Part shown: one piece after another, positions 1 through 64,000 of the stretch
How the letters are laid out: each line of letters starts with the position of its first letter
Position numbering within the stretch: the stretch's first letter is position 1
NCBI GenBank assembly: GCA_029259775.1
Contig: JAJDEN010000056.1
Coordinates: 8,917 to 72,916 of the forward strand
Length of the DNA stretch: 64,000 bases
Reading direction: 5' to 3'
Source: Planctomycetota bacterium
GTDB taxonomy: Bacteria; Planctomycetota; PLA2; JAEUHO01
Notes under the pieces: model-generated
What the model was told of the DNA's origin: nothing
Seen by the model: only the letters and a program-made list of their open reading frames with translations
Databases searched by the model: none
Position numbers and translations under genes: made by a program

Positions 1-213
1 CAGCCCCTGCGGGCCCACGCGGTTCGGGCCGATGCGCGCCTGCATGCGGCCCGCGACACGCCGCTCGAGCCAGACGACTTCACCCGCCAGGAGACTCGCG
101 TAGACGAGGATGACCTTGCAGACGACGACGATCGCGATGGTGTAGATGAAGCCGGCAGGGACACCCTGCAGCCACTCGTTGTTCGCGATGAGCTGGTCCA
201 GCCACTGCTGCAT
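1..213 (-). CDS. nuoH: NADH-quinone oxidoreductase subunit H (5' part; runs off window edge)
   Basis: Manual translation from ATG at 213-211, which overlaps the nuoD stop: MQQWLDQL...VWLERRVAGRMQARIGPNRVGPQGL, the NuoH signature. Absent from the ORF track. Confidence 0.93.
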   Translation of the reverse strand, partial: MQQWLDQLIANNEWLQGVPAGFIYTIAIVVVCKVILVYASLLAGEVVWLERRVAGRMQARIGPNRVGPQGL

Positions 214-1415
214 CAGCGATCCACCTCGCCGAGGACGATGTCCAGGCTGCCGATGAGCGACACGAGGTCGCCGATAAGCAGCCCTTCCGAGACCTCGGTG
301 ATGCAGGCGATGTTGCTGAAGGACGGTCCGCGGCAGCGGGCGCGCCAGGCCTTGTCCGACTTGCCGACGCTGACCATGTAGCAGGCCAGTTCACCGCGCG
401 GGTTCTCGCCGCGCACGTAGACCTCGCCCGGCTTCGGCTTGAAGCCTTTGGGCACGCGGCCCATCACGGGTCCTTCGGGCAGCCCCGCGAGGGCCTGCCG
501 GATGATCTTGAGGGACTCCTCGACCTCGCGAACGCGGATCCAGTGGCGCTGGTAGCAATCGCCCACCTCGCCGCCGATGTCGCTGACGCCGTGAGGCACC
601 TCGAAGTCGAAGCGGTCGTAGATGGAGTACGGCGCGTCGCGGCGGCAATCCCAGTCGACGCCCGCGGCCCGCAGCGCCGGTCCGGTGACGCCCCACCGCA
701 CCGCGGTGTCGCGGTCGATGATGCCGACGTGGAACGTCCGCTCCTGGAACACGTGGTTGTGAAGAAGCAGCGTGTTGTATTCCGGCATGCGCTTCTCGAC
801 GTCGGCGAGGAAGGCCTCGAGTTCGTCGAGCCAGTCGCGCGAGACGTCGCGCTTCACGCCGCCGATGCGGATGTAGTGGTAGAGCAGCCGGCCGCCCGAC
901 AGGTGGTCGAGCAGGTCCATGCCGCGTTCGCGCTCACGGAACTGGTGCAGGAACGGCGTGAACGCACCGAGGTCGAGGCCGTAGACACCGATCGCCATCA
1001 AGTGGCTGAGGATGCGCTGCAGCTCGACCACGATGATGCGGATGTACTCGGCGCGCTCGGGGACCTCGATCTCGCCCAGCTGCTCGATCGCCATGCAGCC
1101 CACGTGCTCGTTGCACATGGCCGCGAGGTAGTCCATGCGGTCGAGGTAGGGCACCCACTGGTAGTAGGGCACGCTCTCGCCGATCTTCTCGACGCAGCGG
1201 TGGATGTTGCCGACGTGCGGCTGGAGCGCGCGCACGTACTCGCCGTCGGTCTTCACGGCCACGCGCAGCACGCCGTGTGTGGCGGGGTGCTGCGGCCCCA
1301 TGTTGAAGACCATCTCCTCGGTGCGCACGTCGCGGCCGACGAGCTCTTGGCGCTCGTGGATGTGCGTGGTGCCTTCCGGCTCGCCGCCGCTGAGGAGGTC
1401 GGGTGCGTCAGCCAT
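213..1415 (-). CDS. nuoD: NADH-quinone oxidoreductase subunit D
   Basis: NMGPQHPATHGVLR, DRMDY, ENPRGE and C-terminal DIVLGEVDR motifs. Start placed at ATG 1415, which overlaps the nuoC stop. Confidence 0.96.
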   Translation of the reverse strand: MADAPDLLSGGEPEGTTHIHERQELVGRDVRTEEMVFNMGPQHPATHGVLRVAVKTDGEYVRALQPHVGNIHRCVEKIGESVPYYQWVPYLDRMDYLAAMCNEHVGCMAIEQLGEIEVPERAEYIRIIVVELQRILSHLMAIGVYGLDLGAFTPFLHQFRERERGMDLLDHLSGGRLLYHYIRIGGVKRDVSRDWLDELEAFLADVEKRMPEYNTLLLHNHVFQERTFHVGIIDRDTAVRWGVTGPALRAAGVDWDCRRDAPYSIYDRFDFEVPHGVSDIGGEVGDCYQRHWIRVREVEESLKIIRQALAGLPEGPVMGRVPKGFKPKPGEVYVRGENPRGELACYMVSVGKSDKAWRARCRGPSFSNIACITEVSEGLLIGDLVSLIGSLDIVLGEVDR

Positions 1416-1987
1416 CAGAGCCCCTCCGGCGGGATGATGGGCACACCGTGATACGAGGCGGGGAACTCCCAGTCCTTGCGGAGCGGATGGCCGGGCCAAT
1501 CGTCAGGCAGCAAGACACGGCGCAGCTCGCGCCGGCCCGTGAAGCGGACGCCGACGAGATCCCACGTCTCGCGCTCGTGCCAGTCCGCTCCGGTCCAGAT
1601 GTCCATCACCGTGGGCACCTCGGCCTGATCGCGCGGCACGCGCACCTTCAGCGCGATCCAGGGGTCGTTCTTCTCCGCCCGCCGCCCGTAGGCCGCGGGG
1701 GGCTTGAGGCTGTAGGAGCAGAGGTGGTAGACGACCTCGATCTCGGCCGCCTCGGGCCAGTCCACACCCGAGATCAGGTGGCAGCAGTCCATCTGCAGCG
1801 TCGGCTCGTCGCGCAGGAGGCGGCAGGCCGCCCGTAGGTCCTCGACGCGCACCTGGATCCACGGATGCCGGCCCGACAGCTCCGACGCCACGACGGCCTC
1901 CGGAAGCGCGGAGCGCACGACCTCGAGGGCCCGCTCGGTCTGCGGGTCGCTCGGGGGGGTGTCGGGGGTGTCCACGGTCTCGGCCAC
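1415..1987 (-). CDS. nuoC: NADH-quinone oxidoreductase subunit C
   Basis: SGVDW, ADWHERETWDLVGVRF, LLPDDWPGHPLRKD motifs. Confidence 0.95.
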   Translation of the reverse strand: MAETVDTPDTPPSDPQTERALEVVRSALPEAVVASELSGRHPWIQVRVEDLRAACRLLRDEPTLQMDCCHLISGVDWPEAAEIEVVYHLCSYSLKPPAAYGRRAEKNDPWIALKVRVPRDQAEVPTVMDIWTGADWHERETWDLVGVRFTGRRELRRVLLPDDWPGHPLRKDWEFPASYHGVPIIPPEGL

Positions 1988-2014
1988 GTGCGTGGGTCTC
2001 CTGCGATGGCGCGC

Positions 2015-2599
2015 CTAGGCGGCGCCGACGCCCTTCGACTTGTCGAGGATGGTCTGGAGCGACTCGCCCGAGCGCTTCTCGATGCGCAGCTGCAGCTTGC
2101 GGATGCCGTCAATGAGCGCCTCGGGGCGCGGCGGGCAGCCGGGCAGGTACACGTCCACGGGCACGATGAGGTCCACGCCTTGAACGACGTGGTAGCCGAA
2201 CTTGCTGTAGGGCCCCCCACCGATGACGCAGGCGCCCATCGCGATGACGTACTTGGGGTCGGGCATCTGCTCCCAGAGGCGGCGCAGACGCGGGGCCATC
2301 TTGTGGCTCAACGTGCCGGCCACGATCATGAGATCGCTCTGCCGCGGGGACGCGCGGAACACGCCGGCACCGAAGCGGTCGAGGTCGTACTTGGTGGCGG
2401 CCGTCGCCATCATCTCCATGGCGCAGCACGCCAGCCCGAAGGCCATGGGCCAGAGCGCATTGCGTCGGCCCCAGTCCTTGACCCACTGGACCGTGGAGAG
2501 AATCACGGATTCCTGCAGTTCCGGGTCGAGGATGAACTCGCTCTCGGGCAGGCCCGCCCCGCGCAAGTCAGACAGGCCCGTCTCGGGGACATCAGACAT
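2015..2599 (-). CDS. nuoB: NADH-quinone oxidoreductase subunit B
   Basis: [23 protein letters not shown] and [12 protein letters not shown] motifs. GGAGG lies upstream of ATG 2599. Confidence 0.96.
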
Positions 2600-3098
2600 C
2601 GTCGCCTCCATCATCAGTCGTATCGGCAAGGGCGGCGACACGGCGGCGTGCATCGCGGGGTACGTCGTCGAACGTGACTTCGGAGCGCTCATCGAGGACG
2701 CGCTCGGTCGTCGCGTTGCGCGTGGCCGTCCAGTCGATGTCGCCGCGGGCCCACACATAGATCAGGCCCACCAGCAGGATCAGGATGAACGTGCCCGCCT
2801 CGAGAAGGGCGATCATGCCCTGGCCCTCGCTGACGAGGTCGCGGAAGACGGCGCCCCAGGGGAAGAGGAGCGCGATCTCGACGTCGAAGACGACAAACAT
2901 CAGCGCCACCGTGTAGAAGCGGATGTCGAAGCGGATCCAGGCGGGTCCGATCGTGGGCTCGCCACACTCGTAGATGGCGACCTTGGCGGGCTCATACGTG
3001 CTCTTGGGGCGCAGGATCCGCGCGATGAGCAGATTGAGCGCGACGAATGCCGCGGCGAAGAGCGTGAAGACGAGGACGTTGGCGAACTCGAAGTACAC
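2592..3098 (-). CDS. nuoA: NADH-quinone oxidoreductase subunit A (with C-terminal extension)
   Basis: [26 protein letters not shown], three TM helices. GTG start inferred. Confidence 0.93.
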
Positions 3099-3262
3099 CG
3101 GACCGCTCCGCTGGTGTCCGGGAGAAGGGCGCGCAGGGTAGCAAGCCCACCCCACGGCCGCGCCCGAAACCGGGTCGCGAAATGGCCTCGCGACGGGGGT
3201 CCGTGCCGGTTCGGTGACGCGTCCCGGAGGCGGGCCTCGCGCGGTCCGGCGCAAGGTGTAGG

Positions 3263-4582
3263 ATGCGCCCCGAACACCCTGGCTTCGGAGCTCGGATCAT
3301 GCCGACCCCCATGCTTCCCGCGACCCCTCTGCTCTCCCGGAGCAGCACGAGCGGCGCCCTTCGTACTCGCCTCACCCTCGGGTGCCTCTGGCTTGCGGCG
3401 CTGGCCCTCGTCATCGCCCTGCCGGCCGGCGCCGCCGACGCCGCACCGCCCCAGATGGGGGGCCTGCAGGTGATCGAGGCGTGGCCCGACGTCGAGTTCT
3501 CGGAACCGATCCACGTCACGCACGCCAAGGATGGTTCCGACTGGCTGTACGTCTGTGAGCAGCCCGGCCGCGTCAAGCGCATCAAGAAGTACCGCGGCGT
3601 GGGCGCCGTGCCGCAGCCGAGCCTCTTCCTCGACATCACGAAGAAGACGTACGCTCGCTCCCAGGGCGGCCTCCTCTCGATGGCCTGCCACCCCAAGTTC
3701 AAGAGCAACCGCCTCTTCTACGTCTGCTACCTGGCGCAGAACCCGAACCCGGGCGGCGAGGGCAAGAAGTTCAAGATCGTCGTCGCGGAATACCGGGCGG
3801 GCACGAACCGCGCCGACGCGAACAGCGCTCGCACGGTGATCGAGATCCCCAAGAAGACCGCGCAGCACCAGGCAGGCCACGTGGCGTTCGGCCCCGACGG
3901 CATGCTCTACATCTCGGTCGGCGACGGCAACGAGACCAAGAACGACAAGGAGATGGTCGCCCAGAACGCGCGCATGCTCCTGGGCAAGATCCTGCGCATC
4001 GACCCCAGCCGCCGCGAAGGCGGCCGCGGCTACGCGATTCCTCAGGGCAACCCCTGGCCGAACAGCGCGCCCGTACGCCCTGAGATCTGGGCCTTCGGCT
4101 TCCGCAACCCCTGGCGCATGTGCTGGGACGCCGCCGGCAAGATGTTCGTGACGGAGCCGGGCTCGTCCGGTCCGGAGTCCCGCGAGTGGGTCACCCAGGT
4201 GCACTACGGTCGCAACCATGGCTGGCCCTACTTGGAGGGCAACCGCCGCCTGCTCACGGTGCCTGCGGGCAAGAACATCGTCCCGCGTACCTTCGAGTAC
4301 GTGCGTGGCTCGTCCGGCGGAGCGACGGCCGGCGTGGGCGGCTACATCTACCGCGGCGACCGCTGCAAGAACCTGAAGGGCCGCTACATCCTCGGCGACT
4401 ACATGCGCGGCGAGATCTACGCCTTGAAGATGCGCTCCTCGGCCGATCGCGTCGTGGGCAATGGTTTCGCGAAGGTGGGCGACGTCCCGGACCTGGCCTC
4501 CTTCGGCGAGGACGAGCAGGGCGAGGTCTACATCTGCTCCAACGGAGACCTCGGGGTCATCTTCACACTCGCCCCGAAGTAG
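3263..4582 (+). CDS. PQQ-dependent sugar dehydrogenase (GSDH/soluble aldose dehydrogenase family), exported
   Basis: GGLLSMACHP, FGPDGMLYISVGDG, LLGKILRID, EIWAFGFRNPWR, SFGEDEQGEVY and a signal peptide. True start is probably downstream of 3263. Confidence 0.88.
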   Translation: MRPEHPGFGARIMPTPMLPATPLLSRSSTSGALRTRLTLGCLWLAALALVIALPAGAADAAPPQMGGLQVIEAWPDVEFSEPIHVTHAKDGSDWLYVCEQPGRVKRIKKYRGVGAVPQPSLFLDITKKTYARSQGGLLSMACHPKFKSNRLFYVCYLAQNPNPGGEGKKFKIVVAEYRAGTNRADANSARTVIEIPKKTAQHQAGHVAFGPDGMLYISVGDGNETKNDKEMVAQNARMLLGKILRIDPSRREGGRGYAIPQGNPWPNSAPVRPEIWAFGFRNPWRMCWDAAGKMFVTEPGSSGPESREWVTQVHYGRNHGWPYLEGNRRLLTVPAGKNIVPRTFEYVRGSSGGATAGVGGYIYRGDRCKNLKGRYILGDYMRGEIYALKMRSSADRVVGNGFAKVGDVPDLASFGEDEQGEVYICSNGDLGVIFTLAPK

Positions 4583-4658
4583 GAGAGCTCCGCGGTACGC
4601 GCTCCGAGAGAGGGGTCGGGCCTCCGAGAGAGGAGGGCCCCGGGAGCAACGGAGTGCC

Positions 4659-5453
4659 TTAGCGCTTCGTGAGCAGATGGACCCAGGCGTCCCAGAACGC
4701 CGCGGCGATCTCCACGCTGGGGTTCACGTCCACGCCGCCCTCAGCGTCCACGATGATCAGCGTCTTCACCGAGGCCTGGGGGCCCTTGGGGATCACCATC
4801 TGGACTTGGAGCAGCCGCCAGTCCGCCCCGGCGAGGGTGAACTGCAGCACGAACTGCCCCTCCATGCGCTCGGAGCCCGACGGCATCGACGCGCTCCATG
4901 GGATGAACAACGAGGCCAGCATGCGCTTCACATCGACCTTCGTCACTTCGCTGATCTCGAACACCTCGTCGAGACCGAGTTTGGCAATCCGTGCCTGGCC
5001 AGCGCGGGTCACGCGCGTGCGGATCTCGGGCACGAGCGCGGCCCGGACCTCCTGAAAGCGCTTGGATGCGTTGGCCAGTGCCTCCTTGGCATCGCCGCGC
5101 GCGAAGACCAGGGTCTTCTGCCGCTCCCCGTCCCCCACCTTCAGGGTCAGCCGGTCCTCGGCGAGGGCGTAGGTCACCGTGCGCGCCCGCTCCTCCGTGT
5201 CTGGCGCGAGGATCAGCTTCTCGCCCTCGAGCCGCGAGCTGCCGCTGGACGCTACACGGCCGTCGAACTGTTCGAAGGTGCCGTCGTCACCCAGGAAGAT
5301 GAACCCCATGGGGCTGGTGATCTCGCGCGTGTCGTCGTCGGCCGGCAGCCATAGCCCCGCAAGCTCCGTCATCGGCCCGGAGGCGGTCTCATCGCCCCCG
5401 CACGCCCCCACCAGAGCCAGGCACAACGCAAGGACGGCACATCGGGTGATCAT
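4659..5453 (-). CDS. Hypothetical lipoprotein
   Basis: Lipobox-like LVGAC after a hydrophobic stretch; genome-typical codon usage. Confidence 0.65.
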   Translation of the reverse strand: MITRCAVLALCLALVGACGGDETASGPMTELAGLWLPADDDTREITSPMGFIFLGDDGTFEQFDGRVASSGSSRLEGEKLILAPDTEERARTVTYALAEDRLTLKVGDGERQKTLVFARGDAKEALANASKRFQEVRAALVPEIRTRVTRAGQARIAKLGLDEVFEISEVTKVDVKRMLASLFIPWSASMPSGSERMEGQFVLQFTLAGADWRLLQVQMVIPKGPQASVKTLIIVDAEGGVDVNPSVEIAAAFWDAWVHLLTKR

Positions 5454-5571
5454 GGCGCGATCCTAGCAACCCCGCCGCGTACGCCTTCCCTCGTTCACCA
5501 GGTGCGAGCCGCGGGAGGCCGAACCGAGCGGCGCGCCGGCGCAGCGAGAGCATCGCGCGGCGCGAGGTTTG

Positions 5572-6543
5572 CTAATGAATCCCCTGTGCCCCCAGCCAGC
5601 GCTCGGCGTCAAGCGCCCCCATGCAGCCGGAACCGGCAGCGGTGATGGCCTGCCGGTAGACCTTGTCGGAGACGTCGCCGACGGCGAAGACGCCCTCGAT
5701 GTTGGTGTTCGTCGAGCCGGGCTGGACGGGCTCGATGTAGCCCGTCTCGTCCGTGGTGATCTGGCCCTCGAGGAACTTCGTGTTCGGCTCGTGCCCGATC
5801 GCGATGAACAGACCCTTGCAATCCAGGTCGCGCGCCTCGCCGGTCTGGGTGTCGGTGATCTGCACGCCGCTGATGGCGTTCTCGCCGTAGACCTCCGTGA
5901 CGGAGCTGTTCCAGAGCATCTCGACCTTCGCGTTGCCGAGGACGCGCTCTTGCATGATCTTGCTGGCACGGAGCTCGTCACGGCGATGCACGACGCTGAC
6001 CTTGCCGGCGAATTTGGTCAGGAACTCGGCCTCCTCCATGGCCGTATCGCCGCCGCCCACGACCACCAGGTGCTCGTTGCGGAAGACCGGCAGCGCGCCG
6101 TCGCAGACGGCGCAAGCGGAGACACCGCCGCCTGACTGGGCGAGGCGCTGCTCGTTGTCGAGCCACAGCCACTTGGCCTTCGCGCCCGTGGCGATGATGA
6201 CGGCGTGGGCCTTGATCTCCTCGCCCTCGAGCGCCTGCAGGACGAACGGACGCTGCGAGAAGTCGCACTTCGCGATGTCGTCGGTAATCACGCGCGTGCC
6301 GAAGCGCTCGGCCTGCTTCTTGAGGTCGGCCATCATCTCCTGGCCGGTGACCCCGTCGGGGTAGCCCGGGTAGTTCTCGACGTCGGTGGTGAACATGAGC
6401 TGACCGCCGGGGATCATCTCCTGGGTGGGCGCCCCTTCGTAGACCAGCGGGTTCAGGTCGGCGCGCGCGGCGTACAGGGCCGCGGTCCAACCGGCGGGGC
6501 CGGAGCCGATGATGACTACCTTCTCGACGTCGTTGCTGCTCAT
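5572..6543 (-). CDS. trxB: Thioredoxin-disulfide reductase
   Basis: IIGSGPAG, GGQL..TTDVENYPG, active-site CAVC, VVGGGDTAMEEA, YRQAITAAGSGC. Confidence 0.97.
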   Translation of the reverse strand: MSSNDVEKVVIIGSGPAGWTAALYAARADLNPLVYEGAPTQEMIPGGQLMFTTDVENYPGYPDGVTGQEMMADLKKQAERFGTRVITDDIAKCDFSQRPFVLQALEGEEIKAHAVIIATGAKAKWLWLDNEQRLAQSGGGVSACAVCDGALPVFRNEHLVVVGGGDTAMEEAEFLTKFAGKVSVVHRRDELRASKIMQERVLGNAKVEMLWNSSVTEVYGENAISGVQITDTQTGEARDLDCKGLFIAIGHEPNTKFLEGQITTDETGYIEPVQPGSTNTNIEGVFAVGDVSDKVYRQAITAAGSGCMGALDAERWLGAQGIH

Positions 6544-6641
6544 GGTTGCTTTCTCTTCAGGAGTGCGGCTGAGGCGCACGGCTCAGGGGCGCGGATCCTA
6601 CATGACGGGCGCCACGCCTTGGAGGTTGCGCCCGCCTGCCG

Positions 6642-7022
6642 CTACCGGGCACCGCCGGGGACGTCGCGCAGCGCCTTCAGCTCGGCCCGGGCGACCTCCG
6701 CCAGCGGCTCGTCGCGGCCGGCCAGGCCCGAGACCGCCTCCGTGTAGGCCAGGAGCGCGCGGTCGGTACGCTCGGTACGGCCGAGGCATCGACCGAGGCC
6801 CAGCAGCGATCGGCCGACCTCCGCCGGGTCGTTCCAGATTCGGGCCTGCGCCACGCTCGTCCGAAAGGCGCTCTCGGCCTCGTCGATGAGGCCCGCCGCG
6901 AGGTACCCATCCCCGAGCGCCCGGTAGGCCTGCAGCAGCCCCGGCTGGCGGTGCGCCGCCCGGGCGGTGGCGAGGGCGGCCCGCAGGACGTCCAGGTCGG
7001 GGGTGGCGTCGGCGTCCGTCAT
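6642..7022 (-). CDS. Small TPR-like helical protein
   Basis: TPR-like helices AYRALGDGYLAAGLIDEAESAF and SLLGLGRCL. Confidence 0.55.
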   Translation of the reverse strand: MTDADATPDLDVLRAALATARAAHRQPGLLQAYRALGDGYLAAGLIDEAESAFRTSVAQARIWNDPAEVGRSLLGLGRCLGRTERTDRALLAYTEAVSGLAGRDEPLAEVARAELKALRDVPGGAR

Positions 7023-7044
7023 GAGCTCAGCATACCCACAGGGC

Positions 7045-7665
7045 TCAACCGGAGTGCCCCTCGGCCATCCAGCGCAGAGCAGCCAGCAAGACAGCGACAC
7101 GCGCCAGCGCCATCAGCACGCCGTGCGCCGACTCGGGCAGCAGGGCCTTGCCCTCCTCCTCCTCGTCCAGAGCCTCGAAGAGCACGTCCAACCGCGCGAT
7201 GTACTCAGCGACGTGGGGCCACGCGAGCGCGTGCAGCCGGTGCACCTCCACCGCCCGTTCGTCGAGAACGACCTCCGGGTCGGCAAAGAACGCCTCGGCG
7301 GGCCCCAGGACCTCGAGGACGAGCTGCTCGAAGTACTCCTCGACCTCGTCCTCGGGCTGGCGGTCGAAGCGCTCCATGGCATCTTCGGGATCGGCGGTCC
7401 GGTCGTCGGCCGCGCACATGACGGCGAGGCCGACGGTGTGCGCCGTGCGGAACATGGCGTCCGCCTCATCCTGGAGGCGATGCGCGAGGATGCTGTCCGT
7501 CGCGTCGAACGCGTCCTCGCTCCCCGCCGACGCCTGCTCCGCCATCGCGGGCGCATCCTCACACAGGCGCTGCCAAGCGAAGCAGTGCGGGAACGAGTCC
7601 TCGAGGCGCGGAGCCTGCTGTTCGAGCGCGTGCTCGATGAAGTGGAGGAGAGCCGACGTCGTCAT
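7045..7665 (-). CDS. Hypothetical acidic helical protein
   Basis: 206-aa ORF with typical codon usage, co-oriented with neighbours. Confidence 0.55.
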   Translation of the reverse strand: MTTSALLHFIEHALEQQAPRLEDSFPHCFAWQRLCEDAPAMAEQASAGSEDAFDATDSILAHRLQDEADAMFRTAHTVGLAVMCAADDRTADPEDAMERFDRQPEDEVEEYFEQLVLEVLGPAEAFFADPEVVLDERAVEVHRLHALAWPHVAEYIARLDVLFEALDEEEEGKALLPESAHGVLMALARVAVLLAALRWMAEGHSG

Positions 7666-7727
7666 GGCGCAGCGAAGACCTGGGTGGGCGGCGCTGGACG
7701 AGGCCTAGCTCGACGACGCGCTGGAGA

Positions 7728-8057
7728 CTATGCCGTGAAGGACGTGCCGCAGCCGCACGTGCCTGTGGCCTTCGGGTTGCTGAACGCGAAGCCAGAGCCC
7801 ATGAGCGACTCGTGATAGTCGATCTGGGTGCCGTCGATGAAGAGCGCGGACTTGGCGTCGACGAAGACCGTGATGCCCTCCGACTCGATGACACTGTCGG
7901 TCTCGGCCGCGGCGCGCTCCAGCGCGATCTGGTAGCTGAGGCCGGAGCATCCTCCTCCGACGACCTTCACGCGCAGGCCCGTGGCCTCGGTCTGCTCGGG
8001 CTGGGCCATCAGGTCCTTGACCTTGGTAGCGGCGGCGGGTGTGAGGGTGATCGACAT
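7728..8057 (-). CDS. HesB/IscA/ErpA family iron-sulfur cluster assembly protein
   Basis: LRVKVVGGGCSGLSY and C-terminal CGCGTSF. Start at MSITLT. Confidence 0.95.
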   Translation of the reverse strand: MSITLTPAAATKVKDLMAQPEQTEATGLRVKVVGGGCSGLSYQIALERAAAETDSVIESEGITVFVDAKSALFIDGTQIDYHESLMGSGFAFSNPKATGTCGCGTSFTA

Positions 8058-8154
8058 GGGCAACTCCAGGCGAAATCGTCTGCTTCGGAGCAGGGCCCCC
8101 ATCCTACCCCGTGCCGCTGGGAGAGCCGCGTTCATGCGGAGGTAGACTCCCAGC

Positions 8155-10485
8155 ATGCGCTTCTTCGCTGCCGTCGCCATCGCGGCCATCGCCGCCATCC
8201 TCCTGCTGGTGGCGGTCCGCCCTCCGAACGACGACCCCGTGCCGGACCAGGTCCCGCCGAGGAGCACCAGGGACGCCTACCTGAGCGAGGAGGGGCGCCG
8301 CGTGCTCTTCGACATCGAGCGGGCCGATCTCCTGCTCGGACGCGCGCTCGAGCCGGTCAGCGCGGCCATCCGGGCGGGCCACGAGGCTCCCTTGCGCGCC
8401 GCCCTGGGCCCTGGGTTCGCGGGCCGCCTGCCGCCGCTGCCCGGCCCGGCGGACTGGACCGCCGAGGGCAGCTTCCGCTGGACGCACCTCAGCGAGCCGG
8501 CCGAGGTCGACACGGCCGGCCTGCTCGCCTGGCTCGGGCGCATGCGCGGCCGCTTCGCGAAGCTCGAGGTCGTCGCGTTCGGACGCAAGAAGAACAGCGC
8601 GACGGTCCTGAAAGGCCCCGACGTCGCCGCCCGCAGCGAGGGGTTGATCCGGCTGGCGGGCCAGGCAAAGGACGGCGGCAGGCTCGAGATCGCCGGCCGG
8701 TTCGTGCTCGGCCACGACGGGCTGGGTACCTACGACGGCACGCAACCCCTCGCGGGCTGGATTCGCGGACTCGAGCTGCACGCGATGACCGCGGTCCACA
8801 GCCACCGCGCGCTCTTCGAGGAGACGACCGCCGCGTCGGGCATCAACGTGCTCGAGCTGCACGACACCTGGAAGGCCGGCGACGGCGGCCGCGTCATGCA
8901 ACCCGGCGGTGTGTACCTGGGCGACGTCGACGGCGACGGCGTCACGGATCTCATCGTCACGGACGAGGGTCGGCGCACCCCCCTCTACCTGGGTCGCGGC
9001 AATGGCACCTTCCGCAAGAGCGCGTGGCGAGGCCCCAAGGCGGCGGAGCGCACCGAGGTCGCGATCTTCGACGCCACGGGCGATGGACGTGTTGACGTGT
9101 TGCTCGGTGGCGAGCTCCTGACGTGGAACGCCGCGACGGAGATGCTCGAACCGGTGCCCGGAGCGACACGCCTACCCAACGGGGGCGCGTGTGTCGCGGA
9201 CTACGATGCGGACGGGCGGCTCGACGTCTACCTCGTGGACGTGGGCAAGCGCTACACGGGACCTCGCTCCAAGGCCTTCTTCGACGACGAACGCATCACC
9301 GGCCGGCGGAACCTGCTGTTTCGAGGTCTTGGCGGCGGGCGCTTCGAGGACGTCACCGATCGGATGAACGCGTCGGGCGCGTTTGGACGTACGTTCGCCG
9401 CGGTGTGGCTCCACGCCAACGACGACGACCGACCGGACCTCTTCTGTGCGAACGAGTTCGGCCGCAACGCCTTTCTCGTAAGCCAGCCGGACGGGACGTT
9501 CGCCGACATGCCGGAGATCGACCACGAGTTCGGTGGGTTCTCGATGGGCGTGGCCGCGGGCGACATCGACGGCGACCTCAAGACGGACCTCTACGTCTCG
9601 AACATGTACTCCAAGGCCGGCCACCGGATCTACCACCACCTCGACCTGGCCGTGTACCCCGAGAACGTGCGCAAGATGTTCATGGCCTCGGTCGCGGGCA
9701 ACCGCTACTACCGCGCCCGCGGCGACCTGACCTTCGAAGAACGCGGTGGCGTCGCGGGGATCAACGCCGTGGGCTGGGGCTGGTCCGGCGCGCTGGCCGA
9801 CTTCGATCTCGACGGACGGCTGGATGTGTACGCGCCGTGCGGGCACACATCAGTCGACCGCGACAAGCCCGACGGGTGAGGCTGCGTGTGGCAGGCTGTG
9901 GCTGTGCAGCCGTTCGACATCTCCCGCAAGCACAAGGCGCCGCGCAGGCCCGACGGCACCCTGGATGAGTTCTGGCTCGAGAACCCGTTCGACTTCGAGA
10001 ACACGGGCGGCTTCAACCTCTCGCGTTTCGAGCGCAACCGCATGTTCTTCAACCTGGGCGACGGCGGCTTTCGCGAGGTCTCCTTCCTGAGCGGGACGGA
10101 CATCGACTCCGACACGCGCGGCGTGGCGATTGGCGACCTCGACGACGACGCGCGCCCCGACATGATCGTGCGCAACGTCGGCGGCGGGCCCGTGAGGGTG
10201 TTCCGCAACGCGATGGAGGGCCGAGGCGTGCGCGTGCGATTGCGAGGCACGGCCTCGAACAAGCAAGGCATCGGCGCCCGCCTCTGGCTCACGCAGGGGG
10301 ACCGCACCACCTACCGCGAGCACTTCCCCCAGAACACGCTCAACGCGCAGCACGCGACGGAGTCGATCTTCGCGATCCTCGCCGGCAAGGGAGCCGCCAG
10401 CATGCGGATCCGCTGGCCTTCGGGACACGAGCAGACGCTGCAGGACGTGCAGCCGGGCCTGCTCGAGGTGACCGAAGCGAAGTGA
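8155..10485 (+). CDS. Secreted FG-GAP repeat / ASPIC-UnbV (CRTAC1-like) protein with in-frame TGA at 9877-9879; predicted selenoprotein (776 aa, U575)
   Basis: ORFs 8155-9879 and 9886-10485 share a frame and read ...DKPDG-TGA-GCVWQAV. FG-GAP repeats (GDVDGDGVTDL, ADFDLDGRLDVY, GDLDDDARPD) occur on both sides of the TGA. The ASPIC/UnbV tail (SNKQGIGAR...IRWPSG) lies downstream. A hairpin follows the TGA. Confidence 0.78.
9894..9911 (+). promoter_or_regulatory. Putative bacterial SECIS hairpin of the ASPIC/UnbV gene
   Basis: GGCTGTG-GCTG-TGCAGCC: 7-bp stem with two G-U pairs; G-initial loop 21 nt after the TGA. Confidence 0.5.
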
Positions 10486-10494
10486 GCGCCTGGA

Positions 10495-11472
10495 TCAGAC
10501 CCGCCGGGCGTCCTCGATCAGGTTGATGTCGTACAGCACCTCGTCCAGCCAGTCGCCGGCCTGGATCGCGCCCTCCCGCTGAGGATGCCGCTCATCGATG
10601 CAGCAATCGAGCGGCGAGAGGATCGTCCACGGCGTGGGGTGGCAGAACTGCACGACCGAGTAGCGCTCGTCGGTCTCGCCGGCGGCGGCGATGACGCGAT
10701 GGATGCCCGTGGGAATCCGACCGTTCGTCAGGCGCTCGAGCATGAGACCGGTGTTGATGATCGCCATGCCCTCGGGCGGGACCGCATCGACCCACACGCC
10801 GTCGACCCTCACTTGCAGACCGCGTTGGGTCGCGCGCGGCAGCGCGGTGATGAGGTTGATGTCGCCGTGCTCCCCGGCCCAGATGTGGTCCTTGGCCGGG
10901 GCCTCCTGCATGGGCGGATAGCGGATGGCGCGCGTGAGTGTCGGCCCGTTCGCGAGCATGCCCTCGAAGAAGCCAGGATGCGCGCCGATGCCCGACGCGA
11001 TGATGCGCAGGAAGCGCTGCTGCAGATCGAACAGGCTCTCGTGGAGCCGGAGGAGTGCGTCTTCGATGCCGGGGACGGAGGCCTCGGGCAGGACGCGCGG
11101 CATGTAGCGATGCGGAAAGCGCCGTTGGAGCGGGTGCCCGACGGGCACGTCGGGACCCCAGTTCAGCATCTCCTTCCAGTCGGGCGTGGCGTTGACGGCC
11201 GCCGTCTCGACGAGCAGGCCTGTGTAGCCCGTCTGGCCCATCGAGCCTTCGACCACGAACTGGTCCTTCTCCTCGCGCGGCTTGTGGAAGAAGGTCGCGA
11301 GCAGATCGTAGGCCCGGTCGATCACCTCCGAGGGGATGTCGTGGGCGCAGTAGACGAAGCCGGTCCTCAGGCTGCGGGTGACGCCGTCGATGACCGCGCG
11401 CCGCTCGTCCGCGATCCCCTGCTCGAAGCGTAGGAGATCCACGGCCAGGATGTCACTCGAGCTGATCGTCAT
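10495..11472 (-). CDS. 2-oxoglutarate/Fe(II)-dependent oxygenase, isopenicillin N synthase family
   Basis: HxD (EHGDINL), distal His (IHRV), RxS (RYS), GLQV and DWKE motifs. Confidence 0.92.
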   Translation of the reverse strand: MTISSSDILAVDLLRFEQGIADERRAVIDGVTRSLRTGFVYCAHDIPSEVIDRAYDLLATFFHKPREEKDQFVVEGSMGQTGYTGLLVETAAVNATPDWKEMLNWGPDVPVGHPLQRRFPHRYMPRVLPEASVPGIEDALLRLHESLFDLQQRFLRIIASGIGAHPGFFEGMLANGPTLTRAIRYPPMQEAPAKDHIWAGEHGDINLITALPRATQRGLQVRVDGVWVDAVPPEGMAIINTGLMLERLTNGRIPTGIHRVIAAAGETDERYSVVQFCHPTPWTILSPLDCCIDERHPQREGAIQAGDWLDEVLYDINLIEDARRV

Positions 11473-11583
11473 GCGCGCAGGCTAGATTCCGCCCGCGCCC
11501 TACGCAACTCCCGCCCGCTCTTCTTCCTCGCTCGCCCCAATCGCGACGCGGCTTGTGGGGGCCCAGGCGGCGCGCAGCGCTGT

Positions 11584-11650
11584 GCGACGACGCGTGGGTT
11601 GCCACGCGAGGCCGCTGCCGACGCAGCGCCACCAAGCATCCGATCAGCCG
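11584..11650. repeat. Single partial copy of the palindromic repeat arrayed at 12235-12592
   Basis: gcgtgggttgccacgcgaggccgctgccgacgcagcgccaccaagcatccgatcagccg is nearly identical to part of the array unit. Confidence 0.9.
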
Positions 11651-11652
11651 AC

Positions 11653-12099
11653 CTAGCCGCCGGGGCCGTCGGCGAGGATGTACTGCTCTAGAGACGCCAT
11701 GTGGCCTTCGAGACGCTCAACGCGGTTGGTCAGGAGGTTGCGAATCGAGACCATGCCGATGGCCTTGCCGGCCTCGTCGACGATCGGCAGGTGCCGGAAG
11801 TGCTTCGTGAGCATGATCTCGAGGGCCTCAGCGCGTCGCGCGGCGGGCGTGATGCTCACGGGCTTGCGGACCATCACTTGTTCGACAGGCGTCGTGGCCG
11901 GGTCAAGGTCCTCGCCAACGACGCGCAGCATGAGGTCGCGTTCCGTGAAGATGCCGACGAGCTGATCACCATCGTTCACCGCGACGGCGCCCACACGGGC
12001 GGCTCGCATCACATCCACGGCGTGCCGCACGGTGGCGGTGGTTTCCACGGACGCGGGGGGGGAATCGGCGATCTTCATCAGCGCTTCAGGCATATGCAC
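11653..12099 (-). CDS. CBS-domain pair protein
   Basis: LVGIFTERDL, FRHLPIVD, GMVSIRNL; upstream GAGGAG RBS. Confidence 0.92.
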   Translation of the reverse strand: MHMPEALMKIADSPPASVETTATVRHAVDVMRAARVGAVAVNDGDQLVGIFTERDLMLRVVGEDLDPATTPVEQVMVRKPVSITPAARRAEALEIMLTKHFRHLPIVDEAGKAIGMVSIRNLLTNRVERLEGHMASLEQYILADGPGG

Positions 12100-12200
12100 T
12101 CCTCTTATGGCAGGCCCCTAGTGTGCCGAGATGCCTCGGGTTGGTCAACCGCGCTGGCCGAACGCAGCCTGACGCCTGCCTACGAGCCACCTGGCCTGCT

Positions 12201-12229
12201 GCCAGCCGCCAGCCGCCAGCCGCCAGCCG
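12201..12229. repeat. Heptamer tandem repeat (GCCAGCC)x4
   Basis: gccagccgccagccgccagccgccagcc read directly. Confidence 0.85.
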
Positions 12230-12234
12230 CAGAC

Positions 12235-12592
12235 GGGTGATCGGGGCAAGGCGCCAGCGAGCATCCGATCACCCGAACATCCGGTCGGGTGCTCGGGGCG
12301 ACGGTGCCGCGCAGCCATCGGCGACGACGCGTGGATTGCCACGCGAGGAGCCGATGGCAAAGCGCCACCGAGCATCCGATCAGCCGGTCGGGTGATCGGG
12401 GCGACGGTGCCGCAAGGAGGGGAGGCCGTGGCGTGGGTTGCCACGCGAGGCCGCTGCCGACGCAGCGCCACCGAGCATCCGATCAGCCGGTCGGGTGATC
12501 GGGGCGACGGTGCCGCAAGGAGGGGAGGCCGTGGCGTGGGTTGCCACGCGAGGCCGCTGCCGACGCAGCGCCACCGAGCATCCGATCAGCCG
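12235..12592. repeat. Intergenic 103-bp tandem palindromic (REP/BIME-like) array: two identical units plus a degenerate unit
   Basis: ccgagcatccgatcagccg recurs at 12368, 12471 and 12574 (period 103), with a variant near 12257. Internal hairpins CCGATCA..TGATCGG, GCGTGG-gttg-CCACGC and GCTGC-cgac-GCAGC. Confidence 0.92.
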
Positions 12593-12596
12593 AAGT

Positions 12597-14429
12597 CTAG
12601 GCGCCGTCGCGGAGGCTGCGAGCAGCCTCACGTTGCTCGAGGCGCACCTTGATGTGATCGAGATCGTCACGCGGCACCGCTTCGATGAGGCGTCGGGTGT
12701 AGGCCTGGCTCGGATTGGCGTAGATCGCGTCCGCCGGACCCGCCTCGACGATCTTCCCGTCCTTCATGACCGCCATCGTGTCGGACTGGAACTTCACCAC
12801 CGACAGATCGTGGCTGATGAAGATGTAGGTCAGGCCGTGCTTCTCCTGCAGGTCCTTCAGCAGGTTGAGGACCTGCGCCTGGACCGACACGTCGAGCGCA
12901 GAGACGGACTCGTCACACACGATGAACTGCGGGTCGAGGGCGAGCGCGCGCGCGATCGAGATGCGCTGGCGCTGACCGCCGGAGAACTCGTGCGGATAGC
13001 GGTTCATGTGTCCCGCTTCGAGGCCTACCTCGACGAGCAGCTGCGCCACCCGGTCGGTACGCTCGCGCTTCGTCTTGAAGAGGCGGTGCACCTCCATGGG
13101 CTCCGAGATCATGTCGCCGACCGTCATGCGCGGATTCAGCGACGAGTACGGATCCTGGAAGATGATCTGCATGCGGCGGCGGAGCGCGCGGAACTCCTTC
13201 GCAGGGATCTCGCTGAGGTCGCGCCCCTCGAACTTCACCTTGCCCTCGACCTTCACGCCGCCCTTGTTCTCGATGAGGCGCAACAAGGCACGGCCGCAGG
13301 TGGTCTTCCCGCAGCCCGACTCGCCGACGAGCCCCAGCGTCTGCCCGGGCCACACCTTGAACGAGACGCCGTCGACGGCCCGCACGTAGTCGTGGATGCG
13401 ACCGAAGACGCCCTTGCGGATCGGGAAGTGGACGACGAGGTTTTCGACCTCGAGCAGCGGCTCGCCGGGCGGATCGATCAGCTTGTCGCGGCCGACGGAC
13501 TCGAGCGCCTTGAGCGCACCCTCGTCGACGGGCTTCTCTTCGATCACGAGCTTGTGGTTCTCGTCGATGTGCCAGTCCATGAAGGTGGAGGTCGTGGGCA
13601 GGCGGCGGTACTTCGTGTCGAGGCTCGGCCGGCACGCGAGAAGGCTGCGCGTGTAGGGGTGCTTCGGGTTGGAGAAGATGTCGAGGACGTCGCCGTACTC
13701 GACCAGGTTGCCTTGGAACATGACGGCGACGTGGTCGGAGATCTCCGCGATCACGCCCAGGTCGTGCGTGATGAACATGATCGACATGCCGCGCTCGTCG
13801 CGGAGGCGCCGCATGAGGTCCAGGATCTGCGCCTGGATCGTCACGTCGAGCGCGGTCGTCGGCTCGTCGGCGATGAGGAGCTTCGGGTTGCAGGAGAGCG
13901 CCATGGCGATCATGACGCGCTGCTTCTGACCGCCCGACATCTCGTGCGGGTAGCTGTCGATGCGGCGCTCCGGGTCCGGGATGTCGACTTCGCGGAAGAG
14001 CTGCATGGCGCGCTCACGCGCCTCGTCACGGTTCAGGCCCTCGTGGACCATGATCGGCTCCATGACCTGGTCGCCGACGGTGAACACGGGGTTCAGCGAG
14101 GTCATCGGCTCCTGGAAGATCATGCCGATGTCCTTGCCGCGGATGCTGCGCATCTCGTGCTGCGGCACGTGGACGAGGTCACGCCCGAGGAAGGAGATCT
14201 GGCCGGCCTCGATGACCGCCGTCTCGGGCGGCAACAGCCGCATCAGGGAGAGCGCGGTGACGGACTTGCCGGAGCCGGACTCCCCCACCACGCCGAGGGT
14301 CTCGCCGCGCCCGATCCTGAGGTCGGTCCCGGGCGGCAGGTCCACCGCCCTGACGATCTTGTCCTCCGTATGGAAGTACGTCTTGAGGTCCTTGATGTGG
14401 ACGAGCGGTTCTTCGGTGATGTCGGTCAT
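12597..14429 (-). CDS. Peptide/nickel ABC transporter ATP-binding protein with two fused ATPase domains (DppD/DppF-like)
   Basis: Two Walker A motifs ([16 protein letters not shown]), [12 protein letters not shown] / [24 protein letters not shown]. Confidence 0.95.
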
Positions 14430-14489
14430 AGGCGGAGGATTCTGGGTGTGCGATGGCGCCCTGTCAACGCCGGCGATCCCGGACGGCGC

Positions 14490-14948
14490 TCAGACGCCCG
14501 TATGCCCGAAGCCGCCCGCGCCGCGCTCCGTCGCGTCCAGATCGGCCCCCGGAGCCCAGGCGGCTCGCGTGACGGGCGCAAAGACGATCTGCGCGATGCG
14601 CATCCCGCGCTCGATCCGCACGGTTTCCTGGCCGAGATTGGCGAGGATCACCTTCACCTCGCCCCGGTAGTCGCTGTCGATCGTGCCAGGGGTGTTGAGG
14701 CATGTGACGCCGCTCTTGAGCGCCCAGCCGCTGCGCGGGCGGATCTGGGCCTCGTAGCCGTCCGGAATCGCCATCCGGAGGCCCGTGGCGACGGCGTCGC
14801 GGTCGCCGGGCGCCAGTTCGATGCCCTCGTCGATCGCCGCCATCAGATCCATGCCCGCCGAGCCGCCCGTCTCGTAGGCCGGCAGCCCCAGACCGCGGCC
14901 GTGCTCGAGGATCTCGACGGGGACCGGGACGTGGGCGGGCAGCTTCAT
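14490..14948 (-). CDS. dut: dUTP diphosphatase
   Basis: [36 protein letters not shown]. Confidence 0.97.
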
Positions 14949-14990
14949 GCGCCGCAAGCTACCGCCGCGCTCCCCCACGCCCGGCGGCCG

Positions 14991-15545
14991 TCAGCTCTCC
15001 AGACGCCGACACATCCTCAGCTTCATCGCGCCTGTGTCGCCGTGGGGTATCTCCGCCACGCGCGGGTCCGGCTCGAATCCGGCCTTGCGGTAGAAGCGCT
15101 GGCCGCGCGCGTTGCCCGTGAGCACCCACATGGTCATCGACGCCGCGCCGCGAGCCACCGCGTCCCCGAGCGCGTGCTGCATGAGCGCGCGTCCGAAGCC
15201 GTGGCCGATGAGGTCGGGGTCGATGTAGATCGCGTAGAGCTCCCGCACCGCAGCGGGGTCGAGATCGTCATCCCGCGACGCGCCCGAGCAGGCCCAGCCG
15301 GCGACGCGGCCCTCGTGCTCGATGACCCAGTTCGCCGTGTCCGGCCACGGCGGCTCGAGGAGCGCCTGGCGCCGGGCTGCCGTGCGTTCCTCGAGGTCGA
15401 GCGCATCGAGATGCTCCTGCGGGATGATCCCGACGTAGGCCGTCCGCCAACCGCCGATGTGACAGCGCGTGATCTCCGCGGCGTCGTCGGGTATGGCCTC
15501 ACGGATGCGCGGATCGCTCATCGTCGGCTCCTCGTGTCGACTCAT
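14991..15545 (-). CDS. GNAT family N-acetyltransferase
   Basis: ELYAIYIDP..IGHGFGRALM, WVLTGNARGQRFYRKAGF. Confidence 0.9.
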   Translation of the reverse strand: MSRHEEPTMSDPRIREAIPDDAAEITRCHIGGWRTAYVGIIPQEHLDALDLEERTAARRQALLEPPWPDTANWVIEHEGRVAGWACSGASRDDDLDPAAVRELYAIYIDPDLIGHGFGRALMQHALGDAVARGAASMTMWVLTGNARGQRFYRKAGFEPDPRVAEIPHGDTGAMKLRMCRRLES

Positions 15546-16693
15546 CAGGGGTGCATGGTGCCAAGAACCGCGGGCTGCGTCGCGCCCGTCGCCGCGGGCA
15601 CGTTGCCGGGCAGGCCGTGCAGGGTGCGGTCGGCCAGCAGCGCGAACGCGACCGCCTCCTTGGCGTCAGCCCACGTGTCGTCCAACGCCTCCGCCTCGAC
15701 ACCGCAGACAGCGAGCCTCTCGGTGATGGCCGCCATCAGGGTCGGGTTGCGGCACCCGCCGCCGCTGAAGCGCACGCGCCCGAGGCCGGGGTAGCGCGTC
15801 AGCACGAAGCGTTCGTACGCCTCGGCCAGCGTGTTCGCCGTGAAGGCCACGGCGGTGCGAACGAGATCGTACGGATCCACGTCCGCATGGGCGGACAGGA
15901 CCTCCGCGATGAGATCGGGGCCGAAGGTGCCGTAGCCTGCGCTCTTGGGCGGCGGCTGGGCCAGCCACGCGGCGCGCTTCATGTAGAGCGTCAGCAGAAC
16001 GTCGTCGTCGATGCGCCCACGCGCGGAGAGCGTTCCGTCCTGGTCGAGTACGGGCGCGCCCGGGCAGCGGCCCGCGAAGGCGTCGATGAGCATGTTCGCG
16101 GGCCCCGTGTCGAAGGCCATCACGTCCGCCAGGTCGGGCGTGAGGACGGTCACGTTCGCGATGCTGCCGAGGTTGTGGCAGGCCGTGACCTCGTCGCCGC
16201 CGTAGAGGATCCAGTCGGCGAGCGGGACCAGTGGCGCCCCCTCGCCGCCCGCGGCGATGTCGGCTTGGCGGAAGTCGCTCACGGTCGGGATGCCCGTCGC
16301 CGCCGCGAGGCGCGCCCCGTCCCCCACCTGCAGCGAGAGCGCGGGCCGCCCAGCCTCGCGCGGCGCGTGGAAGAGCGTCTGGCCGTGCAAGCCGATCACG
16401 CTCACGGCCGCCGGGGCCACGTCGTGCTGGACCAGGAAGGCCAGGACGCGCTCGGCCCACAGGTCTGCCAGTTCCACGTCCAGCGCATCGGAGGCGGCCG
16501 AAGCAGGGCCGCGCGCGGCCTGCAGGCGCTGCCGGAAGGCGGGCTCGTAGGACGTGCCCTCGAAAGCCCGCAGCCCGACGGCAGGCCTCGCGCCGTTCCC
16601 GGAGATCTCGACCAGCGCGATGTCGAGGCCATCCATGCTCATGCCGCTCATGAGGCCCAAGGCCAGGCGGGCGGCGGGTGCGCGGGCGTCCAT
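15545..16693 (-). CDS. anmK: Anhydro-N-acetylmuramic acid kinase
   Basis: GLMSGMSMDGLD, HGQT, DFRQADIAAGGEGAPLVP, AFDTGPAN, SGGG..N, EAVAFALLA. Confidence 0.95.
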   Translation of the reverse strand: MDARAPAARLALGLMSGMSMDGLDIALVEISGNGARPAVGLRAFEGTSYEPAFRQRLQAARGPASAASDALDVELADLWAERVLAFLVQHDVAPAAVSVIGLHGQTLFHAPREAGRPALSLQVGDGARLAAATGIPTVSDFRQADIAAGGEGAPLVPLADWILYGGDEVTACHNLGSIANVTVLTPDLADVMAFDTGPANMLIDAFAGRCPGAPVLDQDGTLSARGRIDDDVLLTLYMKRAAWLAQPPPKSAGYGTFGPDLIAEVLSAHADVDPYDLVRTAVAFTANTLAEAYERFVLTRYPGLGRVRFSGGGCRNPTLMAAITERLAVCGVEAEALDDTWADAKEAVAFALLADRTLHGLPGNVPAATGATQPAVLGTMHP

Positions 16694-16792
16694 ACCGCGA
16701 GCCTAACGGGACGCCACCGAGCCTTTGCGCAAGACTTGCGAACGCGGCCCGGCCGACTGCGTCTGATGGGGCGACCCCCACGGAGATCCCCC

Positions 16793-17926
16793 ATGCTCAT
16801 GCGTCCTGTCCTGCTCGCCTTCCTCTTCCTCGGCCTCGCCGGAGGCCTCCTGGCGGGCCCTGCCCAGGCCCACGACCCCGTCAAGCCGCCGGCCCTGCCG
16901 AAGAGCGTCGATCTCGTGATCTGCCTCGATACGAGCGGCTCGATGACGGGCCTCATCAACGCCGCCCGGCAGAAGCTCTGGAGCATCGTCAACGAGCTGG
17001 CCACCCTCAAGCCCGAGCCGAAGCTGCGTGTGGGCCTGCTCACGTTCGGCTCGCCTGGTGCGGGCGTGAAGCCCGGTGACGTGGTGATCCAGACGGAGCT
17101 CACGACCGACCTCGACCTCGTGAGCGAGAAGCTGTTCGCGCTGGGCACGAACGGCGGCACCGAGCTCGTCGGCCGGGTGCTGCACTACGCGCTGACGGAT
17201 CTCAGCTGGTCCAAGGACGCGGGCCTCAAGACGATCTTCGTCGCGGGCAATGAGTCGGCCGATCAGGACAAAGAGAAGAGCTACACCGACATGGCCAAGC
17301 AGGCCGGCGCCCGAGGCATCTACGTGAACGCGATCTACTGCGGCGGCGCGGACGACGGCGACGCCGCCAGCTGGCGCACCCTGGCCGCGGGCCACGGCAC
17401 GTTCAGCAACATCGACCACAACCGCGGCACCGTGAGTGTGAAGACGCCGTTCGACAAGGAACTCGCAGCCCTCTCGGTGAAGATCAACACGACGTACGTC
17501 TGGTACGGCCGCGACCGCTTGGTGCGCGCGTCACGCCAGAAGAAGCAGGACGGCAACGCCGCCGCCGCCGGCGCCCCCGCCGCGGCCCAGCGCGCGGAAG
17601 CCAAGGCCGGCTCCGGCTACGCAGCACCTGGCGACCTCGTGCGCCGCCTCGCCGAGAAGGACTTCGATGCCGGCAAGGTCGCCGACGCCGAGCTGCCCGA
17701 GAACATGCGCAAGATGACGGGCGACGAGCGCCAGGCCTACCTGGCCGAGAAGGCCAAGCAGCGAGCGGCGCTCCAAGCCAAGATCCAGGACCTCAGCAAG
17801 AAGCGCTCGGCCTTCGTCAAGAAGACGATGGACGAGCAGCAGCTGGACGACTCCAAGTCGCTCGACAAGGTCCTGCGCGACGCCGTCAAGGAGCAGGCGA
17901 AGGCCGAGGGCTTCAAGACGAAGTAG
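16793..17926 (+). CDS. Exported von Willebrand factor A domain protein
   Basis: Signal peptide, MIDAS-type LDTSGSM, TNGGTE, IFVAGNE. Start at ATG 16793 after GGAG. Confidence 0.88.
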   Translation: MLMRPVLLAFLFLGLAGGLLAGPAQAHDPVKPPALPKSVDLVICLDTSGSMTGLINAARQKLWSIVNELATLKPEPKLRVGLLTFGSPGAGVKPGDVVIQTELTTDLDLVSEKLFALGTNGGTELVGRVLHYALTDLSWSKDAGLKTIFVAGNESADQDKEKSYTDMAKQAGARGIYVNAIYCGGADDGDAASWRTLAAGHGTFSNIDHNRGTVSVKTPFDKELAALSVKINTTYVWYGRDRLVRASRQKKQDGNAAAAGAPAAAQRAEAKAGSGYAAPGDLVRRLAEKDFDAGKVADAELPENMRKMTGDERQAYLAEKAKQRAALQAKIQDLSKKRSAFVKKTMDEQQLDDSKSLDKVLRDAVKEQAKAEGFKTK

Positions 17927-17956
17927 GTGCGACCCATCCAGCTTGGGCCACGTCCG

Positions 17957-17990
17957 GACGCCCCCGCGCTCCCGCGCGGGGGCGTCTTTC
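17957..17990 (+). terminator. Rho-independent terminator-like hairpin
   Basis: GACGCCCCCGCG-ctcc-CGCGCGGGGGCGTC followed by TTT, just after the vWA stop. Confidence 0.7.
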
Positions 17991-18040
17991 GTCGGGCGAA
18001 GCTGGTCGATCGGCACAGGTCCGCGTAGACCGTGCGCACG

Positions 18041-18973
18041 ATGGAAACGGTCATCTTCCTGGTCGTGGGCTTCGTCCTCCTCTGGAAGGGCGGCGATCTG
18101 CTCGTAGACGGCGCGGACGCGCTTGCCCGGAGCCACGGCGTGCCCCCCACGATCGCGGGCGTGTTCATCCTCGGCTTCGGCACGTCCATGCCGGAGCTGG
18201 CGGTCACCGTGCTCGCGGCCCTCGAAGGCGAGGCAGCCATTGCCGTCGGCAACGTCGTCGGCAGCAACATCGCCAACGTCGGGCTCGTGCTGGGTACGGC
18301 GTGCTTCCTCGGCGTGGTGCACGTCAACCGCTTCCTGCTCAAGGTCGAGATCCCCGTCGGGATCGTCGCGTCGATCCTGGCCCTGGGGATCTTCCTCGAC
18401 GGCCGCGTCGACATGACGGACGGGCTGATCCTGCTCGCGGCCTTCGGCATCTACGCCGGCTTCGCGATGGGCACGATCCGGCACCGCGACGTCGACAGGG
18501 GCGAGCGCCCGCCCAAGCGTCCGTGGTTCGACGTGGGCAAGGCTGTCGTCGCGCTTGCCGCCGTCGTGGGCGGCGCCGAGCTCTTCAAGACGGGCGCGAT
18601 CCAGACGGCCAACTCGTTCGGCGTGCCCAAGGTCGTCATCGGCAGCACGCTCGTAGCGCTCGCCACGAGCCTGCCGGAGCTGGCGACGGCGATCGCTGCC
18701 GTGCGCGCTCGCAAGGCCGACCTCGTGCTGGGCAATGTGATCGGGTCGAACATCTTCAACCTGCTGCTCGTGCTCGGCACGGCCGGTGTGATGGTCGATC
18801 AGGCCGTCGACGACCAGGTCCCGATGGTGCTGGGGCCGCTGATGGTCGTGTTGGCGATCCTGCCGTTCATCTTCGCGTTCGTCTTCAAGCGCGCCCTGGG
18901 CAGGCCCGTGGGCTTCATGCTGCTCGCCTGCTACGTGGGCTTCCTCGCCTACTCGGTGGTCGTCGCGACGTAG
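18041..18973 (+). CDS. Calcium/sodium antiporter (YrbG/CaCA family)
   Basis: Duplicated alpha repeats GTSMPEL...GNVVGSNIAN and ATSLPEL...GNVIGSNIFN. Confidence 0.93.
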   Translation: METVIFLVVGFVLLWKGGDLLVDGADALARSHGVPPTIAGVFILGFGTSMPELAVTVLAALEGEAAIAVGNVVGSNIANVGLVLGTACFLGVVHVNRFLLKVEIPVGIVASILALGIFLDGRVDMTDGLILLAAFGIYAGFAMGTIRHRDVDRGERPPKRPWFDVGKAVVALAAVVGGAELFKTGAIQTANSFGVPKVVIGSTLVALATSLPELATAIAAVRARKADLVLGNVIGSNIFNLLLVLGTAGVMVDQAVDDQVPMVLGPLMVVLAILPFIFAFVFKRALGRPVGFMLLACYVGFLAYSVVVAT

Positions 18974-19238
18974 CGCCGGTCGCGCTGCTTGGCGTGCGAG
19001 GAAGAAGAATCAACCGCAGAGACGCAGAGGGCGCCTCCCCCGTTGCCTTTGACGTTGCCGTTCACTTTGACTCTGGCCTTCGACGGTCGTCGTCGCAGGG
19101 AAGCAACTGGTAGCGGGACGCCATGGCCCACGGTCGAACATCAGGCTGGTGTGGGCGGCCACCCGCTCCAGCTGCGCTGTCGCTAGGGCCGCCCCTACGC
19201 GGGTGCTGACGACGGCCGAGCGGGGCGAGCGTCCGTCA

Positions 19239-19658
19239 CTAGTCCCCCGTCACGTGCACGATCAGGCGCCGGCGGTGCGGCTTCGCGCGGTGTTCGGCGA
19301 GGAAGATCCCCTGCCAGCCACCCAGGCCCAACTCCCCGTTCACGACCGGCACGGTCTCCGAGGTCTTCGTCACCGCGGAGCGGAGATGGCTCGGCATGTC
19401 GTCCGGCCCCTCGGCCGTGTGCGTGTAGTGCGGATCGCCCTCCGGCGCCAGACGCTCCAGCCAGGTCTCCAGATCGCGACGGGCCGACGGATCGGCATTC
19501 TCCTGGATCACGAGGCTGCAGGAGGTGTGGCGGCAGTAGATGACGCAGAGCCCGGTGTCGACGCGGGAGGCCCGCACCTCGCGCCGGATGTGGTCGCTGA
19601 TCTCGATCAGGCCGCGGCCAGGCGTGTCGATCACGAGTTGTTCCTGGTGCATCTTCAT
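19239..19658 (-). CDS. yjbQ: YjbQ / UPF0047 family protein
   Basis: HTSCSLVIQENADP, HTAEGPDDMPSHLRS, LGGWQGIFLAEHR. Confidence 0.92.
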   Translation of the reverse strand: MKMHQEQLVIDTPGRGLIEISDHIRREVRASRVDTGLCVIYCRHTSCSLVIQENADPSARRDLETWLERLAPEGDPHYTHTAEGPDDMPSHLRSAVTKTSETVPVVNGELGLGGWQGIFLAEHRAKPHRRRLIVHVTGD

Positions 19659-19726
19659 CAGGGCCTCCTCCTCCGGCAGAATGCGGACGCTCGGGCCGGC
19701 CTCATTGCCCGCGCAGGAGGATACCC

Positions 19727-20197
19727 ATGGCCCAGATCCAAGAAGGCTCGGAGGCACCCGCCTTCGAGCTGCTCGATCAGGACGGCACCACCGTCTCGTC
19801 CGAGAGCCTCGCGGGCTCGCCCTACCTGCTCTGGTTCTATCCCAAGGCCAGCACGCCCGGGTGAACGACAGAAGGTTGCGGGTTCCGCGACCAGATCGAT
19901 GCCTTCACCGCCGCTGGCGTGACGATCCTCGGCGTCTCACCCGACGCGCCGGCGAAGAACGCCAAGTTCCAGGCCAAGCAGGCCTTCCCCTACCGCCTGC
20001 TGAGCGACACCGAGCAGCAGCTCGCGGGTGCCTACGGCATCTGGGGCGAGAAGAGCTTCATGGGCAAGACCTACATGGGGCTCGAGCGCAGCACGTGGCT
20101 CGTGGATGGCGCGGGCGTCGTGCAGGAAGTCTGGCGCAACGTGAAGGTCAAAGGGCACGTCGACGCCGTCCTTCTGGCCGCCCAGGACCTCGCATGA
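19727..20197 (+). CDS. bcp: Peroxiredoxin BCP/PrxQ with selenocysteine as peroxidatic residue (TGA 19862-19864; 156 aa, U46)
   Basis: AGGAGG RBS then MAQIQEGSEAPAFELLDQDG...WFYPKASTPG-TGA-TTEGCGFRD..ILGVSPD..FPYRLLSD..ERSTWLVD. The TGA occupies the C of FYPKxxTPGCTxE. The true stop overlaps the next ATG (ATGA). Confidence 0.93.
19874..19892 (+). promoter_or_regulatory. Putative bacterial SECIS hairpin of bcp
   Basis: GGTTGCGG-GTT-CCGCGACC, an 8-bp stem starting 9 nt after the TGA. Resembles the upper stem-loop of the E. coli fdhF SECIS (GGUUGCAGGUCUGCACC). Confidence 0.75.
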
Positions 20198-20838
20198 TCG
20201 TCGCCTTCTTTCTCGACTACCTGACGAAGGACCCCGTCTTCTACGTCAGTGCGGTCGTCGCGGTGGTGATCAGCATCACGCTGCACGAGCTGGGGCATGG
20301 GGTCGCGGCCCTGTGGCAGGGCGATACGACGCCACGCGATCTGGGCCACATGACCCTGAACCCGACGGTCCACATGCCGCCCTTCTCCTGGCTGCTGCTG
20401 TTCCTGGCGGGCATCTCCTACGGGCTGATGCCCGTCAACCCGCGCCGCTTCCGCAGCCGCTTCGGCGACGCGCTCGTCTCGGCGGCCGGCCCCGCCGTGA
20501 ACCTCGTGCTGAGCCTCGTGGGGCTCACCGTCTGGGCGCTCTGGATCCGCTTTGCCGGCGCTCCGCTGGAGGGCACGGTCGCCAACCTCCAGCGCTTCTT
20601 CCTCATCCTCGGGGCGTTCAACCTCGTTCTGGCCGTCTTCAACATGCTCCCCGTGCCGCCGCTGGACGGGAGCACGGTGCTGGCCAGCTTCAGCCCGCGC
20701 TTTCGTCGCTTCACCAGCAATCCGAACAACCAGCCGTTCTTCATGGGCGCGTTCCTGCTCGTATTCTTCTTCGCGGACCGGATCTGGACGCTGGCCTACA
20801 AGGTGGCCGGCGCCTGGTTCCGATTGCTGAACGGCTGA
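20194..20838 (+). CDS. Site-2 protease (peptidase M50 family)
   Basis: HELGH zinc motif, TLNP..H, SAAGPAVN, FNMLPVPPLDG. Confidence 0.93.
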   Translation: MIVAFFLDYLTKDPVFYVSAVVAVVISITLHELGHGVAALWQGDTTPRDLGHMTLNPTVHMPPFSWLLLFLAGISYGLMPVNPRRFRSRFGDALVSAAGPAVNLVLSLVGLTVWALWIRFAGAPLEGTVANLQRFFLILGAFNLVLAVFNMLPVPPLDGSTVLASFSPRFRRFTSNPNNQPFFMGAFLLVFFFADRIWTLAYKVAGAWFRLLNG

Positions 20839-20846
20839 ACGGACTC

Positions 20847-22310
20847 ATGCGCCGCCCCCTCATCGCACTGACCCTCGCCGCGCTCTGCGCCGCCGCATGG
20901 TGGATCGTGAAGCCCTCCGGCGAGGGCGCGGGCTTGGTCGTCCACCTCGAGGTCGTGGATGAGGACGGCAAGCCGCTCCAGCGCGCGCAGGTCGAGCGGG
21001 TCTTCGAGAACCAGCGCGTGACGCTGGACGCGAGCGGCAAGGCGCTGCTCGTGAATGTCGTCCTCCGCGAGCTGGACGAGCCGTCCGCGACGTCCATTGC
21101 CCGCGCCGTACGGGTCCACGCCCCCTACCACGCGCTGCGCCGGGGCCTGCTGCCGAGCATCAAACGCCGGGACGACGGCGGCTGGGACATGCGCATGCAG
21201 ATGCATGCCCACGGCGTGTTCCGGATCTACGTCGATCAGACCCACCACGGCGCCTGCAAGGCCTTCCTCGAGCCCGACCGCCAGCTGAGGCGCTTCGAGC
21301 CGATCGAGGGCCGCCAAGTCGCGCGCGACAAGTCGCCGGCCGCCTACCGCGTCTACCGCGGCATCGAGAAGCTCGTCGTACGTGTGGAGGGCGTCGCCGA
21401 CAAGGACGGGGCCGTCGGTGTCGCGACGCGCAAGCACGTCTTCGACGCACCGCCGCTAGGCCACGTGGTCGAGCAGGTCATCAAGCCCGAAGGCGTGAAG
21501 CAGATCCTCGGCCAGGTGAGGGTGAAGGAGGGCGCGACGCCGCCGTCGCTCGCCGGCAAGGTCACGGTCATCCAGCTCGAAGACGATGGCGGCCGCGTTC
21601 CGCTCGGCGTCGTGACCGTGCGCGACGACGGCAGCTTCATTGCCCGCCGCACGGGTGAGGGCACCTACGAGCTGCAGGCCGACCTCGACTTCTTCCCGGG
21701 CATCACGACGACGAAGGTACTCGGCGGCGCGTTGTTCGATCTGGTGCCGTCGGAGCCTGCGGCGTTCGTGGTGCTGGAGCATCCGGGGCTCGACACGCGG
21801 TTGCGCAAGGCGTTCTTCCTGCTCAAGCAGACGGCCGACGCCCCAGGCACCTTTGGCCACCCACACCACCCCTCGTTTGGCGATGGACAGACCACCATCG
21901 CGCTGCACGCCCCGGGCAAGTTCCACGTGGGCATGCACGTTCACGGCACCAAGGCTCACCCGCCGCTGGCTGGGGGCGTCTCGGTCGACGCCACGAGCGG
22001 CACGGCCCGCGCACGCGTCGAGCTCGCTGAGCAACCGCACGGCACCCTCGTCATCAAGACGACGAGCGGCAGTTGGAGCAACGTGCGCGGTGCCACAGCG
22101 AACCTCGGACCGCGAACGGCGACCCTGATGCGCAGCCTGCGCGAGACCGTGACATTCGAGAACGTCAGCGTTGGCGCGAGCATCGTGTTCGTCCGATGGG
22201 ACGACAAGGAGGAACCCGACGGCCTGACCTACTTGATCAAGGCGGGTGAGACGACGACGGTGATCTTCGACCGCGCCCCCAAGACCAGTTCGTCGAAAGA
22301 CATGAAGTAG
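20847..22310 (+). CDS. Hypothetical membrane-anchored protein with beta-sandwich-like domains
   Basis: N-terminal TM/signal; VVDEDGKPL and DDGSF..GEGTYELQA resemble carboxypeptidase-regulatory-like strands. Confidence 0.6.
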   Translation: MRRPLIALTLAALCAAAWWIVKPSGEGAGLVVHLEVVDEDGKPLQRAQVERVFENQRVTLDASGKALLVNVVLRELDEPSATSIARAVRVHAPYHALRRGLLPSIKRRDDGGWDMRMQMHAHGVFRIYVDQTHHGACKAFLEPDRQLRRFEPIEGRQVARDKSPAAYRVYRGIEKLVVRVEGVADKDGAVGVATRKHVFDAPPLGHVVEQVIKPEGVKQILGQVRVKEGATPPSLAGKVTVIQLEDDGGRVPLGVVTVRDDGSFIARRTGEGTYELQADLDFFPGITTTKVLGGALFDLVPSEPAAFVVLEHPGLDTRLRKAFFLLKQTADAPGTFGHPHHPSFGDGQTTIALHAPGKFHVGMHVHGTKAHPPLAGGVSVDATSGTARARVELAEQPHGTLVIKTTSGSWSNVRGATANLGPRTATLMRSLRETVTFENVSVGASIVFVRWDDKEEPDGLTYLIKAGETTTVIFDRAPKTSSSKDMK

Positions 22311-22313
22311 CCG

Positions 22314-24695
22314 GTGGGCGCCGAGGCCCCCACCCGTTCGTCGCCCTACGCGCGCCTGCTGGCGCTCTCGTTCCTCACCGGTGCAGCCGTCATGGCTGCC
22401 GAGTTGGCAGCCCCCAGGCTCACGGCGCCGCACCTGGGCGCCGGCATGCTGAGCTGGAGCGCGATCTTCGGCGTGTTCCTCGCGGGGCTCGCCATCGGCA
22501 ACATGGTCGGCGGCCGGCTCGCCGATCGCGGCAGGCGGCGCACGCTGCCCGCGATGTTCGCCGCCGCCGGCTTGCTGATCGCCCTGGCGATCCCGCTCGA
22601 CGCGTGGATGCGCGGCGGCGGCCTCTCCGGTCTCCCCCACGGCTTGCGCATCTTGGTCGCCACGGCCATCGCCTTCGGGCCGGGCGCGATCGGCTGCGGC
22701 CTCATCGGCCCGGCGCTCGGTCGTGCGGTGCTTGCCGCGTCGGACCGTCCGGGGCGCGCGCTGGGCATGATCGGCGCGGCAAGCGCGATCGGCAGCGTGT
22801 TCGGCACCTTCATCACGGGCTTCCTGCTCGTGCCGCATGTCGGCACCCGGCTCATCTACCTGGGCGCGGGCGCCCTGCTGCTCTGCTGCGTCCCGATGGC
22901 CGCGACGCTCAGGCCCGCGGCGCGGAAGAAGTACGAGGGCTCGCCCGCCGTCATCCCGCGCGGCTGGGTCCTGCTCGCCGCGCTTGCAGGTGCTTCGTTG
23001 CTCGTCGTCGAGGTGATCGCCGCGCGCGTCGCCGCCAACCGACTCGGCACGTCCGTCTACACCTGGACGTCGGTCATCGGGGTCGTGCTCATTGCCCTGG
23101 GGGTCGGCAACGCCATCGGCGGCCGCCTGGCCGACCGCTACGAGCCGCGCGCTTTGCTCGGCAAGCTGCTGCTCGCGTCGTCAGCCTGCGTCGCGTCGTG
23201 CCTCTGGTCGCCAGCGCTCATGACCTACGCGGCGGGCCTCGACATGGCCTGGAGCCTGCGCACGCTCGTGGCCGTGGCGGCGGGCTTCTTCCTACCGGCG
23301 CTCGCGATAGGCACACTGACGCCCGTCGTCATCAACACCGCCCTCACCGACCCGGCGGTCGACGGTCGGACTGTGGGCAAGCTCTACGCGATCGGCACCT
23401 GGGGCGCCGTCCTCGGCAGCGTGCTGACGGGCTTCGTGCTCATCCCCCTGCTGCAGGTACCGCTGCTGATCGTCGTGCTGGCCCTGGGGCTCGCCGTCGC
23501 TTCGGCGCGGCTCGCGGAACGGATGGAGTTGCCCTGGCTCGGCGCGCTCGTGGTCGTAGGGCTGCTGATCGCCCTGCCGTTTGACTTCGTCCGCGACCTG
23601 GGCCTGCGCATCGGCATCCGCGAGGACCGGCCGGGCACCTACGTGGAGGACAGCCGCTACTTCCACATCGGCGTCGAGGATCACGATGTGCGCTGGGTCC
23701 GCTTGCGCGAGCCGATGGACTACCGCTACGTCAGCAACGACCCCGTGCTGCGGGAGCAGCTCTCGTTCGACCGGGAGCGCCGGCTCATGTACTGGCGCGG
23801 CGCGATGAGCAAGAAGCAGCTGGCGCAGCTCGTCTCGGGCATCCAGGAAGTGGGCAACCGCGAGGCCGCGCGCGAACTCCACGACCGGACCACGCACGAG
23901 GTGAAGCTGCTGAGCCTCGATCGCTTCGTGCACGGCTTCGTCGATCTGCAGGACCCGCGCTGGCTCGAGTACGAGTACGAGATCCTGACCGGCGCGCTCG
24001 TGCGAGAGCTCTACCCAAAGGGCGCGCGCCACGTGCACGCGTTCTTCATCGGCGGGGGCGCCTACACGTTCCAGCGGCGGCTGCAGAGCCTCTATCCCAG
24101 CAACCTCACGATGTTCACGGCCGAGATCGATCCGGCCGTGACGCGTGTGGCCGAGCAGCACCTGGGCTTCCGCCAGGGCGCGGGGCACCGGGTGCTGCAC
24201 GAGGATGCGCGCACGGTCCTACGCAAGTTCGAGGGCAAGCCCTGGGGCTTCGATCTCGTGTTCGGCGACGCCTTCCACGATCTGGGGGTGCCGTGGCACC
24301 TGACGACCCAAGAGTTCGCGCGCCAGGTCAAGGCGCGCATGGCCAAGGACGGCGTCTACCTCGTCAACATGATCGACACGTTGGAGAACGGGCGCTTCCT
24401 CGCGTCCTTCGCCGGCACCCTCGACAGCGTGTTCGAGAACGTGCGCGTGCTGCACATGGCCGGCACGGCGCCCAGCACGCAGGAGACCTTCCTGCTCATC
24501 GCTTCCGACGCGGTGCTCACGTGGGGACCGCTGAAGGACGATGCGGGCCGAGCGCTCGACGTCCTGGAGGTCTCCGCCAAGACGCTGATCGGCCTGGAGC
24601 CCCAGATGCTCACGGACGATCACGCGCCGGTCGAAGACCTGCTTGCCCCCGTCGTTCGCAAGCGCGCGGACGGCGGGATCAGGAAGCGGCGGTAG
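22314..24695 (+). CDS. Fused membrane domain / spermidine synthase-like methyltransferase
   Basis: Two copies of the membrane repeat (...GN.xGGRLADR) and C-terminal FIGGGAYT, EIDPAV, DAR, DAF..HLTT.EF, LTDDHAPVE. Confidence 0.88.
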   Translation: MGAEAPTRSSPYARLLALSFLTGAAVMAAELAAPRLTAPHLGAGMLSWSAIFGVFLAGLAIGNMVGGRLADRGRRRTLPAMFAAAGLLIALAIPLDAWMRGGGLSGLPHGLRILVATAIAFGPGAIGCGLIGPALGRAVLAASDRPGRALGMIGAASAIGSVFGTFITGFLLVPHVGTRLIYLGAGALLLCCVPMAATLRPAARKKYEGSPAVIPRGWVLLAALAGASLLVVEVIAARVAANRLGTSVYTWTSVIGVVLIALGVGNAIGGRLADRYEPRALLGKLLLASSACVASCLWSPALMTYAAGLDMAWSLRTLVAVAAGFFLPALAIGTLTPVVINTALTDPAVDGRTVGKLYAIGTWGAVLGSVLTGFVLIPLLQVPLLIVVLALGLAVASARLAERMELPWLGALVVVGLLIALPFDFVRDLGLRIGIREDRPGTYVEDSRYFHIGVEDHDVRWVRLREPMDYRYVSNDPVLREQLSFDRERRLMYWRGAMSKKQLAQLVSGIQEVGNREAARELHDRTTHEVKLLSLDRFVHGFVDLQDPRWLEYEYEILTGALVRELYPKGARHVHAFFIGGGAYTFQRRLQSLYPSNLTMFTAEIDPAVTRVAEQHLGFRQGAGHRVLHEDARTVLRKFEGKPWGFDLVFGDAFHDLGVPWHLTTQEFARQVKARMAKDGVYLVNMIDTLENGRFLASFAGTLDSVFENVRVLHMAGTAPSTQETFLLIASDAVLTWGPLKDDAGRALDVLEVSAKTLIGLEPQMLTDDHAPVEDLLAPVVRKRADGGIRKRR

Positions 24696-24776
24696 TCGCT
24701 GGTTGTCGAGGGCGGCCAACCAGTCGCCCTCACGGGCTCCTTCAGGCCGCCCCTACCGTGATCCGGCGTAGCCGGA

Positions 24777-25265
24777 TCACTTGTGGTCGTGGCCGTGGCC
24801 TTTGGCATCGGCCTTCTGCTCGCCGGCATAGACCTTGTGGAAGGCGATGATCGCGGCCTTGAGGGCGTCGGCGTTCTTCGTGTCGACGCTCTGCTTGCAC
24901 TTCATCGCGGCGGTCATGACGGCGTGCGCCGTGGTGAGGCGCTGCACGTAGTCCGACTGCGAGGTCTTGATGCGTTGCGTCATGAAGTACTGCGCGATGA
25001 TGTGCTGCGTGTTGGTCGCGTGGGTCTCCTTCGTGTTGACCCAGCGCACGGCCTGGTTGAGCGACTGCGCGTCGGTCGTGCCGGCGAGCTTCTCGATCTC
25101 TTCCATGGCCTTCTTCATCGTGGCCGTGTCCTCGAGCATCTGCTCGAAGCGTTGCTGGTCGGCGTAGATGCCGCACGGCACTTCGCAGTGCGCGTCGGCG
25201 ATGCGCATGTCGGAGAAGGGCAGGAAGCAGAAGACGGCGGCGGCGAGGGCGAAACGGGTCATCAC
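24777..25265 (-). CDS. sodN: Nickel superoxide dismutase with signal-peptide-like leader
   Basis: Ni-hook HCEVPCGIY after ADA; RWVNTKETHA, IIAQYFMTQRIK, AMKCKQ. Confidence 0.93.
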   Translation of the reverse strand: MMTRFALAAAVFCFLPFSDMRIADAHCEVPCGIYADQQRFEQMLEDTATMKKAMEEIEKLAGTTDAQSLNQAVRWVNTKETHATNTQHIIAQYFMTQRIKTSQSDYVQRLTTAHAVMTAAMKCKQSVDTKNADALKAAIIAFHKVYAGEQKADAKGHGHDHK

Positions 25266-25315
25266 GAGGCTCCTGGGGGGAATCGAGGGCGGGCCATGAT
25301 ATCCCTCTCCGGACC

Positions 25316-25567
25316 ATGCTCGCCTTCGAAGACGTTCCGCCCCCCCAACCGCTGACGACGGTCGCCCTGCTGGGGCTGGTGGTCCTTCTGTGGCTCTTCG
25401 CGCGGGTCCAGTTGCTGCGCCGCCAGCTCGCCCAGGGCAAGACGGAGGGGCCGGGTGTGACCAAGCTGGGGTTCCTGCACCGCCTGGCCACGTGGCCGGG
25501 AACGAACCTCCTCCTGATCGCCGGCGCCCTCGCCTCCGGCGCCCTGCTCTGGTGGAGCGTCCGGTAG
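25316..25567 (+). CDS. Small two-TM hypothetical protein
   Basis: Two hydrophobic segments; fills the gap between sodN and the next gene. Confidence 0.5.
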   Translation: MLAFEDVPPPQPLTTVALLGLVVLLWLFARVQLLRRQLAQGKTEGPGVTKLGFLHRLATWPGTNLLLIAGALASGALLWWSVR

Positions 25568-25607
25568 TTCTCGATCAAGAGAAGAGGACGAACCCACAAG
25601 GCGCGCG

Positions 25608-27503
25608 CTATTCGAGCAGGCGCGCCGCCACCACGAGGAAGTCGCTGTCCGTCAGGATGCCCGCGAGCTTGGTCCCCGTCACCACCGGGAGCGCACTGAG
25701 CTTCTCGTCGCGCATCAGCTTGATCGCGTCGAGGGTCGGGGTGTCCGGCGTCACCGTCGGCGGGTTCGCATGCATGATCTCGCCGATCTTCATGCCTTCC
25801 TCGCCGCCCCCCTTGCGCATCGCTGTCACGACATCGCTGAGCTCGAACATGCCGACCAGCTCGCCGTCCCCGTTCTCGACGGGGATGTGGCGGATGCGCT
25901 CCCAGCGCATCATCGCCTCGGCCAGCGTGACGGTGTCTTCCTCCTGCACGGTGATGAGGTCCGTGCTCATGACCTGACTGACCTTCATGTACGCCGTGCG
26001 CCGACGATTGCGGTCGGGCATCTGCGTCGGCTCCCACGTGTGCACGGGGCGGCCCGTCAGCTGACGCTCGAGGTAGTCACGCGTGATGCCCTGCAGCGCC
26101 TCGTCCTGCGGCACGACGCTGCGGAGGCGGTTGAAGCCGTCGATCATCCAGCGCGAGCCCGTACGTCCGCTGCTCACACGCTCGCCGATCAGGTCGAGCA
26201 GGCGGTTGATGTCACCTTCGTCGACGCCGGCCGAGCTCAGGCCCTTGGCCGCAAGGGGCAAGGCCATCAGGATCAGCTCGTCGGCGGCATGGGTCTGACC
26301 GTCGAGCCAATGCAGCGCAGCGCGCAAGCCGTTGCTCGCCGCGTTGTAGAAGTTCGCTTTGCAGTCGTGGAACGCCATCTTCTCGCCGACGTCGCCGTAT
26401 TCCTCGACGAGGCCGAGCGTGAGCCCGTAGAGCAGTGCTGCGTTCGCCATGCTGTCTGCCGCCGTGGGCCCGGCGGGCATCGGGCGGTTCTCGATGCGCA
26501 GATGCGGCACGCCGTCGGCCACGCCGTAGCAGGGGCGGTTCCAGCGGTAGATCGTGCCGTTGTGCAGCGCGAGCGACGTGAGCTTGGGAATGCCGCCTTC
26601 GTCGAGCACCTGGCCGGGCCGAGGCGCGTCGTCGTCGACCGGCAGCACGACGCGGAACCGCGAGACGTCGTCGCGAACCAGCTCGAGGATCCCGCCCTTG
26701 ACCCAGCGGTCGCCGAAGAACACACGCGGACGGCTGCCGCGACGCAGCTCGTGGTCGGTGCGCGTATCGACGCTCTGGCGGAAGAGGGCGATGCGCGTCT
26801 CCTCCCAGAGCCGGTGGCCGAGCAGGAGCGGCGAGTTGCCGCTGGCCGCCACGGAAAGGCCCGTGGCCACCTGCATGGCGTTGTAGACGCGGGCGAACTC
26901 CTCGGGCTCGACCTGCAGATGCAGCTGGAACGAGGTGTTGAAGGCTTCGAGCAGCACGTTGTCATGCGTGGCGTGCAGGGTGTCCGTGCCCCGGATGTGG
27001 ATACGGAACTCGCCCTTGCGCATCGCTGTGACGCGGTCGTTCAGCGCGCGGTAGCGCGGCTTCGGCGTCATGTAGTCGAGCGTGAGGTGCTCCCACCCGA
27101 GGGTGGGAAGGATGCCGATGGCCACGATGTTCACGCCATGACGGTGGGCGGCGCGGCGCACGGCACCGACGTGCTTGCGCAGATCGTTCTGGACTACGGT
27201 GAAGCAATCGCCCGTGAACTCACGCGGGGGCAGGGCAATCTCCACGTTGAAGAGCGCGAGCTCCGTCTGGTAGATCGTCCCGTCGCTCTTGAGATCCTCG
27301 AGAATCTCCATGGCGCGCGGGGCGGGCCGGCCGTTCTCGTCGATCAGGAAGAACTCCTGCTCGAGGCCCATGCGGCGGATGCCCTTCTCGAAGACATCCA
27401 TCTCGAGCATGCGCTCGAGCGCGTCGGCATCGGCGATCAGACGCTCCTCGAACCGGCGCATTTGCGCGGCGCTGGCTCCGGTGTCGAGGTCTTGGCGTCC
27501 CAT
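25608..27503 (-). CDS. Glutamate-cysteine ligase (GCS2-like) family protein fused to a C-terminal CBS pair
   Basis: GLEQEF, TELALFNVE, FQLHLQV, NSPLLLG..LWEETRI, HNGTIYRWNR, HLRIENR..PAGPT, followed by CBS motifs (IRHIPV, GILTDSDF). Confidence 0.87.
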   Translation of the reverse strand: MGRQDLDTGASAAQMRRFEERLIADADALERMLEMDVFEKGIRRMGLEQEFFLIDENGRPAPRAMEILEDLKSDGTIYQTELALFNVEIALPPREFTGDCFTVVQNDLRKHVGAVRRAAHRHGVNIVAIGILPTLGWEHLTLDYMTPKPRYRALNDRVTAMRKGEFRIHIRGTDTLHATHDNVLLEAFNTSFQLHLQVEPEEFARVYNAMQVATGLSVAASGNSPLLLGHRLWEETRIALFRQSVDTRTDHELRRGSRPRVFFGDRWVKGGILELVRDDVSRFRVVLPVDDDAPRPGQVLDEGGIPKLTSLALHNGTIYRWNRPCYGVADGVPHLRIENRPMPAGPTAADSMANAALLYGLTLGLVEEYGDVGEKMAFHDCKANFYNAASNGLRAALHWLDGQTHAADELILMALPLAAKGLSSAGVDEGDINRLLDLIGERVSSGRTGSRWMIDGFNRLRSVVPQDEALQGITRDYLERQLTGRPVHTWEPTQMPDRNRRRTAYMKVSQVMSTDLITVQEEDTVTLAEAMMRWERIRHIPVENGDGELVGMFELSDVVTAMRKGGGEEGMKIGEIMHANPPTVTPDTPTLDAIKLMRDEKLSALPVVTGTKLAGILTDSDFLVVAARLLE

Positions 27504-27603
27504 GGCGCCGCAGATGGTAGCGGCAAGCTGGCAGGCTAGGGAAGGTGACTCGCGTTCCGCCCCTTCATATCGTGGACACGATCGGCAGGCGGTTCGGTTC
27601 GCG

Positions 27604-29664
27604 TCAGGGCTTGAGCGCGGAGGCGGCCGACAGGGCCTTCGCGTCATTGGCGAGCGCCTCGAGCAGCTTGGTCCAGCGCGCGGCAGGCGCGTTTGTACGC
27701 TTGTAGGCCTGCGCGATGGCGACAGCCATCGCCGTACGCGTCGCCGACGGGTCCTGCGGCACGCGCTGGGAGGTCTCGACCTTGTGTTGGGGTTGCAGGA
27801 CGCGCTGCACGAGCACCTTCTCCAGCACGCCCGGCTTGGCATCCGCAGGCGCGAGCTCCGCCCACGCGCTCACGAGCTCGGCCAGGACGTTGGTCGAGCG
27901 GCGCCAGTCGCTGTAGCGCATGCCGTCGCTCATCACCTTGTCCTCGTAGTACTGGGTCCAGGCCTCGATGCCCTTGGCCAGCGCGCTGAGCCCCTCGACG
28001 TCCTTGAGGGCAACCAGCGCGGCCGCGCACGCGCGGGCGACCATGCTCTGCTCCTTGGTCGCGGGGAGGGCGACCGCCTTGCGGACAGCGCTAGCACCCG
28101 CGACATCGCCCAGCTCGCCGAGCGCGCGCGCGGCGTAGGCCCGGCCGTCGAACGGCACGCCGCCGCTACCGAGCACCTTGGCCAGGCCGGCCACGGCACC
28201 CTCCGGTTTCTGCTCCAAGAGCGGACCGAGCGCCGCGAGGGCACGCCCCCCACCGAGGCGCAGATGCCCCAACCAGGTCTTGAGCGACGGCTTCGCCCCG
28301 CTGATCTCGGCCATCGGATCGCCAAGGTAGGTGCTCTCGTCCTTGGTCACCTTGCCCGCGAACGAGGAGCGCGGCCAGGCGTGCTTGTACTTCTTGTCGT
28401 AGCGCCGGCGGGGCTCGAAGAACTCGAACAGCTCGAGTTGCACGGATCCGGGGAAGCCGTGGCCGACGCCGTCGAGCTCCGTGTACACGAAGTCGTGATC
28501 CGTCCCGAGCAGCTGCTTCGCGAGGTTGCGGTCGGAGGACGGGCCGACGACCTTGTCATCCGCACCGTGGAAGATGAACACCGGCGTTCTCGTCGAGACG
28601 AGCTTGCCGATGCTCCCGCCCCCCCCGGCCATGGGTGAGATCGCAGCGAGGTCCTCCGCCAGACGCGGACCGAGTCCCCACGTGCCGAAGCCCCCCATCG
28701 AGTGGCCCGTCAGGTAGATGCGGTCGATGTCGACGTGGTAGAGCAACCGCAGCTCGGTGATGAGATCCCGAATGTAGTCTTCGTTGACCTTGCTCGGCCA
28801 GCCCGCGCGCAGCCCCGTCGGACACGCGACGATGTAGCCATAGCGACCCGCGTGCTGCCGGTAGAAGTTCATTGCGGACGGACCGCTGCCGACGACCTCG
28901 TCGCCTGCCTTGCCGTCCGGACCGCCGCCGTGCAGCCCGATCATCAGCGGCCACGGCCTGGACGGCGTGTAGTCCTTGGGTACGAAGAGCGTGTACACGG
29001 CGCCGACGTGCTGATCGGAGCGGTAGCTGAGCGGACGATCCTCCTGGTAGCCGGTCGGCTGGAACTTCGAGCGTCGCCAGCGCTCGAGCTCGAAGGGCTT
29101 CGCCTTGAACAGCTTCGTCTTGAGCGACTTCTGCAGGCTGACGCGCTGGGCGGGATCGTCCTCGGCGACGTAGCGCTCGAGCATGCCCTGCAGTTCCTTG
29201 TCGAGCAGCGGGTTGCCCTTGCGCGCGCTGTCCCACTTGCCACGTCCCCCGATGCCCTTGATGGCTTCGGCGTGCGTTTCGTCCAGCGCGAGAGCCTGGG
29301 CGAAGCACATGTGGGCGGCTGCCTTGAGCTTGTGGCTCTTCGCGTAGCCTCCGACCGCGCTGAACTCGTCCGCCGTCTTCGCTTTCTTCCAGCGGCGCCA
29401 CACCTCGACCTCGGGGTGCGGCCGCTCCTCGACCTTCTTGACCCTGCCCACGGGCAGGCGGATGAGGTGCTCCGGATTCACGACCCCCGGGTTGCGCGAC
29501 CAGTAGATGTTGAAGACGACCTCGGCGTCGGTCTTCTTGACGATCGCGCCGCGTACGGCCTTGCCGCTTTTGGGCGCGAGCACGTCGGCCGCGGTCACGG
29601 GCACGAGGCAGAGAGTCCCCAGGACGGCCAGCGCGATGGGTAGCAGAATGCGACGGTCGGGCAT
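27604..29664 (-). CDS. Exported alpha/beta hydrolase (esterase/peptidase) with C-terminal HEAT-like repeats
   Basis: Signal peptide, PLMIGLHGGG, nucleophile GHSMGG, FHGADD and GVGH triad motifs, AARALGELGD repeat. Start at 29664; the 1856-aa ORF is spuriously extended upstream. Confidence 0.82.
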   Translation of the reverse strand: MPDRRILLPIALAVLGTLCLVPVTAADVLAPKSGKAVRGAIVKKTDAEVVFNIYWSRNPGVVNPEHLIRLPVGRVKKVEERPHPEVEVWRRWKKAKTADEFSAVGGYAKSHKLKAAAHMCFAQALALDETHAEAIKGIGGRGKWDSARKGNPLLDKELQGMLERYVAEDDPAQRVSLQKSLKTKLFKAKPFELERWRRSKFQPTGYQEDRPLSYRSDQHVGAVYTLFVPKDYTPSRPWPLMIGLHGGGPDGKAGDEVVGSGPSAMNFYRQHAGRYGYIVACPTGLRAGWPSKVNEDYIRDLITELRLLYHVDIDRIYLTGHSMGGFGTWGLGPRLAEDLAAISPMAGGGGSIGKLVSTRTPVFIFHGADDKVVGPSSDRNLAKQLLGTDHDFVYTELDGVGHGFPGSVQLELFEFFEPRRRYDKKYKHAWPRSSFAGKVTKDESTYLGDPMAEISGAKPSLKTWLGHLRLGGGRALAALGPLLEQKPEGAVAGLAKVLGSGGVPFDGRAYAARALGELGDVAGASAVRKAVALPATKEQSMVARACAAALVALKDVEGLSALAKGIEAWTQYYEDKVMSDGMRYSDWRRSTNVLAELVSAWAELAPADAKPGVLEKVLVQRVLQPQHKVETSQRVPQDPSATRTAMAVAIAQAYKRTNAPAARWTKLLEALANDAKALSAASALKP

Positions 29665-29721
29665 CGGGTCCGATCCTAGCTTCGGGACAACCAGCGGGAC
29701 GGCGGTATCCTCCGAGGCGTC

Positions 29722-30144
29722 ATGGCACTCTTCGAGAAGCACCCCCCGAGGATCCTCTTCCGCGCGGTCATCCTGATCGGCTGCGCGGCCCTTTTGCTGG
29801 GCGTCACGGGCATCTTCTACTTCGGCGTCCCCGGGCGCGAGACCCCGCCGGACCCTGCCAACGACTCGGCCGTGGTGCTCCTGGGCCTCGAGAACCCGGC
29901 GCGTGTCCACGTGCAGGCGACGTGGACGGCCGACGATGGCTCGGGTACCTCGGAGCTCGGCCGACGCGGACTGGACCCCATGACCTGGCACTTCACGAAC
30001 GCCCCGGAGGGCGTGGCCCTGACCATCGAGGTCTACCGCTTCGAAGGCGGCAAGCGGAGCGTCCTGAGGCAGCAGCGAGCCGTCCTCACGCGCGGTGCGG
30101 GCTTCCAGGTCAGCGTGGACGACACCGAGCGCGCGGGCGGCTAG
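29722..30144 (+). CDS. Hypothetical membrane-anchored protein
   Basis: GAGG RBS, N-terminal TM helix. Confidence 0.55.
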   Translation: MALFEKHPPRILFRAVILIGCAALLLGVTGIFYFGVPGRETPPDPANDSAVVLLGLENPARVHVQATWTADDGSGTSELGRRGLDPMTWHFTNAPEGVALTIEVYRFEGGKRSVLRQQRAVLTRGAGFQVSVDDTERAGG

Positions 30145-30312
30145 CGCCTGGCCACAGGGAGCGGCGCCCATCCGTTCCAGGATGCGACGCGCCTCCGAGA
30201 CGACGGCCGCATCGCTGTCGGCCGCTGCCCCGCACCGGGCGCGGGCCGTGTCGTTCTCACCGCTCCGACGGTCGCGCCGCGGCCGAGGTTTCGCGCGTAG
30301 GCTCTGCTCACG

Positions 30313-31251
30313 ATGTTCCTGCCCTTCGTCCTCGCTGAAGCGCCCTTCCCGTGGGCGGGCGAGATCAGCGCGGCCATGAGCGCCCTCCTCTGGGGCTCCT
30401 CGGGTGTCGTCATCGCGCTCATCCGCCCCCCGCTCTCTGCGGCGGCCATCAACCTCGGCAAAAACGCCGTCGCGACGCTCTGCTTCGTCATCGCGCTCTG
30501 GTGCTGGACGGGCTCGCCGATGCCGCAAGGCATGGACGCGCACGCGTTCTGGATCTTCTGCGCCAGCGGGTTCCTGGGACTCGCCGTCTGCGACACGTTC
30601 CTCATGCGCAGCCTGCTCGACATCGGGCCCCAGCGCATGACGCTCGTGTTCCTCATCGTTCCGGTGCTGACAGGCCTCGCCGCCATGCTGCCGCCATTCC
30701 GCGAGATGCCGCCCCTGCTCGCCTGGGCCGGCATGGGCGTGTGTCTCATCGGCATCACGCTGGCCGTACTGCGTCGCGGCGATGGATCGATCGAGCCAGC
30801 GCGCTACCGCCGGGGTGTGCGCAACGCCGCGATCGCCGCCGTGTTCCAGGCGGCGGCCCTGCTGCTGGCGCGCTACGGACTGAACGTGGACGAAGCGCCG
30901 GTGCTCGAGACATCCGTCGTTCGCATGGCGGCCGGCACGTTCGGGCTGGCGCTGATGGGCCTGTTCATCGGACGGCTGGACGTGTGGACTGGCGAGCTGC
31001 GTCGGAAGAAGGCCGCGCTGATGCTGTTCGCGGCGGCGTTCTTCGGCACGTTCATCGGCATCCTGACGAACCAGTTCGGCATGGCCTGGTCCGTGCACAC
31101 CGGCGTCGCCACCACCCTGAACTCGCTCATGCCCATCTACCTCATGCCGCTCTCCGTGCTGTTCCTGCAGGAGAAGTTCGGCAAGCAGGAGGTCCTGGCG
31201 ACGTTGATCTCGATTGCGGGCGTGGCCTTGATGATGCTGGGGTCGGGGTAG
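30313..31251 (+). CDS. DMT/EamA family transporter
   Basis: About 10 TM segments; SGFLGLAVCDTFLM..IGP, FLQEKF motifs. Confidence 0.88.
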   Translation: MFLPFVLAEAPFPWAGEISAAMSALLWGSSGVVIALIRPPLSAAAINLGKNAVATLCFVIALWCWTGSPMPQGMDAHAFWIFCASGFLGLAVCDTFLMRSLLDIGPQRMTLVFLIVPVLTGLAAMLPPFREMPPLLAWAGMGVCLIGITLAVLRRGDGSIEPARYRRGVRNAAIAAVFQAAALLLARYGLNVDEAPVLETSVVRMAAGTFGLALMGLFIGRLDVWTGELRRKKAALMLFAAAFFGTFIGILTNQFGMAWSVHTGVATTLNSLMPIYLMPLSVLFLQEKFGKQEVLATLISIAGVALMMLGSG

Positions 31252-31274
31252 CGCGCAGGAAGGTCCTGCGCGGA

Positions 31275-31625
31275 TCAGTCCACGTCCATGCGCTTGCGCA
31301 GCTCGACCAGCCGATCGCCCAATTCCGCCTTCCAGACCGGCGCCTTGCGCTCGAGCTTCGCGACGGCCCGGTGCGCCGCGGCCTCGAGCGACACGTCGAA
31401 GCGATCGCAGACCTCGGCCAGGGCGATCAGCACATCGCCGACCTCGTCCTCCAGGGCATCGGCGTCGCGCTTGCCGTAGTACTCGCCGTCGAGCACGCAG
31501 CGCATCACCTCCCCCACCTCCTCGGCCAGCGCCAACGCCGCGCCCACGCGGGGATGCTCGATGCCGACGGTCAGCTCGCGGATCCTCTCCTGCAGTGCCG
31601 CGATCTCCATGCGTATCTCCTCCAA
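31275..31625 (-). CDS. MazG-like nucleotide pyrophosphohydrolase
   Basis: LAEEVGEV and LEDEVGDVL motifs. Confidence 0.88.
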   Translation of the reverse strand: MEEIRMEIAALQERIRELTVGIEHPRVGAALALAEEVGEVMRCVLDGEYYGKRDADALEDEVGDVLIALAEVCDRFDVSLEAAAHRAVAKLERKAPVWKAELGDRLVELRKRMDVD

Positions 31626-31637
31626 GGGGTGGGCGTG

Positions 31638-33164
31638 TCAGCGTCGGGGGGCGAGCGTCAGCTCGCGGAAGGTGATGATCCGGACCCCCGCCTTGGCGAG
31701 CGCCTCCGCCAAGGGCGGCTCGAGCACGGCGCGTGCCTCGGCGGCACGGTCCAGCGTGCCTTGCTCCCCCGACGGCACGTCGTCCGCGCCGACCGCCGGA
31801 TGACCGACGACCTCGATCGTGCGGCCGCGGGCCCAGGCGGGGACACGGCGCGCGGCCGCCCAGCGTGCCGCTTCGCGCGCATCCACCCAGCCATCCGGAA
31901 CCGCCAGGCCGTGACCCCGAGCGACGCCGGCCGAGAGGGTCGCCAGCGCCCGCAGCACGAGCCGCTTGGCCCCCTCCACGGCCCCGCGGCCACGGACGGG
32001 CCCGAGAGGACGCAGGCTGCGCACCGCGAGCAGACCGGCGCCGACGAAGCGCCGGCAGAGCGCGCGGCGCACCCACGGCAGGCACCAGGCATGGCGGTGC
32101 GCGTCCACATGCGTCGGCTCGACCCCGAGCGCACGCAGCGCGGCGACCTGCGAGGTCAGGACGTCCGCGCCGCTCCGCCCGAGCATCGAGGCCAACGTGA
32201 AACGACCCAGGGAACCGGCGTCGAGCAGGTCGAGATGCAGACCCACGTCCGTGCCGGGGGCGCGGGCCGCCAGGGCGTGTACACCCTCTCGCACACGCGG
32301 ACCCGTGGTGAGGACCGAGACCGATGTGAGGCCGCCGCCCGCGGCGCCGCGCAGGAGCCCTTCGTCGATCGAGGCGCTCAGGCCCAGGTCGTCGCCGCTC
32401 ACGATCATCGACGTGACGGGCACGATCGGGTGACGCGCGCGTCCGTAGGCCGCCAAGCCGCGGTCTTGGGCGAAGATGCGCAGCGTGTCGAAGCCGGCCT
32501 GCAGCGCGCCGCGCCAGCCCACGCGGGACGCACGATCGGACGGCCGCACATGCACGGGCCCCGTCACGCACGGATGGCCGGCGCGATGGGCGAGCAGGAC
32601 CAGCTCGAGATCCCACGCGAAGCGGCGCGAGCGCAGGCGCGGGACGAGTGCGTCGGCGACCTCGCGCCGCAACGCCTTGAGGCCGGTTTGCGTATCGCGC
32701 AAGGGCAGCCGGAAGCAGAGGGCGGTCACGAGGTGGTAGAGGCGCGAGAGCAGGCGCCGCCCCGGCGGCCACTCGAGGCTCGCTTCGGGGTGGTACTTGC
32801 TCCCGACAGCGACGTCGGCGCCCTCGCGCTCGAGACGCTCGACCAACGGGATCACGTCTTCCGGCGGAATCTCGAGATCGGCGTCCAGCAGGACGATCAC
32901 GTCCTCTCGCGCCGCCGCACACCCTGTGGCCAGGGCGCGCCCCTTGCCCTCGTTGCGCTCGTGGACCAGCACGCGCACGCGGGCGTCCGTAGAAGCGACG
33001 GCGCGCGCGGCCTCGCCGGTGCCGTCGCGGCTGCCGTCGTCTACGACCAGCACCTCGAACGACCGGCCGGAGGTCTCGAGGCAGGCCATCAGGCGCTTCA
33101 GGTTGGCGGCGAGATGCGAGGCTTCGTCGTAGGCGGGCAGGACGATCGAGAGACCGGCGCTCAC
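31638..33164 (-). CDS. GT2 (DPM1-like) glycosyltransferase fused to a ChbG/HpnK (YdjC) deacetylase domain
   Basis: N-terminal IVLPAYDE, VDDGSRDGT, GKGRA, LDAD, DTQTGLK; C-terminal DDLGL, DVGLHLDL, THVDAHRH, EVVGHP. Confidence 0.85.
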   Translation of the reverse strand: MSAGLSIVLPAYDEASHLAANLKRLMACLETSGRSFEVLVVDDGSRDGTGEAARAVASTDARVRVLVHERNEGKGRALATGCAAAREDVIVLLDADLEIPPEDVIPLVERLEREGADVAVGSKYHPEASLEWPPGRRLLSRLYHLVTALCFRLPLRDTQTGLKALRREVADALVPRLRSRRFAWDLELVLLAHRAGHPCVTGPVHVRPSDRASRVGWRGALQAGFDTLRIFAQDRGLAAYGRARHPIVPVTSMIVSGDDLGLSASIDEGLLRGAAGGGLTSVSVLTTGPRVREGVHALAARAPGTDVGLHLDLLDAGSLGRFTLASMLGRSGADVLTSQVAALRALGVEPTHVDAHRHAWCLPWVRRALCRRFVGAGLLAVRSLRPLGPVRGRGAVEGAKRLVLRALATLSAGVARGHGLAVPDGWVDAREAARWAAARRVPAWARGRTIEVVGHPAVGADDVPSGEQGTLDRAAEARAVLEPPLAEALAKAGVRIITFRELTLAPRR

Positions 33165-33787
33165 GCGGCGCCACCCGGACGCGCGTAGACGATCAGGATG
33201 CCCTCGGCCACCGGCTGCGCGATGTCCGGCAGCACGTCCAAGCCGGCATGCCGAGCCGCGGCGGCGCCCGCTTGGCGCTCCGCTGCCGTCACGGTGGCAC
33301 GCTTCCAATGCACGAGCCGACCGCCGTCGGCCAAGAGCGGCGCTGCCAGGGCCGTGGCGTCGGCCAGCGAGCCAACGGCGCGGACCGTGACGAGGTCGGC
33401 CCCCCGCAGCAGGTCCGGCGCCTCGTTCTTGATCTCCCGCGCGTCGCATCCGATCGCTCGCGCGTTGTCGATGCCGGCCTCGAGGAGGCAGGCGGCGATG
33501 GCGCGCGCCTTCTTCTGGCGCCGCTCCACCAGCACGACACGGCAGCCCGGCCAGAGCGTGGCGACGGCAACGCCGGGGAAGCCGTTGCCGCTGCCCAGGT
33601 CGACCGCCACGCGCGGCGGATCGACGAGGTCCCAGGCGACGGCCACGCCCAGCGAGGGCACCACCAGGATCTCGTGGGCCTGCTCGGTCGTCTGCGCGGC
33701 CGTCAGGTTGATCTGGCGGTTCGTCGCGAGCAGGGCCTGGGTGTAGGCCACCAGGCGTTCCGGGAGGGGCGGCGACAAATTGCTCAC
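33161..33787 (-). CDS. rsmG: 16S rRNA (guanine527-N7) methyltransferase
   Basis: NRQINLTA, DLGSGNGFPG, VERRQKK, DLVTVRAV. Confidence 0.88.
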   Translation of the reverse strand: MSNLSPPLPERLVAYTQALLATNRQINLTAAQTTEQAHEILVVPSLGVAVAWDLVDPPRVAVDLGSGNGFPGVAVATLWPGCRVVLVERRQKKARAIAACLLEAGIDNARAIGCDAREIKNEAPDLLRGADLVTVRAVGSLADATALAAPLLADGGRLVHWKRATVTAAERQAGAAAARHAGLDVLPDIAQPVAEGILIVYARPGGAA

Positions 33788-33835
33788 GGCCGGGATTGGA
33801 CCCCGGCCGTGGCAGAAAAGCGAGACTGGACGGGC

Positions 33836-34648
33836 CTAGCCGGCGGCGGCCTTGCGCTTGGCTTCGCGCTCCCGGCGGAGCGCTACGCCACGAAGCGCGG
33901 CGGCCCGGGCAATCTCACGCAGCTCGGCTTCGCGGATCACACGGTAGGCGCGCAGTTCTTCGGCGTGGTCCCAGACGTCCTGCTCACGCTCGACGCCTTC
34001 GAGGACCGGGACGGACGCCGCCGTGTCCGGTACGTCGTAGCCGGAGGCGCGGGCGGCGGCCGCGAGGACGTCGCGCACCTCGTTGACCACGCGCTCGTTC
34101 CCGCTCCAGAGCCCGACGAAGCCGCCGGTGGGGAGTGCACGAGCGATGCAGACCACCCGGAAGCCGGGCGTGTCGGCGAGGACGAAGCGATAGCTGCGTA
34201 GGTTCAGCGGCATCGGGACCTGCTGCACACGGCCCAGGCGCGAGGCCGGAGCGGGCCGCAGGCTGGAGTTGAAGCCGAAGGCGGCCGAGGCGGCCGCAAA
34301 CTCGCGGATGCCGCGCGCGCGCGCCGGCATGTCGTCCGGATGCGGCAGCGAGATGTAGACGGAGCCGCCGAGGCGCTCGTCCTTCACCGTGTCCTCGATG
34401 TCGACCTCAGCGGCGCGGAGCTCGCTGGGGCTGAGCACGAGCAGCGTGCCGTCGGGGAGGGCGGTGGTACTGAGAGCTTCCTCCACGGGGCGCGGTGAGC
34501 GCAGCGTGGCTGGGTTCTCGACCCCGATGCGCGCCAGAGCGCGCTCAACCGCATCAAAGGCGCGATCGAGGAGGGGGAACGCGGACGGTCGGTCGTCGTA
34601 GTCCGCGATGACGTCGGGGAGGTGGTACTGGGGCAGCGGGCTGATCAT
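33836..34648 (-). CDS. Putative DICT-like sensory domain protein
   Basis: ELRAAEVDIED...GGSVYIS and RFVLADTPGF..IAR...FVGLWSGN pattern resemble the DICT domain; divergent. Confidence 0.5.
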   Translation of the reverse strand: MISPLPQYHLPDVIADYDDRPSAFPLLDRAFDAVERALARIGVENPATLRSPRPVEEALSTTALPDGTLLVLSPSELRAAEVDIEDTVKDERLGGSVYISLPHPDDMPARARGIREFAAASAAFGFNSSLRPAPASRLGRVQQVPMPLNLRSYRFVLADTPGFRVVCIARALPTGGFVGLWSGNERVVNEVRDVLAAAARASGYDVPDTAASVPVLEGVEREQDVWDHAEELRAYRVIREAELREIARAAALRGVALRREREAKRKAAAG

Positions 34649-34885
34649 GGGATGCCTGTGATCCTCTTGGGGGGAGGGTGCCCTGCTCTGGGGGGGCTTC
34701 GGGAAGCGAGGCGGGGGGGTCGGAAGCAGGAGGTTGGGGAGCAGGGTGCGCGGAGGGACGTCGGGCCGGTACGGGTCCTTCCTGGTTGCTGTTCACTACG
34801 CAGTTGGACGTCCGAAGGTTGGATTGGTTTCCCGGCTATACGCCTGGGACCTGACAAAGTGACAGCAGATATGCACCATAATCGA

Positions 34886-34936
34886 CGTAAGAGGCTTACA
34901 TCACTCAACTTACGAGCTTTGTATACTTTACGTAAG
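34886..34936. promoter_or_regulatory. AT-rich segment with repeated CGTAAG/CTTACG half-sites (candidate protein-binding site)
   Basis: CGTAAG 34886-91, CTTACA 34895-900, CTTACG 34909-14, TTACGTAAG 34928-36. Confidence 0.4.
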
Positions 34937-35026
34937 ATCTCGCCCCGGTCACCGCCCGAACGTCAGGTGCCTCGTACGGAAGGGCTGTCGGAGAGACCGG
35001 CACGGCAGGACCGACGGGCGGGTCCG

Positions 35027-36115
35027 TCAGGATCGCTTCGACAGACGTTCCTGGACGGCCTTGACGAGGATCGGCCAGGTGACCGTCGCGTCCGCCAAGA
35101 CCTCCGCGTAGCGGCCGCCGGCCTCGGGGGCGACGAACTTCCCCCACGAGACGCCTTCGCGATACGTACAGCCGGACAGGCCGCCCCAGTGGACCGGCTC
35201 GGGACACAGGCGGACGCCGTACTGGAACCGACGGATCGGGATGCTCTCGTCCTGCAGGCGGACGCGCATGATCTCGAGGTAGGGCGCGACCTGCTGCGCC
35301 CAGTTGCGGGGCACGCCGCCCCCCACCGTGAAGATGCCGAGCGTCGTCTGCTTCCGGATCCGGTCCGTGTAGTCCTCGAGGTCCAGGAACGCGTCGTAGC
35401 GCGGGTAGCCCTCCCCCTCCAGGGCGCAGCGGCGCTGGTAGAGCGCGATGTCGAGACCGATCTCGGAGTCAGTCAGGGCCGGGACGTAGACGGGGACATC
35501 GTGCAGCGCGGCGGATCGGAGCACACCCCGTCCCTCGACGTTGGCCTCCAACCACTCCCCGAGCATCCGGTGGAAATCAGCGCTCGAATACACGAGCTCG
35601 CGCGGCATGCCCTGCAGGACCTCCAGGACGATGCGCTCGATGTCATCGAGGCTGCGCTCGAGCTCCAGCGTGTCGTAGACCCGGTCGTAGCCCTTTTCGT
35701 AGAGCTCCTGATCCGACATGGCGGGGTCGTACTTGAAGTGCGAGCGGCCCGTGGCCTCGACGAAGCCGTGCGCCATGAGGGCGCCCGTGCTGACGATCGC
35801 GTCGATCCAACCCTGCTCGATCATGTCGCAGAGCACGAGGCCCATCTTGGCGACCGTCATGGCGCCCGAGAGCGTGCACACCACGTAGCAATCCGGGTCG
35901 CGCACCATGGCCTCGAGCACGTCGGCCGCCTCGCCCAGGTTGCGGCCGGCGAAGGCTGTCTGGGACATGGCCCGCACGAGGTCGTCGGTACTGTGGATCG
36001 TGCTCAGGTCGAGAGGCGAGAGCGGCTCGAGACCATCCGACACGCCGTCGTGCAGTTCCCGGATCTCCTCGATGGGCTTCCCGCTGTCGCGGGGCATGTT
36101 GATGTCGTGGCTCAT
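35027..36115 (-). CDS. Deoxyhypusine synthase-like protein (possible homospermidine synthase)
   Basis: TLSGAM, IVSTGA.MAH, DRVYD, VPALTDSEIG, GGGVPRNW, GGLSGCT..EGVSWGK, DAT. Confidence 0.93.
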   Translation of the reverse strand: MSHDINMPRDSGKPIEEIRELHDGVSDGLEPLSPLDLSTIHSTDDLVRAMSQTAFAGRNLGEAADVLEAMVRDPDCYVVCTLSGAMTVAKMGLVLCDMIEQGWIDAIVSTGALMAHGFVEATGRSHFKYDPAMSDQELYEKGYDRVYDTLELERSLDDIERIVLEVLQGMPRELVYSSADFHRMLGEWLEANVEGRGVLRSAALHDVPVYVPALTDSEIGLDIALYQRRCALEGEGYPRYDAFLDLEDYTDRIRKQTTLGIFTVGGGVPRNWAQQVAPYLEIMRVRLQDESIPIRRFQYGVRLCPEPVHWGGLSGCTYREGVSWGKFVAPEAGGRYAEVLADATVTWPILVKAVQERLSKRS

Positions 36116-36179
36116 GGGGCGCCATGGTGGTGCGGCCCGAGCGGTGAGGCAAGGCTGCGTCTGGCGTCGTCGGTCCTGG

Positions 36180-37184
36180 TCAGAGATCGCGGGGGCTGGC
36201 GATCACGGTGCCCGCCTGCACGCCGACCACGCCCTTGCCGCCCGGCGTTTCGACCACGAGGTGCATCCACACACGGCGCGAACCGCTGATGCCGACGATT
36301 TTCACCTCGAAGCCATCGGGGGCCCACACCGTGGGATCGTCGTTGGTCATGAGGCTTCGCCGGTGGAAGTCGGCCTTGTTGGTCCGCGCGAGCTGCACGT
36401 TGCCGTGGAGCAGGCGGCCACCGGTGCTCTCGTCCATGTCCTCGTCGATCAGCATCGACGTGCTGGGACTGGCGGAGAGGGTGCCCAGTCCGTCCATGAG
36501 GAAGAAGGCGGCGTCCACGGGTTCGTTCGGGTCCCAGGTGTGGTCGATACCGAACCGGTTGACGAGGTCCGCTGCGACACTGCGACGCTCGTCATCGTCC
36601 AGGATCTCGAGCAGCTGCGCATGGTTGGCGAAGCGCACGCTGCGCCACACGATGAGATCGCGCGCGGTCTTGATGGGCGGGTCCAAGATCAGGCGCCGCG
36701 TCGTGGCGCGCGGATAGACGCAGACGAAGCGGTAGAGATCGATGTGACGCGTGGCCCCCGTCGCCGGGTCGGCCACCGCGGGTGCCGCGGCGGCTTCGCG
36801 CACGAAGAGCAGGGCGTTGCCCGTGTGCGGATCGTCCTTGGCGTCGGGTGCGAGCGGATTGATCTCGTCGATGTGCGGCAGCCGCGCCGACGGCACGATC
36901 GGGTTGCGCGTCAGGTCCAGGGCGTCGAGGTAGGCCAGCCCGATGGCGTCGCCGCCGAAGAGCTTGTGGCTCGAGTTCACCTCGTCGAGCAGTTCGTAGG
37001 TGATGCGCTCGCCGCGTTCCGTCACACGGCGTACGGCGTCGAGCCGCCGCTCGGCGCGGCGCGTGGCCTCGATCGTGCCCTCCATGATGAGGACCATGAT
37101 CGTGAGGAGGCCCACGGTCACCACGACCTCGAACATCGTGAATCCGCCTTGGGCGGCGCGCGGCAGCTCTCTAGCGGTTGACAT
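36180..37184 (-). CDS. Prepilin-type (PilW/GspJ-like) protein
   Basis: Class III signal G|FTMFEVVVTVGLLTIMVL with E5. Confidence 0.8.
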   Translation of the reverse strand: MSTARELPRAAQGGFTMFEVVVTVGLLTIMVLIMEGTIEATRRAERRLDAVRRVTERGERITYELLDEVNSSHKLFGGDAIGLAYLDALDLTRNPIVPSARLPHIDEINPLAPDAKDDPHTGNALLFVREAAAAPAVADPATGATRHIDLYRFVCVYPRATTRRLILDPPIKTARDLIVWRSVRFANHAQLLEILDDDERRSVAADLVNRFGIDHTWDPNEPVDAAFFLMDGLGTLSASPSTSMLIDEDMDESTGGRLLHGNVQLARTNKADFHRRSLMTNDDPTVWAPDGFEVKIVGISGSRRVWMHLVVETPGGKGVVGVQAGTVIASPRDL

Positions 37185-40100
37185 AGATCTTCTCCATGTG
37201 CTGCGCGTAGTGAAGCGACTCGTCCACGCGGAACGTCTCGATGCGGATCAGGTAGGAGCCCTCCGGGAAGCGGTCCTTCGGAACCGCCCAGCTGAACGTC
37301 TCGTTCCCGCCTGCGGTGAGATCGAGCACGGTGCGGGCCGGATCGGGTCCCACACCCTCGATCCACGGGAGATGGCCCGGCTGAATGGACGCGTCGTCAC
37401 GCATGCTCAGCCAGGTCTTGCCGTTGTCCGTGGAGTACATCGGCACGTAGACGAGGTCGCTCTCGGCCTGGGCGAATCCGGCCGCGTACGAACGCGTATA
37501 GGGCTTGCCGTCCCAGCGCCGCCACTCGATGCGCCACTGCACGTCGATCGTCGAGGGGTCCTCGAGCTCGGTGATCAGCGTTGGACTGAGGACTTCCACG
37601 CGCGGGAGCTGCGTGATGCGGTTGGGCGAGCCAGGCAGCCCGCCGCCGAAGTAGCTGTGGACGAGGGAGAGCATGCTGTAGCGCGCGATGAACGAGGAGC
37701 CGGACTCCGTCGTGCGGTCGATGCCGTTGATCACGATGTAGCCGCCGCGCGGATTCGCGCCCGGCTCCTGCAGGCGTACCAGCCCGCTGCCGATGAGCGA
37801 GCCGTTGTCGTGGTCGTAGTAGCGCCGCACGAGCTGCGCGCTGTAGCGCGGGTACGCATCGGTGAAGTTGAACTCATCGCCCAGGCCGCCCGACCAGTTC
37901 GACGCCAGCTGGAACGGGCGACTCACCATCGTGGTGGTCGGGAGCGGGAAGTTGTACTCCTCGGACAGCTCCGGACCATCCTCCACCAGCGAGCCCTCGT
38001 GGCCCGACTGGTACTGGTGGTGGTACGTCGCCGCGCTCGTTCCGATGTTGAAGAACGACGTCGAGCCTTCGGCGTTGGTGCGCGACTCGCTCCTGCGCAT
38101 CGTCGTACCCAGTGGCTGCTGCGTACCAGTGATGCCGTCCTTGCGTACGAGGTGGAACTCGCCCGCGGCCGTGCCCGTGTTCGCCCGCAGATTGCCCCAC
38201 GGTTTCCACTGCGTGCCGTAGGTCGCGTCGGGACAGAGCTCGCCCATCCAGGGCTTCGACCACCAGTAGCCGCCCGATCGGATCCCGGCGCTGGTGCCGG
38301 TGTTGGTCCGCGCCAGCTTGCGGCTGCCGCGCAAGGTGCTGGTGCCGCCGCCGCCGGTGATCGTGTTCTCGTACACGTCGCCCGCGAGTCCGAAGGGCTT
38401 GCCGTCCATCGGGATGCTGTTGCTGTAGCCGTTCGCGCTGTCGTAGCCGACATCGCCGCCGAGCGACAGGTAGTAGAACGAGAAGCCGGTCTGGGCGTTC
38501 CAAAGCGCCTCGCTCTTGGTGATGGCCTGACGCAGCCACTGGAAGATGCGCCCGACGTCGTGGTCGGCGCGGCCGCGCCAGTGATCGCGCAAGCGGCCGG
38601 CGTCGAAGGCGAGCCACTGGTTCTGGAAGTTGCCCGAGCCGTCCGAGAAGTTGTCCCAGTACCAGTTGTAGCCGTGGGCCGCCGTGGTGCCGGTGGCGTC
38701 GAGGTCGGCGTAAGGGCAGTGACGCGGGTCGCCGTTCATCTGATGACGCTCGCTGAACGGCACCTTCTCGGGGTCGCCGTAGAACCAGGTGAACGTGCGC
38801 GACAGGTTGCGCGGCTCGTTGCGCGCAGGCCACAGGGTGCCCGCGGCGAGGTCGTGACCGAGACGCGTCTCCACGGCAATCACGCGGTCGACGCCGTCGC
38901 CGTCGTTGGCGCCCGGCGCGGAGGCGAGCGCACTTCGCAGGGCCGGTGTCGGCAGGGTGATCCGCCAACGCGCGGTGTTCTTGGGCGCGCTGCCGTTCCA
39001 GGCAAGGTCGCGGGTGAAGCGGTTCGTGTCGCCGGCGGTGCCGGGCGTCGGGCAGGGCACGTGGTCGAGGTCATAGAGACGGTAGGCGGACGGCAAGCCG
39101 CGACCGCTCAGCTCGGGCGCCTCGAGCGGCGTGCCGTGCAACTCCAGCACCGTGCGGTTGGTCGCGGCTTCGAAGCGGATCCCGTACCACATCTCGCCGC
39201 GCTCGAAGCCGCCGTCCCGCACGCCGTCCTGATCTGCGTCGAAGAAGGTCTCGGCTGGATCCCAGGTGCTGTCGCCGTCCATGTCCAGGAAGGGCTCGCC
39301 GAAGTTGGCCACGTAGGCGTCTTCCGCGGCCGTGCTGCCGAAGTCGAGCGGATTCCAGGGCTGCCACGCGGGCGGCGTCGCGGTGGTCGGGCCGTCGCGC
39401 ACGCCGTTGCCGTTCCGGTCCCAGTAGGGTTCCGCCGGGTCCCAGCTGCCGTTCGCGTTGCCGTCGTTGAACGGCTCCGCGGGCCGCGCCGGATCGAAGG
39501 TCGCGTCGCCGTCCAGATCGGTCAAGGCCTCCGTCGTCGTGCCGTACGCGCCGTCGCCGTCACGCTCCTGATACGGGTCGTGCGCGTCCTTCGCGCCGTT
39601 GCCGTCCAGGTCGAAGTAGGTCTCGGCGAGCTGACGGATGCCGTCGCCATTTCCATCGCCGAAGATCTCGGGGTAGCGCGGCGCCGCATGCAACGCCTGG
39701 TAGGCGTCACCGGCCCCGCTGCCGTCGGTGTCGATGCCGCCGGGCAGCCGCTCGATGACGATCGACGGGTTCGATGCCGCGTTCGGCGCACCGCTGTGAT
39801 CGGCACCTGGCAGGACGAGCGTGGCCGGGAGCCCCGCGTCGCGCACACCGTTGCCGTTCCAGTCCTGGTAGGCCTCGCCGGCGTCGTAGCTTCCGCTGCC
39901 ATTGACGTCGAGGAACGGTTCCTCTTGCGTCATCAAGACCTCGGCACCGGACGTACCCGCGAATGCGGTCTTGTAGGCGTGCACGCGGAAGCGTGGTGCG
40001 ATCGATGCGGCGTCGTTGCCGGCCACACGGGTCGGCGCGATGCGCTCGGGGTGCGTCACGACCCGCCAGCCCGGCTTGGCCTCGGGCAGGGCCGCGGCGT

Positions 40101-41292
40101 CGCTGTAGTTGCGCGCGGGCGGCATCGGCAGCAACTCACCGTGCAGGTTGACGATGAGCGCATTGTGGTAGCGGTCCGGATCGAGCACCATCCGGTCCAG
40201 CAGCAGGCGCCACGTCGGCGTATCGTCCGTCGCCAGGCCCGCCGCAACGCGCGCCTCGTGACGCGCGACGGCCTCCGGATACCGCATGCAGTGGTTGTTC
40301 ATGTCCGCTAGCGCGTAGGGCATCTCGTTGCCGGCGTCCCAACTCCCGTCGCCGTCGCCGTCGTCGAAGGGCTCGCCCGGGTCACGCACGCCATTGCTAT
40401 TCGTGTCGGTGAAGGTCTCTTGCGCGGCCCACCCGCCGGCGAACGCGGGCGTCGTCACGCCGTCGAGGTTCATGCGGGCGCGCATGCGCTCGGGTACGTA
40501 GTAGCGCTCCGAGGCCATCCCGTCCGGCATGCGACCCGGGTAGCAGTAGGCCCACGGCGTGTCTTCGCGGCTGTCGCGTGCCTCGTTGGTGTAGGGCGCG
40601 TACTCCTCGTCGCGCCCGTAGCCCAGGGTCGTGACCCAGTGGGTCCGGAAGCGCAGGCCGGGGTTGCGTCCCTCGAGATCGGTCAGCGTCGCCTCGATGA
40701 ACGGCTGGATCGCGTCCATGAAGACCCACCAGCCCGGCACGTTCTCGCACGCGACCAGGTAGACGTCGTAGACCTGCGTGGTCGGGAACGCATCCCCAAT
40801 CGTTCGGATGACCGAGCTCATCTGGGCCATCTGCTCTCCGGGCAGCGTGTCGGCCGGCCGCATGCGGAAGACCTTGACGGTCGTGATGCGCAGATCGCGC
40901 TGTGCCGCGCCGGGGAACGGCCGCACGGAAATCTGGCGGTACCAACGCCACTCGCCCTTGTCGCGTGTGTTGCCCGAGATCACGTTGCCGGGCGGCAGGT
41001 AGGCGCCAGGGTCGGAGGGATCGGGCTGGATCGTGAGCGACGGCTCGTAGCCCAGCCCGTCATCGAACCCATCGAGGTCGGCTGCGACCTCGCTTTCGCC
41101 GCCTTCGACGAATGCGCGCAGCTCCGCGAGGATCGAGAGCGCACGCTGGCGCGCGAACACCTTGTCACGTACCCAATCCGTGTGCTGGGTACCGCGCGTG
41201 ATGTAGGCGACACCCGCCATCGCGGCGACGGCGAGGAGCACCACGGCGATCAGGACCTCGAGCAGGCCGAAGCCGCGCATGCGGTGCATCAT
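37171..41292 (-). CDS. Giant prepilin-type (PilV/GspI-like N-terminus) protein, 1373 aa, with Ca-binding-like DxNGNG repeats
   Basis: RG|FGLLEVLIAVVLLAVAAMAG, followed by many E(P/T)FxDxNGNGxxD repeats. Confidence 0.82.
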   Translation of the reverse strand: MMHRMRGFGLLEVLIAVVLLAVAAMAGVAYITRGTQHTDWVRDKVFARQRALSILAELRAFVEGGESEVAADLDGFDDGLGYEPSLTIQPDPSDPGAYLPPGNVISGNTRDKGEWRWYRQISVRPFPGAAQRDLRITTVKVFRMRPADTLPGEQMAQMSSVIRTIGDAFPTTQVYDVYLVACENVPGWWVFMDAIQPFIEATLTDLEGRNPGLRFRTHWVTTLGYGRDEEYAPYTNEARDSREDTPWAYCYPGRMPDGMASERYYVPERMRARMNLDGVTTPAFAGGWAAQETFTDTNSNGVRDPGEPFDDGDGDGSWDAGNEMPYALADMNNHCMRYPEAVARHEARVAAGLATDDTPTWRLLLDRMVLDPDRYHNALIVNLHGELLPMPPARNYSDAAALPEAKPGWRVVTHPERIAPTRVAGNDAASIAPRFRVHAYKTAFAGTSGAEVLMTQEEPFLDVNGSGSYDAGEAYQDWNGNGVRDAGLPATLVLPGADHSGAPNAASNPSIVIERLPGGIDTDGSGAGDAYQALHAAPRYPEIFGDGNGDGIRQLAETYFDLDGNGAKDAHDPYQERDGDGAYGTTTEALTDLDGDATFDPARPAEPFNDGNANGSWDPAEPYWDRNGNGVRDGPTTATPPAWQPWNPLDFGSTAAEDAYVANFGEPFLDMDGDSTWDPAETFFDADQDGVRDGGFERGEMWYGIRFEAATNRTVLELHGTPLEAPELSGRGLPSAYRLYDLDHVPCPTPGTAGDTNRFTRDLAWNGSAPKNTARWRITLPTPALRSALASAPGANDGDGVDRVIAVETRLGHDLAAGTLWPARNEPRNLSRTFTWFYGDPEKVPFSERHQMNGDPRHCPYADLDATGTTAAHGYNWYWDNFSDGSGNFQNQWLAFDAGRLRDHWRGRADHDVGRIFQWLRQAITKSEALWNAQTGFSFYYLSLGGDVGYDSANGYSNSIPMDGKPFGLAGDVYENTITGGGGTSTLRGSRKLARTNTGTSAGIRSGGYWWSKPWMGELCPDATYGTQWKPWGNLRANTGTAAGEFHLVRKDGITGTQQPLGTTMRRSESRTNAEGSTSFFNIGTSAATYHHQYQSGHEGSLVEDGPELSEEYNFPLPTTTMVSRPFQLASNWSGGLGDEFNFTDAYPRYSAQLVRRYYDHDNGSLIGSGLVRLQEPGANPRGGYIVINGIDRTTESGSSFIARYSMLSLVHSYFGGGLPGSPNRITQLPRVEVLSPTLITELEDPSTIDVQWRIEWRRWDGKPYTRSYAAGFAQAESDLVYVPMYSTDNGKTWLSMRDDASIQPGHLPWIEGVGPDPARTVLDLTAGGNETFSWAVPKDRFPEGSYLIRIETFRVDESLHYAQHMEKIYVNR

Positions 41293-42581
41293 TCCCCACC
41301 TCCCGTCACGATCGCATCGACACGATTGGCGAGGGGAAAGACCGCCTTGCTGCGCCGGTACGTGCCCATGCGGGTGAGCAGGTCATCGACGATGCCGCCG
41401 TCGTACTCGATCTCGGCGAAGTCGCCGCCGGCGCCGCGCACGTCGATGTAGCTCTGTCCGATGAAGATGCCGCGCAGGTAGCAGGGGCCGTTGATCTCGA
41501 GACGGCCGCTGCACCACAGCATGCCGTTGAAGAAGGAGTTCGAGCCGCTGGCGATCGTGCAGGTGCCCTTGACGATGACGATGCCCGTGCCGCGGAGCGG
41601 GCGATCCTTGTCGAAGACGACGTTGCCCTCGATCACCGTGAGCGTGTACTCCCCGAGATTGCCGGGCAGCACGCTGGCATCGGTGACGGCGGCGTCGGCC
41701 ATGCCCTTGAGGTCAGACAGGGTCACGCCGAAGACGCCCTTGAGCCCGCTGCGCCAGCCCGGCACGGATGTGGTCGCGGGCGCGCCGTCGACCTCGCTCT
41801 CCGCTTGGAGCGTCGGTGTGCCGTTGCTCGGATGGTGGGCGATGCCGACCGCGCTGCCGCCACGAATGCGGGCTCGAGCGCCGATGGTCACCCGGGAGCC
41901 ACGTTTCGCGCAGATGGCCGCGGCAGCCGGCGTGGTGAGAGCGAGCCGGCGAAGCTCGGTGGCGACGGCGTTGGACGCGATACGCCAGTTGGCGCCCTCG
42001 CCCAGGGGCAGATCCGCGCGCGGCCGGCGGTAGAGGAAGCCATGGCTCTCGACCAGCCACACGGCGCCGCCGGCGGTCTGACCGCGGTGGCTCGACACAT
42101 CCTGGACGCCGGCGGCCGGGTCCCAGGCTCCGTTGTCGTTGCTGTCAGTGAACGGTTCCGAGCCGTCGTGGAAGCCGTTGCCGTTCACATCGGTGAAGGG
42201 TTCGGCCGGCGTGGCGATGCGCACCTCGTAGCGTGCCCACACGCCGGGCGTGACCTCGTACTCACGCACGAGACCGACATCGGGGTCCATGGTCTCGTTG
42301 ATGGGCGGGTTCGCCGCGAGGTCCAGCCGGGGCGCGAACGTCGTCACGGGCTGCACGTTCTGGCGGCGGAACCACGAGAGCGCTTCGGCGACGCCGGCGA
42401 GTGCGATCTCGCGCGCTCGGACCGGTGCGGTCGCACCGCTCTCAGAGCCCTTGTCGAGCGCGAGGCTCGATTGGGTGCCCGACGCGATCATCGCGCCCAG
42501 CAGGAGCACACTGACGACGGCCACGAGCATCGCGAATCCGCGCTCTTGAGCGCGCGGTCGTACGGTGGAACGGGGGAGCAT
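41289..42581 (-). CDS. Prepilin-type (PilX/GspK-like) protein lacking E5
   Basis: ERG|FAMLVAVVSVLLL, AREIALAGVAEA (PilX-N-like), two EPFTDxNxNG repeats, beta-helix-like C-terminus (GTGIVIVKG, FNGMLW). Confidence 0.8.
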   Translation of the reverse strand: MLPRSTVRPRAQERGFAMLVAVVSVLLLGAMIASGTQSSLALDKGSESGATAPVRAREIALAGVAEALSWFRRQNVQPVTTFAPRLDLAANPPINETMDPDVGLVREYEVTPGVWARYEVRIATPAEPFTDVNGNGFHDGSEPFTDSNDNGAWDPAAGVQDVSSHRGQTAGGAVWLVESHGFLYRRPRADLPLGEGANWRIASNAVATELRRLALTTPAAAAICAKRGSRVTIGARARIRGGSAVGIAHHPSNGTPTLQAESEVDGAPATTSVPGWRSGLKGVFGVTLSDLKGMADAAVTDASVLPGNLGEYTLTVIEGNVVFDKDRPLRGTGIVIVKGTCTIASGSNSFFNGMLWCSGRLEINGPCYLRGIFIGQSYIDVRGAGGDFAEIEYDGGIVDDLLTRMGTYRRSKAVFPLANRVDAIVTGGGE

Positions 42582-42723
42582 GTGAGGTTCCGGGGCCTAC
42601 CCGTCACCACGTCCGACATCATCTCAGCGGCTGCGTACTGGGGAACACGGAGCCGCGCGTCTTATCGTCGTCAGGCCGCGATCGAGTGAGGTCAATCCCG
42701 CAGCGTGAACTTCTTGCAGGTAC

Positions 42724-43077
42724 TCAGTTGCCAGCCGTGCGCTTGGCCTCGGCGCGCGCCTTGCGGCGCGCTTCCTTGTCAGCGCGGATCTTGAGGAGGA
42801 GGCGGTCGATCAGCGCATCGGCTTCACGCTGACGTGCGACGTGATGCGCCGACGTCATGGGGATCGCGCGGTCCGGCTGGGCCGCGGCGGGCTGCGTTGC
42901 CGGCCGCACCATCCCCGGCTGGAAGAGGGTGTCGTCGGGGATGGGTCCATCGAGGGGCAGGCTGCCGTCCGAAGCGTCCGCGGCGGCGCCGGCTGCATCG
43001 CCGGAGGTGACGTTGAGGGCGGCGAGCACGACGCCGGTGAGGAAGAGGACGCAAACGATGATCCACACGCGCGCCAT
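42724..43077 (-). CDS. Small membrane-anchored hypothetical protein
   Basis: MARVWIIVCVLFLTGVVLAAL hydrophobic N-terminus; lies upstream of and co-oriented with the prepilin cluster. Confidence 0.5.
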   Translation of the reverse strand: MARVWIIVCVLFLTGVVLAALNVTSGDAAGAAADASDGSLPLDGPIPDDTLFQPGMVRPATQPAAAQPDRAIPMTSAHHVARQREADALIDRLLLKIRADKEARRKARAEAKRTAGN

Positions 43078-43410
43078 CCCGCGACGGCCGGCGTGAGGCG
43101 AGTGCGGTGTTGCGCGGGCACAGCGATCGGGGCGCCGGACTTTCCCAAGCCCGGCAGGGGCGGTCGGAGACACGGGGTCGTCCTTTCCCCACCACGTGTG
43201 CCCTTTCGTCGGGCCCGGGCGCGGGCTGAAGCAGATAGCCCCCCGATGTTCACGGGTGAGACAGGAAGGACTTTGGACCCTGTCTCAGTCCGCCCCGTGC
43301 CCAAAGGCTCGGGAGGGCCGCCGCGGGATCCCAAACGGAGGGAAACCCGCTGCTAGCCTTCGCACGTCATAGGAGGCAGACCCTCACTCGCCTCCCCTAG
43401 GAGAACTCAC

Positions 43411-44691
43411 GTGCACCGACCGATGTTGCGGGCCCTCAAGCTGGGCGCGATCGTCGCCGGCTTGATGCTGGCCACCCCTGCCGCCCCCGTCCTCGCCGAA
43501 GACGGCCCTGGACCCGCCGAAGACGGCCCTGGACCCGCCGCGACCGGCATCGCCTGGGTCAAGGGCTGGGAAGCCGGCCGCGCCCAGGCGAAGAAGGACG
43601 GCAAGCTGATGTTCGTCTACTTCGGCCGCTACTCACCGAAGTGACCCCCCTGCGAGATGCTGGAGAACCGTGTGTTCTCCCAGGACGGCTCGGCCGCCCT
43701 CAGCGACAAGTTCACCGCCGTGAAGCTGCTCGGCGGCAACGACCTCGACGACGAAGGCAAGGCCTTCATGAAGCGCTACGGCGTTGGCGGTTACCCGACA
43801 CTGCTCGCGATGACGCCCGATGGCGCCGTCGTCAGCCGGAGCTTCGGTGACCGCACGCTCGAGGGCATCGTCGGCTCGATGGTCGCTGCCGTTACGGCGG
43901 ACGGCGAGTTCAGGGCCAAGGAGGCCGACTTGGCCAGCAAGACGGACGCGGCCAGCGTTCGTGAGATGGCCGGCCTCTACAAGGCTCGCTCGCAGCTGGA
44001 CAAGGCGCGCACGCGCTACGAGAAGCTCACGGCCGAGAAGCCGTCCGTCGAGGACCAGGAGAACCTCCTCGAGGTCGTCTCCAGCCTCGGCGACAGCGCC
44101 GCCCGGAAGGGCCTGCTGGCAACGCTCGTCGGCACGCGCAGCGACCACGCCAAGCACATCGAGTGGCGCACCGAGCTCGCCATGGTCGACGTGCCCACGC
44201 AGGTCACGAGCCGCGCGGAGTGGAACGACGTGATGGGCAAGCGCAAGGCGGCCCTCACCGCCCTGCTTCCGGAGGTCGAGAAGGTCGCCGACCAGGCGCA
44301 CGTCCGCGGGATCCTCGCAGACATCGCGGCCAACACAGGCGATCGTGACGCGGCCGGCGCGCACTGGGACTGGATCCTCGAGAAGGCCCCGGACAGCAAG
44401 GCCGCCGCCGGCGCCTTGTGGATGAAGAGCAACGACCTCATCCGCCAGGGCCGCTTCGAGAGCGACGCCACGAAGCTGAAGGACGCCAAGGCCCTCTGGG
44501 GGCAGTTGGTCAAGGACCACGCGACCAGCCCCGGTGGCCAGCGCGCCAAGCAGTTCATGGGCCAGCTCGACGGCATGATCGCGGCCCTCGAGCTCAAGCA
44601 GGCCGAAGCCGCAGAGAAGAAGCTCAAGCAGGCCGAAGCCGAAGAGAAGAAGAAGGGCGAGCCCCTGAAGCCGCGCGACGACGGCAACTAG
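43411..44691 (+). CDS. Exported thioredoxin-like (UxxC) + TPR-like selenoprotein; in-frame TGA 43642-43644 (426 aa, U78)
   Basis: ORFs 43411-43644 and 43657-44691 share a frame and read IAWVKGWEAGRAQAKKDGKLMFVYFGRYSPK-TGA-PPCEMLENRVF. Thioredoxin fold continues (KFTAVKL, YGVGGYPTLL cis-Pro, PDG). AGGAG RBS before the GTG start. Confidence 0.9.
43495..43536 (+). repeat. 21-nt perfect tandem duplication (AEDGPGP x2) after the signal peptide
   Basis: gccgaagacggccctggaccc twice. Confidence 0.9.
43660..43683 (+). promoter_or_regulatory. Putative bacterial SECIS hairpin of the thioredoxin-like gene
   Basis: CTGGAGAAC-CGTGT-GTTCTCC(C)AG; loop begins 24 nt after the TGA with G at the second loop position. 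Confidence 0.7.
44591..44652 (+). repeat. 30-nt near-perfect tandem duplication (LKQAEAxEKK x2) at the C-terminus
   Basis: agctcaagcaggccgaagccg(c/a)agagaaga at 44591 and 44621. Confidence 0.85.
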
Positions 44692-44733
44692 ACCCTGTCC
44701 AAGAAGCTTCCAGCAGGCCAGTTCCGACAGGCC

Positions 44734-44768
44734 AACACCCCCGGCGCTTCGCGCGCCGGGGGTGTTTT
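44734..44768 (+). terminator. Rho-independent terminator
   Basis: AACACCCCCGGCGC-ttcgc-GCGCCGGGGGTGTT followed by TT, shortly after the stop. Confidence 0.8.
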
Positions 44769-45147
44769 CGTGCGTGGTCCATGCCTGCTCGTTTTCCTTC
44801 GGCAACAACGGGGCGAACGCACCACAGCGGAATGAATTGCATCGGGCTTGGGATCACCGTCCCGGGACGCACGACCTGCTTCGCAGCGCCCAATTCGACC
44901 GACGCGAACAGGGCCTTTCGGAGCGTGGTTTTGGCCCTTGAACAAGCCTTGGCGCCCCCCCTTCCCGCGCTAATCTCCGGCTGGGCCTAGCTACAAAAAC
45001 AGGGCGCTCCGCGCGGAAACCGCGGGGCGTCTTCTGTACACATCTGGACGGAGCCGACCGATGTCGATCTCACGCACGACGACGACCCGCAGAAGAAGCC
45101 GCAAAGGCTTCTCGACAACCAGCCGAGGGAACCGCCGAGACGCATGC

Positions 45148-47988
45148 ATGCGGTTCAGCGTCACCTTCCTCCTCGCCCTCGCCTTGGGCGTGGGTCTCGC
45201 CGCCTGTGGCGGCGGCGGTGGTGGCGGCGGTGTGGGGCAGGGCCTCGTGCTGCTGAGCTTCTCGCAGGATTCGGTCGACAACGCGCCGCTCAACTCCACG
45301 CTCGAGTTCGAGTTCTCCGAAGCGGTCGATCCGAGCACGATCACGAGCGCGGCCATCCAGATCCGCGAAGGCCCCTCCTTCGGCGCCTCCATCCCTGGCC
45401 TGTTCCGGATCCTCGGCGCACGCGTGATCTGGGAGCCGCAGCTTCCCGGTCTCTGCGACAACTCGGATGCCGCGCTGAAGCCCAACACGCGCTACCGCGT
45501 CTCGGTCATCGGCTTCCCGGAGGAGTTCTCGCTCCGCAATACCGTCGGCGAGCCGCTCAGCAACACCCAGACCTACGAGTTCAACACACGTCTGGACTCG
45601 GACCCCGACAAGTTCATCGATCAGCAGCCCGGGAGCGCGCCCTTCGTAGCCTCCGCGTCGCCGGCCAACGGTGACGAGGCCGTCGCCGTCACGGCGGGCA
45701 ACCAGGTCGTGCTCACGATGAGCGAAAACCTCGACCCCTGCACCGTCAACGACGCCAACGTGCTCTTCCACATCTACCAACTCGGTGATCCGAACACGTC
45801 CGTCGCAGCCAATGGTGGATTGGGCCTCCCCTCCGGCTTCGCGACCGATGCCACACAGGACACCGGCGACCAGGCACCCGGCGATCCCTTCACGTGGACG
45901 ACCGCGGGGCAGCAGGCGTTGGTCAACACGCTGCCGACGCCCCAGAAGATCCTCGCGCAGATCCAGCTCGAGCAGAACTTCGCGAGCACGAAGATCACGA
46001 TCACGCCGGAATTCGGCTTCAACGCCGACCCGCTCAAGAACGCGCCGCTCTTCCCCGAGAACGCCCTCATCGTGGTCCAGGTCTCGTTCAACGTCTCGGA
46101 CTTCGGCGGCAACCCGTTGACGCCGTTCACGATGGCGTTCACGACCGAGAACCGTCCGGCAACGAACAGCACGTACCTGCTGGACAACGAGGGTGAGACG
46201 CCCTACCGCGGCGACGTCACGACCGCGGAGGTGCACGAACCTCGCGCGCCCAGCAAGGTGCAGGGCTTCCTGCTCTTCGCCGGCGACAGCGACAACGGCC
46301 CCGACCCGTTGACGCCCACACTGCCCGAAGACAACTTCGGCACGTGCACCACGCCGCGGCAGGTCAATGACGGCATCCCGGACGACTTCGACCCGGTCGT
46401 GGACGTGGTCCTCGACACGGGCGCGACGCGCAACCTGTGCCCCAACACCACCGACGGTTCGCTGGCGGTCATCTGGGAGTTCCGCACCTTCCGCATCCGC
46501 AACGGCATCACGGTGCGCGTGGTCGGCAACAACCCGGCGATCATCCTCGTCCAGGGTGACGCCATCATCGAGCAGGGCGGCCTGCTGCTGCTCCGCAGCG
46601 ACGGCACCGCGGGCACCCCCACAGGCAACGGCGCCAAGGGCCACGACGACACCACGTCAGGCAACCCGCCCGACGCGGCCGGTGGCCGCGGTGTAGCGGG
46701 CGGCGGCAACGGAGGCGAAGGCACCGCCGCGCCCATCAACAGCGGGCTGAAGAAGGGCCAGGACGGCTTCGACGGCTACGGCACGGGCACGACGGACGGT
46801 CACGGCGACGCGGCGATCCCCGGCGGCCCCGGCGCCGGCGAGGGTGGCTCGGGCGTCGACGCGACCAACTCCAGCAACCCCTGGCCGAGCGGCTCCTCGG
46901 GCGCGGGTGGTGGCGGCGGCCACGCCGCCGCAGGTACGGACGGCCCCCAGGCCATCGGTGCCGGCACCGTCCTCCTGGTCGCTGGGGTCGGCAAGGGTGG
47001 CGAGATCACGCCGAACCGCCGTGACGCCGAGACGATGCCGACCCCGTCCGCCGGTGGCGGCGGTGGTGGCGCGGGCTACAGCGTCGAGCCCCCCGGCACG
47101 TTCAAGACGGGCGGTGGCGGTGCGGGTGCCGGTGGCGGCTTCGTCGATATCACCTCGTCGGGCGACATCACCATCAACGGCACGATCGACGCCTCGGGCA
47201 GCCGCGGCGGCAACGGCGGCAACGAGTCGTTCCACGGCGGTGGCGGTGGCGGCGGCGGCGCCGGTGGCGGCATCCGTCTCCTCTCGCCAAACTCGATCGT
47301 CCTCGGTGGCGGTGCGGTGGTCACGACGTCCGGCGGCACAGGCGGCAGCGGCAACCGCGGCTCGTCGAGCACGGTCGGTCCGATCAACAACGGCGGCAAC
47401 GGCGGCTTCGGCCGCGTCGTCATGGAAGACAGCGACTCGATCATCACGGGCATCGGCGCCGCGACGGTCACGCCCAGCGAGGGCACGCTCGGCTTCTTCC
47501 GCGGCATCTTCGATGCCAGCCGGTTCAAGGGTGGCGGACTCAACCCCCAGGGCATCACCGAGATCTTCGGTGTGGGTCCACTCAACCCCGACTTCCAGAT
47601 CCCGGTCGCTGCTGACTTCGTCGCCGGCGTGCCGGTCGTCGCCTCGCGCGGTGTCGGTCTGACCAGCATCCTGGTCGAGGTGCAGGGCTTCCAGATGCAG
47701 GCCGACGGCCTGCCGGACATGGGCTCCGCCACCGGCTGGTGGACGGCCTGCCGCTTCGTCGACTCCGGCGTCGAGGGTTCGCCCACGCTCGTCTACACGA
47801 ATCCTCCGAACAACGCGAGCGACCCCGTCGCCGCGCCTTCGGACAACGTGGGGACGGGCATGGATGCGATCGACGGGAGCGAGTTCATCCAGTTGCGCAT
47901 CAGCTTCTGGCTGCCGAACACCGTCGGTCCGTTCGACGCGGGCCCGTTCGTCAACGACTGGACGATCCGCTTCTCGCACAACCAGTAG
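45148..47988 (+). CDS. Large surface lipoprotein with Ig-like (Big_5-type) domains and a glycine-rich region
   Basis: Lipobox GLAAC+GGGG, FEFSEAVDPSTI, LKPNTRYRV, SPANG..LTMSENLD, long GGGGG(A/G)GG tracts. Confidence 0.8.
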   Translation: MRFSVTFLLALALGVGLAACGGGGGGGGVGQGLVLLSFSQDSVDNAPLNSTLEFEFSEAVDPSTITSAAIQIREGPSFGASIPGLFRILGARVIWEPQLPGLCDNSDAALKPNTRYRVSVIGFPEEFSLRNTVGEPLSNTQTYEFNTRLDSDPDKFIDQQPGSAPFVASASPANGDEAVAVTAGNQVVLTMSENLDPCTVNDANVLFHIYQLGDPNTSVAANGGLGLPSGFATDATQDTGDQAPGDPFTWTTAGQQALVNTLPTPQKILAQIQLEQNFASTKITITPEFGFNADPLKNAPLFPENALIVVQVSFNVSDFGGNPLTPFTMAFTTENRPATNSTYLLDNEGETPYRGDVTTAEVHEPRAPSKVQGFLLFAGDSDNGPDPLTPTLPEDNFGTCTTPRQVNDGIPDDFDPVVDVVLDTGATRNLCPNTTDGSLAVIWEFRTFRIRNGITVRVVGNNPAIILVQGDAIIEQGGLLLLRSDGTAGTPTGNGAKGHDDTTSGNPPDAAGGRGVAGGGNGGEGTAAPINSGLKKGQDGFDGYGTGTTDGHGDAAIPGGPGAGEGGSGVDATNSSNPWPSGSSGAGGGGGHAAAGTDGPQAIGAGTVLLVAGVGKGGEITPNRRDAETMPTPSAGGGGGGAGYSVEPPGTFKTGGGGAGAGGGFVDITSSGDITINGTIDASGSRGGNGGNESFHGGGGGGGGAGGGIRLLSPNSIVLGGGAVVTTSGGTGGSGNRGSSSTVGPINNGGNGGFGRVVMEDSDSIITGIGAATVTPSEGTLGFFRGIFDASRFKGGGLNPQGITEIFGVGPLNPDFQIPVAADFVAGVPVVASRGVGLTSILVEVQGFQMQADGLPDMGSATGWWTACRFVDSGVEGSPTLVYTNPPNNASDPVAAPSDNVGTGMDAIDGSEFIQLRISFWLPNTVGPFDAGPFVNDWTIRFSHNQ

Positions 47989-48059
47989 CAGCAGCTGCCA
48001 CGACGAGCACGCCCGGGGGCGCGACGACGAGTCGCGCCCCCGGTTCTCGTTTGGGAGCG

Positions 48060-48842
48060 CTACGTTCCGGGTGCATCCGCCACGAGCAGGTGGTCGAACA
48101 GGTCGCTCAGTGGAGGGGCGAAGCACTCGTCGAAGAGGTCGAAGTGCTCGACGGGCGGGCGCGAGGGACGGTCGTCCCCTGGCACGGGTCGCACCGTGAT
48201 CAGCCCCTCGTGCACCCGCAAGCAAGCCTCCTTGGCGTCGATCTCCGCCGCGCTCAGCTCCAGCGAGACATCGATGTCCTCGTTCGCCGTGGGGAACAGG
48301 AGCCGGGGCTTGGCGGCCTCGCACGTCTCGGGCGGGTAGGCGACGAGAGCAAGACGCGTGAAGCATGTGGAGCCCCACGTCCCTCCACGCGTCCAGCGCA
48401 CGCCCCAGTGCACGGCGATGTGATCCGGATGCCCGTTCACGCCACGCGCATCGTGCGTGATGATGACCTCCGGCTCGAAGTGCTCGAGCACGTCTTGGAT
48501 GGGCGCTGCCAGGTCGCGGAACTCGAGCTTGGCCAGCTGGCCATCCGGGAGATCGGCGACGATCAAGCCATCGAGTCCGAGGATCTCGGCGACCTGCTCC
48601 AAGCGCTGCTCGCGCAAGTCCCCCACCTGAGTAGGCGTGAGGCCCCGCTGAGGGCCCATGGAGGATGCTTCGCCGCGCGTCATGGTCAGTAGGACCGTCG
48701 CGGCATTCTCGTTCGCAGCGTAGCGCGCCAGGGCTCCGGCGCAGCCGTAGGCTTCGTCATCGGGATGGGCGAACACGGCCAGCACCCGCCGCGGCACAGG
48801 TCGCAGGGCGGCCAGGGAAGGTGCGGTGCGGACGACAGCCAT
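48060..48842 (-). CDS. PIG-L family deacetylase (MshB/BshB/LmbE-like)
   Basis: VFAHPDDE, TRGEA, LPDG, GHPDH motifs. Confidence 0.9.
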   Translation of the reverse strand: MAVVRTAPSLAALRPVPRRVLAVFAHPDDEAYGCAGALARYAANENAATVLLTMTRGEASSMGPQRGLTPTQVGDLREQRLEQVAEILGLDGLIVADLPDGQLAKLEFRDLAAPIQDVLEHFEPEVIITHDARGVNGHPDHIAVHWGVRWTRGGTWGSTCFTRLALVAYPPETCEAAKPRLLFPTANEDIDVSLELSAAEIDAKEACLRVHEGLITVRPVPGDDRPSRPPVEHFDLFDECFAPPLSDLFDHLLVADAPGT

Positions 48843-49036
48843 GGCGAGATCAGAACTCGCCGCCAAGGTGGCTTCGACGAATTTCTCTCGCAAGGAGATC
48901 AGGTCCTCCGGCTGCCGCCCGACCGCGGGGCACCTGGCCGGGAGAGCGGCCTGACCAGGCATGGGGTGTTCCCACGCCACCCGCAGACCGGACACCTCGT
49001 TCGGCGCCACGAGACCTAGGTCCGCGGACGTTCGGC

Positions 49037-50281
49037 TCAGCCGCCCGCCTCGGCCGCAACACCCCGGCCCGCGACGAACCCGGAGGCCCAGGCCCATTGG
49101 AAGTTGAAGCCGCCGATGCGGCCGTCGACGTCGAGGATCTCGCCGCAGACGTGCAGCCCCGGGCAGACCCGCGATGCCATCGTCTCCAGACGAACCTCGC
49201 TGAGCGGGACACCGCCGGCCGTCACTTCCGCCCACGTCCAGCCGCGAGGCCCCGTCACGGGCAGCGGAAGGTCGGTGAGCGTGCGGAGCAAGGTCCGGCG
49301 CACGTCGCGCGAGAGCGTCACCCGCGGCGCCTCCGGATCGACGCCCGCCATCCGGCACAGGGTCGCGGCGAGCCGCTGCGGCATCGACGCCGCCACCGTG
49401 AACACCGGGTTCGCGCCTCGCAGATCCTGGAGCGTCGCATCCACCTCAGAAGCGGCACGGTCCGGCAGCCAGTTCACGTGCAGCGATGTCGCCGCGTCGC
49501 GCGCATGCGCGTCGATCCAGTAGCGGCTGATGTCGAGTACGACGGGCCCGCTCACGCCGAAGTGCGTGCAGAGCAGGGGCCCCTCGAACGCGTGCAGTCG
49601 CTTGCCGGTTCGTGAGCGCACCTCGAGGCGCACGGGCGTCGCAAGCCCCGGGACGCTGGTCAGGGCGTGCCCGTCCGGCAGGAGGAGGGGCACGAGCGAC
49701 TGGAAGACGTCGTCCGTGACCGTGTGGCCGAACGCGCGCACGAGAGCGTAGCCGTGGCCGTCGGAGCCGCTCTTGGGCAGGCTGCGGCCGCCGGTTGCCA
49801 GGACGAGGCGGCCTGTCCGCAGCTCGCCCTCGGGGCCGGCGAGAACGAAGCCGCCATCCTGCCGCTCGATGGTCTGCACGCGCCACGGATGGACGATCTC
49901 GACGCCCGCCTCGCGCGCGGCGCCGAGCAGCGCCTCGAGCACCGTGCGCGCCTTGTCCGTGACCGGGAACAGCTTGCCCGTCGCCTCGCGCTTGAGCTCG
50001 ACGCCCAGATCCGCGAAGAAGCGCACGGTCTCCGAGGCATCGAAGCGCCGCAGCACCTTGCGGATCGCGGGTGGGGACGAGCCGGCGAACGCGCGCTCGT
50101 CCACCTCGTGGTGGGTCACGTTGCAGCGCCCCCCGCCGGCCACGAGGATCTTCGCGCCCAGGGTCTTGGCGCCATCGAGCAGCACGACGCGCTCCCCGGC
50201 GCCCTGGCGGGCAGCTTGGATCGCGCACATGAGGCCCGCGGCGCCCGCGCCTACGATGGCGATGTCGGCTCGCTCGTGCAC
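49037..50281 (-). CDS. HI0933/BaiN family flavoprotein
   Basis: GAGAAG, GAKILVAGGGRCNVT, ATGGRSLP..GSDG, THFGVSGP, VTAGGV, GEILDVDGRIGGFNFQWAW. Confidence 0.95.
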   Translation of the reverse strand: MHERADIAIVGAGAAGLMCAIQAARQGAGERVVLLDGAKTLGAKILVAGGGRCNVTHHEVDERAFAGSSPPAIRKVLRRFDASETVRFFADLGVELKREATGKLFPVTDKARTVLEALLGAAREAGVEIVHPWRVQTIERQDGGFVLAGPEGELRTGRLVLATGGRSLPKSGSDGHGYALVRAFGHTVTDDVFQSLVPLLLPDGHALTSVPGLATPVRLEVRSRTGKRLHAFEGPLLCTHFGVSGPVVLDISRYWIDAHARDAATSLHVNWLPDRAASEVDATLQDLRGANPVFTVAASMPQRLAATLCRMAGVDPEAPRVTLSRDVRRTLLRTLTDLPLPVTGPRGWTWAEVTAGGVPLSEVRLETMASRVCPGLHVCGEILDVDGRIGGFNFQWAWASGFVAGRGVAAEAGG

Positions 50282-50366
50282 GGCGGCAGTGTAGGAGCGC
50301 GTCCGCCCGAGGCGCCCATGGCTTTTTGGCGGGATGGCGAGGTCTGGGCCCCGTCTTGAGAGGTGC

Positions 50367-50876
50367 ATGACGAACGAAGCATTGGTACGGAGGGCGCAGG
50401 CCGGGGACATCCCCAGCCGCGAGGCCCTGGCTCGGCGTTGGCTGAGCCGCGTCTACGGCGCGGCCCTGGCGCGGATGCGCAACCCTGCGGACGCCGACGA
50501 TCTGGCGCAGGAGGCCCTGCTGCGGGCCTTCCGCGGCCTCGCCAAGCTCAAGGACCCGGCCCGCTTCGGCCCCTGGCTGCTGCAGATCGTGCGCAACGCT
50601 GCACGCGATCAGTACCGCCGCCCGGCCCGCCCTACGGCGCTCGGCGAGCAGGACGGCGCGCTGGAAGACGACGGCTCCGAGCCGGCGCTCGACGGCGACG
50701 CGGTGCGCGCCTGGCGCAAGCTGCCAGGTGACGAGCGGCTGGTCACGTGGCTACGGATCATGGACGGCCTGCGCTTCGAGGACATCGCGGAGCTGACCGG
50801 GGGAGCCAAGAGCTCCGTCTACCGGACCTTCCGCAAGGGCCTCGCTCGTCTGCGAAAGGAGTTGAGTCGATGCTGA
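50367..50876 (+). CDS. ECF RNA polymerase sigma factor
   Basis: ADDLAQEALLRAF, FGPWLLQIVRN, region-4 EDIAELTG. Confidence 0.92.
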   Translation: MTNEALVRRAQAGDIPSREALARRWLSRVYGAALARMRNPADADDLAQEALLRAFRGLAKLKDPARFGPWLLQIVRNAARDQYRRPARPTALGEQDGALEDDGSEPALDGDAVRAWRKLPGDERLVTWLRIMDGLRFEDIAELTGGAKSSVYRTFRKGLARLRKELSRC

Positions 50877-52978
50877 GTTGCCACGATGTACTCGAGGCCC
50901 TGCCCGCGATCGAAACGGGCGAAGCGACCACGGGCGACGTCCGGGATCACCTCGCCACGTGCCGGAGCTGCCGCGCCGAAGCCGAAGCGGTGCGCGCCGG
51001 ACTCGACGGCCTCCGCCGCGAGCTCGCCGCCCTCGCCCCGACGCCCTTCCTCGAAGATGCGGCGCTCGAAGCGGCGCGGTCGGCGCCTGTTGCGAGCGGG
51101 CCCCAGCGCAGGGCGCTGTGGCTGCCCGCCGGCATCGCGATGGCCGCGGCGGTCGTGCTGGTCGCCATCCTCGTGCTCGCCAAGCTACCGACCGACGAGG
51201 CCACCGCGCCGGGTGCTGAAGACACGGATCCGAGCGGGCCGAGTCTCGTCGCCTACGCACCCACGGCGGCGCAGGTCGCCAAGGAACGGGCGGCACGTCA
51301 GGCGAGGGCGTCGGAGACGTACACGACGCAGTTCTACCGCCTCCCCGGTGCGCCCATGCCCGGCGTGGCCATGATCGGGCAGGTCCTCCTCACCGAGATC
51401 GGCAAGAAGCACGGCGGGATGCTCCACAAGCGGGCCCAAGCCGCGTTCCTGCAGCTCACGAACAACGGTCGCGATCGCTTCGTGACGCTCCAGCTCGGTT
51501 CACCGGGCGGCGGCGGCACGGCGTGCAAGATCCGCGCGCTCGTCAACCCGCAGTACGCCGGGAGCGTGCTCATCGAGGAGCCGTTGGCGCGCGCGCTCGG
51601 CCTGCACGAGCACGAGTTGCCCCGGACCATCACCATCGGCGGAGACACCAGCATGCGCGCCGCCGCCGCACGCGGTCACGTGCGCGTCGGCTCGTTCACG
51701 GGCGACGCAGACATCGAGGTTGTTCTCGAGGGCGGGACGATGCCGGCGGTCCCGCTCACGGGCGGCGGCGTCCCCCAGGCCTTGCGCCTCGTGATCCGGG
51801 GCGAGCGGCCGGACAGCGGGTTCGCGGGCAACGCCACCCGACTGCACCACGCGCACGGACGAGCGTTCGTCGTGGCCGACAAGACGATGAGCTGGAAGAA
51901 CCGCCCCGATGTCGACCCCGAGATCGGCATCGAGAGCCAGGGCCCTCTGAAGGCGGCGCTCAGCTTCCACGCAGGCACGTACCCCGAGTGCCTGGTGTTC
52001 CTCCCGAGCCTCGACATGGGCGGCGGCGGGACCCTCGCCTGGGCCGTGCGCATGGAGCGCGTGGCGCTCAGCCAGAAGTTCGAGCCGCGTGCGCAGGTGA
52101 CGATCGCTCGCGTCTGGCGCGGGCGCACGGCCATCCCCTCGCGGGAGAGCGTGGCGCACACGCGCGCCGACAAGGATGGCCTCGTGTCCTTCGTGCATCA
52201 GCGCGGCGAGCGCGGCCCGCTGCGCGCCCGCGAAGTCCGCAGCGACGGCAGCGTGCGCTGGCACGACCTCGTCCTCCCGGGGGACTCGACGGCGCAGCGC
52301 AAGGACGTTGCCTTCGTGCGCGTACTGCCGGACGGTCGCGTCGCCTTGCGCGGCGTCGAGTACGCCCCGTGGACCAAGAACGCGCGTGGCGTTCCCATGC
52401 AGCCGCACCAGGAGGCCGAGACGAAGCTGCGCCATGCGCTTTCCAAGGTGGCCAGCGCCGGTGGCCGCGACGCGGAGGGCGCATCCAAGGTCACGCTGTG
52501 GCTGCTCGCCTCCAAGACGACCCCCTGGCACATCGTGGAACGCGTGATGATGGCGTGCGCGCATCCCGACGTGAAACTGGCCAAGCTCAAGTTCGGAATC
52601 GACCGCAGCAAGGCCCCGGCAACCGCCTATGAGATGCCGCGCGATCGTGGCCTGGACGCTCCTCCGCTCGAGGCGCAGACGTTCACCGTGCGACTCGTCT
52701 GGAAGGGTGACGAGTTGCGCTACCGCGCCAAGGGTGACATCCCCTCCATCGAGGGCCCTTGCGACAGCAGTCTCCGCGGTTTCCCCATGCTTGACGCGGT
52801 GATCCGCCTGGCGAAGGGTGCCTTGGCCAAGGGGTACGTACTGCACGGGAAGCTGCATCCCGTCGGCGGCGTAACGAAGGACATCCCCTACGAGGTGGTG
52901 CGCGGACTCATCGCACGCATGCAGGCGTCCGGTGTGGACCAGGTCCTGATCTTGAACACCCCGCCGCGGCGGCGCTAG
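50870..52978 (+). CDS. Putative anti-sigma factor: zinc-binding HxxxCxxC domain, TM helix, large extracytoplasmic region
   Basis: CHDV...HLATCRSC, a single TM segment, overlap with the ECF stop; degenerate aspartyl-protease-like and ExbD-like segments follow. Confidence 0.72.
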   Translation: MLSCHDVLEALPAIETGEATTGDVRDHLATCRSCRAEAEAVRAGLDGLRRELAALAPTPFLEDAALEAARSAPVASGPQRRALWLPAGIAMAAAVVLVAILVLAKLPTDEATAPGAEDTDPSGPSLVAYAPTAAQVAKERAARQARASETYTTQFYRLPGAPMPGVAMIGQVLLTEIGKKHGGMLHKRAQAAFLQLTNNGRDRFVTLQLGSPGGGGTACKIRALVNPQYAGSVLIEEPLARALGLHEHELPRTITIGGDTSMRAAAARGHVRVGSFTGDADIEVVLEGGTMPAVPLTGGGVPQALRLVIRGERPDSGFAGNATRLHHAHGRAFVVADKTMSWKNRPDVDPEIGIESQGPLKAALSFHAGTYPECLVFLPSLDMGGGGTLAWAVRMERVALSQKFEPRAQVTIARVWRGRTAIPSRESVAHTRADKDGLVSFVHQRGERGPLRAREVRSDGSVRWHDLVLPGDSTAQRKDVAFVRVLPDGRVALRGVEYAPWTKNARGVPMQPHQEAETKLRHALSKVASAGGRDAEGASKVTLWLLASKTTPWHIVERVMMACAHPDVKLAKLKFGIDRSKAPATAYEMPRDRGLDAPPLEAQTFTVRLVWKGDELRYRAKGDIPSIEGPCDSSLRGFPMLDAVIRLAKGALAKGYVLHGKLHPVGGVTKDIPYEVVRGLIARMQASGVDQVLILNTPPRRR

Positions 52979-53009
52979 GCCCGCGGCACGGATTGGTTGA
53001 CCCACCCCG

Positions 53010-54749
53010 CTAGACCAAGCCCAGCACACTCCAGAGCCACGCAACGCCGGTCACGAGCAGCACGATCCCCATGAGATCAAGCACGATGCCCGTGCGGAAG
53101 ATCTCGCGCGTCGTGAACAGGCCCGTTGAGTACGCGATCATCGTCGGCGGTGTACCGATCACGAGCGCGAAGTCGATGGACGAGGCGATCGCCACGACCA
53201 GCACCAACTGCACCGGATCGACACCCAGGACGCCCGCCAGCGGAATCGCCAGCGGAATGAGCATGGCCGCGGACGCGGTGTTGGACGCGACCGCGGTGAG
53301 CCCCAGGGCCACGGCCCCCACCACGGCGACGCCGATCCAGGACGGCAGGACGCTCAGCCCCGTCAGCCTCGTCGCGAGCCAGTCCGAGGCGCCGGATTCC
53401 CCGAGGAAGATGCCGAGCGCGAGTCCGCCGCCGAAGGTGAGCAGCGCGGACCACGAGATGCGCTGCAGGTCGTCGCCCTGAAGCTTGCCGAGCAGCGCCA
53501 GCAGCACGGCGCCCCCGACCGCGATGATGCCCGTGTTGATGTGGTGCCAGGTCTGCGTGAGCCAGAGGCCCATGACGAGGACGAAGACGGCGAGCACGAT
53601 CAACTGGTCGCCCGTCATGCGGCCGATGGCCTTGCGCTCCTCGACGGCTCGCACGTGGGCCTGCTCGAACAGCTCCGGATCGACCGTCGCCTTGCTGCGC
53701 TTCCAGAGGTAGACGCCCAGCAACGGCAGGAACAGCACGACGAACGGCAGCCCGTAGGCGAACCAGTCCACGAAGGACAGCTGCCGGTCGGCGAACGTGT
53801 CCAGGAACTCGACGGCGAGAGGATTGGCGGGCGTCCCAATGGCACTGCCCACACCGCCGGCGGTGGCTGCGAAGGCGATGCCCAGGATGCAGGCCTTGCG
53901 GTAGCCCGCGCTCTCGAGGGGACGCGTCACGGCCAACGCGATGGGGATCAGAACGGCGGTCGCCGCGGTGTTCGACATCCACATCGACAGGAACGCCGCG
54001 GCTCCGATCAGCGTCGCGAAGAGCATCGCGGGGCGACGGCCGGCGTGGGCCACGATCAAGACGGCGATGCGATGGTCCAGCCGCACACGACGCATGGCCT
54101 CCGCCATCAGGAATCCGCCGAAGAAGAGCGCGATGACCGGATGGAAGAAGGGCGCGAGCGCCGCTTGCGCCGTCCCGACGTTCGTCACCACGAGCACGAC
54201 CGGGACCATGAGGGAGGTCACGAACAGCGGTACGGCCCCGGTGACCCAGAGCACCAGCACGAAGCCCAGCAGGCCAAGAACGACGCCCGTCTTGACGGGC
54301 GGCCGACGCGTCGCCATCAAGGCGCCGCGCTCGGCGTCCCACTTCATCACGGGGATCAGCTCGCGCCGACCGTCCGAGAGCACGAGCGTCAGGTCGATGT
54401 CGTCGAGTGCGGCACGTAGGAACTCGCCCTGCTCCTTCACTTGGATCCACGCCCAGGTCGGTCCGCTCGACGACACGCCGGCCGGGATCTCGACCATGAC
54501 GCGGCGGTCGCGGTCGCGCGGGTCGGCACGATCGAAGCTGAACCGCTCCCCCGTACCGATCGTGAGCGGCACGCTCACGGCCGGGAGGCCCCGGTAGCGG
54601 ATCTCGAGCGTCGCCGGCCCGTCGGTCCAGGCTTCCGGTGCGACGAGCACGCCCGCGGCGGCGAGCAGGAGGGCGCAGATCGCCGTGGCGATCTGCGCTC
54701 CGCGACCCGATGTCGGCTCGATCTCGCCCGCCCCGGCGTCCGCGTCCAT
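53010..54749 (-). CDS. DASS/SLC13 family sodium-coupled anion symporter with N-terminal extra domain
   Basis: LWVTGAVPL, LSMWMSNTAAT, IGTPAN, SNTASAA, IGTPP motifs. Confidence 0.92.
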   Translation of the reverse strand: MDADAGAGEIEPTSGRGAQIATAICALLLAAAGVLVAPEAWTDGPATLEIRYRGLPAVSVPLTIGTGERFSFDRADPRDRDRRVMVEIPAGVSSSGPTWAWIQVKEQGEFLRAALDDIDLTLVLSDGRRELIPVMKWDAERGALMATRRPPVKTGVVLGLLGFVLVLWVTGAVPLFVTSLMVPVVLVVTNVGTAQAALAPFFHPVIALFFGGFLMAEAMRRVRLDHRIAVLIVAHAGRRPAMLFATLIGAAAFLSMWMSNTAATAVLIPIALAVTRPLESAGYRKACILGIAFAATAGGVGSAIGTPANPLAVEFLDTFADRQLSFVDWFAYGLPFVVLFLPLLGVYLWKRSKATVDPELFEQAHVRAVEERKAIGRMTGDQLIVLAVFVLVMGLWLTQTWHHINTGIIAVGGAVLLALLGKLQGDDLQRISWSALLTFGGGLALGIFLGESGASDWLATRLTGLSVLPSWIGVAVVGAVALGLTAVASNTASAAMLIPLAIPLAGVLGVDPVQLVLVVAIASSIDFALVIGTPPTMIAYSTGLFTTREIFRTGIVLDLMGIVLLVTGVAWLWSVLGLV

Positions 54750-55384
54750 CACGCCGTACCCCTCCATGACGCCGACCTGAAGCCGTCCGGCAGGGCCTCA
54801 CCGCAGTGGGGACATCGCAGCGCTCTTGGCTCTTCGTCCTCGGCCGCCGGGGCCATGCGCCGGAACACGGCCGTGAGGATCGTGCCGGCCGTACCGAGAA
54901 TCGCGAAGACGCCGATCGCCCGCCACGCATCCGAGGGTGAGTTGCTGCCCAAGATCACGACCAGGAGCACCACGCTGAGCAGGGCGGTGCAGCCGATCGT
55001 AGCGGCCTGCACCCAGCGGTGCGTCGTGGCCAGCCGCACGAGGAGGAGCAGGGCGGCGTGGGCGCAGAAGCAGCCGGCGATCACGCCCGTCGCACCCAGT
55101 TTCCAGACGACCTCACCCCGTACCTCGCCCCAGATCCCGATGAAGAACAGGCCGAAGCCCACGGCGGCAGCTCCCACGCCCGGGCCGGCGAAGGCGCGGG
55201 CGCGGTTCTTCTCCCACGCGGCGGCGCAGGCCAGCGACAGGATGCTCGCTCCCGCGACACAAAGCGTGCTGAGCAACACCTTGATCTCGGTCTCGCCCAG
55301 ATTGCTGGAGAAGAGGGCCATGATGCCGAGCAGGGCACTCACGGCGACGGAGGCGATCAGGACGTAGAGGAACGAGCGGCGCAT
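54749..55384 (-). CDS. Multi-TM hypothetical protein with C-terminal CPHCG knuckle
   Basis: About six TM segments; stop overlaps the DASS start. Confidence 0.65.
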   Translation of the reverse strand: MRRSFLYVLIASVAVSALLGIMALFSSNLGETEIKVLLSTLCVAGASILSLACAAAWEKNRARAFAGPGVGAAAVGFGLFFIGIWGEVRGEVVWKLGATGVIAGCFCAHAALLLLVRLATTHRWVQAATIGCTALLSVVLLVVILGSNSPSDAWRAIGVFAILGTAGTILTAVFRRMAPAAEDEEPRALRCPHCGEALPDGFRSASWRGTA

Positions 55385-55434
55385 GGGCGGGCGACCTCCG
55401 TGCCGTAGAGTACCGGCGGCCCGAGGAGATCTCT

Positions 55435-57474
55435 GTGTCCCGACTGGTTTCCATCCGCGATCGCCTGACGCGCAACATCATCCTGGTCATCGTGCTCCTG
55501 GGCGGCGCGATCCTCGCCGTCACCTTCATCGGCAACCAGCGCGCGGTGGAATCGCTCTCGCGCTCGATCATTCGGCGCGTCAGCGACCAGACCGACGCGC
55601 GGCTTGGGCAGTTCTTCGAGCCCGTCATCAAGCAGCTCGAGATCGCCGTGCAGTGGCGCGAGAGTGGCCTGCTCGAGATAGACGACAGGGACAGCATCAA
55701 CAAGCTGTTGCTACCGCTCATGCGCAAGCATACGCAGATCTCGTCCCTGCTCATCGCGGACGACCGCGGCCGCGAGCACATGCTGCTGCGTGTGGACGGG
55801 CAGTGGCGGCTGCGGCAGACACGGCGCGACAACGCCGGGCAGCCCGTGCGCTGGTTTGCGTGGACCGACGGGGACGCGGGGCCGAAGGAACGCCCCGTCA
55901 CGAAGGCCGAGAGCGAGTACGACCCCCGCTCGCGTCCTTGGTTCCAAGGCGCCCTGGCGAAGGGCGCGGCCGTAACGAAGGGCGCGGCCGAGCTCTCCTG
56001 GACACAGCCCTACCAGTTCTTCACGACGAAGGATCCGGGCATCACCGCCGCCATCGCTCTCAAGCTCGGCGGCGTCACGCACGTGCTCGGGTTCGACGTG
56101 CTGCTCAACGACCTCTCGCGCTTCACGACCAGCGACGCACTTGTGGTCAGCGAGCACGGGTTCGTCTTCGTGACCGAGGAAGAGAGCTCGAAGGTCGTCG
56201 GCCTCCCGCGCCTCGAACGCTTCCTCTCGGACGAGGGCCGCCGCGCGGCTGTGGACAAGACCGTGGCCGAGATCGACGAGGGCGTGGTCACCGCCGCAGA
56301 CGCCGCAGCAGCCTCGGCAACAGGGAACGAACCGTTCTCGTTCGAAGCCGACGGCCAGACCTGGTGGAGCGGCGTGCGGCGATTCGCCTTGGCGCCCGAC
56401 CGGCACCTGCGCATTTCCGTGGTCATCCCGGAGTCCGACCTCGTCGGCGATCTCGCCATGCTGCGCTGGTTGATCCTGGGTGCGACGTTGCTCGCCCTGG
56501 GGGTCGCCGTGTGGCGCGCCTTCGTGCTCGCCGACCGCATGAGCGATCCCATCGAGGCCCTCGTCGCCGGCAGCGAGCGCATCCGCAAGGGCGACCTCGA
56601 CGAGGGCGCCCCCATCGAGAGCGATCTTCTCGAGGTGCAGCACCTCGCCAACTCGCAAGACCGCATGCGGGTGGGTCTCAAGATGCTGATGAAGCTCGAG
56701 CGCGATCTCCAAGTGGCACGCCAGATCCAGCAGAACACGTTTCCGGACGTGCTGCCCGGTCTCAAGGGCTTCGACGTCGAAGCGTGGAGCGAACCCGCGG
56801 ACGAGACCGGCGGCGACACGTTCGACGTCATCGGGCTGCTGGGGGGCTGGACGCGAGCGTCCATCGTGGACTCGGCCGAGGGGGATGGAAACGCCGATCG
56901 GGCCGTCCTGATGCTGGCCGACGCGACGGGCCACGGCATCGGCCCCGCGCTCTCGGCAATGCAGCTGCGCGCCATGCTGCGTATGGCGATGCGCTTGGGC
57001 GGTGATCTCGAATCGATCGCCAAGCACATGAACGCACAGCTCTGCCAGGATCTGCCCGGGGCGCGCTTCCTGACCACGTGGCTCGGCATGCTCGACATCG
57101 ACGACAACACGCTGCGTACGTTCAGCGGCGGCCAGGCACCTCTGTTGCACTACCACGCCGCGACCGACACGGTCGACTGGCTCCAGGCCGACGCACCGCC
57201 GCTTGGCATCCTGCCGAACATCCCGATCTCGATCGGGCCGCCGGTCGACCTGGCGGCCGGCGATCTCTACATCGTCTTCTCGGACGGCATCTACGAGGCG
57301 AAGGACCCCGACGAGGGGCTGTTCGGCGAGGAGCGTGTCGAAGAGATCGTGCGCGCGAACAAGCATCGGTCGCCGCGCGAGATCCTGGTCGCCGTGCGCG
57401 AGGGCGTCGAAGCCTTCGCGCGCGGCCGCCCGGCCGACGACGACCGCACGGCCGTCATCATCAAGCGTCTGTAG
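55435..57474 (+). CDS. Membrane sensor phosphatase: Cache - HAMP - SpoIIE/PP2C
   Basis: TM, YDPRSRPWF and WTQPYQF (Cache), PIEAL..ERI..GDL (HAMP), GGDTFD, ADATGHG, SDGIYE, DDRT (PP2C). Confidence 0.93.
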   Translation: MSRLVSIRDRLTRNIILVIVLLGGAILAVTFIGNQRAVESLSRSIIRRVSDQTDARLGQFFEPVIKQLEIAVQWRESGLLEIDDRDSINKLLLPLMRKHTQISSLLIADDRGREHMLLRVDGQWRLRQTRRDNAGQPVRWFAWTDGDAGPKERPVTKAESEYDPRSRPWFQGALAKGAAVTKGAAELSWTQPYQFFTTKDPGITAAIALKLGGVTHVLGFDVLLNDLSRFTTSDALVVSEHGFVFVTEEESSKVVGLPRLERFLSDEGRRAAVDKTVAEIDEGVVTAADAAAASATGNEPFSFEADGQTWWSGVRRFALAPDRHLRISVVIPESDLVGDLAMLRWLILGATLLALGVAVWRAFVLADRMSDPIEALVAGSERIRKGDLDEGAPIESDLLEVQHLANSQDRMRVGLKMLMKLERDLQVARQIQQNTFPDVLPGLKGFDVEAWSEPADETGGDTFDVIGLLGGWTRASIVDSAEGDGNADRAVLMLADATGHGIGPALSAMQLRAMLRMAMRLGGDLESIAKHMNAQLCQDLPGARFLTTWLGMLDIDDNTLRTFSGGQAPLLHYHAATDTVDWLQADAPPLGILPNIPISIGPPVDLAAGDLYIVFSDGIYEAKDPDEGLFGEERVEEIVRANKHRSPREILVAVREGVEAFARGRPADDDRTAVIIKRL

Positions 57475-58009
57475 GCGGCTGGCTTGCGGGCTTGAGGAGT
57501 CCACCAAGGAGCCCGAGGACCGTGCTGACCAAGACGAGGATCAGGCCGCCGAAGCCCGTGGTGTGCCAGTCGCACTGCTGGAAGGGCGAGTCCGGCAGCG
57601 CGACGGCCCAGGCAAAGAACGCCGTCGGCGCGGCGACCATCTCCCACTTCGGCCAGAGGGCGGGCGCCACGGGCAAGGCCTGCTCCTGCGCCTTGTACTT
57701 GGTCGCGTACACGATCCAGACCACGAAGGGGGTCGCCGCGAGGCACGTGTAGTAGAGCGTCCAGGGGGAGATCGGGGACGCCGCCGCCTGGCCGCCGATC
57801 ACGACGCCCACCGCCACGACGTAGATCGAGATGATCTCCGTCGGGATGTAGCTCATCACGACCTGCAGGGCGTCGGTCACGGCGTTCTCGGCCTGGGCGG
57901 TCGTCCCGGGCACGGCGCCGCCGAGTTCGTCCTCGTCCGGTGCCTTCATCGGGACCGGTGTGGGCTGCTTGCGCTTGCGCGCCAGGTGGGTCATCGCTCC
58001 GATGCTCAT
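57461..58009 (-). CDS. Hypothetical membrane protein
   Basis: YIPTEIISIY followed by about four hydrophobic segments; GGAG RBS. Confidence 0.6.
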   Translation of the reverse strand: MSIGAMTHLARKRKQPTPVPMKAPDEDELGGAVPGTTAQAENAVTDALQVVMSYIPTEIISIYVVAVGVVIGGQAAASPISPWTLYYTCLAATPFVVWIVYATKYKAQEQALPVAPALWPKWEMVAAPTAFFAWAVALPDSPFQQCDWHTTGFGGLILVLVSTVLGLLGGLLKPASQPPTDA

Positions 58010-58048
58010 GGACGGCTCCTCCCGCCGGCATGCCGGCGGCGGACCATC

Positions 58049-58732
58049 CTACGAAGCGGGCGCCTCGTCTGCCTCAACCCCGTCCGCGGCATCCTCCGCA
58101 GCATCATCCGTCGCTGACGACTCGCCCGGTGGGCCGGCGCGCCAGAGCGTGATCACCTCGTGGACCAGCTTGGGCACGATCAGGGCACTGAAGGCCACGC
58201 CGGCCCACATGGTCGGCACGCCGTAGATCAGGAAGCCGGCCGGAATCAGGGACAGCGTCGCCACACCACTCGCGGGGGCCTCGTCGGTGATGCCACGCGC
58301 GGCCTTGAACGCGTACCACGACGAGATCAGCACGCCCAACCACACGGGTACGAGCCAGGGCCGGAAGGTCAGCAGCGCGCCGGCTCCGGCCGCGAAGCCT
58401 TTGCCGCCGGCGATCTTGCGATGCGCGATCGACAACCAGGGGTTGAAGTTGTGGCCGCCGACCACGCCGGCCAGCGCCGCGCACTGCAGATGCAGCGGCT
58501 CCCCGTCCAGACCAAGCCGCGTCGCGGTCCAGATCGCGGCGGAGCCCTTCAGACCGTCGAGGATCATGACGACGATGCCCACCCAGGGCGAGCGCGAGAC
58601 ACGCAGCGCATTGAGCGCGCCGACGTTGTTCGAGCCGGTGATGCTCACGTCGCGATTCGAACGCAGCTGGACGATGATCCAGGCCGCGGGGATCGAACCG
58701 ATCAAGTAGGCAGCAAGGAATGCGATCGCCAT
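58049..58732 (-). CDS. plsY: Glycerol-3-phosphate acyltransferase PlsY family
   Basis: AYLIGSIP, GSNNVGALNALR, DGLKG, GHNF, GGKG.A. Confidence 0.88.
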   Translation of the reverse strand: MAIAFLAAYLIGSIPAAWIIVQLRSNRDVSITGSNNVGALNALRVSRSPWVGIVVMILDGLKGSAAIWTATRLGLDGEPLHLQCAALAGVVGGHNFNPWLSIAHRKIAGGKGFAAGAGALLTFRPWLVPVWLGVLISSWYAFKAARGITDEAPASGVATLSLIPAGFLIYGVPTMWAGVAFSALIVPKLVHEVITLWRAGPPGESSATDDAAEDAADGVEADEAPAS

Positions 58733-58733
58733 C

Positions 58734-59885
58734 TCAAGGTCCCTTCGAAGCTCGGGCCGGCGCGCGCCGGTTCGACGCGCGATGATCCCATAGCTGACGC
58801 TCTTTCAAGCCGTGATCCCCCAAGAAGCGCGCGATGCGCCAGGCGGCCAGGTCGGCCCGCTCCTGATGCGCGGAGTGCATGGCGTCGGCGATGTCGAAGC
58901 GCTCGACCCGCTGGAGCCGGGCAGCCACCGTCGTCGCCATGGCCTGCGGGAGGGTCGGGTCCTGCGCGCCCCAAAGCAGCAGGACCGGGAGGGCCAACGT
59001 GCGCTCACGATCAGCGATCGCCTGGACCTCGGCCTGGATTGGGCGCCCGTCCGCGTCCACGGGGCGCCAGCGCCGCAGCATGGCCTGCGCGGCGTGCCGC
59101 GTCCGATCCTCGGCCAGCATCGAGCGTAGGCGCCCGGCCTCTCGGCCCAGGGCGCGACGATCAGGATCGACCACGCCCTCATACACAGCGTCGGCCGTCT
59201 CCCGGTCCAGCAGGCCGAGCGTCATGGCAGCGGCCACTTCGAGGTCCGACAAGCCGGCGATGCGCTCGAGCGTCGGGTCGACCTCCCGCATCAGCACATC
59301 GGGCAGCGTGAACAGCACAAGACCATCGATGCGGGCATGCAGCGCAGCCTGCTCGACGCGCAGGGCGGGATCGGTCAGCGCGCGGAGGAGCGCGAAGCTG
59401 CCGAGCGAGTGGCCGACGAACACGACGCGGCGGTTGTCACCGTGGTTCTGCTGCCAGCGATCCACCGCGCGCAGCGTGTGCCCCCCCACCCACGCCGGCG
59501 TCCAGGCCGGCTTGGGGTGACGCTCCGGATCCGGCGCATCGCTGCGGCCGGTGCCGGGCGGGTCGATCATGAGCACGTCGTTGCGCTCGGCCAACAGCGG
59601 CGCGAGGAAGCGCCACGTGCGGTGGTCCGCAAGGATGCCGGGTTGGAGGACGAGCAGGCGATCGTCCACCGCCTTCTTGCTGCGCAGCGACACGACCTCG
59701 ACGATCAGCTTGGGCTCGCCTTTCCGCTGCGCCTCGATGCGTTCCACGCTGCGCTCGAACGCGGCGCCGCGCGCGACCCAGCTGGCGTAGGGCTGCGCCG
59801 TGCCCTCATCGAGCAGCGTCCGCGCGTCGCTGCAGCCGGTACCCAGGGCGCTCAGCGTGACGAGGGCGGCGAGGGCGCGGCGCAT
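58734..59885 (-). CDS. Alpha/beta fold hydrolase, lipoprotein
   Basis: Lipobox LGTGC, DPPGTGRS, GHSLG, WGAQD, AMHS. Confidence 0.85.
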   Translation of the reverse strand: MRRALAALVTLSALGTGCSDARTLLDEGTAQPYASWVARGAAFERSVERIEAQRKGEPKLIVEVVSLRSKKAVDDRLLVLQPGILADHRTWRFLAPLLAERNDVLMIDPPGTGRSDAPDPERHPKPAWTPAWVGGHTLRAVDRWQQNHGDNRRVVFVGHSLGSFALLRALTDPALRVEQAALHARIDGLVLFTLPDVLMREVDPTLERIAGLSDLEVAAAMTLGLLDRETADAVYEGVVDPDRRALGREAGRLRSMLAEDRTRHAAQAMLRRWRPVDADGRPIQAEVQAIADRERTLALPVLLLWGAQDPTLPQAMATTVAARLQRVERFDIADAMHSAHQERADLAAWRIARFLGDHGLKERQLWDHRASNRRAPARASKGP

Positions 59886-59983
59886 GGAGTTCTCCCGTCC
59901 GGCAGCGGACAGGGGCGGAGTATAGGCGCGCGATTCGGAGGACATGCGCGCTCCTGTACCCTGAGGAACCTGACGGAGTCCTT

Positions 59984-61579
59984 ATGACGCGCGCCGCTCT
60001 CCCGATCCTCGTCCTGACGTTGCTCCTTGCTCCCCCCGCGGGTGCCGGCGAGACGCCGCCCCAGGTCCAGCCGCTCGTCAAGCCGCTCATCAGAGACGGG
60101 TGGGTCACCGAGGCGCTCGAAGCGGCCGGGCCCAACCGCGCCGAGCTCGAGAAGGTGCTCGCGCACTTCGCCAAGGAGCCCAGGAAGCTGACGGCCGCGC
60201 GCTTCCTCATCGCCAACATGCCGGGGAAGGGCTACATCTCGACCGAGCTGCGCGACAAGGCCGGCAACGTGATTCCCTTCGACCCCCTGGGCTACGCGAA
60301 CTTCAAGGAAGCCCTGGCGGCGTTCGACGCGCTGACCGCGAAGCACGGAGAGATCGACTTCGCCCGCGACAAGAAGATCGAAGACCTGAAGACGGTCAAG
60401 GCGTCGTTCCTGATCAAGCACATCGATCTCTCGTTCGCAGCCTGGCAGAAGACCCCCACAGACGCCCGCGTGGGCTTCGAAGCATTCCTCAACTTCGTGC
60501 TGCCCTACCGCGGCAGCCAGGAGCCGGTCGACGCATGGCTCGAGCCGCTCATGCAGCGCTACGCGGGTCGCGTCAAGGCGCTCGAGGACGAGAAGCTCAC
60601 CGCCCAGGAACTCTACGCCTGGTTGTCGAAAGACATCCACAAGCGTCTGCGCTTCAACGAGCGCTTCTACCTCCATCCCACCGACCAGAGCTTCACGGAG
60701 ATGGGGCGCACGGGCCAGGGCCGCTGCGAGGACATCACGAACATGATCACGTTCGCGGCGCGCAGCCTCGCGCTCGCAACGGCGGCGGACTACACCCCCT
60801 ACTGGGCGCACCGTGACAACAACCATGCGTGGAACGTCCTGCTCGACAAGGACGGCCGCGGCTACGACAAGGGCCAGTCCCACGCCGCGAAGATCTACCG
60901 CAAGACCTTCGCGATCCAGCGCGACAGTCTGGCGTTCGATCTTCCGAAGGGGCGCGAGGCCCCGAACCGCTTCATGGCCAGCACGACGTCGCTGGACGTC
61001 ACCGACCAGTACATGCCGACGTCGACGGCTGCCGCCGTGCTCGACGAAGGCCGCGTCCGGAATGAGCGTCACGCCTACCTCTGCGTCTTCAATGGCGGCG
61101 AGTGGCGGCCGGTGGCTTGGGCCAAGATCGACCACGCCCCCGAGTTCTCCCACGCTGCCTTCGAGCACGTGGGGCGGGGCATCGTCTACCTCGTCGCGAT
61201 CCACGACGGCAAACGTCTGGTGCCTGCCGCCGATCCGTTCCTGGTGCTCGACGACGGCACGAGGACCTCCCTCGCCGGCAAGGAGGCTGGCGTCGGGGCG
61301 ATCGCGATCGCCGTCAGCCCCAAGAAGGTCAGTCCCGACACGTTCGCGGAGACGCCGGTCAACTATCTCAAGGACGGCGCCGGCTACGTTCTCAAGCGCT
61401 GGGACGCGAAGGCAGGCGACTGGGTAGACGTTCGCAAGGTCACCGGCGCGAAAGCGGCCCCCCGCTTCTACGACCTCCCGCGCGACAGCCTCTACTGGCT
61501 CGTGCCGGACGACGACAAGCCGCGCCGCGACGAGCGTCCGTGGACCATCGGCCCCAAGGGCTTCCAGCGCTGGTGGTAG
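59984..61579 (+). CDS. Exported transglutaminase-like domain protein
   Basis: Signal peptide, AGPNRAELEKVL, FLIANMP, VLPYR, catalytic GRCED (Cys) and NHAWN (His). Confidence 0.85.
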   Translation: MTRAALPILVLTLLLAPPAGAGETPPQVQPLVKPLIRDGWVTEALEAAGPNRAELEKVLAHFAKEPRKLTAARFLIANMPGKGYISTELRDKAGNVIPFDPLGYANFKEALAAFDALTAKHGEIDFARDKKIEDLKTVKASFLIKHIDLSFAAWQKTPTDARVGFEAFLNFVLPYRGSQEPVDAWLEPLMQRYAGRVKALEDEKLTAQELYAWLSKDIHKRLRFNERFYLHPTDQSFTEMGRTGQGRCEDITNMITFAARSLALATAADYTPYWAHRDNNHAWNVLLDKDGRGYDKGQSHAAKIYRKTFAIQRDSLAFDLPKGREAPNRFMASTTSLDVTDQYMPTSTAAAVLDEGRVRNERHAYLCVFNGGEWRPVAWAKIDHAPEFSHAAFEHVGRGIVYLVAIHDGKRLVPAADPFLVLDDGTRTSLAGKEAGVGAIAIAVSPKKVSPDTFAETPVNYLKDGAGYVLKRWDAKAGDWVDVRKVTGAKAAPRFYDLPRDSLYWLVPDDDKPRRDERPWTIGPKGFQRWW

Positions 61580-61582
61580 GGA

Positions 61583-62320
61583 TCAGCTGCGGAGCGTCTC
61601 GCTGAGCCGGCGGATCTCGTCGTCGATCTCCGTATCGCTATTGACGGTCTGCGCGATCTCCTCGCGCAGGAAGTCGCGGTAGCGCTGCTTCAGCCGATGG
61701 ACGGCGACCTTTACGGCGGTCTCGCTGATGCCGAGTCGGAGCCCCACGTCGCGGTACGGCTCCGCACCCGGCCCGCTGAGAAACGGCTGCAAGGCTTCGA
61801 AGCGCTCCGCCTTCACGGGCGAACCGGCCCGGCAGCGCTGGGCCAGGCGCTCGAGCGCCCGGTCCAGCAGCGTGAGCGCCCAGCGTCGCTCGAAGAGAGC
61901 CTCCGCGGTGAGCCCGCCTTCGGGCTCGAGCTTGTAGCGGCGCTCGCCGTCCTCGAAGTCGAGAGGCACGTGCACGTGGCCGCCGCCGCGCTTCAGCGCG
62001 CGTTGCTTGGCCCACTCCTTGGACGTGAAGTGCCTGAGCGCCGTCATCAGGAAGCCGCGGAAGCGCCCACGTTCCTTGTCGGCCTGGCCTACGTAGCCCT
62101 TCTCGAGCAGCGCGGCGAAGAAGCCCTGCACCATGTCCGATGCTTCGTCGACGTCGCTCCCGCGCCGTCGCTGGAAGGCGTAGAGCGGATACCAATAGGC
62201 GCCGCACAGTTCCTCGAGTGCGGCGCGGGCCGCGTCGCCTTCGCCGGCGGACGCCGTGGCGACCAAGCTCCAGCGCGTCGTGTGGAATTGGCGCGGAGGA
62301 CGGTCGGCGTGCTCGCTCAC
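61583..62320 (-). CDS. ECF sigma factor of the Ser/Thr-kinase-associated type
   Basis: FHTTRWSLV, LCGAYWYPLY, RGRFRGFL, FERRWA, AVKVAVHRLKQRY; AGGAG RBS. Confidence 0.9.
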   Translation of the reverse strand: MSEHADRPPRQFHTTRWSLVATASAGEGDAARAALEELCGAYWYPLYAFQRRRGSDVDEASDMVQGFFAALLEKGYVGQADKERGRFRGFLMTALRHFTSKEWAKQRALKRGGGHVHVPLDFEDGERRYKLEPEGGLTAEALFERRWALTLLDRALERLAQRCRAGSPVKAERFEALQPFLSGPGAEPYRDVGLRLGISETAVKVAVHRLKQRYRDFLREEIAQTVNSDTEIDDEIRRLSETLRS

Positions 62321-62337
62321 CCTCGCTCCTATGGCCT

Positions 62338-64000
62338 CTACTTCGCAGCGTCCATGTTCACCGTGTCGAGGGCAAACACCCAGCCGGCATTGGATCGTTT
62401 CATGAAGAAGCTGAGGGTCGGATAGTACGGGGCCATGGGCCTCCGCAGGCCGCGCGTGTTGATCGCGGTCACGGTGGCCTGGCGCTCCCACTCGTCCACC
62501 TGGATGCGGCTCAACTGGTACTTGTGCGGCGCCTTCTCGGACGAGGCCCTGCCGACGAATCCCATGCCGAGTTCGTTCGCCTCGCGCTTGGCTTCGAACT
62601 CTTTGGTCGAGAGCGCCTTCACCTTGGCAAGATCCGCTTCGTCGTAGAACTCGGCCGCCTCCACATCACCGAGGTCCAGATCGCGCACCGAGACGAGTCG
62701 CAGGTACTCGTTCCACCTCGAGACGATCGCCTCGCGGATGGCGGTCTGCTGTGAGAGCACGGCGACGCCTTCGACGCGGACGAGCGACGAGGAAAAGCGC
62801 GGCCGGTGTGCGCGTTCGCGTTCATAGGCGCGCCAGAAGTTGTACGTGCGGATCTCGTCCGTCACGGCAGCCAGGCAACCTGCCATGCCGATCAGGCTCA
62901 GCACGAGCGCAACGATGGCCCACGGCAGTCCGCGCAACTCCTTCTCGAACCGACGCGTCAAGACGATTCCGGTGATGGCGAGCAGGACGGCGAGCGCTGC
63001 GAAGCCGAAGGCCGTCCAGAGCCCGGCGATGCTGCCGACGTACCCGGGGCTGCTGCGGGCATCGGCAAGGTTGTAGACGAAGCCGTAGACGAGCAGCCCC
63101 GCGGCCGCTCCGATCGGGATCAGCCACAGCGCCCACACGACCCAGCGGCTGATGCGCCGCCCATCCTTCGCACGACGGCGGTAGCGCTGCCAATGCTGGG
63201 CGAGCGTCGCAGGCGAGGCGTCGGCCGGGACCGTCGGTGCACCGTCGGAGCCGTGCAGGGGCTCCGCCCCCACCGCCACGAACGTCCGCACGTCGGCCTT
63301 GACGTCCGACGCCTTCTGGTAGCGAAGCTCGCGCTCGCGCTCGAGCGCGCGCATGACGATGTCGTCGATCCGGTCGTCGAGGTCCGGCGACTCGCTCGGG
63401 TTCGCAAAGCGGCCGACAGGCAACTCGCCCGTGAGCATCTCGAAGAAGACCACGCCCAGGCTGAAGATGTCGGCGCGGTGATCGACGTCTTGCGGCGTCT
63501 TGTACTGCTCAGGCGCCATGTAGTGCAGCGTGCCCATCACCTGGTCGGTGCCGGTCAGGGTGAAGTCCGCCTCGCCTCGCTGGACAAGCTTGGCCAGGCC
63601 GAAGTCGGCGACCTTCACGCGACCCGCACGGTCGAGCAGCACGTTCTCGGGCTTGATGTCGCGGTGCACGACGCCGGCGTCGTGGGCGTACTGGAGCGCG
63701 TCACAGATCTGGGGCACGATCGCCAGCGCTTCGCGGGAGGTCAACTCCCCCCCGCGCATGAGCTGGCGGAGCGTGACGCCGTCGACGTACTCCATGACGA
63801 GGAAGTAGTAGTCCGCCACTTCGCCAAACTCGTGCAGACCTACGATGTGCGGATGCTGCAGGCGGGCGAGCGTGCGCGCCTCGCGAGCGAAGCGCTCGGC
63901 GAAAGCGGGATCGGCGCCGAGTGCGTGCGGCAGGACCTTCAGCGCCACGAGACGATCGAGCTTGCGCTGGCGCGCCTTGTAGACCACGCCCATGCCGCCC
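62338..64000 (-). CDS. Membrane Ser/Thr protein kinase (5' end outside window)
   Basis: GGMGVVY, VALK, HRDIKPEN, DFGLAK, YMAPE, followed by three TM helices. Confidence 0.95.
   Translation of the reverse strand, partial: GGMGVVYKARQRKLDRLVALKVLPHALGADPAFAERFAREARTLARLQHPHIVGLHEFGEVADYYFLVMEYVDGVTLRQLMRGGELTSREALAIVPQICDALQYAHDAGVVHRDIKPENVLLDRAGRVKVADFGLAKLVQRGEADFTLTGTDQVMGTLHYMAPEQYKTPQDVDHRADIFSLGVVFFEMLTGELPVGRFANPSESPDLDDRIDDIVMRALERERELRYQKASDVKADVRTFVAVGAEPLHGSDGAPTVPADASPATLAQHWQRYRRRAKDGRRISRWVVWALWLIPIGAAAGLLVYGFVYNLADARSSPGYVGSIAGLWTAFGFAALAVLLAITGIVLTRRFEKELRGLPWAIVALVLSLIGMAGCLAAVTDEIRTYNFWRAYERERAHRPRFSSSLVRVEGVAVLSQQTAIREAIVSRWNEYLRLVSVRDLDLGDVEAAEFYDEADLAKVKALSTKEFEAKREANELGMGFVGRASSEKAPHKYQLSRIQVDEWERQATVTAINTRGLRRPMAPYYPTLSFFMKRSNAGWVFALDTVNMDAAK

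Follow-up and report, generated by a model that had tools for sequence, protein, structure and literature searches.

Three genes in the window, by which we mean the whole analyzed stretch of 64,000 nucleotides, are interrupted by in-frame TGA codons at positions 9877, 19862 and 43642. Are these TGAs read as selenocysteine (Sec), or are they true stops, errors, or codons for some other amino acid? Sequence comparison and predicted structures indicate that the canonical bacterial pathway very probably decodes them as Sec. The Cys or redox context that the preliminary description had noted around each of them was found again, the TGAs being codons 575, 46 and 78 of their ORFs. The genes encode a CRTAC1-like beta-propeller protein, a peroxiredoxin (Bcp) and a thioredoxin-like (Trx-like) protein. 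In all three the coding sequence and the similarity to a family continue on either side of the in-frame UGA, and the respective alignment column contains Cys or a conserved TGA (Bcp, seven Sec and 12 Cys forms; Trx-like, nine and two; propeller, TGA in 11 of 11 TGA-bearing orthologs).

Selenocysteine machinery and usage of TGA

The genome represents an uncultured Planctomycetota lineage and consists of 66 contigs (92.5% complete, 4.45% contamination, 68% GC). The search for Sec machinery proposed earlier found each component: tRNA-Sec (70.7 bits; anticodon tca according to ARAGORN), SelA (430.9 bits), full-length SelB (336.7 bits; model positions 2-581 of 581) and SelD (349.7 bits), all with scores exceeding the curated cut-offs. 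The selD gene adjoins selA and has one in-frame TGA, at the catalytic position. These genes lie on contigs C40, C54 and C57 and not on the contig of the window, in agreement with the earlier statement that the window has no sel machinery. SelA is present in 37 of 41 related genomes.

With this set of genes, SelD, itself a selenoprotein here, would provide selenophosphate, SelA would convert Ser-tRNA-Sec (anticodon UCA) to Sec-tRNA-Sec, and SelB would deliver the latter to a UGA followed, about 20-27 nt on, by a short hairpin with a G or GU apex. We infer that Sec is actually inserted at the three UGAs. The mechanism is that of the bacterial textbook and leaves the understanding of Sec decoding unchanged.

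Alternatively, Cys, Trp or Gly, for example, could be inserted at UGA through a tRNA-Sec-like tRNA or a suppressor, or the code could have changed in general. From certain bacteria, tRNA-Sec-like tRNAs charged with Cys are known, which favors such a reading, as does the fact that the inserted residue cannot be deduced from sequence alone. But TGA terminates 714 gene-like long ORFs in the genome, including nuoD (213-1499, minus strand), whose terminal TGA overlaps an ATG, and bcp, which ends with ATGA, and the Trp codon in use is TGG (13,443 codons in the coding frames of the training ORFs); that TGA also serves as a real stop and TGG encodes Trp had been correctly recognized from the window. 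SelA, SelB and SelD are moreover intact, with the UGA of selD at the catalytic position, and hairpins of the SelB type are found at the recoded sites. Readthrough by anything other than Sec-tRNA-Sec is, in our estimate, very unlikely.

Two genes of known selenoprotein families

Two of the three window genes, bcp and the Trx-like gene, belong to known selenoprotein families. The features of bcp are:

19727-20197, plus strand: bcp, encoding a BCP/PrxQ thiol peroxidase of 156 residues with predicted Sec at the peroxidatic position (AhpC-TSA, 119.9 bits; NF006960, 167.8 bits)
19862-19864, plus strand: predicted Sec codon U46 in P-x-x-x-T-P-G-U (context STPG-U-TTEGC), assigned as codon 46 in the Sec/Cys column
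19874-19892, plus strand: putative SECIS hairpin with an 8-bp stem GGUUGCGG/CCGCGACC and loop GUU (apex GGUUC), from the position-specific hairpin count

The NF006960 score is above its cut-off of 140, the predicted nucleophile occupies the peroxidatic position of PxxxTxxC, and the AhpC-TSA match (residues 7-134) spans the UGA. The relatives with Cys have TPG-C in this column. The Sec form was found in only two genera of one family among 41 genomes searched, and the hairpin stretch is identical in six of the seven Sec forms (G006 deviates) and not conserved in the 12 Cys forms. A crude heuristic detected no signal peptide, and the product would be a cytoplasmic peroxidase of the BCP/PrxQ type with Sec as the peroxidatic residue. 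Table 1 of a 2026 review (PMC13188914) gives Sec-containing peroxiredoxin (Prx, PF00578, PxxxTxxU) as experimentally verified. The window protein resembles it in having P-K-A-S-T-P-G-U and an AhpC-TSA match that crosses the UGA; it is a member of the BCP/PrxQ branch and not of PrxU (NF040737, 28 bits; cut-off, 270).

The Trx-like gene has the following features:

43411-44691, plus strand: gene for a 426-residue, predicted exported Trx-like protein (U-P-P-C) whose C-terminus is extended by a long helical region (Thioredoxin_2, Thioredoxin_7)
43411-43497, plus strand: predicted signal peptide of about 29 residues, ...PVLA/EDG (heuristic; cleavage site by eye)
43642-43644, plus strand: predicted Sec codon U78 in UxxC (context YSPK-U-PPC), assigned as codon 78 in the Sec/Cys column
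43662-43680, plus strand: putative SECIS hairpin with a 7-bp stem GGAGAAC/GUUCUCC and loop CGUGU, from the position-specific hairpin count

Both Pfam matches cross the UGA (Thioredoxin_2, residues 60-137; Thioredoxin_7, residues 48-136) and, together with U-P-P-C, narrowly support a Trx-like fold (PF13098, 29.7 bits; PF13899, 28.5 bits; cut-offs 27). The orthologs detected all belong to the same family (ten of 24 genomes). The two Cys forms have CPAC and CPGC at the U78 column, and one paralog has E. All nine Sec forms retain the hairpin with a GUGU-containing loop, which is CGUGU in eight of them, and five have GAGAAC on the 5' side of the stem. Known UxxC selenoproteins (PF13098, PF13899; Trx7/PDZ NF041199; VPGUxxT NF041383) share with the window protein a signal peptide, a Trx domain across the UGA and U-P-P-C; the latter differs from them in its helical C-terminal extension of about 290 residues and in that no NCBIfam selenoprotein model passes its cut-off (best, 20 bits). 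The product may be described as a putative exported oxidoreductase with a thioredoxin fold and a U-x-x-C motif. Ten further Thioredoxin_7 genes with TGA are present in the genome.

A candidate selenoprotein with a CRTAC1-like propeller

The third gene ends at a true TGA stop (10483-10485) and has the following features:

8155-10485, plus strand: gene for a predicted 776-residue CRTAC1-like selenoprotein (FG-GAP_3, 126 bits; FG-GAP, 34 bits; UnbV_ASPIC, 31 bits; AF2 model; structure match)
8155-8217, plus strand: putative N-terminal hydrophobic segment, a signal peptide or membrane anchor (heuristic; AF2 helix at residues 2-20, then a low-confidence linker)
9877-9879, plus strand: predicted Sec codon U575 in PDG-U-GC-VW (context KPDG-U-GCVW), assigned as codon 575 of the ORF in a conserved TGA column
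9894-9911, plus strand: putative SECIS hairpin with a 7-bp stem GGCUGUG/UGCAGCC and loop GCUG, from the position-specific hairpin count

The hydrophobic segment is followed by an N-domain, an FG-GAP/VCBS beta-propeller and an UnbV_ASPIC C-domain. According to Pfam, the FG-GAP repeats precede the UGA and UnbV_ASPIC follows it in the same frame. All three Pfam models pass their cut-offs and the predicted fold is CRTAC1-like, which places the protein in the CRTAC1 / ASPIC-UnbV family: the AF2 model (pLDDT 80.3, pTM 0.82) best matches murine CRTAC1 in the PDB (9etn_A, E 1.4e-22, TM 0.65 on the target), and database homologs are annotated as CRTAC1 family or VCBS repeat-containing. FG-GAP_3 repeats and UnbV_ASPIC are shared with CRTAC1 / ASPIC-UnbV ("enediyne biosynthesis protein E4") proteins. 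The window protein differs from them by an additional N-terminal domain of about 230 residues and by the predicted Sec in a helix-bearing insert, which is missing from 45 of 103 homologs; in the AF2 model helix 575-584 begins with U575.

The 11 TGA-bearing orthologs come from ten other genomes (28-58% identity), with the TGA always in the same column. Across the 11 sequences, 86.4% of the hairpin cells are paired, compared with 27-56% when the partner is slid; four of six pairs have changes on both sides, and the covariation score was reached by none of 500 shuffles. Seven database proteins stop exactly at ...PDG before U575, including the gene call from the window itself (P0005, 574 residues, ending at the TGA). 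A pattern built from 12 propeller sequences held Cys at the Sec position and therefore could detect Cys forms only; scanning 185,579 species genomes with it found no close Cys form. A single-protein search with the propeller over genome contigs found no relative. Among the 103 database homologs aligned over the U575 column, Cys is present in only four and a gap in 45, the others having different residues (S, D, E or N); these pairwise alignments are unreliable in the loop around U575.

To our knowledge, the CRTAC1-like beta-propeller fold has no known redox chemistry. From the sequence features we infer that the product is exported or anchored and has a redox role through U-x-C, where Sec would open the short helix. 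No NCBIfam model matched the protein, and a full-text literature search combining selenocysteine with VCBS, FG-GAP, CRTAC1 or ASPIC yielded nothing relevant among the matches listed. The 119 families in Table 1 of PMC13188914 include no FG-GAP, VCBS, CRTAC1 or ASPIC entry.

Could the TGAs be true stops, with the downstream parts being separate genes for split proteins? Such arrangements account for most TGA candidates of the genome-wide scan described below: about 30 of 84 are clear adjacent genes in the same frame, and about 20 more are ambiguous or only possible. In the three window genes, however, the TGA lies inside a single Pfam or NCBIfam domain or, in the propeller, within a CRTAC1-like architecture that continues past it, neither a start codon nor a gap for ribosome binding intervenes, and orthologs in the Cys form are single uninterrupted genes. 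For these genes we regard splitting as extremely improbable and retain Sec as the reading of the three codons.

Hairpins downstream of the UGA codons

The hairpins of the propeller, bcp and Trx-like genes have stems of 7, 8 and 7 bp; counted from the U of UGA, their loops begin at 24, 20 and 27 nt (21, 17 and 24 nt past the codon), with G at loop position 1, 1 and 2, respectively. These measurements reproduce the distance of 17-24 nt and the G in the first two loop positions given in the preliminary description. The folding energy of the three post-UGA stretches was no better than chance compared with shuffled sequences (z = +0.14, -1.04 and -0.98).

We then counted hairpins whose stem has 6 bp or more, whose loop begins 16-30 nt from the U and which have G among the first two bases of the loop. 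They occur at 22 of 33 confident Sec-UGAs, a set chosen by hand in which two codons had been selected via the hairpin filter, compared with 401 of 3764 random in-frame positions, 72 of 714 TGA stops and two of 30 false-positive TGAs. Comparison of the hairpins, whose alignment had been suggested as a check, recovered two common apexes: a GGU type, in several cases GGUC, at 14 of 35 Sec sites (background 2.4%) and a CGUG type at five (1.4%), together 19 of 35 sites against 3.9%. By our criteria two of the 35 sites have no hairpin. The SECIS of the Escherichia coli fdhF type is a hairpin that follows the UGA directly and has G-U at its apex. The GGU apexes are similar to it; the second class, CGUG(U/C/A), which includes the Trx-like gene of the window, differs from it.

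The selenoproteome of the genome

A genome-wide scan, in which UGA-interrupted ORFs were identified by codon usage and then analyzed with Pfam and NCBIfam, found no fewer than 34 selenoprotein genes, which together contain 37 Sec codons; some ten others are probable, giving perhaps about 45 in total. The expectation that such a scan would reveal a selenoprotein-rich organism was therefore correct. Three sites in about 36 kb had been taken as the sign of this richness; the selenoproteome is indeed large, but 37 Sec codons in 5.09 Mb correspond to about 0.47 per 64 kb, and the three sites are a local excess.

A Pfam match crosses the UGA in 25 genes. NCBIfam selenoprotein or (seleno)protein models matched for Trx7/PDZ (305 bits, cut-off 300), SelW/T/H and a peroxidase-related family, and the VPGUxxT model matched below its cut-off. 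An independent HMM search found TGA in 12 of 21 Thioredoxin_7 matches and in seven of 17 AhpC-TSA matches. The rejected adjacent genes include purC/purE, ABC transporter pairs and a MoaD-like gene ending with GG-stop. About 12 more of the 84 candidates were ambiguous and stayed outside the count, as did eight possible or probable cases with a single TGA (n5, n29, n30, n39, n59, n60, n63, n64) and three with two TGAs (C34:38197, C34:37388, C63:9302).

In-frame TGAs could also stem from faulty sequencing or assembly, or from mutation in genes undergoing decay (pseudogenes), and both the fragmented, metagenome-type assembly with its contamination and the shortened gene calls, such as P0005, would fit this explanation. 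Yet the TGA column is kept in independent genomes (11 propeller, seven Bcp and nine Trx-like sequences), TGA stands in for catalytic Cys, and the coding signal runs on either side of it. Decay should involve all stop types at random positions, but the redox context was restricted to TGA: an identical scan found Cys within three residues of 28 of 82 TGA candidates, six of 142 TAG candidates and three of 22 TAA candidates. Error or decay is thus a most improbable source of the three codons, for which Sec remains the preferred reading.

N-termini resembling signal peptides were found by a crude home-made heuristic in 26 of 32 selenoprotein genes, compared with 1425 of 3988 ORFs (35.7%). The earlier description of the selenoproteins as partly exported was right in that export signals are present, but understated their share. 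Since about four fifths of the selenoprotein genes have such signals, selenium appears to be used chiefly for thiol-disulfide and peroxide reactions in the cell envelope.

Two more conserved TGA-bearing families, both predicted to be exported, are CTUNNG, a protein of 430 residues, and GGCUGHPGTW, a small lysine-rich protein. Like the propeller, they have no Pfam or NCBIfam selenoprotein model and are absent from the 119 families in the table of PMC13188914. All three may represent new selenoprotein families, of which the CRTAC1-like propeller is the largest. In a broader and tentative reading, which we consider possible but somewhat short of probable, selenium would be the usual nucleophile of envelope redox chemistry in this planctomycete order, with at least three exported families found in no catalog (the CRTAC1-like FG-GAP/UnbV propeller with PDG-U-x-C-V-W, CTUNNG and GGCUGHPGTW), and Sec of the propeller would be an acquisition within a helix insert specific to the lineage and not a replacement of a widespread catalytic Cys. 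If so, a propeller scaffold known for adhesion and calcium binding would become a selenoenzyme. Because of the UGAs, standard gene callers shorten these proteins, and annotation across the order would hence miss dozens of redox enzymes per genome.

In Table 2 of PMC13326102 (BSepDB), the top ten genomes have 46-63 selenoprotein genes (Olavius delta-1 symbiont, 63; Desulfobacterota, 49-57; UBA8248, 48-54; Dehalococcoidia, 46-49). The genome studied here likewise has dozens, mostly with a thioredoxin fold, and its number, at least 34, is large yet below that range. It differs from these ten in its host, a planctomycete with 68% GC and complex I genes in which no Sec-formate dehydrogenase was found; the share of genes with export signals (about 80% by the crude test) is a figure for this organism alone and not for the top ten. 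The combination of at least 34 selenoprotein genes, mostly with export signals, and no Sec-formate dehydrogenase found, in a high-GC planctomycete with respiratory complex I, stands out and makes this organism well suited, as a natural case, to the question of why an oxidizing compartment would favor Sec over Cys.

Three genes with in-frame TGA codons

Three genes of the window contain a TGA in frame, at 9877, 19862 and 43642, exactly where the preliminary description had placed them. Read with selenocysteine (Sec, U) at this codon, they encode the following proteins.

Window genes with TGA read as U
8155 to 10485: CRTAC1-like propeller protein, 776 residues, U575 in KPDG-U-GCVW
19727 to 20197: Bcp, a BCP/PrxQ peroxiredoxin, 156 residues, U46 in STPG-U-TTEGC
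43411 to 44691: Trx-like protein, 426 residues, U78 in YSPK-U-PPC

In Bcp the Pfam domain AhpC-TSA spans the UGA (119.9 bits), and NCBIfam identifies the protein as a thiol peroxidase (NF006960, 167.8 bits, cut-off 140). Thioredoxin_2 (29.7 bits) and Thioredoxin_7 (28.5 bits; Pfam cut-offs 27) both span the UGA of the Trx-like protein, for which no NCBIfam model scored above cut-off. The propeller protein matches FG-GAP_3 (126 bits), FG-GAP and UnbV_ASPIC, with FG-GAP repeats upstream of the UGA and the UnbV domain downstream; NCBIfam has no model for it. Once mature, the Trx-like protein begins with a perfect tandem duplication, AEDGPGP-AEDGPGP (window 43495-43542), with 24 nt repeated in the DNA.

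As had been argued from the window, TGA is not reassigned globally: it is a real stop of nuoD (213-1499, minus strand), where the terminal TGA overlaps an ATG, of bcp, whose own end is ATGA, and of 714 gene-like ORFs (at least 300 codons, genome-wide), and TGG is frequent in frame.

Hairpins downstream of the UGA codons

The hairpins with G-type loops described after the three UGAs are borne out at the distances reported: perfect stems of 7, 8 and 7 bp in the propeller, Bcp and Trx-like genes, respectively, carry loops GCUG, GUU and CGUGU that start 24, 20 and 27 nt from the U. Compared with dinucleotide shuffles, the folding energies of the three post-UGA stretches gave z = +0.14, -1.04 and -0.98. 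Since folding energy is thus no evidence here, we counted a position-specific feature instead: a stem of 6 bp or more whose loop, 3-7 nt long, begins 16-30 nt from the U and has G among its first two bases. It was found at 22/33 confident Sec-UGAs (two of the 33 picked with a hairpin filter), 401/3764 random in-frame gene positions, 72/714 genuine TGA stops and 2/30 TGAs separating adjacent same-frame genes. Across 35 sites the loop starts at 16 to 29 nt (median 24); the apex is GGU at 14 and CGUG at five of them (background 46/1882 and 27/1882, respectively).

Conservation of the Sec sites in related genomes

Outside this genome, the 13 best matches of the propeller protein, drawn from both of the order's families, contain exactly one TGA each. 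When 12 sequences are aligned with MAFFT, the TGA falls into a single column in 11/11 TGA-bearing sequences, nine with the motif PDG-U-[GST]-C-[VI]-W and two with DT-U-S-x-F-W-C; the sole TGA-less sequence, from another family, has Glu there. Within the hairpin 86.4% of cells are paired, versus 27-56% with the partner slid, both sides change in 4/6 pairs, and the score was reached by 0/500 shuffles. Such covariation among kin sequences, in a helix that is also coding, is supportive of a putative SECIS rather than conclusive.

The Sec column of Bcp holds TGA in seven sequences (this genus and one other) and Cys in 12, the hairpin sequence being retained in Sec forms only. For the Trx-like protein there are nine Sec forms with U-P-P-C, one of these U-G-G-C, two sequences with C-P-A-C or C-P-G-C, and one paralogue with neither U nor C at this position; a CGUGU-type hairpin follows the UGA in every Sec form, with one AGUGU loop and a variable stem. 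All three orthologues lie together at 109-145 kb on one contig of a related genome (C127 of G006), therefore the neighbourhood is conserved.

Structure and homologues of the propeller protein

An AlphaFold2 model of the propeller protein, built from the 12-sequence alignment (pLDDT 80.3, pTM 0.82), has murine CRTAC1 as its best PDB match by Foldseek (9etn_A, E 1.4e-22). In the model U575 opens helix 575-584, which lies between propeller strands, in a region where ten-residue blocks (residues 561-590) have pLDDT 65-76, below the model mean. The start of a helix is a typical position of redox-active Cys or Sec.

Seven of the eight closest matches in a collection of 5.8 billion proteins (65-100% identical), the window's own gene call among them, are 574-633 residues long and break off after ...PDG, immediately ahead of the TGA. 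Among full-length homologues the identity does not exceed 37%, and the names they carry are CRTAC1, VCBS or 'enediyne biosynthesis protein E4'. Among 103 aligned homologues the Sec column is a gap in 45 and Cys in four (D-Y-C-T-N-F-W is one such case). In a subfamily reading D-L-[S/D/E]-S-F-F-W, TPR and peroxiredoxin (AhpC-TSA) domains are fused to the propeller, which hints at a redox link for the Sec loop. We infer that the U-x-C helix may have a function in redox or peroxide chemistry. The members of this subfamily are the database homologues P0013, P0014, P0026, P0036, P0037, P0045 and P0053, of about 1200-1300 residues; the window protein reads D-G-U-G-C-V-W at that place.

Selenocysteine machinery

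The machinery implied by the preliminary description is all present in the genome (G000; 5.09 Mb, 66 contigs, 68.4% GC, completeness 92.5%, contamination 4.45%). tRNA-Sec is found on contig C54 (70.7 bits; ARAGORN tRNA-SeC, anticodon tca), SelB on C40 (336.7 bits, cut-off 242, model positions 2-581 of 581) and SelA on C57 (430.9 bits), adjoined by SelD (349.7 bits) with one in-frame TGA. The selD and selA genes are neighbours on the same strand (L018, G000:C57:29554-31772, minus strand), on another contig than selB or the tRNA-Sec gene; the Sec of SelD lies at G-G-U-A-A-K.

SelA was found in 37/41 genomes (G000 and 40 relatives; same family 22/24, sister family 11/11) and in 113/151 genomes of an even sample of the phylum. 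The nearest named relatives of the window's NuoD (74-87% identity) are all labelled as Planctomycetota or Planctomycetia MAG proteins. Use of Sec by planctomycetes is documented: four were reported to have Sec machinery, and one of them six putative selenoproteins (PMC4807772).

Size and content of the selenoproteome

The genome was scanned with log-odds scores for codon usage, learned from long ORFs with high GC3, keeping TGAs with a coding signal on both sides that was stronger than in the other five frames. The three window genes are among the 82 candidates that this yielded. Gene decay, the alternative named in the preliminary description, would place in-frame stops of all three types at random; Cys occurs within three residues in 28/82 TGA candidates versus 6/142 for TAG and 3/22 for TAA in the same scan, which argues for recoding. 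The TAG candidates outnumber those of TGA, though both stops are about equally common, and almost all of them have the appearance of neighbouring genes in one frame.

A less strict pass, which asked for a hairpin and a Cys close by, contributed two more candidates, and all 84 were run through Pfam. The Pfam match itself spans the UGA in 25 genes: Thioredoxin_7/_2 (12 genes), AhpC-TSA/Redoxin (six), T4_deiodinase with EF-hands (two), DUF3179 (two), GSHPx, Rdx/SelW-like, CMD/AhpD-like and HMA (one each). One of the Thioredoxin_7 genes is a fusion to MsrA with two Sec codons. Seven further genes have other support: SelD, the propeller protein, an AhpC-TSA_2 protein (HFG-U-PFC) and two pairs that match no Pfam or NCBIfam family.

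Gene pairs without a Pfam or NCBIfam family
G000:C34:52880-54172 and C52:117603-118883 (L057, L075): about 430 residues, predicted exported, L-x-C-T-U-N-N-G; one TGA in 23/24 hits in relatives
G000:C7:49253-49861 and C40:105815-106327 (L028, L067): small, lysine-rich, predicted exported, G-G-C-U-G-H-P-G-T-W; TGA in 19/19 hits in relatives

Whole-genome HMM searches, independent of the codon scan, found a TGA in 12/21 Thioredoxin_7 and 7/17 AhpC-TSA hits; all but two of the TGA genes were already in the codon scan, and both new ones are U-x-x-U. The selenoproteome thus totals at least 34 genes with 37 Sec codons. The genome-wide density, 37 Sec codons in 5.09 Mb, is about 0.47 per 64 kb, which makes the window locally rich in them. 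In nine genomes of the order, 1-10 Thioredoxin_7 genes per genome carry a TGA, with G000 highest; the expansion is therefore shared but uneven.

The MsrA fusion (L022/L023, G000:C4:21909-23018, minus strand) has a signal peptide, Thioredoxin_7 with VPG-U-STC and MsrA with GMT-U-FWVG; its first part scores 210 bits with the NCBIfam VPGUxxT type 2 model, below the cut-off of 275. The deiodinase-family proteins (L025, L096; G000:C7:45913-47016 and C63:48431-49639) are predicted to be exported and carry FGS-x-T-U-x-P-F and fused N-terminal EF-hand calcium-binding domains.

Predicted export

A crude heuristic (K or R, then 11 uncharged residues averaging a hydropathy of 2.0 or more, the start codon being freely chosen) was positive for 26/32 selenoprotein genes versus 1425/3988 (35.7%) gene-like ORFs treated alike. 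Six scored negative: Bcp, a 2-Cys-type Prx, SelD and the SelW-like, AhpD-like and AhpC-TSA_2 proteins. By eye, both U-x-x-U genes have hydrophobic leaders too, and several selenoprotein genes have lipobox-like ends.

Comparison with known selenoproteins

Frames, hairpins, machinery and genome scan uphold both the observation and the interpretation of the preliminary description, and the mechanism, judged from sequence, is ordinary bacterial Sec decoding. Two of the three window genes are members of known selenoprotein families. The table of 119 prokaryotic selenoprotein families in a 2026 review includes Prx (TxxU), thiol:disulfide interchange protein (UxxC), DUF3179, deiodinase-like, CMD-like, GPX-like, SelW-like, MsrA, Trx7/PDZ, VPGUxxT and arsenite methyltransferase; FG-GAP, VCBS, CRTAC1 and ASPIC are absent from that table (PMC13188914). 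A full-text literature search combining selenocysteine with VCBS, FG-GAP, CRTAC1 or ASPIC gave nothing relevant among the matches listed. The propeller family counts as uncatalogued with respect to these matches and the main texts cited here.

BSepDB holds 57,630 selenoproteins from 16,621 species, the top ten genomes having 46-63 genes, and its main text names FdhA as the commonest bacterial selenoprotein (PMC13326102). In the whole of G000 the Sec-formate dehydrogenase model TIGR01553 gave no hit at cut-off and none with a TGA. The deep-Sep main text counts 39 selenoproteins in Syntrophobacter fumaroxidans and 46 in Desulfosediminicola flagellatus (PMC12013277). The new findings are modest but real: a large selenoproteome, mostly exported by prediction and without FdhA, in an order of planctomycetes, and at least three conserved TGA-bearing families without a selenoprotein model, the CRTAC1-like propeller being the largest.

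Additional candidates

Eight single-TGA and three double-TGA candidates beyond the 34 genes are possible selenoprotein genes. Among their products are a protein resembling arsenite methyltransferase, a redoxin bearing G-U at its C-terminus, a U-x-x-U lipoprotein of HMA-like type (C34:37652-38416) whose last domain is a Thioredoxin_7 in Cys form, a U-U protein and a WD40 protein. The gene of the U-U protein (G000:C34:36546-37874, minus strand, TGAs 37388 and 37385) adjoins that of the lipoprotein; it may encode an exported protein with adjacent Secs (GGAT-U-U-ASVDF), and the hairpin GGAGC-GGUC-GCUCC follows its TGAs. The WD40-repeat protein (G000:C63:8069-10048, plus strand, TGAs 9302 and 9311), with a possible S-G-U-G-P-U and a 3' CCUUCG-GUG-CGAAGG hairpin, would have an unusual fold for a selenoprotein.

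Follow-up and report, generated by a model that had tools for sequence, protein, structure and literature searches.

The 776-codon frame and its protein

The window (the whole stretch of DNA that was analysed, 64,000 nucleotides) carries on its forward strand an ORF at 8155..9879 that starts with ATG, encodes 574 amino acids (aa) and is closed, in the ORF listing, by the TGA at 9877-9879. Past this TGA the same frame remains open until the next stop, a TGA at 10483-10485. Translation with the first TGA read as selenocysteine (Sec, U) gives 776 residues, with U575 located within YAPCGHTSVDRDKPDG-U-GCVWQAVAV, that is, in the motif P-D-G-U-G-C-V-W. An earlier reading of this DNA (hereafter the sequence-only reading) had described one in-frame TGA inside a 776-aa protein, with C562 13 residues before U575 and C577 two residues after it, and the ORF listing and translation agree on all these points. 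A search of the genome returned the gene as a single match covering residues 1-776, with one TGA inside. The features of the locus are as follows:

8138..8142, + strand: GGAGG, a Shine-Dalgarno-like motif 12 nt 5′ of the ATG (read from the sequence)
8155..10485, + strand: whole putative selenoprotein gene, 776 codons (Sec codon counted) and the terminal TGA stop (ORF, translation)
8155..8220, + strand: predicted N-terminal hydrophobic signal or anchor, MRFFAAVAIAAIAAILLLVAVR (translation; homologue N-termini similar)
8923..10224, + strand: FG-GAP/VCBS beta-propeller, residues about 257-690, broken by the Sec-bearing insertion (Pfam, CRTAC1 match)
9877..9879, + strand: UGA predicted to be read as selenocysteine, U575 (column conservation, Sec machinery in the genome)
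9883..9885, + strand: Cys577 (TGC), proposed Sec partner in U-G-C (Cys at +2 in the Sec forms of the clade and in soil relatives)
9894..9911, + strand: putative SECIS hairpin, 9894-9899 pairing with 9906-9911, loop GGCUGU at 9900-9905 (folding, conserved register)
10267..10455, + strand: UnbV_ASPIC (PF07593), residues 705-767, reached only by reading through the TGA (Pfam E 2.3e-07, 31 bits, cut-off 23.4)
10483..10485, + strand: TGA, the true stop codon (sequence, translation)

The propeller was recognized by Pfam FG-GAP_3 in four stretches (126.1 bits, cut-off 26.9, E 8e-37) and by Pfam FG-GAP in one (34.4 bits, cut-off 22.1, E 2e-08). These repeats are followed by PF07593, the arrangement that defines FG-GAP/VCBS + UnbV_ASPIC (CRTAC1-like) proteins. 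Because UnbV_ASPIC is found solely 3′ of the TGA, neither half is a complete protein, as had been argued from the sequence. No thioredoxin-fold Pfam match was found in the window protein. The N-termini of homologues are either similar to that of the window protein or carry lipobox or Tat-like signals, and the 776-aa product is predicted to be exported. The terminal stop is itself TGA in 39 of the 67 homologous frames read through in the same way, and therefore TGA has not been reassigned.

The domain order, FG-GAP/VCBS repeats and then UnbV_ASPIC, is that of the CRTAC1/ASPIC/UnbV proteins, and like CRTAC1 the window protein would be secreted. A profile of the family matched the human CRTAC1 structure 9etn_A (E 1.2e-30) over query residues 242-462 and 657-765, whereas 9etn_A gave no alignment to query residues 470-656, the stretch holding the Sec-bearing insertion. 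The Sec region thus lies outside the aligned residues, and mapping of the Sec onto 9etn_A was abandoned. CRTAC1 lacks an N-terminal domain of ~200 aa that is present in the window protein and has no family assignment (Pfam found no family within residues 1-250, and the Atlas gives only unnamed Verrucomicrobiota clusters). Long-form relatives of the window protein further carry a thioredoxin-like domain, in some cases together with TPR repeats. To our knowledge, neither selenocysteine nor a catalytic role has been described for CRTAC1.

The flanking genes, on the opposite strand, encode a HesB/IscA-type Fe-S biosynthesis protein, a 2OG-Fe(II) oxygenase and a CBS protein. Beside 80 homologous loci nothing recurred except another FG-GAP paralogue (20 loci), and no conserved partner gene emerged.

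Conservation of the TGA, the hairpin and the Sec machinery

A check of homologues for a conserved TGA at position 575, proposed together with the sequence-only reading, gave a clear answer: TGA occupies the exact column in 13 of 14 related-genome matches, in 65 of 80 species-genome loci (collected using a 6-sequence alignment) and in all 12 soil metagenome loci covering the site. The TGA-bearing homologues, with 27-58% identity to the query, come from Planctomycetota, Verrucomicrobiota, Acidobacteriota and Myxococcota, and a genome often holds at least three paralogues of the family. The interrupting stop is TGA, never TAA or TAG, in 90/90 interrupted loci (13 + 65 + 12). In 71 of 72 loci the frame 3′ of the TGA runs on for 158 codons or more; it carries UnbV_ASPIC and is conserved as protein. 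A conserved in-frame UGA is thus combined with a conserved downstream frame, the pattern of a bacterial selenoprotein gene. A phylum sample of 301 genomes yielded 120 matches, 106 of them with an in-frame TGA (counted by presence, not by column). At least one TGA form was present in 60 of the 301 genomes, and several genomes had at least three copies.

A lone in-frame stop in an otherwise intact gene resembles a recent nonsense mutation, i.e. a pseudogene, and an assembly or sequencing error might also be suspected in a source genome that is a 66-contig draft, 92.5% complete. Against this, four phyla share this codon in this column, the sequence after the TGA is conserved at the protein level, and contigs from four runs show no difference over 9600-10200 at a depth of 11-43, although all four belong to a single study, possibly the source itself. 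Because of the cross-genome conservation of the TGA, a mutation or error is refuted in practice, and we regard it as hardly credible.

The sequence-only reading had also pointed to a G-loop hairpin after the TGA, and folding confirmed one at 9894-9911 (G9894-U9899/G9906-C9911), with 6 bp, a 6-nt loop in which G comes first, a loop start 20 nt after the UGA and an energy of -9.7 kcal/mol. This structure fits the published bSECIS model, i.e. a stem of 4-16 bp, an apical loop of 3-9 nt with G in the first two loop positions, a distance of 16-37 nt from the UGA and an energy of -7.5 kcal/mol or lower (PMC13188914). Hairpins 17-20 nt downstream of the TGA pass all five bSECIS tests in 66 of 71 unique cases, the five failures having an internal mismatch. 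Three hairpin registers accommodate all 72 TGA sequences; each sequence was given the register that suited it best, a choice that inflates the pair counts. In the 30 sequences sharing the register of the window, 90.5% of cells are paired and the covariation score is 0.294, compared with 0.169 in shuffles; the observed score was reached by none of 500 shuffles, in both alignments. Compensatory changes are seen, for example, at pair 21-32 (UA in 24 sequences, CG in 5) and at pair 18-28 (CG 16, GU 7, GC 4, AU 2). Against synonymous-codon shuffles the mean z was -1.13 for 71 Sec sequences versus -0.12 for 16 non-Sec homologues, and individually 15 of the 71 Sec sequences beat 95% of their own shuffles. 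The 91 nt following the TGA are not unusually stable (minimum free energy -33.3 versus a shuffle mean of -40.5, z +1.99), 196 of 200 shuffles folding at least as well, and regional RNA stability was therefore dropped as an argument for a SECIS. Since regional stability is unexceptional and few sequences individually beat their shuffles, the case for the SECIS rests on conservation and covariation. GCT, which had been thought rare, accounts for 4 of the 85 Ala codons in the gene, and two of the four (9895, 9901) lie in the hairpin.

The genome encodes the complete set of factors expected of an organism making bacterial selenoproteins: a tRNA-Sec (70.7 bits, cut-off 47; called tRNA-SeC with anticodon tca by ARAGORN), SelA (430.9 bits), SelB (wing domain within a 664-aa frame) and SelD, whose frame has its own in-frame TGA and adjoins selA. 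Absence of selA, selB and selC from the genome had been named as a finding that would speak against Sec; all three are there, in addition to selD. In the 301-genome phylum sample, SelA was found in 60 of 60 genomes with a TGA form and in 170 of the 241 others, but the former figure overstates the support because SelA is common in the phylum (230/301 genomes) and related genomes are not independent. SelA was also found in five of six genomes with Glu or Met forms of the protein, so the Sec machinery was uninformative as a discriminator between Sec and Glu forms.

Were the TGA a genuine stop, the gene would yield a propeller truncated at 574 aa and perhaps also a separate 199-aa C-terminal protein starting from GTG 9886. 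That GTG lies three codons after the TGA; among 72 homologues, 55 have an in-frame GTG at codon 8, and in 70 of 72 loci one occurs within 8 codons of the TGA. These potential starts make the earlier remark that the downstream half has no obvious RBS unusable, and the lack of a downstream start codon or RBS was discarded as an argument for read-through. Gene callers indeed predict two pieces, and P0146, P0195, P0256 and P0260 are C-terminal proteins of about 140-210 aa. Some truncated product is in any case expected, Sec insertion being usually inefficient. However, a stop would cut through an FG-GAP blade and strand UnbV_ASPIC on a piece without signal sequence, whereas ~36 non-Sec homologues continue through the column as one protein. 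The exclusive use of TGA at the column, the confinement of TGA forms to SelA-positive genomes and the SECIS-type hairpin with compensatory changes also argue against termination, which we consider very improbable.

The TGA at 9877-9879 is almost certainly a selenocysteine codon, which the sequence-only reading had called probable; the conserved TGA, the SECIS-like hairpin and the presence of selA, selB, selC and selD all support this assignment. The UGA would be decoded by SelB and tRNA-Sec, guided by the hairpin at 9894-9911 inside the coding sequence.

Residues around the Sec and its proposed role

At the Sec column, the non-Sec homologues have Glu, Asp, Ala, Ser, Met, Asn, Gly, Ile, Val or Leu, and there is a single Cys form, P0248 (PDG-C-N-C), a 197-aa protein-level assembly that sits among U-N-C relatives. 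Glu is found in 12 of the 15 non-TGA species-genome loci and also in L025, while Asp or Glu occurs in 6 of 13 site-spanning proteins and Asp in P0020. Cys had been named as the residue to look for in this position, but Glu, Asp, Ser, Ala and similar residues predominate. These replacements do not count against Sec, because the rule proposed beforehand required in addition that the TGA be unconserved, and the TGA is conserved. Such near-absence of Cys among non-Sec homologues is atypical for redox selenoproteins.

Every one of the 30 Sec forms in the clade of the window protein, and each of the 12 soil relatives, has a Cys two residues after the Sec (U-x-C); another short clade has U-x4-C in its four members (4/4). 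Long forms have a separate, C-terminal thioredoxin-like domain with Cys-x-x-Cys and no Sec; the Sec is thus not part of a CxxC-type motif of a thioredoxin fold, as it would be in a thioredoxin-fold selenoprotein. Among 54 long forms, the WCxxC of the fused domain is intact in 36 of 36 with Sec and in 2 of 18 without. This association comprises three independent changes of state (sign test p = 0.25), so that a statistical claim of Sec/CxxC co-evolution was dropped and the association is kept qualitatively. L069 is a Sec form that lacks both a Cys close by and a fused domain. The Asp two residues before the Sec (D573) is invariant. C562 is conserved in the closest clade only, and the C...U-x-C triad proposed from the sequence is therefore not a feature of the family.

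Since U-x-C is invariant in short forms and Sec goes together with WCxxC in long forms, we favour a thiol-coupled redox residue as the role of the Sec, which appears reasonably likely. Sec575 stands at the start of a conserved D-x-U-x-x-x-W-[RQ]-x-V-V segment, which belongs to a long insertion separating two strands of the sixth FG-GAP blade. According to the redox proposal, in short forms, including the window protein, the Sec may cycle with Cys577 (U-G-C) through a selenenylsulfide, and in long forms it may be serviced by the C-terminally fused thioredoxin-fold (AhpC-TSA/Redoxin, TlpA-like) domain with its WCxxC. Overall, 8155-10485 is very probably one gene, encoding a 776-aa beta-propeller selenoprotein of the FG-GAP/UnbV_ASPIC type that is exported and whose Sec is a proposed thiol-coupled redox residue. 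The actual insertion of Sec, the export, the selenenylsulfide chemistry and any catalytic activity are predictions drawn from sequence comparison.

The Sec could instead act as a metal ligand or another non-thiol-redox group on the propeller face, its selenolate having a carboxylate-like role, as Glu or Asp would in the non-Sec homologues, and the link to thiols being secondary. In favour of this, Glu and Asp replace the Sec more often than any other residue, Cys does so in a single case, and the invariant D573 is close by. FG-GAP repeats are Ca-binding modules, and there is a precedent for a variable ligand in Mo-bisPGD enzymes, in which the metal-ligand position varies among Sec, Cys, Ser and Asp. 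On the other hand, Ala, Gly, Val, Leu and Ile, all found at the column, cannot ligate a metal, and therefore the column seems simply to be tolerant once Sec is lost. Moreover, WCxxC has decayed in 16 of 18 non-Sec long forms and is intact in every Sec long form, which together with the invariant U-x-C of the short forms indicates thiol chemistry. A metal-ligand or similar role is therefore unlikely, though less remote than termination at the TGA. The sequence-only reading had offered 'redox or metal-binding': the U-x-C invariance of short forms and the Sec/WCxxC association of long forms strengthen the redox part, and the metal-binding part is less well supported.

Known systems, annotation and significance

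Sec and Cys separated by one residue, as in the U-G-C of the window protein, also occur in catalogued selenoproteins, namely DUF1573 'UGC', a UGC-containing TlpA-like reductase, thioredoxin-like Sec.2 'UxC' and SO_0444 'UxC' (PMC13188914 Table 1). These genes and the window gene share a bacterial-type SECIS, putative in the latter, directly downstream inside the ORF, and all the proteins are predicted to be extracytoplasmic or redox-linked. The window protein differs from them in fold and family, its Sec being predicted to lie in a propeller insertion and not in a thioredoxin fold.

A second parallel is Neisseria PilB (Trx-MsrA-MsrB), a periplasmic enzyme recycled by a fused TlpA/thioredoxin-like domain. 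In a similar manner, the long-form relatives, presumed to be exported, fuse a putative catalytic domain with one redox-active chalcogen to an AhpC-TSA/Redoxin WCxxC domain. Unlike in PilB, that putative catalytic domain would be a beta-propeller, and the window protein has no fused domain and a vicinal Cys instead. Some likeness to glutathione peroxidase-type enzymes may also be drawn: a single Sec precedes a conserved Trp-containing segment in both, and the resolving thiol would differ by clade (a vicinal Cys, an 'ERNC' Cys or a fused CxxC). The window family nonetheless has no sequence or fold relationship to these enzymes and lacks the UxxT motif, and a peroxidase activity would be pure conjecture by analogy.

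The 2026 catalogue of 119 prokaryotic selenoprotein families and subfamilies has no PF13517, PF01839 or PF07593 entry (PMC13188914 Table 1), and P0001 had no NCBIfam match at E 0.01 or better. A literature search found no paper joining selenocysteine or selenoproteins with UnbV, ASPIC, VCBS or FG-GAP. FG-GAP, VCBS, ASPIC and propeller are unmentioned in PMC13188914, PMC12013277, PMC13326102, PMC2398784 and PMC5029168, and FG-GAP, ASPIC and VCBS in PMC4807772, whose supplementary S9 (planctomycete selenoprotein candidates) could hold a member. The window protein almost certainly belongs to a large bacterial selenoprotein family, as judged from its homologues, that is absent from published catalogues and split by annotation pipelines. 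Because non-Sec members almost never carry Cys, searches based on Sec/Cys pairs would miss the family.

A bolder reading, which we hold somewhat better than evenly balanced, is that these proteins form a large uncatalogued family of extracytoplasmic beta-propeller selenoenzymes, with a catalytic lone Sec on a propeller insertion recycled by a vicinal Cys or by a fused TlpA-like WCxxC. If so, a redox-active Sec would for the first time be known from outside the thioredoxin-like and metallocofactor folds in which it usually occurs, and the selenium-dependent activity in the periplasm would be a new one; in lineages losing Sec, the partner CxxC would subsequently have decayed. For the enigmatic FG-GAP/ASPIC (CRTAC1-like) proteins there would be a candidate for the active site and another for the redox partner domain, with the natural Sec/Glu and CxxC/decayed-CxxC variants as ready-made controls. 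Confirmation would also add a widespread selenoprotein family, at present annotated as split genes, in phyla for which selenium use has been under-counted, and the selenoproteomes of PVC bacteria and soil Acidobacteria would then be estimated as larger. The anticipated mis-annotation as two genes is plainly visible among the best 120 database relatives, 60 of which are predicted proteins stopping at the TGA site; 17 of 17 examined proteins stopping there end in ...[KR]PDG.

The read-through frame and its conservation

The gene begins with the following features on the forward strand:
8155-9879, + strand: ATG-initiated ORF of 574 aa, ending in TGA 9877-9879
12 nt upstream of the ATG, + strand: the sequence GGAGG

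The frame stays open past TGA 9877-9879, with no further stop until TGA 10483-10485. That is, the ORF at 8155-9879 continues to 10485, and the single in-frame TGA in an otherwise intact 776-aa frame, as described in the sequence-only reading, was confirmed. With this TGA read as U, a 776-residue protein is obtained that carries U575 in the context ...DFDLDGRLDVYAPCGHTSVDRDKPDG-U-GCVWQAVAVQPFD... and a hydrophobic signal or anchor at its N-terminus (MRFFAAVAIAAIAAILLLVAVR). Pfam searches gave an FG-GAP plus UnbV_ASPIC (CRTAC1-like) architecture, with four FG-GAP_3 stretches (E 8e-37), one FG-GAP stretch, and a UnbV_ASPIC domain at residues 705-767 that is reached only by read-through of the TGA. 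The insertion that bears Sec has no aligned counterpart in the solved CRTAC1 chain. Contigs of four sequencing runs matched positions 9600-10200 with 0 differences at a depth of 11-43, all four runs belonging to one study that is possibly the source of the genome itself. A domain of ~200 aa at residues 35-235 (8257-8859), with the motif ...LFD[LI]ERADLLLGRAL..., is conserved in homologues; Pfam assigns it to no family, and its only Atlas matches are unnamed verrucomicrobial clusters.

Residues 400-777 used as a protein query gave 2277 matches. Among the best 120 of these, 60 were predicted proteins of 470-639 aa covering only 43-46% of the query region, which means that they stop at the Sec site, and all 17 fetched proteins of this group end in ...[KR]PDG. 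Public annotation of the truncated pieces reads 'hypothetical protein', 'VCBS repeat-containing protein' or 'FG-GAP-like repeat-containing protein', so that the expected mis-annotation as pieces does occur. Members of the family are widely distributed, often several to a genome, and their mis-annotation is systematic.

At the DNA level, a six-frame search of 41 related genomes returned 14 matches in 12 genomes; exactly one in-frame TGA was present in 13 of them, aligned to U575 in every case. A scan of one genome per species yielded 80 loci in MAGs of Planctomycetota, Verrucomicrobiota, Acidobacteriota and Myxococcota (the labels of a few bins are odd), with TGA at the column of U575 in 65 and Glu (12), Met (2) or Ile (1) in the remaining 15. 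In soil metagenomes, searched with a Cys form as query, all 12 loci covering the site had TGA. In an even sample of the window's phylum, 67 of 301 genomes held a homologue at E 1e-25 or better, and at least one in-frame TGA, counted anywhere in the match and whatever its column, occurred in 106 of 120 matches. Reassignment of TGA to a sense codon is contradicted by the read-through frames themselves, 39 of 67 of which end in TGA. Four Sec forms sit on MAG contigs whose labels read Verrucomicrobiota (L043), Alcaligenaceae (L045), Akkermansia muciniphila (L071) and Spirochaetaceae (L107). The tree places L043 and L045 inside the mostly planctomycete clade, groups L071 with verrucomicrobial rows and puts L107 next to a Myxococcota row; at least some of the four contigs may have been mis-binned or mislabelled and have a different true host.

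SECIS-like hairpin and decoding machinery

All 72 TGA sequences (71 unique) fitted one of three hairpin registers, to which they were assigned by best fit. In the window, 9894-9899 pairs with 9906-9911 around the loop GGCUGU, 20 nt after the UGA (-9.7 kcal/mol). The hairpin of the sequence-only reading is thus real at 9894-9911, and so is its use of rare codons: GCT accounts for 4 of the 85 Ala codons of the gene, and two of these four lie within the hairpin.

Table. Hairpin registers downstream of the UGA (U of UGA = 1). Pair counts of R1 and R2a were taken on gapless alignments; covariation was compared with 500 shuffles.
R1 (window included), n=30: pairs 17/18-23 with 30-35/36; loop of 6 nt, CGUGNC or GGCUGY; 90.5% of cells paired; covariation 0.294 vs shuffle mean 0.169, reached by 0/500
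R2a, n=29: pairs 14-20 with 26-32; loop mostly GGUCG; 89.2% of cells paired; covariation 0.303 vs shuffle mean 0.130, reached by 0/500
R2b, n=12: pairs 15-20 with 25-30; loop GGUC

Compensatory changes are clear at pairs 21-32 (UA in 24 sequences, CG in 5), 23-30 (UA 14, CG 10, UG 6) and 18-28 (CG 16, GU 7, GC 4, AU 2). When the stem had to be strictly contiguous, 66 of 71 unique hairpins agreed with the bacterial SECIS model, as laid out in section 5 of PMC13188914, on all five of its tests. Peptide-keeping synonymous-codon shuffles gave a mean z of -1.13 for the 71 Sec sequences (15 individually at 0.05 or below) and of -0.12 for 16 non-Sec homologues (none at 0.05 or below); the 91-nt region after the TGA showed no unusual stability against shuffles (z +1.99). 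A Glu form (L025) has a 6-bp hairpin, CUGGCG...CGCCAG, where Sec forms have the SECIS, which could be left over from an earlier Sec codon or due to chance in GC-rich DNA.

The host genome (66 contigs, 92.5% complete) contains the full Sec machinery: tRNA-Sec (70.7 bits against a gathering score of 47; called tRNA-SeC with anticodon tca by ARAGORN), SelA (430.9 bits) and a SelB wing domain within a 664-aa frame. A genome lacking selA, selB or selC, which would have spoken against the proposal, is therefore ruled out. Adjacent selD and selA lie on the minus strand of contig C57 (29656-31772), and selD has one in-frame TGA, which makes SelD a second selenoprotein of this organism. In the phylum sample, each of the 60 genomes with one or more TGA forms had SelA (in one case, G259, as a weak match at E 2.5e-11) vs 170 of the 241 others; since related genomes cannot count as independent and SelA is frequent (230 of 301), this is a possible refutation survived rather than strong positive proof. 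SelA also occurred in 5 of 6 genomes carrying Glu or Met forms, so that non-Sec forms are not simply an adaptation to loss of the machinery. On these comparisons we consider it very likely that TGA 9877-9879 is read as selenocysteine, by ordinary bacterial recoding and in a protein family that is not known to use Sec.

Probable loss of selenocysteine and a probable redox role

About 36 homologues run through the column with Glu, Asp, Ala, Ser, Met, Asn, Gly, Ile, Val or Leu. Cys was seen only in P0248 (PDG-C-NC), a 197-aa singleton from a protein-level soil assembly whose closest DNA-level relatives are all U-N-C. In a quick ML tree of 95 sequences (in which row L101_L is a Sec form despite its label), U occurred in every major clade with non-Sec states nested inside: an 11-member Glu clade lies within verrucomicrobial Sec forms, and an acidobacterial M/N/S/G/A/E clade is sister to a 27-member, mostly Sec clade. 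From this unrooted tree we infer that Sec would be ancestral, with several losses.

The cysteines near Sec are clade-specific. Cys at +2 (U-x-C) was present in 30 of 72 Sec forms, i.e. all 30 of the window's clade, Cys at +5 in four, and Cys in a conserved '...S-G-x-E-R-N-C' segment ~50 residues downstream in 22. At each of these columns, Cys was absent from all 23 non-Sec rows of the alignment; beyond this set, the +2 Cys is kept by some more distant non-Sec forms. At their C-terminus, long Sec forms (1000-1250 aa) have an AhpC-TSA/Redoxin domain of the thioredoxin fold, in some cases together with TPR repeats (Pfam); short forms such as the window protein do not have this domain. Among 54 long-tailed proteins, the WCxxC motif of this domain was intact in 36/36 Sec vs 2/18 non-Sec forms, the other 16 having SPSA, SIQY, NIPY, VADC, APQC, AHPH and similar. 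This association comprises three independent Sec losses, each with a decayed CxxC, too few for significance (sign test p = 0.25). In total, 70 of the 72 Sec forms have a vicinal Cys or a fused WCxxC domain; the exceptions are L102, cut by a contig end, and L069, which has neither. The two non-Sec long forms with an intact CxxC are the verrucomicrobial Glu forms L057 (CHPC) and L063 (CPSC), whose sisters have SPSA, SIQY, NIPY and similar at this position, and they look like snapshots of CxxC decay following Sec loss.

A redox role is well motivated by these patterns, and the selenol is probably a thiol-coupled redox centre. The partner of Sec in the window protein would be Cys577, bound through a selenenylsulfide; in long forms, the dedicated TlpA-like domain would act as the reductant of Sec. 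An extracytoplasmic location agrees with this TlpA-like partner and with the N-terminal signals, lipoboxes or Tat-like motifs of homologues. Of the earlier proposal of an extracytoplasmic redox or metal-binding protein, the redox part is thus favoured by U-x-C and the WCxxC association, a metal-ligand or other role of Sec being rather unlikely.

Known selenoproteins, neighbourhood and paralogues

No FG-GAP, VCBS, UnbV or CRTAC1 entry is found in Table 1 of a May 2026 review, a self-described most comprehensive inventory of 119 families and subfamilies (PMC13188914). Moreover, FG-GAP, VCBS, ASPIC and propeller go unmentioned in the selenoproteome papers PMC13188914, PMC12013277, PMC13326102, PMC2398784 and PMC5029168, as do FG-GAP, ASPIC and VCBS in PMC4807772, although supplementary tables could list a member. 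Literature text searches turned up no paper on selenocysteine together with UnbV, ASPIC or VCBS, and no NCBIfam model matched the protein.

The flanking genes are:
7728-8267, - strand: HesB/IscA-type Fe-S cluster biosynthesis protein (Cys form)
10495-11472, - strand: DIOX_N/2OG-Fe(II) oxygenase
11653-12099, - strand: tandem-CBS protein

All are on the opposite strand, so that the selenoprotein gene stands alone, and no functional link of these three neighbours to it is evident. A few homologues, in G065:C78:23876-25702, G152:C55 and G272:C376, have extra in-frame stops (3 TGA; 1 TGA + 1 TAG; 1 TGA + 1 TAA) and may be pseudogenes, contain a second Sec, or stem from alignments overrunning the gene end. 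An FG-GAP/ASPIC paralogue adjoins the gene in 20 of the 80 species-genome loci (L028-L107), and L091 has a second TGA-bearing copy (323-370). In the phylum sample, several genomes, G149, G216 and G278 among them, had at least three TGA-bearing matches each, copy numbers being lower bounds as no more than the three best candidates of each genome were scored.

Follow-up and report, generated by a model that had tools for sequence, protein, structure and literature searches.

A predicted exported UxxC thioredoxin-fold selenoprotein with a TPR-like helical-repeat domain in Planctomycetota

The window analysed here, a 64,000-nucleotide stretch of a Planctomycetota contig (assembly GCA_029259775.1), carries on its forward strand one gene of 426 codons, including a predicted selenocysteine (Sec) codon, that starts with GTG and ends with TAG (Table 1). 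In the open reading frame (ORF) track, this gene is represented by two pieces, 43411–43644 (77 aa, GTG start, ended by TGA) and 43657–44691 (344 aa). As a preliminary description of the locus, made from the sequence, had proposed, the two pieces share one frame: once the TGA is read as U, it stays open for 426 residues and places U78 within SPK-U-PPC. An AAGGAG-type sequence (which translates as K-E-N-H-H) also precedes the GTG start in relatives, whose assigned start codons are guesses. The terminator ascribed to the gene in the same description is present, and a terminator scanner picked up a 5-pair core of the 3′ hairpin (44747–44761); a sigma-70 promoter scan of positions 42500–45200 returned no sites.

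Table 1 Features of the selenoprotein locus and its divergent neighbours, with positions in the window
Feature	Position	Strand	Details and basis
Three pseudopilin-like genes, divergent context	36180..42581	-	334 aa (GFTMFE), 1373 aa (N_methyl motif, 6 Cys) and 430 aa (GFAMLVAV, 4 Cys)
Shine-Dalgarno-like AGGAG	43399..43403	+	7 nt ahead of the GTG; read from the sequence
Complete predicted selenoprotein gene	43411..44691	+	Open under TGA=U; orthologues of 405-469 aa alignable end to end
Predicted Sec-type signal peptide	43411..43497	+	Residues 1-29; predicted cut after P-V-L-A; hydropathy
Acidic Pro/Gly linker, AEDGPGP encoded twice	43494..43540	+	TRF: exact tandem repeat, period 21, 2.2 copies, 100% matches
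Thioredoxin-fold domain	43552..43860	+	Residues ~48-150; Pfam, profile match 2kuc_A, strand/helix order of the model
TGA, predicted selenocysteine U78	43642..43644	+	N-terminal (attacking) UxxC position; TGA in 20 genes, TGT/TGC in 3
TGC, Cys81, predicted resolving cysteine	43651..43653	+	Sole Cys of the protein (Cys listing); invariant in the orthologue alignment
SECIS-like hairpin	43661..43681	+	Core stem 43662-43668/43674-43680; apical loop CGUGU, which includes G
TPR-like helical-repeat domain	43858..44658	+	Residues ~150-416 (~265 residues); AlphaFold2, Foldseek, profile search
Second tandem repeat	44591..44652	+	Period 30, 2.1 copies; charged Lys/Glu/Ala tail, pLDDT 66, then 56
Intrinsic-terminator-like hairpin	44738..44769	+	10-bp GC stem 44738-44762, loop TTCGC, then TGTTTTC; read from the sequence

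The N-terminus has the make-up of a signal peptide, as described beforehand: residues 1–29 combine a basic start, a hydrophobic core (11-residue Kyte–Doolittle window up to 2.42) and the sequence P-V-L-A ahead of EDGPGP, and relatives carry either AxA-type ends, followed by acidic residues, or lipoboxes (LAACG, TTACG, LPGCG). Export of the protein to the periplasm is predicted. The duplication of AEDGPGP noted earlier was confirmed by TRF as an exact 21-nt tandem repeat. In relatives, the linker is likewise acidic, diverged and present as a single copy. Residues 14–43 had pLDDT values below 50 in an AlphaFold2 model of the protein (mean pLDDT 87.7 and pTM 0.76 overall).

Two marginal Pfam matches that both span the TGA identify the following domain as thioredoxin-like, namely Thioredoxin_2 (29.7 bits, cut-off 27; residues 60–137) and Thioredoxin_7 (28.5 bits, cut-off 27; residues 48–136). 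A profile built from ten orthologues retrieved PDB entry 2kuc_A, a ‘putative disulphide-isomerase’, over profile positions 48–164 (E 2.1e-9), with CGPC paired to U-PP-C and the GxPT loop of the predicted cis-Pro in register too, and further retrieved 2lst_A (E 1.3e-6). The AlphaFold2 model has the strand and helix order of a thioredoxin fold in this domain and locates U78 after strand 67–72, directly ahead of helix 79–89; C78, C81 and P129 (the latter in the GxPT loop) are invariant in the orthologue alignment. Together with the conserved TGA and the Cys orthologues described below, the Pfam matches uphold the proposed U-P-P-C motif with Sec at the attacking position.

The remainder of the protein agrees with the helical-repeat C-terminus suggested at the outset. 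AlphaFold2 placed 12 helices at residues 150–416, mostly with pLDDT above 90, and Foldseek matched the model to BamD, consensus TPR proteins, the TPR domain of OGT and LapB (E 3e-5 to 3e-4); over all TPR proteins matched, E values ran from 3e-5 to 1e-3 and TM-scores from 0.2 to 0.43. The orthologue profile likewise retrieved the OGT TPR (E 3.4e-6). Individual Pfam TPR models scored 10.9–12 bits, all under their cut-offs, and ‘TPR-like helical repeat’ is the safe name for what the model predicts.

At the homologous position, 20 genes spread over 17 Planctomycetota genomes (14 distinct genes in the window’s class and six in other Planctomycetota lineages) have TGA, which is retained down to 24–35% protein identity, while three orthologues carry Cys codons there: TGT in L041 (CPGC) and TGC in both L038 (CPAC) and L063 (CPPC). 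Among sampled Planctomycetota genomes, the family was found in 14 of 401. Public databases hold it largely in truncated form: all 17 word-index matches begin just past the TGA site, as do 30 of 55 representatives retrieved at E <= 1e-30. The other representatives include 12 full-length proteins with CxxC, the Cys homologues for which a search had been suggested, as well as seven full-length proteins with a degenerate motif and six fragments. In these seven, the first motif residue or the whole motif is lost (SxxC, NxxC, CxxS or none). Database names of the relatives are “hypothetical” or “TPR repeat protein”, and most family members appear to be Sec forms. The objection that reads might show TGC or TGT failed, since contigs from four sequencing runs were identical over 43300–44800 (0 differences, word depth 10–42); the four runs belong to one study, possibly the source of the assembly. 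Judged by these sequence comparisons, the TGA is a predicted selenocysteine codon, neither an error nor a stop.

The hairpin GGAGAAC-CGUGU-GUUCUCC (43662–43680) begins 17 nt after the TGA. All 20 TGA genes have a hairpin in this region, its arms showing compensatory changes and its codons being frozen at synonymous sites, which substantiates the earlier mention of a downstream hairpin. Every one of the 20 genes has a 6–9 bp stem beginning 15–18 nt past the TGA and a G-containing loop of 3–5 nt (CGUGU, GUG, GGU, GGC, GUC or CGGGC), in agreement with the bacterial SECIS definition in the accessible part of PMC1088965, i.e. a stem-loop immediately after the UGA whose apical loop is small and includes a G. 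When 15 sequences were placed in one register, 87.4% of cells paired, compared to 41.5–64.4% with the 3′ arm slid. In this set, both sides changed in four of nine pairs (shuffled mean 0.9; reached by 1 of 500 shuffles), and the covariation score was 0.219 versus 0.147 in shuffles (reached by 0 of 500). The five off-register genes (G029a/b, G033, G034 and G063) have EGGAL, EGGPL or ERGAL in place of ENRVFS, with the hairpin in the same place. Codon usage points the same way as the pairing: across residues 79–91 of eight Sec orthologues, a single codon was used in 6/6 amino-acid-invariant columns compared to 4/34 elsewhere, and Arg87 was encoded by CGT in 8/8, a minority Arg codon that accounts for 3 of 24 in the window’s gene.

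Folding energy alone was discounted as support because the 91-nt fold (43630–43720; 69% GC) was no stabler than shuffled sequences (z = 0.50; 136 of 200 at least as stable). With single-sequence energy thus unexceptional, the hairpin’s support comes from the comparison with relatives. Rfam searches of the whole window at the gathering threshold gave no matches. As the hairpin overlaps the conserved peptide ENRVFS, part of its conservation lies at the protein level. Nor is the contrast between Sec and Cys forms clean, since non-Sec relatives retain partial stems (L041, L038, L065 (6 bp), L063 (6 bp, other spacing) and L061 (4 bp)).

The genome encodes the components for Sec insertion, and the possible objection that such machinery might be missing falls away: tRNA-Sec (70.7 bits, cut-off 47; called SeC with anticodon tca by ARAGORN), selA (501.8 bits, cut-off 267.9), selB (336.7 bits, cut-off 242.25) and selD (349.7 bits, cut-off 125; a gene that likewise contains one in-frame TGA) all scored over their cut-offs. 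The genetic code is not reassigned, since TGA terminates 7 of 12 neighbouring ORFs, including the Pfam-supported GidB, deoxyhypusine synthase and HI0933-like genes. Reassignment of TGA to Trp or Gly was rejected in view of this common use as a stop and of the Cys orthologues at the site. With regard to redox partners, we found a full-length DsbD (795 aa; DsbD_N, DsbD_TM at 162.8 bits and a thioredoxin domain), whose thioredoxin domain matches the same Pfam thioredoxin models as the selenoprotein, and a VKOR-DsbA open frame that supplies the usual oxidising route. DsbB was not found in the genome (92.5% complete).

With the UxxC thioredoxin-fold selenoproteins tabulated in the accessible parts of PMC13188914 and PMC1088965, the window’s protein shares the fold, Sec as the first residue of UxxC, the existence of Cys homologues, a SECIS hairpin that follows the UGA directly and a redox role predicted to lie outside the cytoplasm; it also matches Pfam PF13098 just over the cut-off. 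It differs from the tabulated proteins, as far as their descriptions tell them apart, by the additional ~265-residue C-terminal TPR-like domain. Neither ‘TPR’ nor ‘tetratricopeptide’ occurred in the searched portions of the selenoprotein literature. ‘Planctomycetota’ was absent from the results of a literature search on selenocysteine or selenoproteomes in this phylum, and the available part of a 2026 review (PMC13188914) contained no ‘Planctomycet’, ‘TPR’, ‘periplasm’ or ‘signal peptide’. For a planctomycete genome, S9 Table of PMC4807772, in its accessible part, lists ‘thiol-disulfide isomerase-like thioredoxin’ selenoprotein candidates and names their Cys homologues. Each candidate is given there by IMG gene numbers, as two adjacent gene identifiers with the entry ‘SECIS present: no’, and the table contains no TPR term.

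None of the curated NCBIfam selenoprotein models reached its cut-off with the window’s protein. The best NCBIfam match, NF041199 (Trx7/PDZ (seleno)protein), scored 20.4 bits (cut-off 300), its match being confined to residues 48–113. This family resembles the window’s protein in joining a Thioredoxin_7-type domain with Sec to a peptide-binding module, yet its partner domain is PDZ, whereas the window’s protein has a TPR-like domain and no PDZ match in Pfam; moreover, its motif is given as CxxU in the accessible part of PMC13188914, in contrast to the UxxC found here. Among solved structures, the thioredoxin domain is closest in sequence to the Bacteroides protein 2kuc_A, which is of Thioredoxin_7 type but consists of one domain of 130 residues, has Cys and lacks TPR; from the neighbouring DsbD gamma/Thioredoxin_7 group, the NCBIfam DsbD model scored 11.2 bits (cut-off 330). 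In overall plan, the protein is reminiscent of YbbN/CnoX (PDB 3qou, 3qdn), in which an N-terminal thioredoxin domain is likewise followed by a C-terminal TPR domain and which Foldseek aligned over both domains (E about 1e-4). CnoX, as portrayed in the accessible parts of PMC10998233 and PMC8129009, has holdase activity, is cytoplasmic and works with GroEL/DnaK. By contrast, the window’s protein has a predicted signal peptide and Sec, shows no match to the sequence family, and superimposes poorly (TM-scores 0.17–0.28, rmsd about 20 Å).

Taken as a whole, the locus is best explained by a single gene for a secreted periplasmic thioredoxin-fold thiol-disulfide oxidoreductase with an attacking Sec (U78-P-P-C81), fused to a TPR-like domain (probability roughly 0.8). 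What stood of the interpretation in the preliminary description is thus the predicted exported UxxC selenoprotein with TPR-like helices, supported by the conserved TGA, the hairpin, the Sec machinery and the structural model. Its most likely role, inferred from these features, would be thiol-disulfide reduction or isomerisation in the periplasm, with the substrates held by the TPR arm. During a ribosome pause at the UGA, SelB-GTP-Sec-tRNA(Sec) would bind the hairpin and Sec would be inserted; the Sec translocon would export the protein and signal peptidase would cleave it after residue 29. The U78 selenolate would then attack exported clients at their disulfides (or sulfenates), C81 would resolve the mixed selenenylsulfide, and the TPR arm would keep hold of clients that are unfolded or only partly folded. 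The oxidised U–C pair would be re-reduced, most likely by the full-length DsbD, which perhaps feeds the selenoprotein with electrons; the two genes simply occur in one genome. As to the direction of catalysis, the sequence does not tell reduction, isomerisation, oxidation and sulfenate repair apart.

The gene neighbourhood bears on possible clients. Three pseudopilin-like genes lie divergently upstream (Table 1), the 1373-aa ORF matching Pfam N_methyl at 21.8 bits (cut-off 21.2). In the window’s family, 8 of the 10 genomes with an orthologue, both Cys forms included, have a pseudopilin gene of the 430-aa type as its adjacent divergent neighbour; the arrangement is absent from the other two (G017 and G026). 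At nine loci from other lineages, no pseudopilin homologue or motif was detected within 1.5 kb. Flanks in these lineages shared no common neighbour (a response regulator twice; TetR, TPR, kinase, PHO4 and DUF2063 once each), and 18 of 25 candidate ORFs there had no Pfam match. The downstream Cys-containing lipoprotein is kept in only 1 of 10 orthologue-bearing genomes of the window’s family. In view of this distribution (8/10 for the pseudopilins in their own family but 0/9 elsewhere, 1/10 for the lipoprotein), the earlier suggestion that pseudopilins and lipoprotein might be clients remains a guess.

A role for the selenoprotein as a dedicated assembly factor of the adjoining pseudopilins, in a type IV pilus or type II secretion-like system where a ‘pilotin-like’ TPR protein with a selenol centre would make or edit the disulfides of the pseudopilins, would fit the conserved divergent arrangement, the four and six Cys of the pseudopilins and the predicted lipoboxes that make some selenoprotein relatives lipoproteins. 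It is decidedly unlikely, given that the genes diverge and are not co-transcribed, that a separate terminator follows the selenoprotein gene, and that outside the eight genomes the neighbourhood is absent, with response regulators, TetR, kinase and PHO4 genes on the flanks in other lineages. Gene order inside one family may, moreover, merely be inherited, and the faint matches of a Cys orthologue to two TPR lipoproteins from pilus systems, Tgl (15.4 bits, cut-off 225) and PilW (13.6 bits against 154), are far under the cut-offs. Highly improbable is a TGA that acts as a real stop, so that an exported peptide of 77 aa and a separate TPR protein of 344 aa in the cytoplasm would be made, or that marks a pseudogene, an error or a reassigned codon. 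Gene callers do break at the TGA in the 17 word-index matches and 30 of the 55 representatives, and an in-frame ATG of the 344-aa ORF follows 12 nt after it; a stop, however, would sever the thioredoxin fold between strand 67–72 and the active-site helix, and would leave the TGA of distant relatives, the Cys codons in three of them, the compensatory changes and frozen codons downstream and the Sec machinery to be accounted for. Error and reassignment are further countered by the agreement of the four runs and the common use of TGA as a stop nearby.

More weight, though still on the unlikely side, falls to the same selenoprotein performing another chemistry, as a DsbA-like oxidase, a peroxidase or sulfenate reductase (protecting single cysteines as DsbG does), or a CnoX-like holdase ‘chaperedoxin’ activated by stress, and not being fed by DsbD. 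Sec speeds thiol-disulfide exchange in either direction, the thioredoxin-plus-TPR plan is that of YbbN/CnoX (339–361 columns aligned by Foldseek), and the damaged motif in 7 of 55 representatives fits a TPR or holdase part that works without full redox cycling. Yet the genome already has its VKOR-DsbA oxidase, the closest solved sequence relative is of Thioredoxin_7 type and named a disulphide isomerase, the thioredoxin domain of DsbD matches the same models as the selenoprotein, and the YbbN TM-scores are low, with no CnoX family model matched. A more speculative and rather improbable variant is a selenium-dependent ‘chaperedoxin’ in the periplasm, which would parallel CnoX outside the cytoplasm: its TPR arm would hold unfolded exported proteins and its selenolate would protect or repair their cysteines. 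Were this so, the giant Cys-bearing pseudopilins next door would be possible held proteins, and members that lost the attacking residue would by now act as holdases only.

Predicted bacterial selenoproteins are more often of the UxxC thioredoxin-fold kind than of any other, and the chemistry of the periplasmic oxidoreductase favoured here therefore comes as no surprise. What is new is the family itself, coherent and so far unannotated, with 55 representative clusters at E <= 1e-30, in which a redox domain is joined to a large TPR-like domain and predicted to be exported, and whose Sec forms in public entries lose the part before the Sec codon and go by the names of hypothetical or TPR repeat proteins. 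A curated model is needed so that annotation pipelines stop splitting the family at this codon. By comprising natural Sec, Cys and motif-less versions of one predicted exported protein, the family would be convenient for asking what selenium buys in an oxidising periplasm.

Reading the TGA at 43642-43644 as selenocysteine opens 426 residues across the two listed ORFs of the gene at 43411-44691, placing U78 within the sequence S-P-K-U-P-P-C, and an AGGAG motif lies 7 nt 5′ of the GTG start. Residues 1-29 begin basic, continue into a hydrophobic core and end in P-V-L-A ahead of an acidic stretch, and look like a Sec-type signal peptide (predicted); C81 is the sole cysteine of the mature protein. 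As Pfam Thioredoxin_2 (29.7 bits) and Thioredoxin_7 (28.5 bits; cut-off 27 for both) match residues 48-137, the thioredoxin domain spans the TGA uninterrupted. The 30-nt repeat encodes the KQAEAxEKKL tail and, together with the 21-nt duplication, shows recent slippage at both low-complexity gene ends. All elements listed in the preliminary description (split ORF, signal peptide, duplication, thioredoxin domain, hairpin, helical C-terminus, terminator) were present.

Features of the selenoprotein gene and its surroundings
Feature	Position	Strand	Details
ORF 1	43411-43644	+	77 aa, GTG start, TGA end (ORF list)
ORF 2	43657-44691	+	344 aa, same frame as ORF 1 (ORF list)
AEDGPGP duplication	43494-43540	+	exact 21-nt tandem repeat
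Second tandem repeat, 30 nt	44591-44652	+	charged tail; 2.1 copies, 96% matches
Hairpin GGAGAAC-CGUGU-GUUCUCC	43662-43680	+	3′ of TGA 43642-43644
10-bp GC hairpin, then TGTTTTC	44738-44769	+	read from sequence; terminator scan caught part
Three pseudopilin-like genes	36180-42581	-	upstream of selenoprotein gene
Pseudopilin-like, 334 aa	within 36180-42581	-	N-terminal GFTMFE
Pseudopilin-like, 1373 aa	within 36180-42581	-	Pfam N_methyl 21.8 bits (cut-off 21.2), 6 Cys
Pseudopilin-like, 430 aa	within 36180-42581	-	4 Cys
Big_5 lipoprotein-like ORF, 975 aa	45061-47988	+	lipobox-like LAAC; downstream of selenoprotein gene
1856-aa ORF	27604-33174	-	faint alpha/beta-hydrolase match near C-terminus, 24.5 bits, below cut-off

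The window's own genome (5.09 Mb, 66 contigs, 92.5% complete) encodes a full selenocysteine machinery: tRNA-Sec (70.7 bits vs. cut-off 47; called SeC, anticodon tca, by ARAGORN) as well as selA (501.8 bits), selB (336.7 bits) and selD (349.7 bits), all above their curated cut-offs. selD directly adjoins selA (G000:C57:29656-32009; loci L017 and L018) and is itself interrupted by one in-frame TGA, making SelD a probable selenoprotein as well. Since TGA terminates 7 of the 12 ORFs around the selenoprotein gene, the genetic code of the organism is standard. By these criteria and the comparisons below, the TGA at 43642-43644 is a predicted selenocysteine codon.

Word-index searching returned 17 protein matches, all of 322-350 aa and starting MLE.. 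or VFS.. just past the site, with no full-length entry among them; contigs of four named Planctomycetota MAGs carry TGA at the site. A class-wide search gave matches in 15 of 40 genomes. At the codon level these comprised 14 distinct TGA-bearing genes, a paralogue lacking the motif, and a pair of orthologues encoding Cys at the site, one by TGT (motif CPGC) and the other by TGC (CPAC). Sampling the phylum (matches in 14/401 genomes at E <= 1e-25) contributed six further TGA genes from other family-level lineages, a gene encoding Cys there (CPPC) and two others in which Ser or Asn takes that position, bringing the sum to 20 TGA genes in 17 genomes. An exhaustive profile search yielded 55 representatives (50% identity clusters; E <= 1e-30), of which 12 are full-length CxxC proteins (CPPC, CPAC, CPGC, CGYC and others), seven are full-length with a degenerate motif and six are fragments; the remaining 30 start directly past the site, and we infer from this start position that they are Sec forms, the codon having been checked in fetched loci only. 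The names that these relatives bear in their sources are ‘hypothetical protein’ or ‘TPR repeat protein’.

The attacking residue, or the motif altogether, is lost in full-length P0040, P0049, P0050, P0052, P0054, P0061 and P0068 and in fetched loci L061, L065 and L046 (SxxC, NxxC, DxxC, CxxS or none); as the TPR-like domain is retained, these members suggest a possible redox-independent role for it. In a same-family genome, a paralogue (L048; G008:C7:719476-723129, minus strand) carries a pair of in-frame TGAs at a spacing of three codons (U-P-T-U); the hairpin recurs after them, with a G-C pair exchanged for C-G in a compensatory change. It lies inside a 2075-aa open frame, with WD40-like repeats upstream and a helical domain downstream, and its product is possibly a fusion protein of UxxU type located in the cytoplasm. 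The sister family of the class harbours a subfamily of smaller proteins, 301-344 aa long (L043, G029:C28; L044, G033; L045, G034), with a predicted signal peptide, the motif YAP-U-PPC, a hairpin of different sequence (GAGGGC-GGU-GCCCUC) and DsbH as top NCBIfam match (25.1 bits vs. cut-off 190); G029 has two tandem copies.

The case for the hairpin rests on comparison with relatives, since the window hairpin alone was not more stable than shuffled sequence and an Rfam scan of the window gave no match. Each of the 20 TGA genes has, beginning 15-18 nt past the TGA, a stem of 6-9 bp capped by a small loop that contains G. Among 15 one-register sequences, 87.4% of cells were paired (41.5-64.4% with the 3′ arm slid by 1-3 columns), both sides had changed at 4/9 pairs (matched by 1/500 shuffles) and the covariation score exceeded 500/500 shuffles. 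The five excluded sequences, with the loop shifted by one base, encode other residues there (EGGAL, EGGPL, ERGAL) and form GAGGGC-GGU-GCCCUC, GAGCGC-GGC-GCGCUC or similar hairpins at equal distance from the TGA. Across residues 79-91 of eight full-length-aligned Sec orthologues, 6/6 amino-acid-invariant columns use a single codon, compared to 4/34 elsewhere, and Arg87 is the minority codon CGT in all eight. Because the sequences are related, all these figures make them look more independent than they are, and partial stems are kept in non-Sec relatives too.

An AlphaFold2 model from an alignment of ten full-length orthologues, with relatives' start codons chosen by us, reached a mean pLDDT of 87.7 and a pTM of 0.76. 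The signal peptide and linker (residues 1-12 and 14-43, pLDDT < 50) are predicted to be disordered. The model has a thioredoxin fold in which strand 67-72 is followed by U78, immediately before helix 79-89, and residues 150-416 form twelve helices. The top solved profile match was 2kuc_A, a Thioredoxin_7-type ‘putative disulphide-isomerase’ (E 2.1e-9), whose CGPC aligns onto U-PP-C. Foldseek retrieved the TPR proteins BamD, consensus TPR, OGT and LapB, as well as two-domain YbbN/CnoX structures (339-361 columns aligned, TM-scores only 0.17-0.28).

The computation yields a recoded UGA with hairpin and machinery, a signal peptide, a thioredoxin fold containing one U-x-x-C pair, and an arm of TPR-like helices. 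The proposed identity as an exported UxxC selenoprotein with TPR-like helices is borne out by the conserved TGA, Cys orthologues, hairpin, Sec machinery and fold model, and is very probably genuine. A true stop, sequencing error or pseudogene would fit the ORF list, which ends ORF 1 at the TGA, and is highly improbable: contigs of four runs (a single study, possibly the source) showed 0 differences over 43300-44800, and relatives conserve the codon. Mechanistically, SelB would insert selenocysteine at the UGA, the product would leave via the Sec translocon, its selenolate would attack client disulfides with C81 resolving, the TPR arm would hold clients and DsbD would recycle the protein. Full-length DsbD is encoded elsewhere in the genome, and VKOR and DsbA domains share one 468-aa open frame (G000:C7:50070-51383); DsbB was not found in this 92.5% complete genome. 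A putative reductase or isomerase fed by DsbD has roughly even odds, and a different redox chemistry, or action as a holdase, is rather unlikely.

For the pilin cluster and lipoprotein suggested as clients, gene order shared within one lineage was the only support. The selenoprotein gene and the 430-aa gene are immediate, divergent neighbours in 8/10 genomes of the window's family that have an orthologue, including those with the Cys form (not in G017 and G026), but in 0/9 other-lineage loci within 1.5 kb, which have no common neighbour; a pseudopilin-specific assembly factor is unlikely. The 975-aa lipoprotein is kept beside the gene in one other genome only (G021). Between the 430-aa and selenoprotein genes sits an ORF of 149 aa whose product is hydrophobic over a stretch close to the N-terminus. 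The giant 1373-aa protein carries a prepilin N-methylation motif, and the 1373-aa and 430-aa genes show 61-79% identity to same-genus relatives; besides its Big_5 Ig-like domain, the 975-aa ORF has a Gly run and extended Gly-rich segments. Overall, we put the probability of an exported UxxC thioredoxin-fold/TPR-like selenoprotein acting as a thiol-disulfide oxidoreductase, inferred steps included, at about 0.8.

UxxC thioredoxin-fold selenoproteins have long been known, PMC1088965 naming thioredoxin, DsbA-like, DsbG-like and thiol-disulfide isomerase-like forms. A planctomycete genome paper (PMC4807772, S9 Table) lists two ‘thiol-disulfide isomerase-like thioredoxin’ candidates, which may belong to the present family. 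The selenoprotein literature searched did not mention tetratricopeptide repeats, nor did the selenocysteine/selenoproteome literature searched mention Planctomycetota, and no curated NCBIfam model came near its cut-off (top 20.4 bits vs. 300). YbbN/CnoX has the same architecture but differs in location, sequence family and Sec residue. This is a new, unannotated family and a variation on a very familiar theme, unsurprising to specialists; its use lies in annotation and in the Sec, Cys and motif-less versions that it offers as a natural series.
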